Part shown: positions 1-64,000 of the stretch, in pieces | Layout of the letters: each line of letters opens with the position of its first letter | How positions within the stretch are numbered: the stretch's first letter is position 1 | NCBI GenBank assembly: GCA_002633005.1 | Contig: NMRA01000376.1 | Span: forward strand, 344,365-408,364 | Length of the DNA: 64,000 nt | Source: Phoronis australis | Lineage: Eukaryota > Animalia > Phoronida | Direction: 5' to 3' | Program-made: the position numbers and the translations under genes | The notes under the pieces: generated by a model | The model's input: only the letters and a program-made list of their open reading frames with translations | What the model was told of the DNA's origin: nothing | The model's database searches: none

Positions 1-3000
1 CTGTGCTGCATTATACACCAGTCATCGAGGATGACTGATGACAATTTCTGCCCTTCTTTTGTCGACCCCACCCTCTACGACCGTTCTGTGTGCTACGAGG
101 TATCAAAATCGTTTACATATTTTTAAGGCTTCTTATTATTAATAATACAAAGTTAGTACATGAACAAGTCGATTTCACGCGCGCCCTTTACGACCCTTCT
201 TTTTGCTAGAATATCTGTGTTCCAGGGTATAAAATACATTTCGACAATTTAAAAAATTTACGAAATTATTGGTAACAAAGACGACTCTCTAATTGTAATA
301 ATTGCCATCTACCTTGTCTTTAAAATATTCCTGCTGGATCAAAGTGAATTTGTTGATGTGAGTGTCCATAAATAGGTACCTCGTTACTGAGGACAACATC
401 ATTCCGGAACATAATACTACAGAACCATTGTGAACCACACATTGAACGAGAATGGGAATTTCGCCGTCACTAATTTAGATCTTAGAATGAGTTGTTTGTA
501 AAATATGTTCACTTTGTAAATTACATCCCTATATGTATTTGCGACACTGTTCTACCTTTGAACGATTTCATAACGTGAAGAATGAAGTTATGTGCCATTC
601 AAGCTGTAGCGACCATTTTGTTGGTGCGACACCAGAAATTGAAAAATTTATGTTGAAGTTCTGCATAAAATTCTTTTCATTTAAAAATGACCCCAAGCTG
701 AAAGATCGCCATTTTGGGAATAACGTTTAAATTGTTTTGCATTAAAATTCGTTTTGTGAAATATGTAACTAAAAGGGTCATCTTCAATTTAAATCGGCAT
801 AGTTCTGAGGATAACACTAACGCCTTATCACAGTTAGCATTATCTTGGCGACAAAAAACGTCATTTTCATCTGCCCCACATCCAGTCGGCTACAGCAATT
901 TGTGCCGGACTGCGTTCCGTAAACGCAAGACAAATGCCAGTAAGGCTAGTGTGATCACGTGCTTCGCTTGTAAGGAATGGCAATATCTCCCAAGAATTGC
1001 GTGGTCTCGTGTTTTCGCGAGTGTCTTGGTTCCACGGAACCCAGGCCTGGTTAAATTTTCCACTATTAGATTAGAAACGCTACTGTAAATTCCAGGCGCT
1101 TGAATGAATCAAGTGTCGATCGCACGTCAAATCTTAATCTCATGTGAAACTTTAAAAATACTTAAGAGGCTACAGTTGATATATTTGTTTATTAGTACAT
1201 GACATATGATTGTGAAAATGATGATTTAACCTGTAAAATGTTTCCGAGGCACAGTACCAACGTCTCATCCTTGTAGGCTCTTAGTGATACATTTTATTAG
1301 ATTCGTTCCTCTGCCAAAATTGTTAACAGTCCTTTCAAAGTGATTGGGAATTTTGTGTAATTTTAGTTTTAACGGTAATCTTTAGGGAAATCTTTTATTT
1401 CTTGTGTTTTTGAACCCCGTTTAGCACGAAAATGCGTCACTTTTAATACTCTCCTTTCATTACTACAGAGCTAAAAATAAAAAATACAGTAAAACAAAAA
1501 TTTACAATCCTCCCACACGGCTTAGCCTTTTCAATAGCTGTTCCATGTTATTTTTAACCCACAGCAAACTAAATCCGTTTATCGTCCAACAATTGGCATT
1601 GGTGTGTTCTAAAAAGAGCTCACAATTAAACGATGTATTTTTGTATCGGCCCCTTGTTTTTACAACGCTCAACCTATGATTCTGTCTGTAGGTGGAACTT
1701 AAACATAGCCTATATTATTTTTGTAGATGCTACGCATTAGTTATTCCAGCACAACATTTTTATCTTTACTTGATCGTTGCTCAATGGCTCAGTTCGAATT
1801 TCCGATCATCGATTCGGATACAAGAGTAAAGTTTTAGAGTCTGACTGGTCTCTAAGAAAACATCGCTCTTCGGTCCTGGATAGATAGGTCAACAATGGGG
1901 GGATTAGTCGCTGTTCGGCTCTTTTGAAGAACTCTTCGTCTGTAAACAGTTTGCAGGTGTCTGAATTTTTTAATTTACAACCAATGAAGGGAAAAGAACT
2001 CGAAGAAACAATTCGAAAGAAATGGAAAGTTAAGAGTAAGCACTTACGTTTTTTATTAACATGTTTGTTTATTTATTTGAATGTTGACTGCAATGTCTCC
2101 GTCACCGTGGCATCATGTTGTGCATTTCCCCGATTCCTTGTCTGCTTATACCTTTCCAATTGTTTTCAAACTTTTCTGGCTGCGTTTTAACTGCGTGTGT
2201 AATTAGGAATCGCTTCATTAATTTAAGGAAACATTCTAAGCATGCTGCAAGTAACGGAAATCGACACAATAGCACGGTTGATTTTCCGCCCTTAATAGCC
2301 AGACCAGCGACTTCCTTTTATTGTCTCTGTCAATCCTTAAGTTATAATCTCAGTGTAATTAAAAGTGAATTAACAAGTAAATTGCCTGAAACACTTGAAA
2401 CTATTTTAGATTATACCTAATAAAAAGCAAGTCATGCCGCAGACAGTAGAATTAAGCCGAAATTGAAAATATTGAAAAAAACGTGATTACACGCTTTTAA
2501 AATTGAAAGTCGTCGTGAACTATGACAACCCATTTAATCTTTTAATCCTGGCTTAGTTTATTTAGACGAGGTCAGGGAATCTAGAAATCTTTTTGAGGAA
2601 GCCTGGAAACGTTATCAGTCGTCGCGTTTGAGCTCCAAAGTGTTACCAGTTTTTGTGACATTGAATGCGCTGGCCCTGCCGATTTGCTCATGAATAAAAA
2701 TAATATTTGTGCCATTTTTCCAACAAAATGTTTTACGGATCTACAACTGATATAAATATATCGATCGTTTTCGCTGCAAGCGTTCGTAGAATGTCGTTTT
2801 CCTAGTTTGCATAACGTGACGGTATTTAAGAAAAAATGTACGTACATGTTCGTTCTGAACAGCTTCTGCATATTTCCAAAAGAGCGCGATTCATGTGCCA
2901 TGTATATATAGTCGCCACAAAAGCGTTGGGTTCGAATGCTAGTCGGAGCAATAACCTCGCTTATTTCATAGTACACATTCACAAACGTACTAAGACAACT

Positions 3001-5917
3001 CGATGCTGAGAGTTACTTGTATATGTAATTGTTAACAGACGTTGTGTTCCGTATCGTTTACAGACCCTTTCTGTTGTACTGACTGCTTTCTGAGATTTCG
3101 AAAATTCGTTTTTTAAAACTAGGTTGATAACGCAATCCTGAAAATTTGCGTTGGACATTTGTGTCATAGTGTGATTGCTGTAGCTTTAATTGTTACTGGA
3201 TTATTGAAACCTCATTAAATTATCAGCAGATATTCATTACTTATTATTTCAAGGAAATATTTTGGGAAATAGAGACTAAGGCGTGTAACTTTAGAGTGGT
3301 ACAAATCGTTGAGAAAGCTGCCCTCGTGCTCTCATTGTCGAATGTTTCCTGTTCAAAGATTACCCTGAACAGTGGTAGTGGGGTGCACGTGCTTCAAATA
3401 AATTTCTTCGTCATTGCAACCTCTATGTTTGTTGTTACTGGGATTGATTGTTCCCGGATGAGAATTATTTTAGAGCTTGTATAGTAGTATTAAAGCGTCT
3501 TTAAACTCGGGTTTCGCCCAAAAAGCTAACTTATGAGTTCAGACCACCTACCGCAATAAAATTATTCTCAACTTTTTCCTTTGCTTAGATAAGAAGTGAT
3601 TTCTGAGTTTGCTTGCGCACAAAATGTCACGCCGTGACAAACCATCTTGTAGAGCCTTGTTTCAAGCAATAAATAGGGAACAATTTGAGAACCAGTCTCA
3701 TAACAGCAAGTGGTCTTTAGAAGTCAATTTTTTTGTGTTGGAAGGCGAGTTTATAACCGCTGTAAATTAATCTGAAATAATTTTTGTACTATAAATGTGT
3801 GACGTATACGGCTATTCATCTGGCTGTTTACAGCTATCCGGTTACTACAATGAAATCCCGTGTACAAATCCCGCACGATCATTTGTAACCTACATACTAA
3901 ACCGTTTCATCTCTATCACATGGCTGGTAAGCTCGTCTTATCTGTTAATGGCCTAACGTGAAATTGATTCTCCAAAGTCGTTCATCGATGTTAACTCAAT
4001 TAAACAACGTGATCAAAGATAGAAATCTGCGTTGAGGGTCGAAATGTATTTTACAAAAGTGCATATCAAAACTCAAACATTCATATGCTTGCAGTTGATT
4101 TTTTAGAAAATTGTAGCCAACTATGCATGTTACTATGGCCTATTGTACGAGTTATGTTACCCGGGCCAGACTTTCATTGTTTTTATCTGTTTGTATAAGT
4201 TGGGTAAACCGACTTTAAATCTGTCCCAAACACACACTTTCCAATACTTAGGTGGACCATTTTAACCGCTTTACTTTTCTTACCACATTATTACTAATGC
4301 ATATTCGAGCAAACGATAAACGGCACACAACCTAGGCAGTCTTCTTGAATTACACCGGCGATATTATGGTTATACGTGAAGACTGCTTCAGTGATTTTCA
4401 AAGCCAGAACAAATTTTATACTCGTCGTCCAACCGTGTAAATGAATTGTGTCACAGAAAGAGCTGGTGACTCGAATTAACCACGTTTTCCACGTGGCGGT
4501 AACTACGGTTTTAACAATGACATTGAAAACACAATGCTATCTCGATTTCAATAATTTAAGTTAAATAGTCCCTTGGTTGTTGCGACAAAATGTCATCGCG
4601 GTTGTGTTCTTCAGTTTAATGAAATGATGTGGATATTAGCTATCTCCACTTACATAAAGTGTAACAACGCCCCAGGAATGGAAAGTTTAATTACTCCCCA
4701 CAATGGAAGTCTTTCATCATCACGCTGCTGTTTCAAAATATGTCGCTTTAAGTCGGAAATGTTCACCGATTTTCCAGGTTAAATGATTTAGAACTAAGAA
4801 TTAATTACAAACCGAGTTTTTACTCTGACTTGATTGATTTGTTAAGCCTTCGTCGACCACTCTACATCGTGTGAGGGTAAAAATGGACAATTTTATCACG
4901 GTTTAGTTTTCCTATTATCAACATGCGGCGACTAATCCATTATCAATTTACATTTGGAACGTGAAGCATTTCGCTCGCTGCAAACCAGAGCACAGAAGCG
5001 CGTCTAAAGCTAATTTTCAATCGCTCGAATTTGCAACTGTTACCTAACGGATGGACGTATGTCTAACACAGAACTTCAAACGTTACTTCTCCACTATTTT
5101 TAAACAGTTCAAGCTGCCTTTCCGAGCAAAACGTCCTATCAACTGACTGGCGAGTTTTTGACCTTGTTTATCTTACAAGTCAAGGAAGGCAGCATAATCA
5201 ATCAAAAGTATGTCAAAGTTTTATGTATTTTAATGATTTATCCATGAATGCAATTTTGTTCACCAACACAAAAGTTACTGTAGTATCCAACGGAGAGTGT
5301 GAGCCATGTTGATAAAACCTGAAATTTTCGACAGCCAAGACTAAGGAACAAACGGCAGGTTGATATTACTGGTAAATAAGACCTAACCGTTTTAATGATT
5401 CGCGTAAATGCGGTTGAATGGTCACAGAATGCAGACACAGTTCCACCCGCCATATTTTTTTTGTTATTTCAATTCAAACCTTTTTAATAAATATAAAATT
5501 TGTGCTTATTTCTTTCTTACAATAAAAGCACTTATGCCTATTCAACATTTCTCGATTTATTATAATTATATTATATGATATTACATCATATTATATTCAT
5601 GTATTCTAATATTTAGGCTGTGATAATTATTTTCACTAAATTTTATTTTGCACACCTCGTATTATATTTATGTGACCATTGAGATTCTTATACCCAAGAT
5701 TTTATTTCCTATAATTCTTATATTTCAATTCTAGCTGCATAGCTCTAAAATTTGCACTTCATTTGTTCGATTCTTAAAGAATAATGGATTTCTTGGTATT
5801 TTAAGGAGTGTCAAAAACATCAATATTATTTAAAAAATTAAAACAGAGAATGATGATCACTTGTTGCCCTAAATGTATGCATATCGCTTGCAGTGAAACT
5901 TATGAAAGCATAATTAC

Positions 5918-6237
5918 CGTTATTTTGTTGAGTTGAATCTCTGTCATCTTCATCTTTGTCACTCCCTTCGTCCCCACTTTTATCCGTGTCCTCGCCAGAT
6001 CGATTCCTGGGCGACCACGTCATCTTATTCTCTTTCTTCAGACGTCTACGCGCGTTAGCGAACCACGTAGAGACCTGAGTCAGTGTCATTTTCGTAATTA
6101 TTGCTAACATGATTTTTTCTCCTTTTGTGGGGTAGGGATTTTTCCTATGTTCATATAACCAGGCTTTTAACGTGCTTGTTGTCTCGCGTGTGGCATTTTT
6201 TCGCCGTATTCCACCGTTTAAATCGACTCCTCCGTAG
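5918..6237 (-). CDS. Irx: Iroquois exon 4, TALE homeodomain plus acidic tail
   Basis: Encodes [79 protein letters not shown], the diagnostic Iroquois homeodomain. TATTTCAG acceptor. The probable donor G|GTAATT at 5917 is less certain than the rest of the exon. Confidence 0.97.
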
Positions 6238-6695
6238 CTGAAATACAAAAAACCGTTACACACATTCAGTTTCAGCAGAAAATATTGACGGGACTTCTGA
6301 AACCTAATGAAATTTAAAATAATACGTTCACACAAAATGGGCTGTCGACTCAGTTGGAGAAATTCCAAGCAATGCTCACACTACCATCGTGCACAAGCTG
6401 GGTCGTTTCAGAAAGCTGGTCAGAGCGTATGTTAACAGCCGGTTTCAGATTTCTATGCCATGTCGTATCAAACCGAAACCGTCGGTGGGAAGGAATAATA
6501 GCCTCGGGCTACTCACAACTGATTTGAATTAATAATCAAGCATCTCCGCGCGGTCCAGTGGTCTTTGGAGCAGAGGTTAACTCGTTAACCACGTCTGTAT
6601 CAGTCAGGAAAAGTTCACAAGAGTTTTGATGTGGAATTGAACGGACACTTGACGTTTAAAAAAGCGGATTCGGGAATTAGTGAAGGTGTCCTCAC

Positions 6696-6808
6696 CTGCT
6701 TCCATAGGGATACGCGGCCATGGCGGCAGCGTCGTACGGATAGCATGCCGTAGGCTGAGCCAGGCCTCGCCAGGATTCAGACGAGTCTTTGAGGTCGTAG
6801 GCTGAATT
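6696..6808 (-). CDS. Irx: Iroquois exon 3 (NSAYDLKDSSESWRGLAQPTACYPYDAAAMAAYPYGS)
   Basis: CTTTCAG acceptor, AG|GTGAG donor (phase 2). The YDLKD and YPYD motifs are typical of Irx, and the phases match exons 2 and 4. Confidence 0.92.
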
Positions 6809-7470
6809 CTGAAAGACGTGGTTTACTTACTGATGATGCATGTATATACGAACAGATAATTCGAAGTCAAATCTTTCGTTATCAGTTCATTAAACAATAA
6901 TAAGCGCGAGGTGTCGTTAAAGCAAACTCAAGACTTGGTTTTAAGTTGTCGTCTGCACGAGTCATTACTTTTGAATTAATAAACACTCCGGTGAAATCAA
7001 TGTTTTATGTCCTATCATTATTCGTAAGTGTGACAATCAGGAGAAGGTGATATTTTAACACCTTGTTAAGTTGTCTCTTATTCGTCTGAATCGTAATAGT
7101 CAATTTTGTGTTCGTCAAACGTGAATCGCCACTGTTTTGAACACCTGCAACGCTGAAATCTTTCGTACGTAGGACTTAGGAATTGTGGCAGCCATTTTTG
7201 TTGAGAGTGAGATTTTCAGCATTGTGCCACACTGGGTTTTGCAGTTCCAAAAATTCGCATTTTACTCGTGGTTAGTGTCACGTACCTAGTCTACGGAGTG
7301 GATGCCTTTACAGATTGATCGCGTAATGCAATTAAAACAAAATTAATTAAATCATTTAAAGCAAACAATTGTCCCCTTAAAGACTGGCCGACTACTCCTG
7401 CCTATATGCATGCATTACGTTAGTTTAGCCGTGTTTGTTTGTTTCAATATAATTTTGTTCCAAAGCTTAC

Positions 7471-7722
7471 CAACGGATAGAAAGCAGACGGATCAGACCC
7501 AAATGCGCCCATGTATCCCTGGGCAGCGTAAGCGGCCGCAGCGGCTGAGTTGTATACGGTGTCGGAGAGTGAAGGAACTCGAGAAAGACTGAGGAGGTTG
7601 GGGGCCCCGTACTGGCAGGAGCATACCGTCTGCCTACCCGTGTGGGGATCAGTCAGTCGGCCTCCTTCACAGCAACACGACTGACTGTTTGTGGTCGATG
7701 TTTGCGAGGCCGATATTAAGAG
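7471..7722 (-). CDS. Irx: Iroquois exon 2 (LLISASQ...SCCCEGGRLTDPHTGRQTVCSCQYG...GSDPSAFYPL)
   Basis: TTTTCAG acceptor, 252 nt open frame, GTAAGC donor. Contains the conserved Irx N-terminal Cys motif CCE.GR..TDP.TG.TVCSCQY and the D.SAFY motif. Confidence 0.93.
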
Positions 7723-7886
7723 CTGAAAATTATAAAATGCTGGAATTAGGACCCATACAGTTGGGCTTGAACGCAGGAATTCATTTACAATGGGATACTA
7801 CTCAACGATGACCTCAGAATTGTATTCTAACGACACAAAAACAGTTTTAATTAATCTGTTTATGTTTTCACATTTTTGTCGCTTAC

Positions 7887-7940
7887 CTGCGGTTGAGAGG
7901 ACAAGCTAGCCGCGGTGTAACCGAACTGTGGGTAAGACAT
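7887..7940 (-). CDS. Irx: Iroquois homeobox gene, coding exon 1 (MSYPQFGYTAASLSSQPQ)
   Basis: ATG at 7940 gives the typical Irx N-terminus MSYPQFGY. The exon is 54 nt and ends CAG|GTAAGC (phase 0). Confidence 0.93.
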
Positions 7941-10393
7941 GGTCCGGGTCCGGAGGCCGACCGATGTTTTTCTAAATTATCCACAAAATTTGTCAACCTC
8001 TCAAGGGTATTATTGTAGCTGGTCCTGCAAAGATCTTTGTCTTACGGCACTTGCAGAGACAGGCAGGAGATCCTTGTTTGAAAAAGCACAACAGAATATA
8101 CCCTCCAGGGCAGTGCATTGGCAGAAATAAGAAACAGCACCAAGACCTCACTCTTATCTCGTTTGACATATAGCCTCGCTTTCGCGCCATTTAGAAGCAA
8201 GCGTCTCGTGTCAGTTTGCCCAGTAGCCACGCCTCCAGGCACGCCTTCTGTATAAGAGTCGACAGACTCGAGATATTTTTTCATGGAGAATCAGTTTCAT
8301 TAAGAACTCGAATTTCTACATTATTGCTATTTTTACAGTCCATTGTCCTGAAAAACACTTAGTGTTCTCACAAATGATTTTAATTGCCTAATATTGAGAC
8401 TTAAAATAGAAAATTGGTCTCTTTAAAGAGTTCAACCTATATTTTAATTTTCAACTATTGAGATTTACTAGTCAAAGCACTATTATGGCTAGGCAATGAA
8501 AGTCGTAATTCATTTTTACCAAGCTTCAATTAAACGCAATCATCATTAAAATTTTGTTTGATTTTCTTTATCTTTTTTGCGCGAAATGACGTCTTAAAGT
8601 GTTGCCGTGTATACCGCGGAAAGCAAATAGTTTAATTACTGGCGACATATGCTCAGAAAACCTGACATTCTCAACGTGTCATATTGCAGAAAACACCAAA
8701 ATATTGTGTTCTCAGACCTCTCCCCCGAGCAAAAACCGTCCTCGGTATTAGTATGCTGCCGAACACAACATCGTTTCGTTATTGTCGTAATTTGTCAGGT
8801 TAGCAAATTGACACGGTGTTTCATGTAATACTGGAAATGTTGCCTTGCTTGCCCAGCTCAGTGAAGAAAGCTCACGTATGAAAAGTGAAAATTAATCTTC
8901 GACGCTTTCTGAAATCTGAACGGATTTGCGTTGTATCGGATTATTATTTTGCGTCAGTTATCCATACTTTTTAACACGGCGATAATGAAGACGTGAATTA
9001 ATCTGAAACATTAATGAAGGATACCGTAATTATTTTGGAGCGCTGCTGTGCGACTATTATGCTACCAACTAGAGGATTTATAATGCGTAACTAGTCCTAC
9101 AAATTAGATTGAGTTAGCTTCGGCAAATTGCGATGTCTCCTTTTAATTCTATTAATTCTGATTGGGCTATCTTGCCCGGGAAGACAAGTTCAATCGAACA
9201 GTCATTGGGAATAAAAATTATCGAATTATTATTGTCATGAATGAGTCGCGCGTCATATGATTTATTTTAGGTCGTCTGAATTGTTGCTGTTTTGTTTGAA
9301 AATAAAATAAATATCTGGTGATAATGTCAAAACCTGTGCTGATAGATGATGAATGGAAAACTAACTAGTTTTATAACTAACAGTATTCTGCAAACGATTT
9401 AATGTTGGGAAACGCGTGAAGGATTACGTCACTGTAAACTGGGACAGTGATTTCCAAGTCTATCATAATTAATCAAAACATTGATTTGCAAGTTTTGCTT
9501 GTTTCATTATAAAACATCTGATAAGTTATTTTAACTTTCACGCTGTTGTTTATCCGTTAATTACAAAGAGGGGTGGTAAACTGTTCAACCACACTTCCTG
9601 GTAAATCGGGGAAAATTTTAACGGTAAGGGCCTGCCGCTGTCACGTTGAACGACAACGTGACCCAGTTTTTGTATTGCATAAAGTATAAGACGGCTATTT
9701 TTGAGGGCTATAATTCAAGTTTCCGACAGAAAAACTGTTCAAATGAAATTTTGCTTGAAATGACAAAATTGATTTATGTATGTTTCCACGAACGCAATCG
9801 TGTCTTAACAGTGGGGAATTGACCGGGCGATCATCTGTGGAATCATGTTACGGGATTTTTAATAGCTTTTCACTGCTCGTCTTAATTAGCATTTGAAGAG
9901 CATCACTACTGAAAAATCCAAATGTGGCGATGTCGTATTTAGATGTTTTACTGGTGATATTTGCGGCGAATTCAGGAAGCCATAGTGCCGGAACGTGGGC
10001 CGGCGCGCTACTGATGCGAGTTGCTCGTAGTCATTAGTGATGAATTAATTATCACATCTGCATTTGTTATTAAGATTTCCTCCGACGAATGGGATCGCCT
10101 GGTATAAATATTATCTCGATTTCTAGCCTTGTTTTCAACCTGTGCTGCTGCGAGGTGCCACTGAGATCTGTGCGATCCCAAACCTGTCAAACTTGGACCT
10201 GATTTTAATAACACACGTTGCTGGGGTGGATCCGTGGTACGTCTTGGAGTCAATGTCTAAATTACCAAACAACATATTTATGAGTTAGTAAAATTTGTTG
10301 GTGCATATAACTTAATCGTAGTAATGAGAAATATCTTCCATAAATCGTTGTTTGACATTATACAAGGACACGGCGAGCTACAGTGTAATGTGT

Positions 10394-10461
10394 TTAGAGG
10401 GATCCGTCTGTTAAAGGGATCCGTCTGTTAGAGGGATCCGTCTGTTAGAGGGATCCGTCTG
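10394..10461. repeat. 17-bp minisatellite x4 (TTAGAGGGATCCGTCTG)
   Basis: Four head-to-tail copies with a single mismatch in copy 2. Confidence 0.95.
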
Positions 10462-11411
10462 TAACCATTTACATTGTCCATCGCGTCGCTTTACGTCTGA
10501 CAGGTCTGTGTCAGTTGTTAACACACATCCTAAATAGTTCTGTTGTATATAACCTTAACCACGTATCACCTTATTCAGTGCACAGCTACGCCTTATTTTT
10601 CTTGCCATTTTCAATTTACGCTCACCAAAATAAAACCTCGTAGGTTAAATTTAAAAAACTGACACGCTCGCGTAATCCTGGGACGTAATCACAGAATCTG
10701 ATTCTTTGAGGTTCGGCAAGCCATCGACTATCTGCGCGTTCTCATTCCCATGTCGACGCTGGGCTTTCCGCTATAGGCTAATGAGTTTTACAGTGGCGTT
10801 TGTTTTGTTGATTTTTTCAATATCTGCTTATAAGGTTGATCATTTGTTTATGTATTTATACACCTAACCACTTGTGGCTCGCTGATGAACTACACATGTT
10901 TCACGCGGTCAATGAGATCCGTGCCCAATGCCAGTCGGGGAATGCGGCTACCTGCCTTGTTATGATGAACGTATTGGCAATGCGCTGGAAGACTTAGGCG
11001 TTGAGGGTATACCAGTTGTAAAAGAGTGGAACGATCTTTTTGTCTTCAGTCAATTGTAATTCGAAATCATTTGACGAAAAGTTGTTACTGTGTATAGTCT
11101 CGTATAATACTGGTGGGCGTGCGTCGCGACCTTTATTACTGGATGAGAATTTTTGGAGAAACATTGCGTGAAAAAATCTTCAAAAACAAAAGTCACTCAA
11201 CGCGGATGAAGTAACTTAATTCAGCCAATCCAGATTAAGTTTGGGATATTTACAAGTAATTGTCTGAATGTCCGTTTCGGTGCAAGTCTGAAGTAATGAT
11301 GAAGTGTTGCTTTGGAAAGAACGTTGACGTGCCAGTGTAATTTTTGTCAGTTCTCAAGACGGATTTCACAGTTCTGAAGTGTTTTTATCCGTAACAGTAC
11401 ACAAGGGAATA

Positions 11412-11785
11412 ATTCCATGATCGCGCCTTGAAATTCCAGCTAGCACACACCAAACTCGCTGTACAAATCCCCAGACTCGCACCCCTAAACTGAGAATGTT
11501 CCATGCATTTTGACCAAACTCCAGTCCCGGGGTCCAGCTTACATAGCTGCGCCGCTAAATTCGTGGTGCGGGCTAGGAGTGCGATCATGGAATGTGGTCC
11601 CCCGGGACTGGAGTTGGGGCACCGGCTGTGGAGCATTTTTTGGTGTTTGCGTGTGCGTGTGCCTGTGTGTGTAGGGTTTAAGGGTGCGGTTCTGGGGATT
11701 TCTACCGCGAGTTTGGTGTCTACAGGCCGGGGACTAGAGTTTAGGGGATCGTGGCTAGAATTTGGAGGGTCACGCCGGAATTGTT
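11412..11785. mobile_element. GC-rich foldback/MITE-like element
   Basis: About 11447-11491 is an imperfect reverse complement of about 11675-11720. The inner pair AACTCCAGTCCCGGGG / CCCCGGGACTGGAGTT also matches. No TSD resolved. Confidence 0.7.
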
Positions 11786-11792
11786 TCTATAC

Positions 11793-12024
11793 CTGGGGCC
11801 GGTTCCAAGAAGCTGACTTAAGTTCATTTTTTACTTAAGTCTAAGATTTGTCTTAACTTCCATTCTTTGAAACTTTCACATCTGGTCAGATAGTTAAAAT
11901 TAAAATTGAACTCTTATCAAAAACTTAATTCAAATTTAGGATCTCTTGCTTAAAACAGTCTCGTGACAAATTTAAGTTTTATCTTAAACTAAAATTTAAG
12001 ATTTGTCTTAGCTAAGGGCCCCTG
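11793..12024. mobile_element. TTAAG-rich MITE-like element
   Basis: Starts CTGGGGCC and ends GGCCCCTGG. TAAGATTTGTCTTA occurs twice internally, along with many CTTAAG palindromes. Confidence 0.45.
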
Positions 12025-15000
12025 GACATTCACCGCTCTAACGACACCGACACATTTTAGTTATTACTCTTGACGACTATGTAATGCATAAGAGAGCTCA
12101 GAGTAAAATTGAGATGCGGAAGTGGTTTTTCTTATTTAATTTCGTTTGTACATTTGTTCACTGCAGATTAAAATGTGCCTGAAGCTGAACTCAAACTACG
12201 AATTGTCCAAGACCAGAGTAAGGTCTGGCAATTGACAGACTGACAGACATTGCGTCACTTTATATTTCGCTATTGTAGCTATTCAAAAGTGGCTGAGAGG
12301 GGGGAGGGTGGGCGGACACCCTGAATCCGCGCCTCCTTAGCGCCAAAGGAAGGACATGCACTTGGATTTCTGCGTTTGCAATCTGTTTCGTTCGCGTAAT
12401 GCGAAACTTATTGTTTTTGCTATAAACCCGCCTACCGTCAAAAGAACGAACTTTTGACTTGGACTATTTATCACTATGAAATTGCTGTTAACTCCTTCCT
12501 TATTCAGAAGACAGTTGATTTCTACCTTCTCACTAGTTCTTGACGTCAAGCTAAGTAAAATAGCTTATCACGGCAGGTCACTTTATGAACGTAATCTCAA
12601 GCGATTGCATAATGAATTGAAATTTTTCCAGGCTCAGAAAATGTCACTTCTCATCTAAGTAAAGTTGAGGGTAGTTTTATAGCAGAAAATGGTCCAAAGC
12701 TATACGTTAATTTTTTTACCCAATGCGGGTGAGTATAGCAGCTTTAACGGTCGACCTTAACTCCATTTAGCTGATAAACTAGTAAATGATGTGATGTCTA
12801 TCAACAAATCTTGTCTACCACTTTGAAAATAGTTCGCATATCTTGAATTTTCATTGGATCAAACTCCTAGCGTTTTTACTTCAACGTCACGTGACACGTC
12901 ACAAAAGTATACTTAGTAGTGATAAAAAATAATTAACGATTTTCAAATACATACTGGGGTGGGCTGACAAGTGTTTCGTGGAAATTAAGATAAATATACT
13001 AGAAAACATGGTTTACACTTACCCGTCTGTGTGTACTGCGTGTACGTGCGCGTATTTACATTTTGAAAATTTTCAAATTTTGCACGAGTGTGAATGGATA
13101 CATCTGCTGGTTTTTTGAGGAGTTTAATGCTTTAGTCATGTTCTCAGCTTTTGTGATGTTCACGTCAAGCCCACAATCGGTTTATGGTGAATCGAGTGTT
13201 TCTATTTCCAGTGGGTGATGTGAACTTATATAACATGGTGATAAAAATCAGCGAGAAGCAGATCGACTGAAAGGTATAATTATGGACAAGATGTTCGCTA
13301 GTTGCTCACGTTCGTGGACGTATGACGGTGTGTTCAAGTGACTTAGAACCCCTAAACCGTAAATTACCCGTACTTGTGTGGCACGCCTATCTCCATTGTG
13401 ACTATAGAACCCGTTTGTTTTTCCCACATCGTTTTCTGAAAAAGGCCGCTGCAAGCGTCTACTTCTATGTTTTGTTCGCTTGTTTGTCAGCTAGAAGTTC
13501 TTCGGTGCCATAACTTAATGAGTGACAACCGTCTTTTCTCATCTGAAGGACTAGATTGCTGATCAAGGTGTTAGCATAAATCATCGTATAACGTCAAGGG
13601 CTGTAAAGAACGTGAGAGATGAATGGTCTAGTGGGTTGTCTGACTGGTGGGACCTAAAATGGGCATTTGTCGCAGTAGAATTTTTTTATAACCTGTATTT
13701 CGTCTTAAAATAATTGGAAGAATAGAAGCGATAGAAGTTCGCGCACTGTTTACTTTTTCTTCATTTTTCTTGTTTTGTTAGTAGTTTAATGACATAGAAA
13801 GTTCTTATATTTTCGGCCTGCAAGAAGAAATGGCTTCTCAAGTGGTAAATCGGAATTCCTCTCTTCCGATTACATCCTTGACGCTGCCGATAACATTTTT
13901 TATTTGCAATTTTATTTTATTCAACTTCAATTTCAATTGAATTGAGGAAATGACGATGTCCAACACAACATTGTATTGAAGACTATTCATCTTAACCCAA
14001 TATCGGCGGAAATCCACGAACAGGTAACAATAGACCGCCAGCGCCATTTGAGTCTAATTGCCTTTTGATCGGCAACACGAGCGCCAGTTCTCAAGGCATG
14101 ACAACTCATGCCTATTACCATATGAGGTTAATTATAAGTGGGGAAGTGTGAAAAAAGGAAGCTTGGATGAGCAGGAAGTCCGCGAGAGCCTAACTTGAGT
14201 TGACACGTGGGTTGTTTGCGTGGTTGATACCTCAGTTATTACCGCAGTACATTTCTTATTTTTATTTGCCTTTGTATTAAAAGAAAAAGGGTATAAGAGC
14301 GATAAAGATTAGAATATAAATAAATTAATCTCAAGCGTGTATACGCGTAGGGACGAGTTTACTCAGACATCTGATTAAGAGATGGTGGTTCCTTGTTTAC
14401 CGGTAGATGGACTAATTAAAAATGGGCATCACAATGTTGCCAGTTGAGTTGGTAATGCTTATTGTTCTTGTGGAACATGGAAACTAGAATTAATGTAAAA
14501 CGTTGCTGGTAGTTCCGACACTTACCTCGTGCCTGACTGTCCAACATGGTGAGTGTTTCGTGGCGACCGTCTTGCTTTTTACGAATCAGAATCGGTATCG
14601 TATAGGCTCTATAATAAACTATTTCTAAACCTTTTCGTCTCAAAGNNNNNNNAGCTGCCTGAGGGTAACTTGAGCGTTGTGGCGATGGGAGGGAAGGGGG
14701 GGGGGCTGAAAATGGTGGCGAACCGGTGAGTGGGTTGCAAACTAAATACGCATGGCGATGGGGTAACCGAATAATGGTCACGAGCGGATGCAGACCACAT
14801 TACTTGGGACCCCAGACTGTTTATAATTTAGGGGCCCCAGAGAATGGGAACTTTAATCCAGCACTACTGATCATGAAAAATGAAAGAAATGGGTTTGGGG
14901 GCATTAAAACAACATACGGCTACATGGTCAGGATTGTCAACTCGGAAGAAGATTAAACCAAGTCTCCGGTGGAAACTACTATCCATAGAAACAACAAGTG

Positions 15001-15267
15001 AATAACACGTGACTAGTTATGGTAACTTTTGGACCTAACGTATTTAAACAATCTAAATTTGTTCCAAATACATTTTTCAGTGTTTAATGGTGGCAGTTCA
15101 TTTGCTATTTAAAATGGCAATAGGGGAAGCTTGAATTTGGCAAAATAATAACATGAAAAAACACCTATATCAATTCAAATGGTGCATCTTTTTTCATTGC
15201 TTTTCTTGAAAGCACCGTGTGGCGTTTGCCTATGCACTTAAATTGGAGTGACCATTGTGTGGAGTAA

Positions 15268-15768
15268 TCCCCGAGCGAGGGGTACTCCTATGGAAGAGGT
15301 ACAGGACGTGCTATTTAGAAGGGGGGAGGGGGTTAACTGATAGCTCCTTTGCGAAAGGGCGCCTTTCTGGACATTATTCCCCACGAAAGGGGACTATTTT
15401 CGATTTTGTCCCCTAAAACGGTTCGCTTTGGATTTTCGTAACTATAAATAAACCCTTCCCCTATTACAAAATCCACAGAAGGTTTTTTAATGTTATCTAT
15501 ATTTTTAGAATTTTAGTTGCAAAGGATGTGCTCATTTTTGATTTTGGCAGCAAGACATATATCTTCTTGTACTGTTCCTGGCTAAACATGGCTGAACCCT
15601 TACAAAAGCCGGGTAATGTTTCTAGAACAAAACTCAAACGCTGGGAGTGACTTTTTCATGGAATCATCCTACCCATGAGTCCCTATTTTCGATACCTCTT
15701 CCTAAATGAGTGAGAATCTTAATTTTCCAACTGTACTCGGATGGGAAATACTGTCGAGTACCCCCGGG
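15268..15768. mobile_element. MITE-like element with GGGGGTACTC / GAGTACCCCCGGG ends
   Basis: Degenerate terminal inverted repeats. Similar ends occur at 53485-53733. Confidence 0.5.
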
Positions 15769-16702
15769 AGGAACCACAGAGAGCAAAAATACGTAATCTA
15801 AGCTTCCAAAGCGACTCGGAGCCATTAGATAAAATTAAACATCTTATTTGAGCCCATTGAAACCATGAAGCTATCACTGAGTCATCAGTACAAATGTCAC
15901 ATATCATATCATTGTACAAAATGTGCGATGGGCGACGAAGCGTGACCAAATATTTGTAGACTTCATTTCGCCAGGGTGTCGCGTATCCAACAGCTGTCCT
16001 GACCAACTAAACAAGCCATCGCTCCGGCGTAACTGAACAACCACTTTTTAAACCACTGACGAATTTAACTGACAGAGAACCCAAGCTCACTGACAGCAGG
16101 AAAACATTAAAATTTTCGTTCAGTTAGTTCACACAAATACCATTGAACCTGAACCAGCTTTTGGGTGGTAGACGAGCTAAAAATGTGGTCAGAATACGAT
16201 ACGAGTAAAATGTGTCAACAAAAATAAACAGTAGTCCTAACTTTAAATGGAGTTTATAGCCCAACATGGACATACTATTGTCTATTATGTTTCGGTTAAC
16301 TTGTGTTATTTTATTTTTGTAAGAGGGAACTCGGGTTTCACAATGTCTTGAAAATGACTAATGCCCGTTTCAATGCGTCGAGCCGGCAGCACAGTTCTGC
16401 AGAACGACTCGGCAAACGCTCGATAACAAATTACCAGCGTTATGGAAATCTTTGACATTGTTAAAGATGATTTTAGCTGACCTGTTAAAAATCCAAGTTT
16501 TATTTCAGACTGCTATTTAAACTGCAGTTCGCTGTGTTTAGCTGGCTAAATACGAAAATCGAATTAGGCTTTTTAATCTCGTATAATCGGTCTCGTAATA
16601 TTTCTTGGCGTGATAGGATTATATTTCCGTTTCCAGCAACAACGTGGAAACCATCGGCGACTCGAGAAAACGCTTCAGACGTTATTGGCTTTGGCCAATT
16701 GC

Positions 16703-16845
16703 GAAAATGGCACATGTGCGCATTGCCTGTGACTTGAGTTTGTGACAGAAATAGAATCCTAACAGAGTAAGGAATACTAGAAGGCTGATTTTAGGAGAGT
16801 ACAAGGCACAATTCGATTTTCGTTCTTTAGCAACCGAAACAGGGC
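16703..16845 (+). repeat. Interspersed repeat family, copy 1
   Basis: GAAAATGGCACATGT.C.CATTG..TGTGACTTGAG.T.GT is shared with about 28048 and about 43183. Confidence 0.75.
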
Positions 16846-17167
16846 GAGACTGATGCAGCTCTGGTTTAAGTGTACTTAGCTTGTTCCTCACTAACACAAG
16901 TGATCTCTCGGCCTCGGACTGAAAGCTGACAGTTCGTTATTAGAAAAGACAACTCTAAATAGCTTGGCTCAACTCGGCATTTTAAGCGGAGAGTGTGCCT
17001 GAAGCGATAACTGTCCAAAACCCACAAGTAACCTCTCATCCTATTTGGTAGTCACCCAAAGTGGTCCAAGTCAAAACGTCTTTTATGGTAGAAGGCATGT
17101 TCACACTGAGTAGCATTGAAGCACAGAAGTCTGGGACCGGTTCTATGCTTTAAAATTATGTCGGTAG

Positions 17168-17261
17168 TAGTCACAGGCTATCGCATTTTGAGAACCAGTT
17201 TTGTCCACTGAATTACAGGCATCAAACTGGTTCAGAAAATCTCGGACCTGTAAGTGACTAT
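17168..17261. repeat. Short imperfect inverted repeat (MITE remnant)
   Basis: TAGTCACAGG...GAACCAGTTT pairs with AAACTGGTTC...CCTGTAAGTGACTA. Confidence 0.55.
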
Positions 17262-19044
17262 TACCGTTATTTCGGTGGGAATGTGGCAGAATGTTTTGCA
17301 AATCAAACTGAATTCTTCAAAATGTTGAAATTTGACCCAATATGAACCTAAAAACTCCAATTATTAAACAACCAGGAAATGCATTAAAACTAGAAAATTT
17401 GCTGTCCTTGTCAATTATCATAAAATGTTTTCTCCATTGTGCTTGTGATGATAAAAAAAAACTTTGTACTAGCAACAAGATATATATTTTATACAATCAA
17501 CAAATGACTAAATACACATACCCAAGTAATCACAGAATAGTATCTTTTGATACAACACAGATAAACAACTGAGCAAACAACAGTGAGTGTGCTGAACTTG
17601 TATTGAAAGGCTGAACACTTCAGTATGAAAACTGAGTCTCAACAACCAGCCATTATATCAATTAAATACAGTTTGCATATGTACCGTAATGTCTTCATTA
17701 AGATAATAAAAGCATTGTTGGGCAATGAGACTTATTTAGAAAAAAATGTGACCAGTTTAGTTGACTTCCTGTTACAAACAAACTCTGCCAAAAACAGCAC
17801 ACAGTGTGCACCTATTGACAACTGGAAAATTTCGAAGACAAAGGAATATCATACGATCTGCACGGAGGTATTAACAATAATGGGCAAAGTCTGTGTGCGT
17901 ACAACAATGTACCTGGCATAGCTAATTGCTTGGCCTGTTTTAAGTCCTCCTAAAGACTCAACCTGCCTCCAGGCTAACACCTCCGTTGAACCACCACATG
18001 CTGTATAGCTGTAGGCTACCTCAGTCTAGCCACCAAACTGTTACACATATTTATATAGCTGATTATCATTTTTCTCAACTTGGCCAGATAAGTCATACTT
18101 GCCAGGCAGGGGCATAATGCATTACAACTGCACCACTAAGACCAGTGTAAAATAATGATGTAAACCAGCCAGGAAACATGAAAAACATCTCAAGTTATAT
18201 TGACATCTTCTCAAGTGATGATCCATTTGCATGATACCAAGCTTAAACATAATAAATCAATAGTAATTATATCTTTGCACCGAACCGCAAACAATGTATC
18301 GGCCATAACCAACAATTGCTTATTTCAGCAACATTTTAATCAATTTACGACCACTGGATATGACTGAACATGATCAAATAACCGTATTCATTAAAAACAA
18401 TTAAAATATTGGCAATATTTCAATGAAGTTGAAATTTTCTCTCCAGTTTACAATGGTAGTTATCATCAGAGGGTGCTGTCATTCAACAAGACTAAAGACT
18501 GTTAGTTTTTGCCACCCAATCGTATTTCAAAGATGCAACATGCAGGTTTATGGACTCTGCTAAATCTAGCCCAATGGGCAAAAGTGCCAACTCTTGATAA
18601 CACAAGCCATTTTATGGTTTGGGAACACAGTAGAGCATTTACACTAAGTATCGCTACAATAATAACTGTCAGATTTCCCATACGACGTAACTAGAGTAGT
18701 TTTTAAAAGATGACCACATTTTCTCGTAAAAAAATTGACAAAATTTTGCAGCAAAACATTTCCATAGGTTAACTTTCATGTGATTAAGTGTTGTTTAATT
18801 TGTATTGTTTTTATGGGACTTTCACCATAACTTTGATGCATGTTTTTTGAAAATTACTGTCTGCACTGGTGCATTTTTCTGAATCCTCACTTGGCCCCTG
18901 ATTACAGAAATTAATCGTGAATTGAACTCTAGATTCAATAGATCCAACGCAGAAAACACACTCAACTTGAAAATGACAAGTCGCCCCTAATCTATGATGC
19001 TGTGTGTTACAGAAGGCTCTCGATGACCCGGACCAGTTGACATG

Positions 19045-19120
19045 TCATATGTAAAGTGACTTGGCTGGCATCACCACCTCTGGCATAGGTGATGTTTCTC
19101 TTGACTTCATCTCGTCATCG
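19045..19120 (-). CDS. Sowah: Probable Sowah terminal coding exon (SDDEMKSRETSPMPEVVMPAKSLYI*)
   Basis: Strong acceptor ttctttttgtattctttcag. Open in the required phase 2 to TGA at 19045-19047. Confidence 0.72.
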
Positions 19121-21225
19121 CTGAAAGAATACAAAAAGAATTCAGGATTTGCAAATCCAGGGCCAAGTGTCCTACTGCATGAAGTAGACCCGACAACTCG
19201 ACAATGTTCCTTAAAATTTCAGCACATTTGTGGACTTTGTGCAAACACTGGCTGTCCTTTCTTTTGTCATTTTATTTTCATTGCTATGGCAAGTTTTAGC
19301 TTTGATGCATACCGGAAGTATGAGCTTTTAATAATATTGATAATAAATAGGGGTCTCTTCCTGAAACCCCCTTGCTTTAAGGACTTAGTCCCTGTGTATT
19401 TTACATGAAAAAAGGGCTCAGGGTTTTCAGAGTTATTATTTAAAAGTGTCATAAGTAAGAGGGTCTTACTAGAAATATAAAATTAGCGAGTAAACAAAGT
19501 CTTACAAATGCACTGAAAATTTCAGGAATACAGTTGAGTCTCTACATTTCACACAGCCAGTCACAATTCCCCCATTTGTCCACTTTGATAGTGTTTTAAT
19601 GAAAGAACATGAAGTGCTCCCAGTGTCTGGACATGATCTTGGACCCGCACATAGAAATGTACAGGTTTGTCACGTGATTGGGGACAGAAAATGTGACGTC
19701 ACCGTACAAGAGATTCTGCCATCTTAGTGGGTTGAAACTCTTGCCACCTCTCTATGGGATGTGACGGGACGTTTGTAACTTTACGCTTATTGTTATTCTT
19801 ATTTAGTTGCAAATGTTCAGTTATTCTTATGCTAATGTCTTTGTTGCGTCTCAGTGCGCCTTTGTTACGTGGGCATGTGGGCGCGACTGTATGTGTCGGG
19901 CACTTCGCTAGCGACAGGCTTAGGAGAAGGGTGTTTCCTTCCTTTGCTTTCATGAAAATTGATCGTTATCATGCGCAATTGAACTGAAACGTATGCCTGA
20001 TGAGAGGAAATACATATTTTTGATGGTCAGTGGAGACTTGCTCTGTTACAGGGAGAATATATAACCTGAAACTCTAGGAAATCACTAGTTAATCGCTGTT
20101 TTACAAAAAAAAACATGATCAAAATGATAGTCTATAGGTCCACAGATGCTGTCGCATGTGCTTCACATTTTACCCGTTTGAGCAAATGTTATAATGTAAG
20201 TGAATAGGGCACCGCCATATTGCTCGTTTCCAATCTGGAGTAGTTGCTATGGGTGTGATTCAATCACAATCCATCCCTATCGTAGTGTCTGACAGGCAAG
20301 CATACACCTGAGATGATGATGATGATGACTAAGCTATTTATACACAGCAGTGCAAGGCATGTTCTCTTGAAGGTGTTCTGATAAGCATCTTGATTTACTT
20401 GCAACAGCCAGACAGCACAATCCTAAGTATTACTGGGAAATAATGATGTTAAGGATCCCACAACAGGTTCTTACAACTGCAACAATTGCTTCCAAATACA
20501 AATACATAGCACTTCGTATCATTTAGTGTTCTAACTTTGTTAAAATGTGATCTATCACATGACAGTCACATGATTGCGTGTCTGTCTATTGGATGGTGGA
20601 GATAATTTGGAACTTGAAATACAATATCATAGGCCTTGACATGTCAGTGTATGCCAACTAGATGTTGAGGTCATGCTTTTGTCCTGCATAACAAGAATAA
20701 TTTTTGGGTGACACATGTCTTGAAATGTGATGTATCGCACCTTTCAGGCATGCATTAAAATTTTTCCCCTCACTTGACTGACCATCAAATTAGCATGCAA
20801 TTCAAAACATTTTATTCACAGCTGACAAAGAATTTTTTTATTCTCATTTTAATATTTTTCCAACAAGAATGAGCGCACCATAACAATGAAAAGAAGAATT
20901 AAATACTTTACCATCCCACCAACACCTCAGAGGAGTAAGGAAGGGCAAGTGGAGACAAGAAATATTTCAACGTCGCATGAAAGCCCCAGACAGTGCAATC
21001 TTTAAAAAACCATCATTTTGGTTCATGCTTTGCGGTGGTGGAATGCTTCATTCATTCTAACGAGAAAATTCGTCATTGCTGAATTGATTCATCCTAGTTT
21101 GAAGTTTGTAATTTTGGTTTGACTTGACATGGGTGGCGCAACACTGAAAAAACAGGGCTATAGCCCCCCAGCCCCCCATGGTGCAACGCCCATGCTTGAC
21201 TGGCGTTGCATAGGGCATTAAGTAC

Positions 21226-21314
21226 CTGGGATCGTTTTCCTTTGATTTTTCTTTGCGAGACTTCTTCTTCTTTGGTGCCGATGTCTTTGGGGGAGGCATA
21301 AAGTCTTTGGTCAG
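21226..21314 (-). CDS. Sowah: Sowah exon (LTKDFMPPPKTSAPKKKKSRKEKSKENDP)
   Basis: TGTGTTATAG acceptor (phase 0), AG|GTACTT donor (phase 2). Contains an MPPPK plus basic cluster motif, a possible NLS. Confidence 0.85.
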
Positions 21315-22081
21315 CTATAACACAAATTGAGAAACACGTACATCGTGCAGTTCCAAAGGAACAGACACGGGGACGGGAATAAGATTAGAACTGTAGTTCA
21401 ACACACTATTGTAATGAATATAACAACACCGCTTATGAGCTTTATATGCACTTAAAACGTGAAGGTCGTAAAACCGTTCAGGCTTGTGAAACATTCTTTA
21501 CTGCAAATGCTGTTGAACACTACATGGGCTTCTGCAGATTCCAGCTGCGATATTGCGATATACTTATCAAATAGTCGTGCTCAAGCCCGAGACCCACAGT
21601 ACACTGAGATCCCTGACATCCGAGCAGAGGTCGGCTGAATGTCCCTAGGGTCACACAACTGAACTACTACAGAAGATGCCGCATTATGGCAAAAATCCAG
21701 GAGATAAGATACCTAACAAACATCATATGACAAGTGCCTGGATGATTGGCCAAAATACTTGCATTGTTGTTATCAAAATAGAACACAGGGGTGTTTTCAT
21801 TTGATGAAAAACAAAAACATTGGTTATTAGCATCATACACGTGTAACCTTTAGCCATTGTCACGTTATATATCTATTTATTTATTAAACGCAATGTTTAA
21901 AAAAGGAGGTTGACCTTATAAGTTAAGGACATTGCTTTCCATAAATAAACATCAAGATGTAACAAACAAATGGATAAAAATCCTTGAAGATGTACAGCAA
22001 CATAAGAAACGACATGTAACAATGGTGTAAATAAAACAAATTTTAATTTATACGGACGCAGAAGCTTCCCTGTGAACTCAC

Positions 22082-22278
22082 CGAGCCTTTCCTCTCAAAT
22101 TGGGGGCTCTCGGGGACAGAGGACTTCCTCTGCACCTCAACGTTCTCCGATGAACCCCAGTCCCTCTTGATCAGATGACTGAACCTCTCTGTAGTCTTTC
22201 TAACCCGCTGACTGAACGAGCCGACACGTGTGAATGGTTTGCTGGTCTGTGGAGCAGAGTGGTTGTTATCTCCATCTC
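22082..22278 (-). CDS. Sowah: Sowah exon (GDGDNNHS...FTRVGSFSQRVRKTTERFSHLIKRDWGSSENVE...ERKGS)
   Basis: CCTGCAG acceptor (phase 1), TCG|GTGAGT donor (phase 0). The R.GS...RV+KT and WGS.(D/E)N motifs resemble invertebrate Sowah C-termini. Confidence 0.88.
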
Positions 22279-24337
22279 CTGCAGGCGAAACAAACGACAT
22301 CATGAAAATGAAAAGTTTAACTGTCAACATAAAGGATTGAAAAATGTGCCATATGACTCAAATAAGTCATGCATTCCATTTAAGTATTTTATTCCTTCTC
22401 TAAACATTATTTGAGTTGTAAAAGTTTGCTTTTTACCAAAATAGAATTCAGTGGCATCATGACAAGACCCGAATTGCAATAAATTAGGCAGTTACATTAA
22501 GGAAAATGAAAGAACACTATGAAAACAACAAACACCAATGACTTGCACAAATATCTTAAAGGAGTTACATATCACCAGAGGCTTTTTGGGTTTACTAAAA
22601 GCTTTAACTTTTGACTGCCAGGCCGTGAATTTAAATTACAGTATAACCGTCAGCAGTAGGAACACATAGGCCAATTTTCAGAGTGGTTTGACCGATATAG
22701 GCGGAAACCAAAAAATAGACTCGAAAACGGTAGAAAAGTAAGAACTTTTGTGTAATTTCACAGATTAATCAAAATAAAAATTAAGAAAGGTTTTCATCAC
22801 TGTTGGCAGTGCGTCTACTGTACAACTATCAAGCAATTGGTGAAAATTAGAGCCTTTGCAGCGGCATTGTAACCATTTGAAAAGGGAAAGTATAATGTCA
22901 CCAACTATTTCTATACAAATTGGAGAATTTTTACCACGACAAAGTTAAATATTTCCAGTTGTGACAGTAATTCCTGCTTTATTGTTAACAGAACTTTTGT
23001 TACAAAGTCGAGGTTCGTTGAACGGGTTGAGCACTCAACAGTTCCAGGAGGCCTTATTACAAGTCATGAGAATCAACAGATTTATTCAGCCACGCTCTGT
23101 TACACATCCAAATGTCTCTTGGTCAACTACACGACACTGTTTGTGTGTATGTAAGTATGTATGCACACACCTCAGCACAATGTATTGATGTTAGGGCGTG
23201 CTCCGGGAGGGGGAACACTCCACTGCACTTTGATGGGGTGCGCAGCTGGAGAATTAAGATACCGACCCATTTAGAGAGTGGCCACGGAAATGAGGACCAT
23301 TCGTAGGAAGCTTCTAGAGAAACGTCACCCACTTGTATTGGATTGTTCCACAAACACCACACTTTGGTAAACCTGACTCTTTCATAGGGAGTTTTTAACC
23401 CAATAAGCTCAAAACATCACAAGAGATGTCACGCTGTCAAAAATGATTACATTGTTTTTTTAAATAAACACAATATGGAAAACCCTTATGTAGATTTGTG
23501 CAGATGGAGAAGGGACCTTTGTAGTTTTCAACACCCAAAGGAAACGTTTTTATGGAATTTTGTCATAAACGACAGCCTTTCATAGGGGAACTGGTCATGA
23601 GAGTCATCCTTCTGAGCGGAGCGTCCCCCTGCCCCCTCCCCCCGGACAAGCTGCAGAGCTTCTAGTATACAAAGATAAGGACAAAATACTTCAAATGACT
23701 GATTAAACAGATAATGGGAAAAGGTACTTATGGGAAGCATGCCAAGGTAGAGGGACTCCAGCGGGTTGACATGTACGTCATCGATAACTAATTCCTTAGC
23801 AACGGCAGATGCAAACCTCTCAAACTATTTGCTCAAAATTATGAAAAAGTGCGTATTTATACAAACGATAAGGATTTTGGACACTAAAAAGGAACACGAT
23901 GTTACAATTTGATTGATTTAACTACATCAGCCACAGGAATCACTTAAAAGAAAAACGCTGTGTTGAGAAGCCGGCACACATGAAAATTAAACCCATGCTT
24001 TCATTTTGTCAGAAATGGCCCACATCATCAGGGTTGTATTAGATGGCAGATTTGAAAATCAACTTAGAATAAGTGCCAACTAAGGTAGGGGGTTCAAATC
24101 CTTTGTGCCCATCTCCTTAAAAATCAACAGTTTGTTATGATACAGTAATGATGTTCAATTTTGGGCACAGTATAACCAAACAGTAAAGTACATTGTATAA
24201 TGCACTTCACAACAGTCACCAAATAACATTCCAAGTTTTTGCATCAATAAGGAAAGTCAGAACAATGTGGTTACTTTATGTGTGGTAAATTCACGGGTTT
24301 TTACCATGCTTAAACAGCGATGTTAAACGGTCACAGA

Positions 24338-24446
24338 AAAACCAAACATGACTTTCCAAGACAGAAGTTTTGAAAAACCCAACATGACTTTACAAGACAG
24401 AAGTATTGAAAAACCTAACATGACTTCACAGGACAAAAGTTTTGAC
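24338..24446. repeat. 36-bp tandem repeat x3 abutting the donor of exon 24453
   Basis: AACATGACTT recurs at 24345, 24381 and 24417. Confidence 0.9.
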
Positions 24447-24452
24447 ACTCAC

Positions 24453-24506
24453 CAAAACCCAAAGGACTTATAACACTTGGTCTTCTGACGCTTCCCCATA
24501 GAAGTT
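24453..24506 (-). CDS. Sowah: Sowah exon ((Q)LLWGSVRRPSVISPLGF)
   Basis: CATCCAG acceptor with an upstream pyrimidine tract, TTG|GTGAGT donor, 54 nt, phase 1-1. Direct joining to 32324 gives KVQQLL. Confidence 0.7.
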
Positions 24507-24956
24507 CTGGATGTTAAAACAGAGAAGGGACTGTTAATGGCAGTGAATAGGGAATTAACTCCAGGTAAAGAATTAAAGAGGTAGTGACAAAGATTCGCGA
24601 ATGAGAAATTGTCACTTCACAGTTGACTAATGCCCATTGAGCGTGCCCAGAATAAGGTATTGTGGGTAATGGGATATCACATTTCCAGCAAAGATGTGTG
24701 CAACTAATACCAAAATTCAAACTTAACCAACAGATAATCACATGCATATGTTAAAAGCCAACAGCAATTGTTATAGTATTCCACATATGCTTTAACTTTT
24801 TTCCGTCTTTTGATACCATGGCTTCTTATTACCCACAATACACTGGCACACTCACGCAACTATAAGAGGGAGCATTATTCTAAGTACACTGGAGAACAAA
24901 GAATCTTGTTACTAGATGGGGCAGGTGAATGATGGGTGCTCAGCTGAGGGTGTTAC

Positions 24957-24989
24957 CTTCTTGCTTTCTTTGAATTTGAACTACACCCT
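24957..24989 (-). CDS. Sowah: Candidate 33-nt Sowah cassette exon (xGVVQIQRKQE)
   Basis: TGTTTTCAG acceptor, AAG|GTAACA donor, open and symmetric in phase 1. Two TGCATG hexamers lie just upstream. Confidence 0.5.
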
Positions 24990-27900
24990 CTGAAAACAGA
25001 CCAGTGCACTCAGGCAACATGCATCTTGTAAACAAAACATGCAGAGCAAGAAACTGTTTCAAGTAACACAAAAATCAAGACCGAGCCCGATAACAAACAG
25101 TAACTCAATGACAATACAACAGAACAAGAATCTTAATGACTGCTATATAATGGTTATCATTAATCACTTCAACAAAAACCAAAATTATTACGTAAAGAGA
25201 ATCTAGCCACAAAAACAAGAGTACAACAGCAAACGGTAAATGATAGCAATCTTGTGTAAAAGTAATAGAGGACGCACAGGTGACAGTATTTGCAAGCCAT
25301 TCAACCAGTGGGAGAAAGCAGGGGTAAGTTTAGCTACTCTAGACCATATTACAGAAGCGAAATCTGGCTTCTGGGCTGAAACAATACTGGTTCAGCTGGA
25401 TAAGTGACCAACAATTCGTTATAATGGAAAAGACATCCCCATGATCAATAAGACTATCGCAAGAAATTTATAAAAATTTATTTTGCTTCCCCTTGCACAC
25501 GACTCCAACATACGTCATTTCCAAATTGACAAACTATTTTTTTCAATTGTAAAAACAACATATCCTTGTAACAAATTGAGCATGCTCAGACCCTGAAATG
25601 TGGAAAAAATGTATTGACCAAATGTGCATCCGACGAGTGAGAACTAGACGAGGGGAAACAAAAATATTTAGATGGGCTAACACGACTAAAGGTCTATTAT
25701 ACATCAGGTTCCCAAAATGCCTGTTAATACATTGCCATCATTCTTAAATTGCAGGTGATAGCACTACATAGCACAAATGCAAATCTACCAAACTAGAAAG
25801 AAAAACGAACAACAACCAAGGATTTTTATGAGTTTATCGGTGTGACACACTGGAGCATCATGCAAAAAGATTCAATGGGTGGCTTGATATTTACTAGACC
25901 ACGTTAATGATTACCGTTTCCTCTTTTTAACACCTGAAGATTGACAACAATCAGCATGGGGCATTCCTGGGCTAGGAGTCCAATGTGACTACTTAAATGC
26001 ATACACTCCTACAGGTGGGACACTTATTACACAGGCACCACCTGGTGAATTCCAAGACACCCATTGGAGAGAAACTAATGTGACTACCTACTCAGTGTAT
26101 CATAGGGTAACAAATACAACTCAATAACAACTAATACACATATCGTCAGACAGAATGTTAGACAGGGTCACCATCGAAACAATTGACCAACAACAAGGAG
26201 AGAACAATGGTTGTCATGGAACTTTTACAGCCGGGCCAATCCCTGCTGTTCCATGGCCAAGATAACCAAGAGCCAAACAAAAAACCTACGGACATATTCC
26301 AAGTTTTAACTGCCCCATTTCTCATATTCAAAAGCCTACACTGCCAGTGCCAAGAACAATTTGGGGCAAGTGTTCAGTAACAATTGGAAACACTTCACTA
26401 ATACAACCAGGAGAAGTATCATGCATAATGTGCCATCTCCAGTTAGACCTATTATGTGGTGCTGGAAACACATAGCAATTTTCCTAGAGAGAGTTAATGT
26501 CTATTAAATGTGGTGAGCTAAACAGAACATTATAACAGCACATCATACTAGACTAGATGGTGTATGGTTTCAGCCCAAGTGATTAATACCATCAAAAGCA
26601 TTTAGTAGATCCATAAACACTGTCAGAGTTAAGGGGAACACAACACAATCTTGTAACAGTAATAAAAACCATGCATAGCAAGCCAACTGTGACCAAGACT
26701 GACTATTCTACAACATCCATACACCTCCAAGGTCACTTACCCTATGGTGACCGAAGACCAGATGGCGGCGGTGGAGAATCAAAAACAAAACAGCTGACAA
26801 TACCCAAAACAGCAACAAAAACACCAGACCAGGATGGGGTTAGCCTCATGGGACAAAGCACGAGAACGTGAATTCAAGGACACACAGAAAGCATTGTACA
26901 CACCAGGGTTAACCCAGACACATATACACAGATGCATCCTGAGCAACACATACCCAAAGACTTACAATACTTGTCCGGGTTGACTCCCAGGGGTTTGAAG
27001 AGCATCAGTATTTAAAAATAAAGTTGGGGATGGATGTTTACCCAGGGGCCCACTAGGAAACTTAGCAGTTGGTTAAGGCCCAGCAGGATCTAAGGGGTCC
27101 TTAACGATAAGAGAGGAAAGCTAACTTGGCTGGATAGACTCCATTGTTAGTCACAGGTAACCGAATTCAGCATTTTTAGAGTTGAAATTCTTGATGATGG
27201 CATTCACTGATCTTGGCGTCTTAAAGGAACTAAAGGTCCCAATCATATAAATTGGTGGTGGGCTTTCGAAATTGAAAATTTGAAATCTGAGGCCTAAGGA
27301 TAAACGTAGCATTAATCTGGGTGACTACCGTAAATAAAAAACATAAAAGCTCGTAACTATAGTTGAGTGATGTACGTAAAACCTGGTTGCATTTCTTTAC
27401 ACCGCTGATGCAGCAGAGATGTGCAAAATTAAAAATCTCCAATTTATCATCAAAGAAAATCCATTACTGCTACAAAAGTAATGTAAATTTAGTAACAAAT
27501 TGAGTTGCAGACTGAGTCTTAGATATCTCGTTTCACTGCTAAGTCAACAGTGATTATCAAATTATGGCACAAAGTGTGTTAAACAGAGAACTTCTCTGTG
27601 ATATTAATGGAAATTGTGCAATGGCGAGTACGTATGCAAACTTAAACTAGCTGTGTTGGGCAATTTGTTGAGCATTAACCCAAAAATTATAACTCTTCTT
27701 CTTGCAGTCTTACTTAAAAGTCCCTAGACACAAATAATGCGCATCTCTCGCTTCCAGTCACTTTTACAGAGTTTCTCAGACATCAAGAGTACACAAGGGT
27801 AGAACAAATGTTAACATCAAGTCGTCGTGTGAAACAATTCTCCCTAATGTTTATAAGGCTTTTATTAATGCTGCATTTCATCCTGTAGAGCTGGCTGAAA

Positions 27901-28047
27901 ACAAAAATAGAACTGGGCCTCTTGCTTACATAAAATTGGTCTTGTAGTATCATATTTCAGTTGCCAACGAGTACATTCAAACCATAAGCATCTCAAGAAA
28001 ACACTTCAGAGTTTATCTGGGTTGGTAAGCACTAAAACTGCGAAATT

Positions 28048-28180
28048 GAAAATGGCATATGTACACATTGCCTGTGACTTGAGCTGGTAACAGTAATAGA
28101 ATACGGGCATGGTAAGGATTATTACGATTATAATGAGAGTAAAGGCCCAATTCGATTTTGCTTTTTACTTAGCTACAGGG
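28048..28180 (+). repeat. Interspersed repeat family, copy 2
   Basis: Aligns by eye with 16703-16845, including the downstream CAATTCGATTTT. Confidence 0.75.
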
Positions 28181-28247
28181 CAAAATACAGCTTTATGAAT
28201 GACATCACCATCCCTCGAACAGTGAAGAAACAGCACCCTTCTCTAAG

Positions 28248-28549
28248 TACCACACTTGTCCAGGATAACACACTTTAAGTGCTTGAATCAGAAAACTCAA
28301 TATCAGAGAGTTTCTGGGCGTTAGGACAAGTTTTGGTGTATACAGTCAACTTTTCTGAAAAGTGAAATAATCGTTTACCCAACTACAAATTTCATTTAGC
28401 ACTCAGAAAATGCAATTGGTGTGCAATGGTCAAACAAAAACTTAGGCTAAACTATACTAAAAGTACTGTTAGTCACGCAGTAAGCAATATTTTGAAAAAT
28501 GGGGTTAGCACTTAGCTGGACAAGGGCGTTAAGTTGGACAAGTGTGATA
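28248..28549. mobile_element. About 300-bp MITE
   Basis: 12-bp perfect inverted ends CACACTTGTCCA / TGGACAAGTGTG with TA just outside. A subterminal TGGACAAG is repeated. Confidence 0.65.
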
Positions 28550-31293
28550 AGACTACAACAAAGCTAGGTACAGATCCAGGATTTTAGGCAGGGGAGTCCA
28601 CAAATAAACCCTGACCCTTGGAAGCGTATTTTCAAACTAAGCTACATGACTACACAGGTCTGAAATGTTGAAACAGCACAACACTTATAATCAATTGCAC
28701 ATCACCTGTAAAGGTGTCGGTAACGTTTGCATTAAACTGTGGTCAAACTGTACATAGCTAGCAGGTAACAGTATTACAGCAGGTGAACTACTTTATGGCA
28801 ATCATTTCATACTGTTATAAATCAAATGAATTATTTCTTCTCTTACATTCTTGCCAGTGTTTACAATTCAAGAGCAATGTAACTCTCCTCACTGTTAACC
28901 CACAGCGTGTTGTGTGACGCATCTTAAATACTATTAATTAGTAATTCATGTAATATTCTCCAATTAATTACAATAAACCGGTAAGTGATATAATCATTTC
29001 AATTGCAGTCAAGCTCACAAACTATTACCATCCAACCCTTGGGCTTATCAAAATCTGCTCACTTGACAATAATCTTGTTCTTTTTTCATGCAGTTTATCA
29101 TAAATATAACTTCCAATCGCTTTGACAAACAAAATATGGACAGGCTTTTGGTTCGTTAGCTCACTACAAAGACACAGGGCCCGAAAGTATCTCCTGCACA
29201 AGGAAGACATTACAGATACCATCAATTAACCTTATTGTCAAATAAACAGTCAGCAATTATGTAGAACAAATGAAAAACTATGGTTATTACAAGATAACAT
29301 CAAAAGAAACGATGTTATTAGCTTAATACATCATATCTCCCACAGAAACGCTCACACTGATCATCAGAGCAGTGTCTTGAGACTATAGGGATGCCTAATT
29401 ACATTATTCACAGATCTATGCAGTCTACAGACACACACACTAACATCACACAAACTCACACACAAACACACACACAAGAATTGTAGCACAAATCTTACAG
29501 GTCAATTTCTGGACGTTTCATACTGTGACTACGCAATCACATGTCATCAACAAAATGTACAAAGCATTATAAAGCTATACTTCCGTTTTATTTACTGCTT
29601 ATGACGCAAAATTAAGAAATTTTCTACCCAAGACTGTTAAAACCCAAAAACTGGACTTTGTCATTCAGTTGAAAAATGAAAGATAATCTATGGCTAAATT
29701 GAAGCAGTCAAATTCTGGAAGGGCTTGCCAACCCTGCTATTTTCTGAAGTGTTTTCAATGTTATTGAATGGTCAGCTGTTTTTAATTTGTGGCAAAATAC
29801 TGTTGTAATATGGAAAATTTCAAGACCAGTTTTGTAAGGGCAAGTACCTGGATTTGAAATTATTTTTCAGACAGATACATTGAAAACAATACAACTGAAA
29901 ATACAATTTTAAAAAAATTGCAGTACCAAAACATTGGGTAGTATGGCTAACAGTATGTATCTTTATTCACCAAAAGTAAATTACAAGCAGCCAAATTATT
30001 GGCGGCTAACAACAAAATCATTACCCTAATTCTAAGACTTCTTAAGAGCTTAATGATGAAGAATCATTTTAATTAAGAGTATACTTAGGTCACACTCCAC
30101 AACAGAGACAACTCAGCTTCCTCATATATTACCATAACGGTAAAAGTACTTCAATTTAGTACATGGCAGACAGGTGGAATTTTATTTTATCAACTTTCTT
30201 TCCAAAACTAACCTCCAACAACAGCTTATTTTGTTGTTAGCATGGTTTGTATAATGTAATCACAAAACATTTGGCAAAATTATCAGTATAAATAGCAACA
30301 TTGTGAGCCTTAGACAAATCCAAAGATTGCAACTTTGACAATCATTGTTATCCTGAATTGAACATTTTTTACCAAACTTCGTGGGGACTACATACCTTCC
30401 AACACATCCTCAGACACATGATAAAAAACTAAATTGTCCCCCGCCACTGCAGTATGCATGAACATTGTAAGGCTGTAACTTTTCAGTGGCAATGATTTTG
30501 AAGGGAACAAAGATTGTTGTTCAACCTAATTTTTAAAAGTTCTATACCCAAACAATTAAATTTATGCAGAATGTCGCACTCTGTCAAAGTGCATCTTGGT
30601 CATTCTCTTCATATCTCCCCAGTAACAAAAAAAAACATTAGAAAGATATTGCATCAAAAATATTTTCTCGGTAAAGTGTTAATGGGAATAAATGTATAGA
30701 AATATAAAAAATCTTAATTTTCTCACTGTGACCTTAAAAATGATGTCAAGGTCAACAAAATCGAGGTGTCTACCTACACCTTGATACAAAATATAAATAA
30801 AATCTAAGGCTTCCTTCTTGAGATATCGTAAATACTACGCCCCCTGCTTCACGCTAACGTGCACGGCGGAGGACAATAACATGGTTGTTACGTAAAACAT
30901 AATACAGTTACCCAGAACAAAACAAGACACAGACGTTATGCAAAGTCAATGTTCCAACCAACTGCAAATAGCTCATAATCTCAAAGCAACTGGGCTAGTT
31001 ACTTGACTTTGTTTCTCAAATTCAATTACTAAATAAGTAGCAGCAGTCCATCAGGAACAGATAACGCAGCAGAGACTTATGCAGTTGAACACAAGAGCCT
31101 GTTCGTGTAAAATCGCACCTACATTGAATGCACTGTCCACTCAGTATTTATTCTCGTTCACATGAGAAATAAGGAAAGACAGAAAAAGAGCCGGATTATC
31201 AAAAATGCAACGAGTCATTTGAGCCGTGTAAAGCAACGGCAGCCAGTTCCAGTGGCCGGCTGATAACCATGCTTTTGGCTGGACAAAGCTTAC

Positions 31294-31320
31294 CTCGGCT
31301 GAAAATGGCAGAGTGGACAT
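31294..31320 (-). CDS. Sowah: Candidate 27-nt Sowah cassette microexon (xVHSAIFSR)
   Basis: Very strong pyrimidine tract (ttctctctcctctttctag) and GAG|GTAAGC donor. Open and symmetric in phase 1. Confidence 0.6.
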
Positions 31321-31992
31321 CTAGAAAGAGGAGAGAGAAATCAAGAAAAAGAACAGGAAGCTATAGCAGGTAAGGCGACCAAGAGAGGAGTTCGTCACAG
31401 AATAAAGACCCACAGGTGCATTAATATTGGAGTATCCTGGAGTACAAGTTGTTGCAGAAAGGGGTGCAAGTCCGTGAACTTTGGACACGCTTACGTATGA
31501 CCACAACACCGCACACAGGCTGTGACGTTTTTCAGGTATGTTTTAGCTTGACATTTCATCCTTGGCAACGTCAACAATGAAATCCTCATTTATTTTCCAT
31601 ACATTCTCATATGGTAACCAGCTAAGGCCCTATCACACCAAACTCATTCTCAGAACATCCAAGCCCATCTAGAGTCCTCAAGAGAATGGGCTGGACAGAC
31701 GGAAAAGTATAACTTTGGTCAAAAATATGCCTCGAATGCGAAACTATGTACTGGGCTCTCACTTGGCACAGTGCTTAGCAGGTTCTCACTATTTATCCGC
31801 CATTTTGAGAATTACCTTGGCATGACAGAGCTATTAGCAAATGTCCTGATGTCTGCAGGATCATTTATTACACAAACTGAGTAAACATTTAAATTTGGAT
31901 AATTTTACATCGCCAGTGATGTGGTCAAACAGTAACAGTGCGACTTGAATGGATGAGTTCGAGTTGACATGATACTGACACAGGTGTTTTAC

Positions 31993-32049
31993 CTTTGTGA
32001 CGATGCCGGCCAAGATTTACTGACCCGCTGCGTAGAAACATGGCCCCTC
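31993..32049 (-). CDS. Sowah: Candidate Sowah cassette exon (RGAMFLRSGSVNLGRHRHK)
   Basis: 57 nt, open and symmetric in phase 1. The acceptor TTTTCTAAG and donor AAG|GTAAAA are moderate. No homology support. Confidence 0.4.
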
Positions 32050-32323
32050 CTTAGAAAATTTATGAAATGAAAATATGAAACGCAGGGATAGCTCAGAGAA
32101 ACAATAAAAACAGATTTAGCACAAAGACTAACAGAAGAAAGAAACTGAACCACAGTAATTTCAATAAAACAGTATTTGCTAATAGGCAAATTACAAAATG
32201 ATTATTCCAACTAACATGGCTAACAGTCACTCGTGACTAAAGTTGTATGAGCAATTACAGTTGCTCGTTTTGATTCAGCGACATTACGCGATTTAAAAGT
32301 AGTAAGTGAAGACATTCGCTTAC

Positions 32324-32404
32324 GCTGAACTTTACTGGAACCCGAGTTTGATAAATACTGCTTGGCTCTTTTGCCACTGTTGTCTCGAATATTGACATCA
32401 GCAC
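32324..32404 (-). CDS. Sowah: Sowah exon (GADVNIRDNSGKRAKQYLSNSGSSKVQ)
   Basis: CATTTCAG acceptor, C|GTAAGC donor, 81 nt, phase 1-1. RD.SGK+..QYL is the cap of the Sowah ankyrin domain. Confidence 0.94.
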
Positions 32405-33300
32405 CTGAAATGAAAAGTCATGCCACACTTGAGCTGCAACAAAATCTCTTTGATTTAAGAAACAGTGTGAAGGACAATTTATTATTTTTATTTTCTTGTT
32501 TTTGTGTTTTTAAGTAGCTCCAAAATAATGCTTTGCCTTTACCAAGTTGTGAGCTCCCATCAGACAATGGTTTCAAAAATTGCTGCCATTCAGAACAGTG
32601 TTAGACTTCTATGAAAAATGACAATTTCAGCAATTACTTTTGTCTGAAATTGGTGAAAGTTTACCGCAATGTTACACATTTCTAAATTTCAAACAATTTT
32701 AATTCAGGACACTCAGAAACTTGCCAAGAAAAGATATTCCATCCATTCAAAAAATTGCAAATTATCTTCAATTATTGGAAATGGTTAATTTCTCAGTGTA
32801 AGAAATTACAAATGTTTTACATCTGGCTCTTAGCAGGACCACTTATTCAAAAGCACTCCAAACATGACTGTACTATGAGTATGGTAGAGTTATTCAATGT
32901 GAAATTTATATCAAAAATAGAACTTAGCTATTACAACAAAAATTAATTGTGAACTAATGAATGACGCAAAAAGTTTAAAGTATCCATCAGGAACACTTAG
33001 GTATACAAATTTTAATAGCTTTACTCTAACATACAAAATCAAGTTTTGTCCAGCAGTGACATTAGGAACAGGTAATTTAAAAAATTGATCAGTTTTTCTA
33101 AAATTCAACATCCATGACACAAGTTACGATGAAAACGCAGGAGGAGGCAAGATAACAACTAACACAAAACTGTTTAACAATTTCACCAATGCAATTTTTC
33201 CAAACTTTTTTTGAAAATCACTGCACACATGGTCTAGCTTGCCAATGTTTGGTCCCATAGGCCAACCATATACACCCAGTGTCTGGTATACTTGGCTTAC

Positions 33301-33373
33301 CATAGACAGACACTAGGAGTTCAACAACATCTTCATGACCATGCAAAGCAGCAAGGTGGAGTGCTGTATAACC
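33301..33373 (-). CDS. Sowah: Sowah ankyrin repeat exon (GYTALHLAALHGHEDVVELLVSVY)
   Basis: ATTGCAG acceptor, G|GTAAGC donor (phase 1). Canonical ankyrin repeat. Confidence 0.95.
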
Positions 33374-35359
33374 CTGCAATCACAGAAACAGGACATTTGA
33401 TTAGTCTGAAAGCACATCCACTGCAAACAGGACGAGCTCTTTCTTGCAGAGTTCAATTGTGAGCACACTTTTGCGACAACGATGCGGTTTTACTTTGACA
33501 GACACAAAATCCGTAGTTTACGTGCATTCCTCAGGTACACAGTGAAGCATTTTCCAAATGCACTCCAGTTCGTATAACCTAAACAAAAACGGTTATGCCT
33601 CGGCTACAATTTATGAACTAATAAAAGACGAATTGAACGTTACAAAATGCTACTTTGTCATATTCTAAATGAAGCATTTAGTTGTTTTTTGCCAACACCG
33701 GTCCCCATATTTTACATGATGGACACATATTTTTCAGTACTGTGACAAACTTGGACACATTTTTTCAACCAAATTACGCTGTGGTTTCGCTCATTTGTGG
33801 CAAATTCACAGACAAGAACATATTAAACAATTTATAAATTTACGACAAAAAACAGAATGCAATAAATATTAAATCCAATTTTCTTAGTGATTAATCAACA
33901 TCAAAGTTTTACTTTGAAAAATTCCTCATTTTGTAAAATTACTTGGCTCCTTTGCTTGTTTTCGTTACTGCTAAACAATTACAAAGTTTAATGTAAATTA
34001 CATTCATAAATATACTCGTGAGACAAGTAATTTTAGTTTTAATGTCAGTTTTCCTCAAATAAATATGTATGTCATTTTTCTCTATTTCTTTACTAATTCA
34101 CAATAAGCTTCATGAGTTGTCAATATCATTATTCTAATTTTGTAAAAAATTGTTCGCAGAGTCTTCCTGATATGAGATGCGTGTATTTTCGTCACTTCTA
34201 TTTGCCAACACAGTAGTTTTCAAAACAATCCCTTCCAAATCTTTAGTTATGAAAATCAGAAATAACCAGCAGTATTTGGACAGCCAAAAATATTGCCAGT
34301 ATTAAGTTACAAAAAGATGTTCTTATTGAAAAAGCTACCGTGTTTTTGCCACAAAAATTCCAACTGTCAAACAGAAGACAACAAAATACTCCAGATGGGA
34401 TAATAGTCATAGGAATTCACAAATACAAAGAGTGAAGCAGTAATTGGTAAGTTTCATTAATGACATATGTAGATACAAGACCGTTTGATGTTTTGGATAC
34501 ACTAGAGAAAAATATCTAATTCAATTACTGCCAAGACGGAGACAGCGAGGGCAAACTGGAACAAAGCCTTAACTCAATGATCTAGCACTGCGAAACACGT
34601 CGGCAACAAGGAGAGGACAAATTGCAAGCAAACTACAACACGTGTTAGGTCAAGGGGCGCGGGTGCAACGACGCATCCGAGTCCGACATGTACCAAAAGA
34701 TGATTTGGCACATGGGAGTATGACAAAGACTAATGGCTTCATAGAACACAACATTTGGATTATGATAATTGCTCTGTGGGCTCTCTTAGGGAGATTATAT
34801 TGCTCAGATGTGCCAGCGCAGCCAGACATGAGCTGTTTTCCACTTCACACTTTTCATGAATGATCCATGCGGTATAATGGGAAGCCCACAAACGTGCGCT
34901 AACCACTTTCAAGGGCTCTGTGGTCAGCCACGCCGTTGCCTCTCACTACATCACTCGTAAGGACTTGACAGAAACTTCGTCCATTGAAGTCACGCTGATA
35001 AAAAGCATGTGCTCTGTCTGATAGCCGATTATTTAATTTCACAGATTTTGTGCTTGACAAATAATGATGCGCTAAACTGGAGAGTGAGAAGCCGGGGAAT
35101 TTAATTATAACGATTCTTATGTTTTTATCTAACTCCCAGAACTAATATCACTGTTCTATTCCATTAACTCACCAATCCTCCAGTGGCAGGCCAGTATTGA
35201 TTAATGACATCAAAGACGGCAAGAAAACAAAAAACGTAAAGGTTGAAAAAAGTCTTCAGAAAAGACTGGAGATTAATTTTAATGAAAATCGAGCTTTCTC
35301 ATTCAACAGTGATATCTCACCAAAAAGACAAAAAAATAAAAAAACAAAGCAATTTATAT

Positions 35360-35432
35360 TTGCCTGATATTTTTTTAATGACTTGATTGCCGGATACTTT
35401 TTTAATGACTTGATTGCCGGGTATTTTTTTAT
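35360..35432. repeat. 27-bp tandem repeat, about 2.7 copies
   Basis: TTGCC.GATA.TTTTTTAATGACTTGA units. Confidence 0.85.
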
Positions 35433-35834
35433 GTCTAAATCACAACTAGCTGTGATTTTGTAAAATATCTTAACAAATTTGAACATATTATCGCATTGTA
35501 ATGTTATCTTAGCTAGCCCTAGAATAATTTCCTACCCTTCGCATGTGTTAACTTCCTCTCAACAGAAATATACAATTCATTTATGTTCTTGCCCAACAAC
35601 AATAAAGATGACATTACTCAACAAGGCAGTAAGACTACACTTAGACATTAATCTTCACATGGAAGTCAACTCCCAATGAGTTAAATGATCTGTGCTCGAC
35701 CATCATTCGCAATCGCCTTCACAAGTCCCTGAACACGAATTGAATCTTTTGACATTCTCCCAGTGTTGTCAGACATTGTTCAACAATTGAAGGTGACACA
35801 ACTTCCTATTTGTTGACAGATTCAAATCACTTAC

Positions 35835-35837
35835 CCC
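35835..35837 (-). CDS. Sowah: Sowah 3-nt microexon GGG (Gly)
   Basis: gaatacag|GGG|gtaagt. About 105 nt upstream are free of AG and contain TCTCTTTCATGT. Confidence 0.75.
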
Positions 35838-36044
35838 CTGTATTCAGATGGATGTTTCCGCCGAGCCAAGGCAAGTCACACAGATGTCAACATGAAAGAG
35901 ACAAATCGAGAAATGTTGGGATTTAATGAAATGGAAACGTCAGGCACTTGAGTTTTGGACAATATCAATGACAACTTAATATGCATAACACTAGGAATTA
36001 GTGCTAGATGCATTTTAAGTTATATCGAGCGCTACATTGGCTAG

Positions 36045-36230
36045 TAAAAATGGCCAACTTCATAGTAAGATAAAATGAGACGTTTATCAAGCCAAAAATA
36101 ACACACGTGAGTATACCAAAGAAAATGAGAAATGCTAATTTACCCGATTTCGTGACTCAATTTTTTTGATGTCACAAAATCAAATCAATTATTTGACACT
36201 CGTCATTGTGTGAAATAGAATGTCCCAATG
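36045..36230 (+). repeat. Interspersed repeat, paired with 61650-61850
   Basis: Shared AAAAATGGCCAACTTCA.AGTAAGATAAAAT and CAAAATCAAATCAA...ACACTC...TTGTGTGAA. Confidence 0.7.
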
Positions 36231-37266
36231 TAAAAGTCATTTTATCTAAATGGCGCTCGATATACCTTTAAGGTTAATGGTTTTAAATAGTGCACATATT
36301 GTGAAAAATGTTTCATTAGGAGTTGTAGAGCTAGGGATAAACTGAACACTGAGCAGTAATTTTCTCCAATTAATCAAATTAAAATGTTGGCACTGACAAC
36401 CAAAAGCAAAAACGACCTTTTGGACTTCACACGGAGCAAGTATCATGAGTAGACAAAAACTGTGAGCAATAATTAATAAGACTATTTCAAAATCAAGGTA
36501 AGTTATCAAAACTAGAAGTTTTTAACGAACAGTTGGTTAGGGAGATCTTAGCAACACTTACACAACAAACAGAGAACCTTAAAAAGTAATTGGTATTACA
36601 CCCTTAAGAGCCACAATGGAAGTTCCCGAAACAATTAAGGTTTCCTAAATCAAAAGCTTAATTCTGATTACAGATAATTCACACAAATATCCAAAGGCAA
36701 AAATAAAGGCAGTGAAAGTTCAAACCAAAGAGAAAGGAATTTCTTTGAATAAACAAAACATATGCTCAGATTGCTACTGTAGCGAAAATATCAAAATATA
36801 TTATTTGATACGGAATTAGTTTTTCATGAAACAGATCTTGACACTTGAAATGATTTTCCTTAACCCAAATTGCTTTTTTTCAGTTTGAATAGCGCAATTA
36901 AAGTGTTCTAGGATGTCAGTATGACATTTGGTACTATTAGACACGAGAGCCAACATGCCACGGTGACAATGGCCCACCATCACTTGACTAACAGTTGTTG
37001 CAACAGTAGTGTTCTACAACTAAAAAACAACAGCAACATTTGTCAACGGCTTGTTAACCAAACTGTTGACAACGTTCTCTTTAATTAGACAATCGTGAAT
37101 AATCCTGAGACATGTTACATCTATGGAGCATCATAAACATTGTTTTATGAGAGATTTGTGAAGCTCGGCTTGAAGCGACACTGAATGGATGATTTGGCTA
37201 ATTACAAAATTATTCAAATCGGCAGCGCTTAGTGGTGAATAGACTAATAAAAGTCATGTGACTTAC

Positions 37267-37269
37267 ATT
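37267..37269 (-). CDS. Sowah: Sowah 3-nt microexon AAT (Asn)
   Basis: gcggatag|AAT|gtaagt. Gives ARS-N-G-GYT, matching the AR(S/T)(N/H)GGYT loop I recall for Sowah proteins. TTTCATGT lies upstream. Confidence 0.75.
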
Positions 37270-38584
37270 CTATCCGCGCCAATGGTAGTAACAGGACATG
37301 AAAAGATAGAAGAGAAATAGCAATTAAGACATTTTAATGGAGTTCGTGTGTAAGCGTTCAGTGAATAATTAATCAAACATTCGACTTGAGCACAACAGTC
37401 AATGAGGCAAGATAATTTAGCAGCATACTTCCACCCACAGACAACGTTCCGTTTGGTAGATTGTATTATTAAATTTCTTCTAAAATAAAATGATTTAAAC
37501 AACTCAAAACAAAATAGTTAACATGCAAAAGCTAAAGAGTTGTGTTTATAATGATTGTCCACTAACCGTACTTTGCACAAAAATAATTACAAAAATAGAA
37601 TTTTATTAATTTTTCACAGGCTGACTACCTTGCTGCACAAAATAGAAACTTTACCGAATGTAGCTGTATGACATCTCCATACCACAAACCATGAGGAGAA
37701 TAGACTAAACAGTTATTGATCTTTATTTTTGAAGAGAAATTTACACTTATCGGCCTCACTGTGTGCTAAATAAGTGAAAAATTAACATAGTTTGAATATA
37801 TGTGTTTACTGTTACAACATCAAAAGGATATTTCCAAGAATTAAACAATGCACTTTTTGAAAACAAACATTCGACTGTTCATATCAAAATGCTTTCAAAA
37901 TCTCTAAATCATTTGCCCAGACAAAACATGACAGTCTGCAATGATCCCTTGAATAAATACAAAATATTAAATTAAACGATAACGGGTCTACGTAGAAACT
38001 GATTCGGGCAAAAGTAAATATTTTATTTTGCCCATTATCAAAACACTCCTAAACTACTGTTTGCATTCACTGCTGATAAAGGCAGTCATTGCTGGAATCA
38101 GACTGGCTTACGCAGATAACGATTTACCAAGTCACTAATACCTCGTTTTATTGTTTATTTTTTAATTATAGTACATGCCAAACATTGTTCTTAAGTAATG
38201 TCCTGACCTACAGTCAACTGTCTTGAATTTTGAAAGGAAAACTGCTAAAAGGGAGTTAACCCCGCACTTAGTTAAAACCAAAAATTTTTTTTCGTTGCTT
38301 ACTGCTATAAAAGCAGTAACAGGGATCAGAAATCATTTCTAGGCTTGAGAATTGGTAGGTCCTTACTGCCTCAAACCAGGCCCATTAAGGTGCTTGTCAA
38401 GGTGGTTAGTTGCCAAGACAACCAATCTCAAATTCAAAACAATGGATAAGAATAGGACGTAGTTGTTTTGGAAAGGCAAATACGCTTATGAAGAAAGTTA
38501 ACATCATTAACACCAGTACACCGCTTATAGCAGTTCTAATTATAATTTTTCAAAATTATAAAGGGTTACTAAATTGTAAATCAG

Positions 38585-38840
38585 TTGTTTGAAGACCTTT
38601 GAACATTGCAAACAGTGCAAATCATTGACAGAGTGTTGTTTCATGACTTTTGTATATTGCAAACAATGCAAGTCAATTTGATGACCATTGCAAACAGTGT
38701 AGATCACTGGCAGTGTTGTTGGATGATTACTGTATATTGCAGGCAGTCCAAATCCATTGTTTGATGACCTTTGTATATTGCAAACAATGCAGATCATTGG
38801 CAGAGAGTTGTTTGGTGACTTTGTATATTGCAAACAATGC
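38585..38840. repeat. About 60-bp diverged minisatellite, about 4 copies
   Basis: Recurring ATGAC.TTTGTATATTGCAAACAATGCA.ATCATTG.CAG. Confidence 0.85.
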
Positions 38841-41537
38841 CGGTCAGCAAAAGAGTCATCCACAGAGTCAACACTAATTTACTGAAACATGCCTATCAGA
38901 TCCAAAATTTGTAATTTTTGAGGGAATCAAACAAAATTTCAAGGAAGTAAATTGAGATGCTTGTCACCAACAATAAAAAACAACCAAAAATAAAATGGAC
39001 GCAGATTCCCTGGATCTGAAGCCTAACAAAAATATGTACAGTAAAATCTCACCAATTTAAGACACAATATTGACAGCAAGTGAAATTCTATTTTTTATTT
39101 CTTCATAAATGTTCAGTAACACCAATTAAATGCTATACCAATTTGAAAGGTCTATACCACAGCTATAATCTTACAATGATTCTGCTACATATGGTCTCTC
39201 ACAACAATGTTGGAAGCCTCTGCCGATTATTTTAGTCTGAAATAGGTGAGATTTTACCGTAACCGAAAGCGATTTTTTTGGTGCGTCTGTGTGCATGCAT
39301 GAGTTATTTCCTTCCTTCTAACTTTGAAAGTAGGCGTATTTTGCTATTCTATATGTGTGTTATAAAATAAAGACCAAATAAACAAAACAAAGCAGGGGGA
39401 TTGCATTAATCATAGTCGGTGAAATACATAGATAAAGTGAACATACAAAACATGAAAGTACAGGCTTGTCCTATGTAATTACAGAAAGTTCTAAGAATCA
39501 GGAAAAAATTATTTTAATTGGGGAAAAGTAAAGTTAAAAAGTTGCTTCCCAACTTAAAAAGACAACCTTCAATAATTCTAATCTATCTACAACATTAATA
39601 TCTAAAAAAAATTCAATAACGCAGTGAACTACACGACACAAAAAACACAGAGAGACAATAGATCCGTGACTTTTGCCAAAAGCTAACTTTTGATTTAAGA
39701 TGTATTTGCATGTTCCTAACTATGCTAATGTATAACAGGAACTAGACGTCAATGCTATTTGAACATTATCTACACTAAACAAAGTGCAATGTTGTTTTCA
39801 TAAACTATTTGTAAATGTAAAAACAAAAAATTCTGCTAATAAGTGACCTTTGCAGGCTCACATAGCCCGCATCATACAGTGTTATTCCCCAGCACCATGT
39901 GACTATACTTACTGGATACGGCTCAGTAATTTGGATCATTTTGGCAACAAAACTAGTTCTTAAAAACATATAGCAATTTTCAAACTACGTCATATTCACA
40001 TCGTTGCTATGTGTTGTGTTTCTGGCCAAGCAATCACAGAGATAAGGAATTAGCGTGCAAGTTCTACTTTAAGGCCACTTTCTGTTAGCAAATCGAGTCT
40101 CATCATGTTCCTTGTTCTAGATATAGAAGAACTGATAGGCTGTTGTTTGCCTCTGACCAGGTTCACTATAAGTTGATTGTAAACATGAGTTACTTTCTGT
40201 CCTCAAGACATGAGGTGGGTCAGGGAATTCCATTGCCTGTAACCAATTTTCAATCCACACAAAGGATAAGAACGCGCGTGCAACGACACTGATTTGAAGT
40301 GCCTCAAAACGCCTATGAAGATCGAGTTTTAACACCAGAACATTGTTATACAGGCATAAGTCAGTTTCAAGTTGACTTATCTATTAAGGATAAATAAAGT
40401 GAAATGGTCTTACAGCTGTAGCAGAGTGAAATATGGTGTGAAATACCAGAGCCTGCTGATGAAGTTAGCCATGAATTATGCATTGTGTGTCAGTCCATCT
40501 TATGGAGGACCTTTTGTGTGTGTCATTCTGATTGATGGATTTGGGAGACCGGCAAAGTTCATAGTCATGCAAAAGGCTTGATCACATACAGAAGGTCCAT
40601 AACAAAACTGTCTTACATCAAATGAGGCTGAGTTTGTTGCATATCACTAAATGAAATGTCTTCGTGAAGATGAAGGTTCATACATTTAGGTAGTCAATAA
40701 AACTAATGACATTTTAGATACCGTCAGTAAATTTCTTGAAGTCTGCAGATGTGACATACAGTAAAAATTCTTCAGTTTCGGACAGTGAAAAAAATAATAC
40801 TTTGGTCAAGATTGGATCTTGTACCACCAGGGGGCGTGCTTTAGGAAACAACAAATTAATTTTATTTCAAGTAACTTCAATGAAAAAATTAGCTTTCGCG
40901 CAAACACTTTTCACAGGAAGAAAATGAAAGGCAAAGACCCCACCAGATCAGCTCAAAACAGACAATGAAAAGTCATAATGGACTTTAAACTTAGATCAAT
41001 GACTGAAAGCTGTCAATGAAAAATTCTATACACAACTTCAATATAATAGGACATATGGACCTAATGACTGGTGGCATGAGTTCTCACTCTCATTCCAGGC
41101 TAAAATTTCTTTCTTCTCTTTGATCGGAGGTATAATTAGTAGAATTAAAAAGCCTATGGCAATTACAAACAATAAGCTATAGAAAGTCAGACGAAGTAGC
41201 ATGGGGGGTTGGTCTTGAAATGAAAGTTAAGATGGGTTGGTATCATTTTCACCATCCATGCTATGCCATTCCTGGTATTTCCCTCATATTTCCTTATTTC
41301 TTATTTAGCACATAGTACGGCGGACTGATGAAATTTTACTTGGACAATTTTTTCCACAAAAACAAAGATTAAGAGAAAATTCTAGTATATTACCAGCTAG
41401 GTTTGCACTGAGTAGAGGTCATAAACAACATAAAGCTCCCATTACCCTATTTGCAGCAAGGTAACCAGTCTTTGAAACATGGAAAATGACAATTTTGGCA
41501 ATTATTTCTGTGTGTGAAATAAGTGGATTATCGCACC

Positions 41538-42890
41538 AACAAGAACAACGAAGCAGTTGGCGACACAAGAAAATGCCCGAGTTTACTGGGGTTGGCCAAC
41601 CATACAAAAACAATGTGGAGCACCCACTGTGCTTCTATGGGTGTTTATAGTATCACAAAAATGGCCATTAGATGGCGCAGAATGCATCAAACCAGTCTGA
41701 ATTGAGAAGGTAGCACCGTCTCAGTAATACACAACTATTTGCCAATTTGCATGAAAATAACCCAAGGAACTCCTAAGATATAGAGGCAAAGATAAAAAAC
41801 AATTGACACTAGGGGGCCACCTACAGTGGTCTGAAACTCATCGTCATGTGTTGCCATCTCTATAGGAGTCCACCTGCCAAATTTCGTAAAGATCCTTCAA
41901 AGGGTTAAGGAGATACAGCCATACACGCAAAAACAGCAAAATTGCCCCTGGGGAGAGGGCAGAATAGTCGAAAACATCCAAAAACAAATGTCAGCCAGGG
42001 TCTCCGCATCAGGAACACAACCGTCAATTTTCATAACGGTCCTTAGAGTGGTTTGCCAGATAAAAACGCAGGTGTCAAAAACATGCGTAAAACTTTTTAA
42101 ATACCCTCCAAGTGGCAAAGAAAGCATCAAATCTGTTCAAAAATGGGAAGGCGTTATCATCTCCTTAATAGAAACCTATCTGCCGAATTTCATGAAAATA
42201 CATTAATGAATTCCGAAGATACAAAGGTAAGTGTACAAGAACATTTTGCCACAAGGGGGCACAGTGGTATTTGGATCAGTTTGACACTTGTCACAGTTTG
42301 TCCTTGGTTCCATAGGAACACATCTTTCAAATTTCACATTCACAAAGCTCCTTCAAATGGTTATGGAGATTCAGCTGCAGACACAAAAAACAAAATCGCC
42401 AATAGAGGGCAAAAAAATAGTAGGACCTGTCTATAAGTCAACATCAGTCGTGGCCTTCTCATCAGGAACATATCTTTAAATGTTCACAATGATCCTTTGA
42501 GCCGTATGGCAGATAGAGAAGCAGACGCCAGAAAACGTACATAAAAATAACAAAAACTTGACAAAAGGTGACATAAAAACCACCGAAACCATCCAAAAAT
42601 ACAATGGCATCACCGCCTCCTTATTAAAAACCTATTCTCAAATTTCATGAAAATCCATCACGGAAATCCAAAGATACAGAGGCAAACAAAAAAATAAAAT
42701 TTCCACTAAGGGGCACAGTGGTAATTGGATCGATCCGAAACTCGTCATCATCTGCCGTCAGCCGCTTAAGAACACACCTGCCAAATTTCAATACTATCCT
42801 GCAAGGGGTTTAGGAGACACAGCAGTGGACGCTGGACCCCACAGGTGAAGACAATATGCACCCATACATAAATACGGGGGCGAATAAAAA
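41538..42890 (-). mobile_element. DINE-1/HINE-like non-autonomous element with internal tandem array
   Basis: AACAAG at the left end. Diverged GCCACTAGGGGGCAC...AAATTTCATGAA..TCC...GATACAG subunits. Terminal hairpin ATGCACCCA...GGGGCGAATAAAA at the right end. Confidence 0.6.
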
Positions 42891-43182
42891 TGAAGAATTT
42901 GAAAATGGCACATGTACACATTGTTTGNAATTTCATGAAAATCCATCACGGAAATCCAAAGATACAGAGGCAAACAAAAAAATAAAATTTCCACTAAAGG
43001 GGCACAGTGGTAATTGGATCGATCCGAAACTCGTCATCATCTGCCGTCAGCCGCTTAAGAACACACCTGCAATACTATCCTGCAAGGGGTTTAGGAGATA
43101 CAGCAGTGGACGCTGGACCCCACAGGTGAAGACAATATGCACCCATACATAAATACGGGGGCGAATAAAAATGAAGAATTTG

Positions 43183-43300
43183 AAAATGGCACATGTACAC
43201 ATTGTTTGTGACTTGAGTTGGTAAGGGGAATGGAATCTTCTCACCGTAACAAGAGTAACACCTTTAATTAGATTTTCATTTTTAGCCAGCTAAAGGGTGA
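43183..43300 (+). repeat. Interspersed repeat family, copy 3
   Basis: Same GAAAATGGCACATGTACACATTG..TGTGACTTGAG head. Confidence 0.65.
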
Positions 43301-43368
43301 AAAACTCTACTTTAAAATGCCATAACCTAACACACAATTTGATGTTTATTTTCCCCAGGTAGACTCAC

Positions 43369-43464
43369 CGATCGTGCATTAATATCGACTCCTTGGGTAC
43401 GATAGCCACAGATGAGTTTGACCACTTCAGGCTTTCCGTGCTTACAAGCCCAGTGTAGGGCAGT
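43369..43464 (-). CDS. Sowah: Sowah ankyrin repeat exon (TALHWACKHGKPEVVKLICGYRTQGVDINARS)
   Basis: CATTTCAG acceptor, TCG|GTGAGT donor, 96 nt, phase 0-0. Ankyrin consensus with the Sowah-type TALHWAxKHG. Confidence 0.95.
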
Positions 43465-44190
43465 CTGAAATGGACGAATAACAGTTGCCAATGGGGGGGG
43501 GCTAGGACAGCCCAAAACAAAGTTGAAGGACAATTGTATATTGAAAAATCAAGCACACAGAGATTAGACTGAGACCACATAATTTTTAGCGATACGTACA
43601 CAAGCAAATTAGCAATCACGGTCAACACATATTCAAACACAACCATGCTTTAAATGATAACTTTGCATTTCTACATGACAAATGAGATCAGAGGGTCATT
43701 TTAAGTCACTTTCTAATGAACTTTTCACAACTTTAATAACATGCAAGAGCAGTTTTCACAATTTGCCCATCAAGTTGAAAAATCAAATAACGTTGAATAT
43801 TAATCAATTATGAATTAAGGCAAGACAATAGAAATTAAAAAGCAGACAAAACTAAGAGTCAGACTAAAACACCCGCCAGCGTAGTACAAAGATGAAAGTA
43901 GATAAAACAAATTGTGCACGTGTAAATCACCAGACGTCTGTGATGGGTAATTTGCATAAAAATAAATATAGTTATATAAATCACCTATTCCGTGATACGT
44001 TTTCAGCAAAGTACCAAGGCCAATGTGGCATTGACTTGTAAAACATGATTCATCCACTCAATGCTATACAACTTTCATGAGTCTGATCCCCACAGATTTC
44101 GCTTTAGAGTTAAAAAAACATTTTTCATTTTCCTTTGTTCACCTTGACACGTGTATCAATAATAAAAAAAATATAATAACAATGATTTTA

Positions 44191-45050
44191 AACAAGAGCA
44201 ACCCAGAGCGTTAAAATGCATCGCTAACGGTGTGCTTCTGGGGGTGTATATTTGTATCATGACAATGGCCACTAGATGGTGCAAAATACATCGAATCCAC
44301 CCGAAACGGGAAAATGCCATCACTTCTTTAATAGAAAGCTATTAACAAAATTTCATAAAAATATGTCAAAAACTTCAGAGAAGCAAAGGAAAACAGAAAA
44401 AAAAAGAAATTGCCACTAGGGGGCACAGCATTCGCTAGATTTGTCTGAACGTCATCCTTGTCCATTGTCAACTCCATATAAATATACTTGCTAAATTTAA
44501 TAAAGATCCTGCAGCAGGTTTAGGAGATACAACTATGAACGCAGAAAAAAACTGCCACTAGGAGGTGCCATAGCAATCAACATCATTGGAAAATGATCGT
44601 CAACCATCCTCTTCATACTAAAAACATGTATGCCAATTTTCGTTATCATCCTTGGAATGGTTTGGTTGATAGAGGGGCGGACTCGAAAACAGCAAAAATG
44701 GCCATTAAGTTGTGCAAAATACCTTGATTACATCCGAAAACGATAGGATAGTGTCCTATTACCAATAGATGTCTGTATTCCAAATTTTATGAAAATTCGT
44801 TGAAAACCTTTGAAGATATAGAGGCAAACATAAAAAATAAAATTGCCACAAGGGGGCACATCGGTATTCGAGTCGATCCGAAACTCGTCGCCCTCTGTCG
44901 TCAACCCCATAGAAACACACCTGCCAAATTTCATTAAGATCCTGCAAGGGCTTTAGGAGATACAGCCACGGATGCCGGACACCAGATGTCCGGACGCCCA
45001 GACAGAGATGACGGCCCTATGCGACCACATATAAATATATGGGCGCATAA
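44191..45050 (-). mobile_element. DINE-1/HINE-like non-autonomous element
   Basis: AACAAGAGCAAC start, the same internal subunits, a GGAC/AGAC microsatellite-like patch, and the terminal inverted pair ATGCGACCAC...TGGGCGCATAA. Confidence 0.68.
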
Positions 45051-47101
45051 ACATTAATAATAGTAGTAATAAGAATAACTGAAAGATTGTGAGTTTAATC
45101 AAATTTAATTTTCAATTCTTTCAAGTAAACTCTAATTCTAAAATGTAACAGTACTTTACAGATGGTTTTTGTTCAATTCAAAAACACTACTTCGGATGTT
45201 GACAGAAAAACCAAAAAATTGACACTCAAATAAAAAGCACTGAAACATCAACTAGTTTTTCCTTTTTTGTTGATAATAGCTTTTCAATGCCCCACGCATG
45301 AGATAACTGGTGTGTAAACTGTGAAGTCAGCCCAGTGTTGGCGTGTTCGTTTAAACTAATTTACATTTTGGATAACAGAGATAAAGTATCATCCCTGTAT
45401 TTTGATAAATTATCTCAAAAAGTGCAATTGATGTTTTAACAATCACAAGCAAATATTTCAAAACAAATACTTTGCGTCTGTGTGTACAAATTGGAGGCAA
45501 GAAACCTCAGTCACTCAGTTTACGCACACAGCATTATGAAGAACATTACGCCTAGAACTACTAACTATACAAAGTTTTAAACACTCAGATACGCAGCGTT
45601 ATCAACTAAAATATAAGGATAAAATGGATAAAATGACGAATATAGACGGAACATATATATTAAGAAATTTAACAACTATATGTTTCAAGCAATGCCACAA
45701 TCCAGAGAAGACAGGCTAATGCAACTGTAAATATAGTGAAGGTAAAATGAGAAGAAAAAAGAAATTTAGAGGACAAAAGACATTCAAATGAGACATCCTT
45801 CCAATAGTCACAAAGAAAGACACATGTGACCTTAATTAACCAAGGCCAAAAAAGTATTGTAGGTTCTGGTCTTTTTATGTTCAAAATTGAGTCCATGGTG
45901 CGAAAGTCTTTTAGTTGCTCACTTTTAAAACAGAAAATCCAACCAAGACAAGTGAAAATGGTCAGCAAATCACAAATAATGTTTCAAACCACGCTTACCC
46001 ACCTTTGTACAGCCTTTCAAAATAATGCACCCACGCATAAATATGTGGGTGCATAAAAAACACAATACCTTGGCTGAAATCGATGCAGGTGGGTGTTTTT
46101 TTTTAGTCTGTGAGCGCAAGTCTCAAAATCAGTCAGGGGTAAAAATCAGAATCAGCTTTTCTTTTTTGGCCCAATGGATAAACCAATCATAGATTATACC
46201 AATATGGAATAAGAAGGGTAGAGACAGGCAGATAAGGCAGGTGGATTCGTCGTTTTAGTAATTTCATTCTCATGCAGTAGTTTTCATAATGAACTAGACA
46301 GACTTCAACAGAACTCTGCCAGACTTAGCCAAACTTGGATAAACATCATACCAGAACTACTTGGCAATTTTGTCAAATTTTTGTCATGGTAAAATACAGT
46401 TTTTGTCAAACTTTTACAGGAGTTTAACATGACGTTATTACGCCAAGCCATTATTCGGTTATTTATGCACTTGGAATTTCAACAGTGTGGATGTAGCAGC
46501 ACTTGTCAAGATTTTGTCGAGATTGAAACGGATTCCAGATAATTAGCCGTGCTTTTCTGTACCGAAACTTTGTCAAACTTCTGTATTGTCGAGTTGTTTA
46601 GAAAACTATTTCTTTACTGAATGCACAGTTCTCACTAATTTTTGTTTTCTATTCAAAAGCTATGGATACAAACACAGGGAAGGCCTGTCCATTACTGCTG
46701 AGAGTAAGTAGTTCCCACACTCAGGACGACTTTTGAATGGGAGTGAATCCACCCAAGAAAAATGTGAAAGAAACAGGGAAACAGTGAACGCTACAACAAG
46801 AGCCAAATGCCATTTTGTGTGAACTAAAACACTTAATGTTTCATTTCCTCTAATCCTTGCTAAAATTTTTGGAATCTCCTGAGTGGCAATGGAAATAAGG
46901 TCGAATTACGGTAACTAAAAATTTTTAAGACCAATTTGTGATTGGCTGAGCTTTGATTTTGTATTTTCAGAAAGAGAAATGGAAGAAAATGTGGCATTAA
47001 TTAGAAATGCCCTATTTTTTTCAAAACATTATATGTGGTCATACCACCATCATTACAAAATATAAATAAAAGCAAAAGTAAAAAGAAAAGTTTGTACTCA
47101 C

Positions 47102-47104
47102 CAT
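47102..47104 (-). CDS. Sowah: Sowah 3-nt microexon ATG (Met)
   Basis: gttaccag|ATG|gtgagt. Fills the x position of G-x-TALH. Two TTTCATGT copies lie upstream. Confidence 0.72.
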
Positions 47105-47528
47105 CTGGTAACGCGAACATGAAATAAAGAGAGAACATGAAATTAAAATATGTAAAAACTGCCAAAACAAACAACACAAAAGCACAAAGACAACTGTAAA
47201 CTGAAATGATAGTTACCCAAGACAGGAAATACATGATAAAAAGATGCTCAAGAAAACGTTGCAAGCTTGAGTACACTCCATAGATGCAAAAACTCGCAAA
47301 AAGCCAAGGTCAAGATCATGGTAGTCTTTTGTGAGGTATTGCCATGGGTTTCCATAGTTTCTTATTGTCCCGCTTTTTGAAGCTGCCTCTTGCGTCCCGC
47401 CACAGCATTAGAATAACCCACTTTTTGACATATCCAATGGTATTTACGCACTTATCCTGTAGTGTGCATTTCCGTGTTTTTGTACACTTTTTAACCCATT
47501 CATTTGTTACATTTCGCAGCCATCCAAT

Positions 47529-48308
47529 AACAAGAGCAACACGGAGCGTTGAAATGCGCCATGAATGCATCACGAATGGTGTGCTTATAGGGTTATTTAT
47601 TTGAATCATAAAAATGGCCACTAGATGGCACAGAAACATACAATCCATCCAAGAACGGGAACATGCCATACATCATGAAATCTGTCAGAAAAAAGGAAAA
47701 CAGAAACAAATGAAATTGCCACTTGTGGGCACAGCGTCCATTGGATTCGCCTGAAAGTCGTCGTTGTCTGTTATCTTCATATAAATAGAATTACTAAATT
47801 TAATAAAGATCCTACAGTGCGTTTCGGAGATACAGCCATGGAGGCGCCACAGTGGTCAGTCGCCATCATCTAACGTCCTCTTCACACTGAGAACATATTC
47901 GCCAATTTTCAAAACCATCCCTAAAATGACTTGGATGATAGATGGGTGGTCGCCAAAAACAAGATTTGAAAACAGCAAAAATGGTGCAAACGAGGTTGAA
48001 TCCATCCAAAAACAGGAGGATAGCATCATCTCATCAATAGGTGCCTATATACCAAATTTTATGAAAATCCGTTGAGGACTTTTGAAGATACAGAGGTAAG
48101 CGTAAAAACTAAAATTGCCACTAGGGGGCACACCGGTAGTTGGATCCATCCAAAAGTTCGCTCATGCTGTCCCATCCACGGAAGGAATATATGTGTTAAA
48201 TTTCATGAATATATGTCAAGGCGTTTTGGAGATAGAGCAGCGGACGCCGGACGGACAGACGGAGATGACGGCATAATGCGTTCACGTATAAATATGTGGA
48301 CGCATAAA
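47529..48308 (-). mobile_element. DINE-1/HINE-like non-autonomous element
   Basis: Colinear with 44191-45050. Contains the GGACGGACAGACGG microsatellite and ends ATAAATATGTGGACGCATAAAA. Confidence 0.68.
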
Positions 48309-51300
48309 AAACAACGCGGTCACCATGATGTCTCTGAATGTTGTGGCGGACATTTCCCCATATGGTACCCTGCATCCAGATATCCTGCTTTTTCATTTTG
48401 GAATGTTCACAGCTACGCATCACAAGCACGTGATCACGCTAGCTTTCCTTGCAAGTGTCTAGCATCTACGGCACCCAGCCTTGAACATAGCATTAGTTGA
48501 AAACATTATTCAGCAACCTTTCAATTAGAAAAATACATAGATTTGCACACAAAACACAACAAAAACTATAAATTGCAATGGTAACTACTGAAATACTGGG
48601 GAAAAGAAAAAAATTAAAAATAAACTGCAATCGTAATGTATTTAAAAACGTTGCTCAGGAACATTTCAACCAGAAAAGTACATCGTATACTTGCATGGAA
48701 TAGGAAAAGGCGGCGAATAAATCTAAAATTAATTTCCATTTTATCCACCAGTTACTATATCATTTGATCATGCAAATCTAATTAGATGAACAAATGTACC
48801 ACTTTTCATGCTGCCAATCACTCACAATTTCAAATCTGATCAGATTTTATCTTGTCAATGTGTGAATTGCGCGTTATCAAGATCTAGGTTCTGCTCACAA
48901 CACTTACCAGCGTCGTTTTTTGATAATTAATTTCCGATTTCAACACAAGGAAAAGATCTCAACATAATCTGTCGTGTAATCAACTTGTCATTTGAAACTC
49001 GTCAAGGATATGAAAAAATAAAACGTAATTAAGCCCGCCCTTCAATAAATACATAACAGCTGGCTTAAGAATACTTGAAGAAAAAAAAAACACCGGCAGA
49101 CAAAACCTGTGACAATTCAACTTGAAGTATCAGTGTCTAAAAAGAATTTTATGTATTTTAGACATAATGAATTTAGAACATGAATGAGTCAATAACTTGA
49201 GCTCATCAGACTTTTATTGCGTAATGCTTCTGACAAAAATGTTTTACTCGCAAAAATGCAGACAAAAACAATCCGTGTGAGCTCAAACATTCATTTTTGT
49301 GGAAAAACAAACTAAGTTGTTTCGCACAAAACTCGACTTAAAATATCCGTTTTATTCAACAAATCACGAAAAGTTGGCTTTCCACAGAAGTCTACTTTCA
49401 TTTCTAATTGACACTTGTCTAAAAAACAAAAAATGAAAATTTGCTACTCAAATAATTTGAAACACAAACATAAAAATGAGAAATAAACAATAAACAATTT
49501 TGCTCGATCCTAATGCTAAAACAGATATTGAATTTCAAAAAAGATACAAAAGCAATTAAAACCGAAACAGAGAATTTGAAAGGTTTTTAAATATATCCAA
49601 TTTCGAGACACCTGCACCTTGGTTTTTATCCGATAATCACTTTATGTCAATAGTCTGATCCAATTGTACTAATTAAAATCCTATGTCTACTTGAGTTGAC
49701 TAGTCACGGAATGGAGCAATGTAAACATAAGATACTTGTCTGAGTGAACGCTCCTTACACGCTAATGGTCTTTGATGTTGAGCGGGAACATTAGAAATAA
49801 GACAAATAGTATACCCTACGCGCGCGGCTTGTGATTTCTAACTTAAGAAATGAAGACAACTATAAACTATTAGATGATCCGTTATGATTATCTTTTTATG
49901 ACAATCTGGCAAAAACGGGAAAATGTTCAAACAGTAAACCTCTCACCATTTTAGGGTACAATGTAGCAGACAAGTGAAACTTAATTTTTTCATAAAAAGA
50001 TACGTAGCACCATATTAATGCATTTCCATGTTCAAGTTTTGTACCACTATAACATAGAACCTTGAACAAACCAATTAAAAAAGTATTTTAGCAAATATTT
50101 CTATTCACAACTCAAGAGATTTTACCATAACATTTTTAACATAATCAAATTTTGTTGCATGACTATGTATGGCAAGGCTTCACACAAAAATAATTGACCA
50201 AAATGGTCATTTTTCATTTTTCAAACAACTTATCACATTGTAATGCCCAAAGCATTTACCAAATGTGTTAAGGTAGAAACATTGCTAGCAATGAAGTAAA
50301 CTTTTCACCTTAAAGTTATTTATTTCTGTTGAGAAATTTCATGAACTAATATTTTATTTTTTTGAAAAAGTGGATTCTAAATTAAGAACATTTTAAGCAG
50401 AGAACAGCTATCAACTTAAAGAATTTTTAACGTGATTATGTAAGAAGTATCAAAACAGTGAAGGTAATTAAGTTTTTTTTGTAAAACTAAGAATGAGTTC
50501 TTCAGGAGTGTTATTGCCTAGGTAACAATTCAGAGACACAGACTAAATGTAATGGGAAAAAGATTATTTCACATGAGGGAAGTTCCATGTCAGTAGTAGC
50601 ATGTGGTAAAACTTTTCTCTATTCAGAACACCACTTCCCATAAAAAAGAATTATACTAAGTCAGTTTTTTGAATAAAAATAAAAACTCAGAAAAAATTCT
50701 TGTATCGCATTGGGCAAATAGTACAATCGTCAGTATTAACAGCAATGTAAGATAATTAATTAAAACTAAAGCTGGACTTGCTATAACAGTAAGACAAACC
50801 CTAAAACTTAACACTCCTTAACTCATTCGTCCTTTTTCACCACTGGAAATCAAAAAGAAATTTCATAACGTGTAAGAAAATTTGTCACAACTTTGATAAA
50901 AATCATAAAAGATTTATAATCATCTGAGATAACAACTAATAAGAGCAAAACACTAATACAGTAGAAGGACAATAAGAAAAGGGGGATACACTGTATTTAT
51001 TCCTACAAGAAAATCTCATCAGTTTGGGACACGATACAGCGGTCAAGAAGTTCCGCATTTTTGGCCCTCCACTTACAAGCAAGCGTGTAGTCTTGCTTTA
51101 AACAATTATGCTTGCCAGGTTGACAGCCTGCAGAGCACGGCCAAAACAGTGCAGGGTCGGTGAGGGCATGACAAATCCTCTTCAGCCAATTAATGGGTTA
51201 TTAATAACACTGTGTAATCATAGGACCATCAACCCAGTCACTGAACGAAAACAGCAGAGCCACCTGGAGACAATTAACAAACTAATATGCACACAAGGTC

Positions 51301-53484
51301 AACCAGTGCTGTCTAGTATAAGTGAATCAAAGATTACACAATCACTACAAAAGATAGAAAGTGTAGCAAATATTGTACAACAAATTTATGGCAAACAAAA
51401 ACTGCCAAGATTGTCATTTTCCTAGATTTTTTTGTCTGACAACTTTACTACAAAACACAATGCAATTGTTACCAGGTGTTGTGTCGTGACCTCTGGGCAA
51501 AAGAATCTACGTTAATAATAAAGAAAAATGTCCGCTGAGAAGTTTGACAAAAGAACCCTTGACTGTGAGAGTGTGTAATACACAGGTGAGAAATTATCAC
51601 AAATTAGAAAATACATAATACATACAAGAGATTAAAAGCAATATCAATAGGTGAAAAGCTGCTAATAAATTATTCATATAGTTAACTATTTACATGATCG
51701 AAATTATGATGACTGTCACCCACTCTTTCCATAATATACGATTTTATACACTATTTCATTTTCATTATAACTCTCCAGTCTTTAACCAATTATGTTCATT
51801 CACCAAAATTCATAATGAAAAACATGTTAAAACGCAGAGACCTGCAATGACCAGATATGACATAACCAACGATTATGCGACACGCGACTTTGATTCTGCA
51901 ACACAAAAACTTGATGTAAACAGACCCACAACAGTTCCAAACAAAGCTAATTTCCAGTCAATTCGCCAATAAGAGAAATCTTCACGACCAATTACACAAC
52001 CATATTCCGCTAATTGAATTCGTCACATGGTGCGCTAAGTGTGTGCAGAGAGTGTCTTGAGTAATCTGTCCATATTACAATATTACCCTCAATAACTTAT
52101 GGCACAATAATTTATCCCATGTTTGTTTACTAGCATAGCCATTGTGAAGTTAGACCAACAGTGAGCACAGTTATGGTTGATCAGCAACCAGAGTGATGTT
52201 GTTAGTGTCAAGGGTTTAATGAAGATTTGTTACACACTGCATCTCTACTGGTCTCCACTATTGGAGTTTTGTAGAGCCAGCCAATTACCCTAATAATTTA
52301 CCTCAGTCATGGAAAGAGCATTAGTTTCTAAATCACATTTACCTCACAAGAAGTATCAAAAGTCTAAACAAAAGTACGCACAGATTAGGATAAGTCGGCA
52401 AGAATAATAAGTAACTGCAAAGTCACCTCATTGTCTTCTGTATTTAAATTCATACTTTTAACAGCATTTTCAGAACCAATTCAAAGAAAAATAATTGCAA
52501 ACTTGCCATTCCCATGTTTTAACATGTTGCTAAAAAGGTTTTAAAAGAATTTCACCATACACTGTTTGATGACAGCTTTATTATACAAAATCCTCTAAAC
52601 TGAAGTATTTGTTCTAAACAATGTAGCCATGTACATTCTTAATAGAAAAAGATTCAAAATACATGGATGTTTTTCTGTCCTCTTACTCCTAAAGGAATCT
52701 TTCTTCAATTTTACCCACATTCCAAGATCTGCAACACCCCTTGCCAACTTTCTCCATTTTATAAATTTGCCAACACTTGAAATCGTTCTGTTCAGTCTCT
52801 AAAAGTTGAACTTTGAATGTTTGATTAAAATTACAACTTGTTCCTAGATAATGGAAATTGCGGCTATAACCAAATACCAGCCGGCAGCATGCGATGACCA
52901 ATATTTAAACCATGGTGGATTTCGACAAATAACAACGAACATTCAATGAAAACGGTGATAATTTCTGTTCTAACATGGCATTGATTACACTATAGGGTTT
53001 AAAAGTGCTATACTCATCCAAGTTCGTTTTAATGCTCACCTGCGAAATTTTCAAATTTTCACTATTAAAATGCTCAATCCCCATCCCTGATGTCTGTGAT
53101 CAAGATTTTCTTGAAAGCGCTTGATTTTCTGATTGCCTGTCTCATGCAAATTTTNNNNNNNNNNNNNNNNNNNNNNNNNNNNNNNNNNNNNNNNNNNNNN
53201 NNNNNNNNNNNNNNNNNNNNNNNNNNNNNNNNNNNNNNNNNNNNNNNNNNNNNNNNNNNNNNNNNNNNNNNNNNGGGTAAACCCCCACTCCCTCAAGAAT
53301 TCCCCATGCTCGTCTTAACGCCCACCCACTGATTTTTGAGTTTCCCAAAATTTAAGCACACAGGATGTTAACCAGTGCAGGTACAGTGATACATTAAACC
53401 ATGTTTCAAGTATGCCTACATTTCACAGCTATATTCAGAGGAAATGCCACCACCATAAAGAAACTCCTCTGACAGTCTCATTTA

Positions 53485-53733
53485 CCGGGGGTACTGTACT
53501 CGACCGTTATACCAAAAGGGATGCACAGATTGAAAAAGACACCCTTTTGAAGAGAGCTTGAATGAAGAAGATGTTCCTTGAACTCCCATGTCATACTGGA
53601 TGGAACAAAATTGAAAAAGGTACCCTTCCAAATGGAATGGAACATAAAAGTCACTCTTTCATAGGGAATTTGGCCAGGAACAAACTAACTGATCAGCGTG
53701 CCCGTATACACTTTTTATGGGATTACTCCCCGG
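53485..53733. mobile_element. MITE-like element (CCGGGGGGTACT...TACTCCCCGG)
   Basis: Degenerate TIRs of the same type as the 15268 element. Confidence 0.45.
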
Positions 53734-54611
53734 TGGTCATGGTAACATCTTATGTTTTAATCAGCAATCTACTGAGTACCCACATTGCAAATGTCTGCTG
53801 GTATCTGAGACATGATTCTTGACTTAAAACACAAGATTTATTTCTATTATAGCTTTCGATAATTGTGTTAATTTGAAGTTTAAGTAAGTTTTGTAATAGT
53901 CAAGCAAAAGTAAAAGCAGAGTGGGTCCTTTGTTCAACATCCCCCAAATGTCTTAAGGCCAAATAACAATTATCAGAATTACCTCATTATGCTAATATAT
54001 GGAACAATTGTGATCAAGAAGGGAAACTCGAGACATGTTCTCATACCCTGCTCTATTTAAATTACACAACATTAATACATTCTAAAAATGATAGACTGCA
54101 TATATTTGTAAAAAAAGGGTACTCAACAAATTTATCTACCAGTAGTTCAATCTAAGTGCAAAAGTTGAGAAGATAATGATTCTAAGGATAGAAGATAGGC
54201 TCCTTTGCGTAAGTCATGCCTTTTTATTTCTCACAACATCAACGGTACCAGTACAAATCAAAAATGGTGATCGCATTGTACAATTTAAACAACATACAGG
54301 TAAGTAACGAGAGTATTTCACCTGCAGCATATTAAAAGAATGGAGGAAAACAAACAATTTTCAAAAGACTGAAGTTACAATTACAGAAGTGTAAATGAAA
54401 GTTTGAATATTTTTAGGAAAACAATAATCAATACATAATTATTAGCATGTTTTGAACTCTAGACCAACAACCAAACACATGTGATAGTTTTTTAGCATTT
54501 GCAGCACAGCAGCAGGAATTTGCAAAAATAGAAAAATAAGAATTTTGCAATTAATTATACCAAATGAAGCAGGCGAACTTGAAACACCTTCTCTCCATAG
54601 AACAAGTATAT

Positions 54612-54748
54612 TTTACTGTATAACATATTATTACATTACACTCTATTTTAATGCATTTAATTGTATTGCAATGTATTGTGTTATATTCCAATGTATTACA
54701 CAGCATTGTTTGTATTGCATCACACTCTATTGTATTATATCATGTTAT
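54612..54748. repeat. Degenerate (TATTG/TATTA)n low-complexity tract
   Basis: Roughly 5-bp periodicity of ATTG/ATTA. Confidence 0.6.
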
Positions 54749-56483
54749 ATGTCAAACTGTTTGAAAGCAGTGTTCTCACTGAAAAAGTTACCAACATTTT
54801 TTAAAATGCAATATTCAATAAAAGTTAGAAATAACTGTTGACTATCATGAGAACTGAATAGTCACACCTGGCACAAGTGATTGACAGTCCACTTAACACA
54901 CCTGGCCAACAGTACATGTCAATAAGAAAAATAAATAGCAGAGGAAAAACACTCAACTAGCCACAAGATAACTGCAAGAATAACACAGAAAATTAATTAC
55001 CGCAGGTTGGTGCGAATAAATAAACTAGATAGCCCATTAAACTGATTAGAAATAAAATGCTGTAGCCAATAAAGTGTTTGGATTTAATTACAGGGGTCAT
55101 CATCACCAGCACTGTGTACCCAACTGACCGGGCCACTAGCTGCGACTGACAGCATAATCCCTTCCAGATTTAGAGGAGCACAAGTGGTGGTCAGTGCCTA
55201 CAAAGGATGATAGCTTTAAATTGGCTTGCTGGGACACGTGTGATCTAGCTGGACGGTGTACTAACGCGTGTATGGAACACAGACGAATGGTAACTAGCTT
55301 CATTGGACGATAGGTAACGGGTGCGACTGGATACACTGGCTGAATCAATAACAGCGGAACGGATTAACGAAATGTTGTTACTTTTAATGTAAAGCAATGT
55401 GAAAGCTGTTACTTTCCATTGGGTTATAATGCAAAAAATTATTTTGATCTCGGAGTTTTAATATATTACAAATTAGCTGATTGTGATTATTAGCATTCCG
55501 TAATTTAGGATCAATAACTGATGAAAAATGCTCAATGCTGAAAATACAGGAGTATGAAAAGCCTAAAAAATTGCACTGGTACTATCAAGATTTAATAGAC
55601 TCCTAGTCAACTGCTTACCACACAAATGTACAGAAACTTTAAACTTTATAAAAGCTAATTTACATACTGTTTGACATAAAGTGCTTACCGATTACCAAAT
55701 AGTAAAAACAACGTCAACATCCACAAAAACATTCGCTTATAACACTGCACATTACAATCAAGAATTAAATTTTTCAAAAAAAAAACCAAAGCAACGCAGG
55801 GAATGTTATAAAAGTAGACGGTAACTGACCATCACAGATACCAGGTGACCGCAGTAATTACCCCGTGAACATGTACATGAAGTATAGACACATGTCTAAA
55901 CACACTGGTCCAGGTAAACTGTTGCAGTGTATGTGTTTACTCAACACTAATATGTTGGAGGCGGGACACTGCAGCAGGGGGCTGTATATAGATAGACTTC
56001 ATCAGACCAACGAGTATGACACCACACATGGTAGATCGACTACTTGCTAGATGGACTACGGGGATGCGTAGTGAGATATCTAAACCAGTGTTCTAAGGAT
56101 AGTAGAGTTATGATTAATTACAAGGTATAATTAATGTAATTAAGAAATCCTTTATGCTACGCAGATGCTATTATGTAACATTACATTCTATACAAGGACA
56201 CCAAAGATCTAAGAGTACAATTATTCCTAAATATTTGAGAGAAATATTTTTACACAATAAAAGTACAGTATATTTACATGCAGATATTTACCATAATGTA
56301 CCAGACAATTCACAATATTGTCATAATACAATACATTTCACATCTTGACGTTGTTTCGGTATAACCATGGTGATATTCTTACGGTGTGGTAGTATTGCAC
56401 GCATGTTTAATATCTACTTGCAGAGGTCATCAATGGTCTATGTAAAGATATGTGTATCCTTTACACCATGACTAGAGGAATAT

Positions 56484-56639
56484 CCAGCGCTGGGTTGCAT
56501 AAACTTCAAAATAATCCGCTGGATAAGTTTGATTGTTACACGACATCACGTGCATTGTTCAACAATAACAACGTGGTGCGTGATAATGTGACGTCATTGT
56601 TGCTATGCAGCGTATAACTTTTATGCAACTGGGCCATGG
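56484..56639. mobile_element. About 155-bp MITE-like element
   Basis: Subterminal inverted GTTGCATAAA / TTTATGCAAC with CCA...TGG ends. Confidence 0.5.
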
Positions 56640-57165
56640 TTTGCAGTTTGAGTTTTGGGTAATGAGCAAGAAGAAAGTGGAGTACACTACAGTCTATGAA
56701 GTTATCATTTACTAAGCAGACTAATTTCCCAAAATATATTCAACAAATAAAATAAAAATGAAAGTTTTGACCAACTGAAACAAGCTAACAAGTCACCTGT
56801 GAAGGAGCTTATTTTGCATCCCATTAAGTCAGCAAGGGAAATTCAATAGGTAGCGCTAGTGCAGATAGGGACCCCATAGAAATGCCTGCAATCAGGATAT
56901 CGTGTGGAATCCTCAAAGCATGAACAATCCCATGCTCATGAAGTGCTCTCTGCTCTCAATCTGTTTTATGATGAAAAGAAGCACGTTTGTTCATTAGCAA
57001 CACCTAGTGAATATCAAGTCTCCCATTAACAAAACACGAACACACATTATACAAAGCCTCATACACTGGTGTGTTTAGCTGTGTCCAAAGGGGGGCTGGA
57101 CCTCAAGCCCCCCAACCAAAAAAGTCGCCGAGGCCACGCCACAAAAAGTAAAATAGACAACTTAC

Positions 57166-57168
57166 CCC
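57166..57168 (-). CDS. Sowah: Sowah 3-nt microexon GGG (Gly)
   Basis: tcaacag|GGG|gtaagt. Supplies the consensus Gly of the ankyrin G-x-TALH motif. TTTCATGT and a pyrimidine tract lie upstream. Confidence 0.78.
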
Positions 57169-59972
57169 CTGTTGATTCCAATGTACAGCGACGACATGAA
57201 AAGAGAAAAACGAAACACATGAGACAATGATGGAAATCTTTGGACGTACAGTTCTTCCCTAAATCATGGTATACCACAATTCATTCTGTCAAATTTCTTG
57301 ATGAGCACAAAATATGAAATCTCTACTTCATTGTTAGTATGATTTGCATACAGCTGTGATTCAACACCCCTTGGTAGAATGTCAATAACTTGTAACAATG
57401 TAGCACGTTGAAAGTTAATAAAATTAAAGCCTAACTTCAACGGAGTTTTGTTTAGATGTATTGGGCTAACCAGATAGTCCTAGCAAAGCCTTAGCAAAAT
57501 AAGAAAACGCGAGTTTAATCAATCAAATGTAGGCACATCAAATGATAGGTGAAGTTGCCTTTTCGTGCCATATTAAGTCACCGCCAAAACTCAGCAGAAA
57601 AAACAAATGGCCGATAACAATTGTATTGAACAGGGGAGTGAATAGAACACCATCGCATGCGGATGTTATTCACAGCTGTTTGAATTAAAAGGTGATTCTC
57701 ATGGTGACGTAGACAAAAGCAAGCCAACAAGTCTAACAATTCATTACATTTGCCAATTTATGGCACAAGTGGGCTCAGTGCGATGCTCGGCTGAAACTCT
57801 AGTAACCAAATTTACATGAGTTACCGTTCAAGATAAGAAAATAGTTGTGTTAGTAAACTAACTAGAAAAGTCTAGTGTGGAACAATAAGAACGCTGACTG
57901 ACAATTTTTAAATTGCATTAAAATGCTTTTCAGCTCATGCAGGTTTCCAAAACGGATAAAAAAACAAACTGAAAATCTCAAACAAGATCGAGAAGCAAAC
58001 TGACCAAAACATTCTGAAGCGTTACAGTAAAAGGGGAAAAGCTTCATCATGTCAAAAAAGACATAAAATTAACCATGAATTGTTTTTAAAATGTTCCACT
58101 TTTGTACAAGGGGTTGTCAAAAATAGGACTTCGTGAAAAATCAAAACTTGAACAAAACAAAAACAAAATTATCATTTGGAAAACTGTAACTACATCATTT
58201 TTCAGATTTCATCTTAGAACATTTCTATTCACTGAAATTTGGTCATGTTGTTGGTACTCTTGTTTTGCTGTGAATATACCTTACATTTTTTGCTAAATTT
58301 TACTAAAAACACATGCCTTGGTCAAATGACACAATGAATGGTGTACTGGTAAAATATAAAAAATCAAATTCTACAGGCCTTCTACTTTCAAAGAATATAT
58401 ACTTTTGCAGAATTAAAACCCATAATTTTGCAAATATTTGGCTAAATACAGGTTTGCAAATAAGGTCCTGCATGACCATAACGCGTTAAAATATCATAAA
58501 AATGAATGGCAGGAGGCAGACTAGGTTGCCAGGGTATTTCAAATTTACAGGCAGCATAACCGATGTTTGACATCATCTACCCTATAACTCAATCTTTCAC
58601 TTCGCGCCGTAATTCTTAGCATCAATCGAACGGTTCTTCAAAGATATTTTAGCGAGGAAAATCAAACAACTCTCAAGGGACGTCACTCTATACACTACAG
58701 TGAAGCATGCCACGTCTTACAAGACAACCCGACATGACCCATGGAGCAAGCAGGGGCCTCCAAGGGCACCGAGTGATTGAATGTTTACACAGAATAGACA
58801 GACGCAAGTTATCTCAGAACACCGATAGAGTATGAAAGCATGAAACTCCCATGTGATTCAAAAATCATATTTAGTGTAAGTGAACTTAAAAACTTTATTT
58901 TTTTTACAACAGATTGCAGTCTTCATTTACAACTTGACATTGCACGGACTCATAATTGCCTCAACTTTGTTATATCCAACAGCCAAAACTGAAAATGCTC
59001 GATTTAAAGAGTGCAGAGCGACAGACCAAATGTGCAATTTGAAAGGATGTGCAGCTTTTAAATAAATGTAAATTCTAAAGGGGTGACAAAAATTCTTGAA
59101 CTACTAACTGTACTCAAAATTGAAAAATACGTTCAATGTTCACTTTAAATTAGAAAAAATCAAGAACAACATGGAAGATGGACGAAAGACTATTAGCTTC
59201 ATGTTGAAAATCAGAATTGGTCTCTTTCATAAAAAGTTGTATTTTCACATGACAAATATAAAACATTTCGATATTCAGTACTACCATCGGGACTTCATTA
59301 TCGTTAACACGTGTAGTGATCTGAAAAACACATATTTCCACAGAACGACAAGACAAACTATAACTACAAGCCAACAACACAGGGAATTGATGTACCGCAG
59401 TTACACATGAATGTAAATGGAGTAATTTGATTATGCACCACAGGGAGGTGCTCCACACAGTCAGACATAAATAGGGACACAAAGAGATATCAGTTTAATT
59501 TGGGATTTGATACGCTGTACGATTTTGTCACACTACATTACATGCAAGACAAGTCTAAATACATTTGGCATCAATTAGACATGTTGTAAGATGTCAATTT
59601 TGTCTTTTACTGAAGAAAACTCCCGCAGGCAAAAGATGGGCCAACTTCCGCAACGACTTACAATAAAATGCAAATTTCATAAGCTAACCTTCCTTAATAA
59701 TAATTTTCATCACTCAATTGCATTTATGCAATACTTCAAGAAGGGACCACACTGGTAATTAAAACTAACTAGTAGGCAACTTGAGATATACTTTAATGAA
59801 AGAATTTCTTGAAGATGGAAGAAAACGTGAAAACAAAACACAGAAATTCTGCCATTTTAACTGACATTAGGATGATTGAAAATGTAAAGACCACCAGAGA
59901 GAAGTGAATATATCTGTTCTGTGACGATGATTCAATCAATCTCTAAGTGGTACAAGATGATGATTGTCTTAC

Positions 59973-59984
59973 CGTTATTATGTC
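59973..59984 (-). CDS. Sowah: Sowah 12-nt microexon (DIIT)
   Basis: ttgttttctttttcag|GACATAATAACG|gtaaga. Supplies the D-hydrophobic-x-T/S segment expected between LAKKK and GxTALHW. Confidence 0.85.
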
Positions 59985-60646
59985 CTGAAAAAGAAAACAA
60001 AAATATGTGTAAAGTCAAAGTCATCTTTGTATTGTGTACTGTAACTTAGCTAATTATATGAACAGAATCTGAAATGGCTTCACTCCAATGTACAACCAGT
60101 TATGAAAAAGAAGCACAGCTGCCCACTACATGATCAATTTCTCCCACAGATGTCACTGCCTACACAAAACAACCGAGTTCTTACCCAAGACAATAGGTGT
60201 CACTATCTAGCAGAACCTTGCCTCACATCTAGCTTCCATTAGCATTTGAGTCTGTTAGACATACCCGACTACAGTTTCTCCATTGGTCAATTATGGATGA
60301 GGTCAACCAATGCTTTTAAACCAACTGAACATAGAAACCATGCTTTTACATCCTTAATTGGCGTGAACTGAATCGTAATCCAGATGATAAATGCAAGTTG
60401 TGATCACAATGCCTAGTGCTCACAATGTCACTCGAGCAGAACACTTTCAGCTTTTCAGTATAACTGTGTTTTTATTTCCTTATCTCATAAACGGTGTCCA
60501 GCCAGAAAACATGTGCAATAGACATCACTGAGGAATAATTGATTAAATATTTGTCTCCAAAATTTACAGAAAATGAGTGAAATAAGAGATAATTTGTAAT
60601 GTTGAAACAAGAATACAAATCAGATGGTAACTCAGCATGGTAAAAT

Positions 60647-61067
60647 CAGGGCTTGGAATGACCAATGACAAAAAACGCCGAAACTTTGAAACTTTTACGG
60701 CCCAAATCATGCCCGATAACCAGCCTTGAAATGGTCAATGTGAACCTTTCCCCGACGACAAAAATCGTGAGGNNNNNNNNNNNNNNNNNNNNNNNNNNNN
60801 NNNNNNTAACACGAGACGCCATTGAAAATCCCACCACGCTGTCCCAGATGCCCCGGCAATGTTGACAATTTATGTTCCTCCAAAACATAAAGAGCAACTT
60901 CCGCTTTTCGAGGTGAACGTCGTCTGCAACGCCGCGGTAAGAAAGGAATTTGCCGCGGAAATTTTATATCAAATCCAATTTCTTTACGCAGAAATATTAT
61001 AAAAAAAGCGGAAACCACATTTGAAAAAAGCGGAAATCCGCGTTTCCGCGGAAAATTCCAAGCCCTG
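60647..61067. mobile_element. Non-autonomous TIR DNA transposon (contains an N gap)
   Basis: Perfect 13-bp TIRs CAGGGCTTGGAAT / ATTCCAAGCCCTG, TAAAAT on both flanks, and subterminal GCGGAAA repeats. Confidence 0.88.
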
Positions 61068-61430
61068 TAAAATGTGACCAAATGGCCTTGTTTTCAAGAT
61101 GTTCACTAGACTGTAAATGCTAACGCATACTGGATGTGAAACATTACAGCTTAGAAAGAAATGGCACTTGTCTTCAACAACATTGGGGCATAAGGGCCGC
61201 ACTCCGTTTGCCTTATCCAAATTCAAGTACCTGCCTACTTCAATCATGAGACTGTGGCTAAAACAACGAGGAATTGAAAAAGCAATTCTTTTAATTTGTG
61301 AAAGCTCAGATATTCAACACATTCATGAATTGGTTACTTTTCAAGGATATTGTAGGCTCGAATGTAAAACACAATCATATTGCATATGATAATTTTAACA
61401 GTAAGACAGTATATGAACAACAACTCAAAC

Positions 61431-61532
61431 CTTTTTCTTTGCCAGTTGAGGATTTGTCAGGAGTATTTTGGCGATAGGGTGATAGTCAGACGTCGATGCA
61501 AGAATCATCCATTGTCTCTCCTCGGGCATCAA
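61431..61532 (-). CDS. Sowah: Sowah exon (LMPEERQWMILASTSDYHPIAKILLTNPQLAKKK)
   Basis: TGTTTCAG acceptor, AAG|GTTTGA donor, 102 nt, phase 0-0. Matches the Sowah pre-ankyrin helix L.P.E+.W....A..DY..+..LL..NP.LA.+K. Confidence 0.9.
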
Positions 61533-61649
61533 CTGAAACAAATTTGTGTGATTCTACAACATAATTAAACGTCTTCAGATAAACATGTTGGTCAACCAAT
61601 AGGGATACAGGATTGTAAAAGTTATACTGAACGCTTTGTCAGTGGGTCA

Positions 61650-61850
61650 AAAATGGCCAACTTCAAAGTAAGATAAAATAAGGACGAAATGATTTATTAA
61701 ACAAAAAATAACTCATGTGAGCATCATTCCAACCACAATATAATCAACGAAAAAAGTGTTAACTTGCTTTGTTTCAAAACTCAATTTCGTGTGACTGCGC
61801 AAAATCAAATCAAAACATTTTACACTCACCGTTGTGTGAAGTTTAATGTT
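61650..61850 (+). repeat. Interspersed repeat, paired with 36045-36230
   Basis: Same shared blocks as the 36045 copy. Confidence 0.7.
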
Positions 61851-63907
61851 CCAAAACATTTGACACTAACCATTGTGTGACACGGGATTCTCCACAACAT
61901 AGCTCAATACAACAGTAAAGCGACTACAAACCTACCTACAAAACTACCTTCAACCATGAAACTAACTTTTCATTTAAACCATTTAACGTTAGGAAACTGG
62001 TCTAAAATTATTCATTAGTCAAATTGGAGATGATTTCAGGGATTTGACGGAATCGACAATTTGTTATTGGAAGAGACCAAGCTCTATAAATTGGCTTATC
62101 ATAGCGTGTCATGTGAAAAGCATGGTCTGTTGGAATAGTCAACTATCAGTTCTTTACAATCCCGGGAATCGCTTCTCGTCTAAGTAAGGAATGTGGGTTT
62201 ATTACCACTTTAAGTGTCAATCAGGGAAAATGGTAAAACTTCAAGATAATTATGCACAACAAGCAAGAAGAGCCATTGTCATATTTCTTTTTTCATAATT
62301 TGCATTAGTCGCAGCAAAACGATATTGACATCCTCAACATCGCAAAGGCCTCATCTTCAACCTAAGGAGAATTTCTGATAGTAATCCACAGGGCGCATAT
62401 TTGGAAAAAGGAATCATTCTATCTTTTTCATAGGCTTACCTCAAATAAATGCCTGTGCAAACTTTTAGAAACAAGGGGTGCATTAACAGAAAATGTGTCA
62501 GCAACATCAACTTTGATAAGGAATGAGAACCATTGGTACCATTGCTCAAGTTTATTTTGTAGACAAAAACGAGCTCAAAAAACTATGTCCTACTTCTCAT
62601 AAAGACTCATTTTCATTTTGACAATTGCTGACGCTCGGTGACAGTTAAAGTAAATTTTAGTTGTGGTTCCAAAAGTAAGCTCTTCAAGTGATACCCAGGC
62701 ATTTCTTGAAACAGGCCTCCTAAAACGGCGAAGGGGTTGTATAACAGCATGAATTACGTGATAGTTAACGAACTTAGAGATTAATCTGAGAGCAAATTAT
62801 GAAAGTCTTATTAACTCCTGATGAAAACCAAAAACCGACTGACAGAAATGGCAAGAGTATAAAACAGAAATAATAAAATAAACTTGTAAATAATCAAAAT
62901 TCAAATCTTAAAACTATTAAACGCTTTCTATATTCCCATCCCAGAATTGAAAAAATATCACATCTTTTGGATGAGATGTAGACATGAATATTCTCATATG
63001 CTGCCATCTATTGACAAACAAACCAAACAAACTACTAAAGCATCATGGAAACTTGAGTTTGCTGCCCTGTTGATGCATTGATATCTTTGAAATGACCTAG
63101 TAACCTGATGATTATTGCATGTCATGATGTAAGAGTGTAAAGTTTGTTTATTCTATGTCAATACATAGCATTCATTCTACAATTGAGATGATTTAGTGTC
63201 TCATAACAAATATCACTGCTCCCTTGGTGTATGTGAACTCTTCAAGAAAGAAAGAACACTGATAGTTCTCAGATTATAGCTTTTAATGTTTTTATTCAAA
63301 CTTGATGTTAATAGATAAGCAACACCGAACTTTTTTGACATCAACAGTTGCTTTTGCTCCCAAAAAGCATGCAGGGTGATGGATACTATTGGAAATCCCC
63401 AGTAGCGATACCTTTTCAACTTTCTCTACTGAATAATTGTGAGTATCAGAAAAATTCCTGGAAACACGAAAAATACAGTGAAAAGTCACTTATCAAGCAT
63501 TAATTTGCTTTTAATTACAGGGTTTATCATTTATTGGCCACGTCATTTTCTTCAGGTTCTACCATATTTAAGCATTCATAGCCAACATTTTGCATTAAGA
63601 ACTACAGGGGAAGGGGTTATTCCCATTATAAGAGGTTAATACCAGTATGGCAAACATTACAAAGTACAAGTGAAGTTAAAGCTTGTTGCCACTAACGCCA
63701 GTATTAACCGAAACCTATTGTCCAGAAATAAAAGCATCATGACTCTATGTTGTTTACGATACGTGTTCACACTATATGTAGCACATCTAATTTGAAATGA
63801 ATGAAGCGCAGGTCACCTCGTAACCTTTACGAACACTTCTTTATAATGACTAACAAATCTAATACCACACAGCTTGTTCAATTTCAACAATACCCATGAT
63901 CACTTAC

Positions 63908-63955
63908 CCCGTAAGATCCAGTGTCATCATCTTCATTCCTTCCATTGGCTCCATA
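63908..63955 (-). CDS. Sowah: Sowah internal exon (YGANGRNEDDDTGSYG); upstream exons lie beyond the window
   Basis: TTTATTTTAG acceptor, GGG|GTAAGT donor, 48 nt. Encodes an acidic stretch that precedes the ankyrin region and is in phase with the next exon. Confidence 0.75.
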
Positions 63956-64000
63956 CTAAAATAAAGAATTTGCACTGTGAAGTAATTATTTGAACGAATA

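Follow-up and report, generated by a model that had tools for sequence, protein, structure and literature searches.

How can a spliceosome pick single codons out of introns of many kilobases? The question is raised by a 64,000-nt stretch of DNA from Phoronis australis (hereafter the window; assembly GCA_002633005.1, contig NMRA01000376.1, positions 344,365 to 408,364), in which five exons of 12, 3, 3, 3, and 3 bases, ordered and with strong splice signals, lie in the introns of the Iroquois-linked Sowah gene. We consider it likely that all five are normally spliced in and spell two hairpin loops between ankyrin repeats. A spliceosome choosing 3 bases from 10 kb, apparently every time, would be beyond exon definition, and one gene with four single-codon exons, in two adjacent pairs and with one common upstream octamer, makes a compact test case. 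Annotation is affected as well: eight loop residues are absent from all 11 bilaterian Sowah models in the available part of PMC2674049, which distorts the ankyrin loops. All features described below are on the minus strand.

Exon A (61431..61532, 102 nt, 34 codons) ends in phase 0 at a weak donor, GTTTGA. Exon B (43369..43464, 96 nt) comprises one ankyrin repeat body (Pfam PF00023, 30.6 bits, above the cut-off) and is in phase 0 at either end, exon C (33301..33373, 73 nt) is the next repeat (PF00023, 32.8 bits, above the cut-off) and ends in phase 1, and exon D (32324..32404, 81 nt, phase 1) matches the CG10632 rows by eye. The sequence-only reading held that the large exons A, B, and C meet in phase 0, which is the case, and its assignment of the host to Sowah is likewise upheld by the ankyrin repeats of exons B and C, the Irx linkage, and the block likeness to CG10632 proteins. 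Compared by eye with the Capitella row of a published alignment (PMC2674049, Additional file 5), exon A is identical at 17/34 residues and exon B at 22/32. The likely 3' exons (19044..22278; starts at 22278, 21314, and 19120, ends tentative) contain, again by eye, the C-terminal WGS and MPPPK motifs of the CG10632 rows. About 11 kb downstream of Sowah, on the same strand, is a TALE homeobox gene (5838..7940; Pfam PF05920 at 5838-6377, E 4.4e-19), which from its sequence we read as Iroquois (Irx). The host gene is, as judged from the predicted exons, Sowah (CG10632, ANKRD43), upstream of an Irx gene. No candidate exon for the conserved N-terminal domain was found upstream of exon A, i.e., in the final 2.5 kb of the window. 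Protein searches returned no Sowah orthologue and instead generic multi-ankyrin proteins (at least 150 and at least 120 matches), which were used solely to build an ankyrin profile; a further one yielded a single candidate and no hit, and protein-cluster and structure searches gave unnamed or generic ankyrin entries. A single matching metagenome locus was rejected as a chance match (66% GC, gene-dense).

The first loop would be assembled in the A-B intron from a 12-nt microexon, Asp-Ile-Ile-Thr (59973..59984), with an ordinary pyrimidine tract and donor GTAAGA, a 3-nt Gly exon (57166..57168; AG-free stretch of 67 nt, donor GTAAGT), and a 3-nt Met exon (47102..47104; AG-free 52 nt, donor GTGAGT). 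The second loop would come from two 3-nt exons in the B-C intron, Asn (37267..37269; AG-free 113 nt) and Gly (35835..35837; AG-free 107 nt), both with donor GTAAGT and both identified by their splice signals rather than by RNA. Coordinates, strand, and flanking letters of all five agree with those first proposed, and the roughly 16.5 kb and 10 kb of DNA said to yield two codons each measure 16,508 and 9,995 nt. The AG-free stretches of 52, 67, 107, and 113 nt before the 3-nt exons compare with 15-74 nt at 12 other acceptors. The donors of the microexons surpass in strength the GTTTGA of exon A upstream of them, a pattern reported for constitutive fly microexons.

Chance was evaluated on the sense strand of both large introns, 27,961 nt together, against 500 dinucleotide shuffles. 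YAG-NNN-GTRAG occurs 5 times against a shuffle mean of 0.90, and the stricter YAG-NNN-GTRAGT 4 times against 0.35 expected; one shuffle in 500 reached 5 in the former case and one in 500 reached 4 in the latter. The antisense strand has 1 and 0, respectively. YAG stands exactly 3 nt ahead of 4 of the 12 GTRAGT sites in these introns, and among spacings of 0 to 30 nt at the 12 sites none but 3 nt recurs. The fifth YAG-NNN-GTRAG match, an Arg candidate at 49761-49759 that the sequence-only reading did not list, is likely a decoy, with another AG 5 nt upstream. The A-B intron contains just one 12-nt candidate. Rfam gave 0 matches within 33000-62000 of the window, and an RNA fold common to the microexon surroundings was rejected (z-scores -2.18, -0.10, 0.82, 0.10, and -1.19). 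Introns fall 0, 1, 2, and 6 codons before TALH in the first loop and 2, 3, and 4 codons before it in the second; because these positions differ between the loops, we rejected the idea that simple duplication of a repeat module gave rise to both clusters.

RNA reads bear on the first loop. A joint from 43465 to 61430, skipping 17,964 nt, is carried by 24, 11, and 9 reads in three runs (44 in total), all with the first mate on the plus strand, and it ends one base past exon A. A direct A-B join would skip 17,966 nt and a Met-only form 17,965, so both are excluded for this joint; the letters added in these reads have G at either end, which is what inclusion would give. It had been proposed that transcripts joining ACG directly to ACT would speak against the microexons, and the A-B joint found among the 15 joints listed of 104 is not that direct join, though a minor direct join may be among the remainder. 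The reads thus carry extra letters, and the joint is equally compatible with 6 of the 8 possible forms; on the side of the reads, inclusion of all 18 nt is favored weakly, 2.2-fold, over that of 15 nt. In run X1, which contained a small share of the words, no A-B joint was seen, and a search of sequencing runs listed no RNA run with this DNA.

The restoration of the ankyrin consensus, claimed for both loops, was evaluated with the generic ankyrin profile and was borne out in part. With Asn and Gly included, the B-C join reaches 58.1 bits, where the direct join has 45.2; it stands 13 bits above every other B-C form (forms with a single codon are 13-15 bits lower), and it sets the Asn-to-Thr distance at 8, the commonest ankyrin spacing (476/880 cases). 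In the A-B loop, Gly and Met are favored, but the profile has no need of the 12-nt exon: Gly plus Met alone gives 42.9 bits and 40.7 with the 12-nt exon added. The place of the 12-nt exon in the loop rests on the comparisons with fly and Nematostella. Four things were observed directly: the splice signals, the order in which they occur, the agreement with the family, and the additional letters that RNA reads carry where exon A meets exon B.

FlyBase annotates in fly sowah (CG10632, FBgn0036302) exons of 12, 3, 3, and 6 nt, in that order (PMC8042270 Table S4), all four in the constitutive sheet (PMC8042270 Table S5); ME119, ME3, ME2, ME19, and ME615 of this gene are FlyBase-tagged (PMC8042270 Tables S4 and S5). 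As in the window, the 12-, 3-, and 3-nt exons precede the first TALH repeat in the same order and give Thr, Gly, and then a hydrophobic residue. ME119 is 12 nt long with the same final Thr codon, ME3 is a 3-nt Gly exon, and ME2 is a 3-nt Tyr exon whose counterpart, presumably at the same place, is Met. The Thr, Gly, Asn, and Gly codons are identical in fly and window, and, judging by order and codons, the fly microexons would lie between the same large exons as here. The two genes differ in that fly has one 6-nt Asn-Gly exon (ME19) and the window has two 3-nt exons 1,429 nt apart, i.e., two single-codon exons in fly sowah and four in the window; a lone 6-nt candidate of the B-C intron encodes His-Thr and does not match the fly exon. 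Between the first and the second single codon lies an intron of 10,061 nt in the window and of 1,081 nt in fly, and Asp-Ile-Ile and Met replace Cys-Pro-Ala and Tyr. The sequence-only reading regarded two pairs of consecutive single-codon exons as extreme; the architecture is largely known, as FlyBase already annotates a pair of consecutive single-codon exons together with a 12-nt exon. It is mostly on record there already, and the surprise is therefore limited. What appears new here, as a lead, is the apparent extra split of the fly 6-nt exon and the octamer common to all candidate single-codon exons. We judge the five microexons to be real, likely constitutive, and a variant of a known architecture.

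In the available part of the published alignment (PMC2674049 Additional file 5), the Nematostella protein shows 6 residues at the first loop and 2 at the second, all 11 bilaterian gene models are without these loop residues, and short loops appear in 11 of the 12 CG10632 rows. We take the gaps in the older models to be model errors, because the fly row lacks residues that FlyBase now annotates. In the Iroquois-Sowah block described earlier an ankyrin gene adjoins an Irx gene, as here, and the Capitella row is the one that the exon peptides most resemble by eye (PMC2674049, accessible part). The accessible parts of the papers on this block treat linkage and enhancers, not microexons (PMC2674049, PMC12311624, PMC5803294, PMC3342872), and place Irx enhancers within sowah introns (PMC12311624 and PMC5803294, citing Maeso 2012). 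Mammalian RPS24 likewise combines several microexons, a trio of 3, 18, and 22 bp with one single-codon member; as far as the accessible part of PMC12207440 goes, the trio is alternatively spliced, has a sole 3-nt exon, and belongs to an unrelated gene. Our literature search, whose reach did not extend to Maeso 2012, found no publication on Sowah microexons. Maeso 2012 reportedly treats the exon-intron structure of Sowah and may describe these exons.

How might such exons be recognized? Inclusion would be full and near-constitutive, as classed in fly. Recognition would dispense with ordinary exon definition, since 3 bases offer no room for the two splice-site complexes at the same time; it may rely on an acceptor with a 52-113 nt AG-free zone and a pyrimidine tract set back from the AG, on the octamer TTTCATGT, most likely the branch point or beside it, and on a perfect GTRAGT donor. 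Splicing would be ordered: removal of the upstream intron would come first and leave the codon at the 3' end of a long exon, the donor of which would then be used in the ordinary way. The introns may persist because they carry Irx enhancers and because skipping, though frame-keeping, shortens a structural loop, and loss of the Asn/Gly intron likely produced the fly 6-nt exon. Recursive splice sites are zero-length AG|GT ratchet points at which no exon letters are kept; we rejected them for this locus, given 3 nt between AG and GT and reads with extra letters, but splicing in order may yet proceed in a ratchet-like way.

The octamer precedes all four single-codon exons and none of 12 other acceptors; the 12-nt exon is without it. 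One copy lies before the first Gly exon (57194..57201, octamer A at -29), two before the Met exon (47117..47142, A at -34 and -16), one before the Asn exon (37296..37303, A at -30), and one before the second-loop Gly exon (35890..35897, A at -56). The five copies are identical at all 8 letters, and under three controls a common 8-mer arose by chance in 2, 0, and 0 of 20,000 draws. Please note that the octamer contains YCAY and is one letter off the RBFOX motif. It is possible, although we hold it to be doubtful, that the exons are constitutive and the octamer is the binding site of a dedicated splicing activator instead of a branch point. Identity at all 8 letters is more than a YTNAY branch consensus needs, and the distance from octamer A to exon is not fixed (-16 to -56). 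TCATG also stands ahead of 2/12 other acceptors, a second TCATG stands at two of the four 3-nt exons, and each of these has a further branch-like site. On the other hand, the octamer A is at -29 to -34 in three of the four exons, just where ordinary acceptors of the window have branch-like sites; TCATGT is only mildly enriched across the gene, with 41 occurrences where 27.5 are expected (rank 321 among 3979 hexamers); and an unselective motif search of the literature found no factor with the exact motif. A role as the branch point or beside it is our preferred reading of the octamer. As a tentative proposal, in which we place rather little confidence, the octamer in a long AG-free zone without the UGC code may be a signal of its own, i.e., a constitutive, SRRM4-independent route for 3-nt exons, and Sowah would offer four natural replicates of that route, retained from early bilaterians onward since loss of its introns would cost the Irx enhancers.

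It is unlikely that the five exons are regulated cassettes, e.g., of the neural SRRM4/eMIC type, with up to 32 loop variants tuning a binding surface. All five keep the frame, the RNA joint cannot separate six forms, and eMIC targets likewise have long AG-free zones (52-113 nt here; PMC8797185) and share the set-back pyrimidine tract and the weak-looking 3' splice site (PMC8797185; PMC12871342). However, none of the four 3-nt exons has UGC within -25 to -4 (the feature is from PMC8797185) or CTAAY within 70 nt, and their donors are perfect GTRAGT, whereas fly eMIC exons have weak donors (PMC8797185). SRRM4/eMIC exons are tissue-switched (PMC8797185; PMC12871342), and those of the window are likely constitutive and structural; the fly counterparts are classed as constitutive, and in one eMIC table file, as far as available, the sole sowah row is a different, 46-nt exon, the fly loop exons being absent. 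Single-codon B-C forms also score 13-15 bits under the full form. That chance produced some or all of these splice-like matches within 28 kb of intron, and that the loops are short as in the older models, is highly improbable: one comparable decoy (49761-49759), short loops in 11/12 published rows, and a second pair that rests on sequence and not on RNA reads speak for it, and against it stand the excess over shuffles, the same lengths and codons in fly, the full loops of Nematostella, an older fly row lacking residues now annotated in FlyBase, and a listed A-B joint that is not the direct one.

Further 3', a candidate sixth microexon of 27 nt in phase 1 (31294..31320; pyrimidine fraction 0.875, donor GTAAGC), which the sequence-only reading did not contain, is predicted from its splice signals; fly ME615, 3' of the loop exons, is likewise 27 nt long.

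Re-reading of the sequence placed the five microexons exactly at the positions, strand and quoted flanks of the sequence-only reading, all on the minus strand: 59984-59973 (12 nt, Asp-Ile-Ile-Thr), 57168-57166 (Gly) and 47104-47102 (Met) between exons A (61532-61431) and B (43464-43369), and 37269-37267 (Asn) and 35837-35835 (Gly) between exons B and C (start 33373). These large Sowah exons, also on the minus strand, do meet in phase 0, and the introns along the chain from A to C are 1,446, 2,804, 10,061, 3,637, 6,099, 1,429 and 2,461 nt long. We judge the elements to be real and correctly read as Sowah loop microexons, most probably the normal, near-constitutive coding route for the two hairpin loops.

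Judged from its sequence, the gene is Sowah adjoining Irx. In Pfam, both exon B and exon C score above the ankyrin cut-off; by-eye counts against the Capitella row of the published CG10632 alignment, in the accessible part of PMC2674049 Additional file 5, gave 17/34 identical residues for exon A and 22/32 for exon B, and two C-terminal motifs of CG10632, WGS and MPPPK, were found again in window exons at 22278 and 21314. Protein-database and metagenome searches returned no Sowah orthologue. A TALE homeobox at 5838-6377 is on the same strand as Sowah and belongs to an Irx gene (5838-7940, minus; acceptors at 7722, 6808 and 6237, minus) lying in tandem about 11 kb beyond the likely last Sowah exon. 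Sowah-Irx linkage and Irx enhancers in sowah introns were described by Maeso 2012, as cited in the available portions of PMC12311624, PMC5803294 and PMC3342872.

In the 12-row alignment of PMC2674049, as far as it was accessible, the Nematostella row carries full loops, i.e., Asp-Phe-Thr-Ser-Gly-Tyr where the window predicts Asp-Ile-Ile-Thr-Gly-Met, and His-Gly at the position of the predicted Asn-Gly. The 11 bilaterian gene models are all short, with a first-loop gap of 5-6 residues and two residues missing from the second, which is the pattern expected when predictors miss microexons. We also scored the loops with an ankyrin profile (1,141 turns out of 269 fetched proteins). For the second loop, both codons scored 58.1 bits, the direct join 45.2 and either single codon 44.7 and 43.1; with both, the Asn-to-Thr distance is 8, the commonest ankyrin value (476/880). 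For the first loop, the best score, 42.9 bits, went to Gly plus Met alone, ahead of 40.7 for the full form and 35.2-36.2 for the remaining six forms. The generic profile thus backs the claimed restoration of the ankyrin consensus by the four single codons; the 12-nt exon, with which the profile score is lower, relies on comparisons with fly and Nematostella.

The Drosophila melanogaster sowah gene has five FlyBase-tagged microexons, 5' to 3': 12 nt Cys-Pro-Ala-Thr, 3 nt Gly, 3 nt Tyr, 6 nt Asn-Gly and 27 nt (PMC8042270 Table S4, seen in part); all five stand among the 128 coding microexons that Table S5 classes as constitutive, and sowah is unnamed in the main text as available. The first cluster (12+3+3 nt) is therefore already on record, with its pair of adjoining single-codon exons, whereas the second differs by its split, a single 6-nt Asn-Gly exon in fly versus two 3-nt exons here. 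Two such pairs had been raised as possibly unpublished; the architecture is largely known, here in a variant whose single-codon exons number four against two in fly. Our literature search, which covered few subscription papers, found no paper pairing "sowah" with "microexon"; other multi-microexon cases are RPS24 (PMC12207440) and adjacent plant microexons (PMC8831610), both sources seen in part.

A candidate 27-nt microexon (31320-31294, minus, phase 1) lies 3' of exon D; its tract is strong and its donor is GTAAGC. It equals fly ME615 in length and, as read, in phase, but differs in peptide. Between it and exon D is a weak frame-shifting candidate of 47 or 52 nt (31639-31690, minus) with poor donors, a mere lead, which sits where fly sowah has a 46-nt eMIC-sensitive exon. 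The 10-kb D-E intron holds a candidate 54-nt in-frame exon (24453-24506, minus, phase 1, GTGAGT donor). At 26741 (minus), YAG, one base and GTAAGT follow 50 AG-free bases; this frame-shifting site may be a 1-nt exon, may terminate one of 53 nt or may have arisen by chance.

Three raw RNA runs sharing a species label and one contig set were placed on 43330-63300; about 85% of placed reads diverge from the stretch, largely repeats, and what follows on joints rests on 15 of 104. The joint 43465->61430 skips 17,964 nt with non-canonical ends (24, 11 and 9 reads in the three runs), with the first mate always on +, as a stranded library should give for RNA from the minus strand. The skip would be 17,966 nt for a direct A-B splice and 17,965 for the Met-only form, so the A-B insert starts and finishes with G; this fits the full 18 nt and, equally, five other A-B forms. 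The longest short sides of the reads (66, 61 and 61) favour 16 letters over 13, 10, 4 and 1 by about 2-, 4-, 18- and 35-fold, a weak preference under assumed read lengths. In the junction check proposed earlier, the joint seen is thus not the direct one, though a minor direct join may exist among the other joints; the RNA shows some inserted sequence at the first loop, which may or may not be the full 18-nt string. Reads in all four runs were mostly drawn by repeat-derived stretches (43996-45327, 47326-48657, 55984-58647 and 60646-61311). Low first-mate-+ depth was seen directly 3' of the Met exon (45328-47325: 0.45-4.57) and of the 12-nt exon (59314-59979: 0.68-0.9), in contrast to about 0 across most of 50656-55317, and may represent slow-splicing intermediates or repeats. 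A contig of run X1 (61465-61626) crosses the exon A acceptor and extends into the intron before it, in which the raw runs have zero reads at two listed positions; the contig is probably DNA or unspliced RNA.

Recognition of each codon would rely on a long AG-free acceptor, a perfect donor and an octamer that lies on the branch point or next to it. Introns may be removed 5' to 3', so that every codon first attaches to a long exon, and may be retained through Irx enhancers and selection on loop length, the latter because skipping preserves frame. The octamer TTTCATGT is common to the 70 nt upstream of all four 3-nt exons, its A at -29 (57168-57166 Gly), -34 and -16 (Met), -30 (Asn) and -56 (35837-35835 Gly). 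Since it was noticed post hoc, the control asked for any shared 8-mer, found in 2/20,000 sets of four YAG windows drawn within the same introns, 0/20,000 AG-free matched windows and 0/20,000 shuffles. It was absent upstream of all 12 other acceptors, several tentative, among them those of the 12-nt exon and of three Irx exons (the shorter TCATG precedes 2/12); 42 kb of sense strand hold 8 copies versus 4.2 expected, 5 of them upstream of 3-nt exons. It matches the branch consensus YTNAY, and the pyrimidine tract is mainly 5' of it. That the octamer is instead a protein-binding enhancer is a lesser but real possibility. We found no common RNA fold round the microexons. Of these findings the octamer most deserves pursuit, the more so if it proves conserved and required.

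It is rather unlikely that the five exons are regulated cassettes. Like neural microexons, as described in the accessible parts of PMC8797185 and PMC12871342, the four 3-nt exons have long AG-free zones (52-113 nt) and distant pyrimidine tracts, but they lack the UGC motif of the neural SRRM4-type (eMIC) programme and also two marks of fly eMIC exons, a CUAAY branch point and a weak donor, as far as these sources go; sowah has one row, for a different 46-nt exon, in the part of the eMIC table file examined. Exon A has a weak donor and the microexons have perfect ones, which is the published pattern for constitutive microexons in fly.

Chance matches are a very improbable source of the five exons: YAG-NNN-GTRAG occurs 5 times across the 27,961 nt of the two large introns versus 0.90 expected, and YAG-NNN-GTRAGT 4 times versus 0.35, each count equalled in 1/500 shuffles, with 1 and 0 on the antisense strand; 4/12 GTRAGT sites have YAG exactly 3 nt upstream. 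The fifth match, tag-CGT-gtaagg (49759-49761, minus), lacks the octamer and has a second AG 5 nt before it; we treat it as a decoy and a natural negative control for minigenes.
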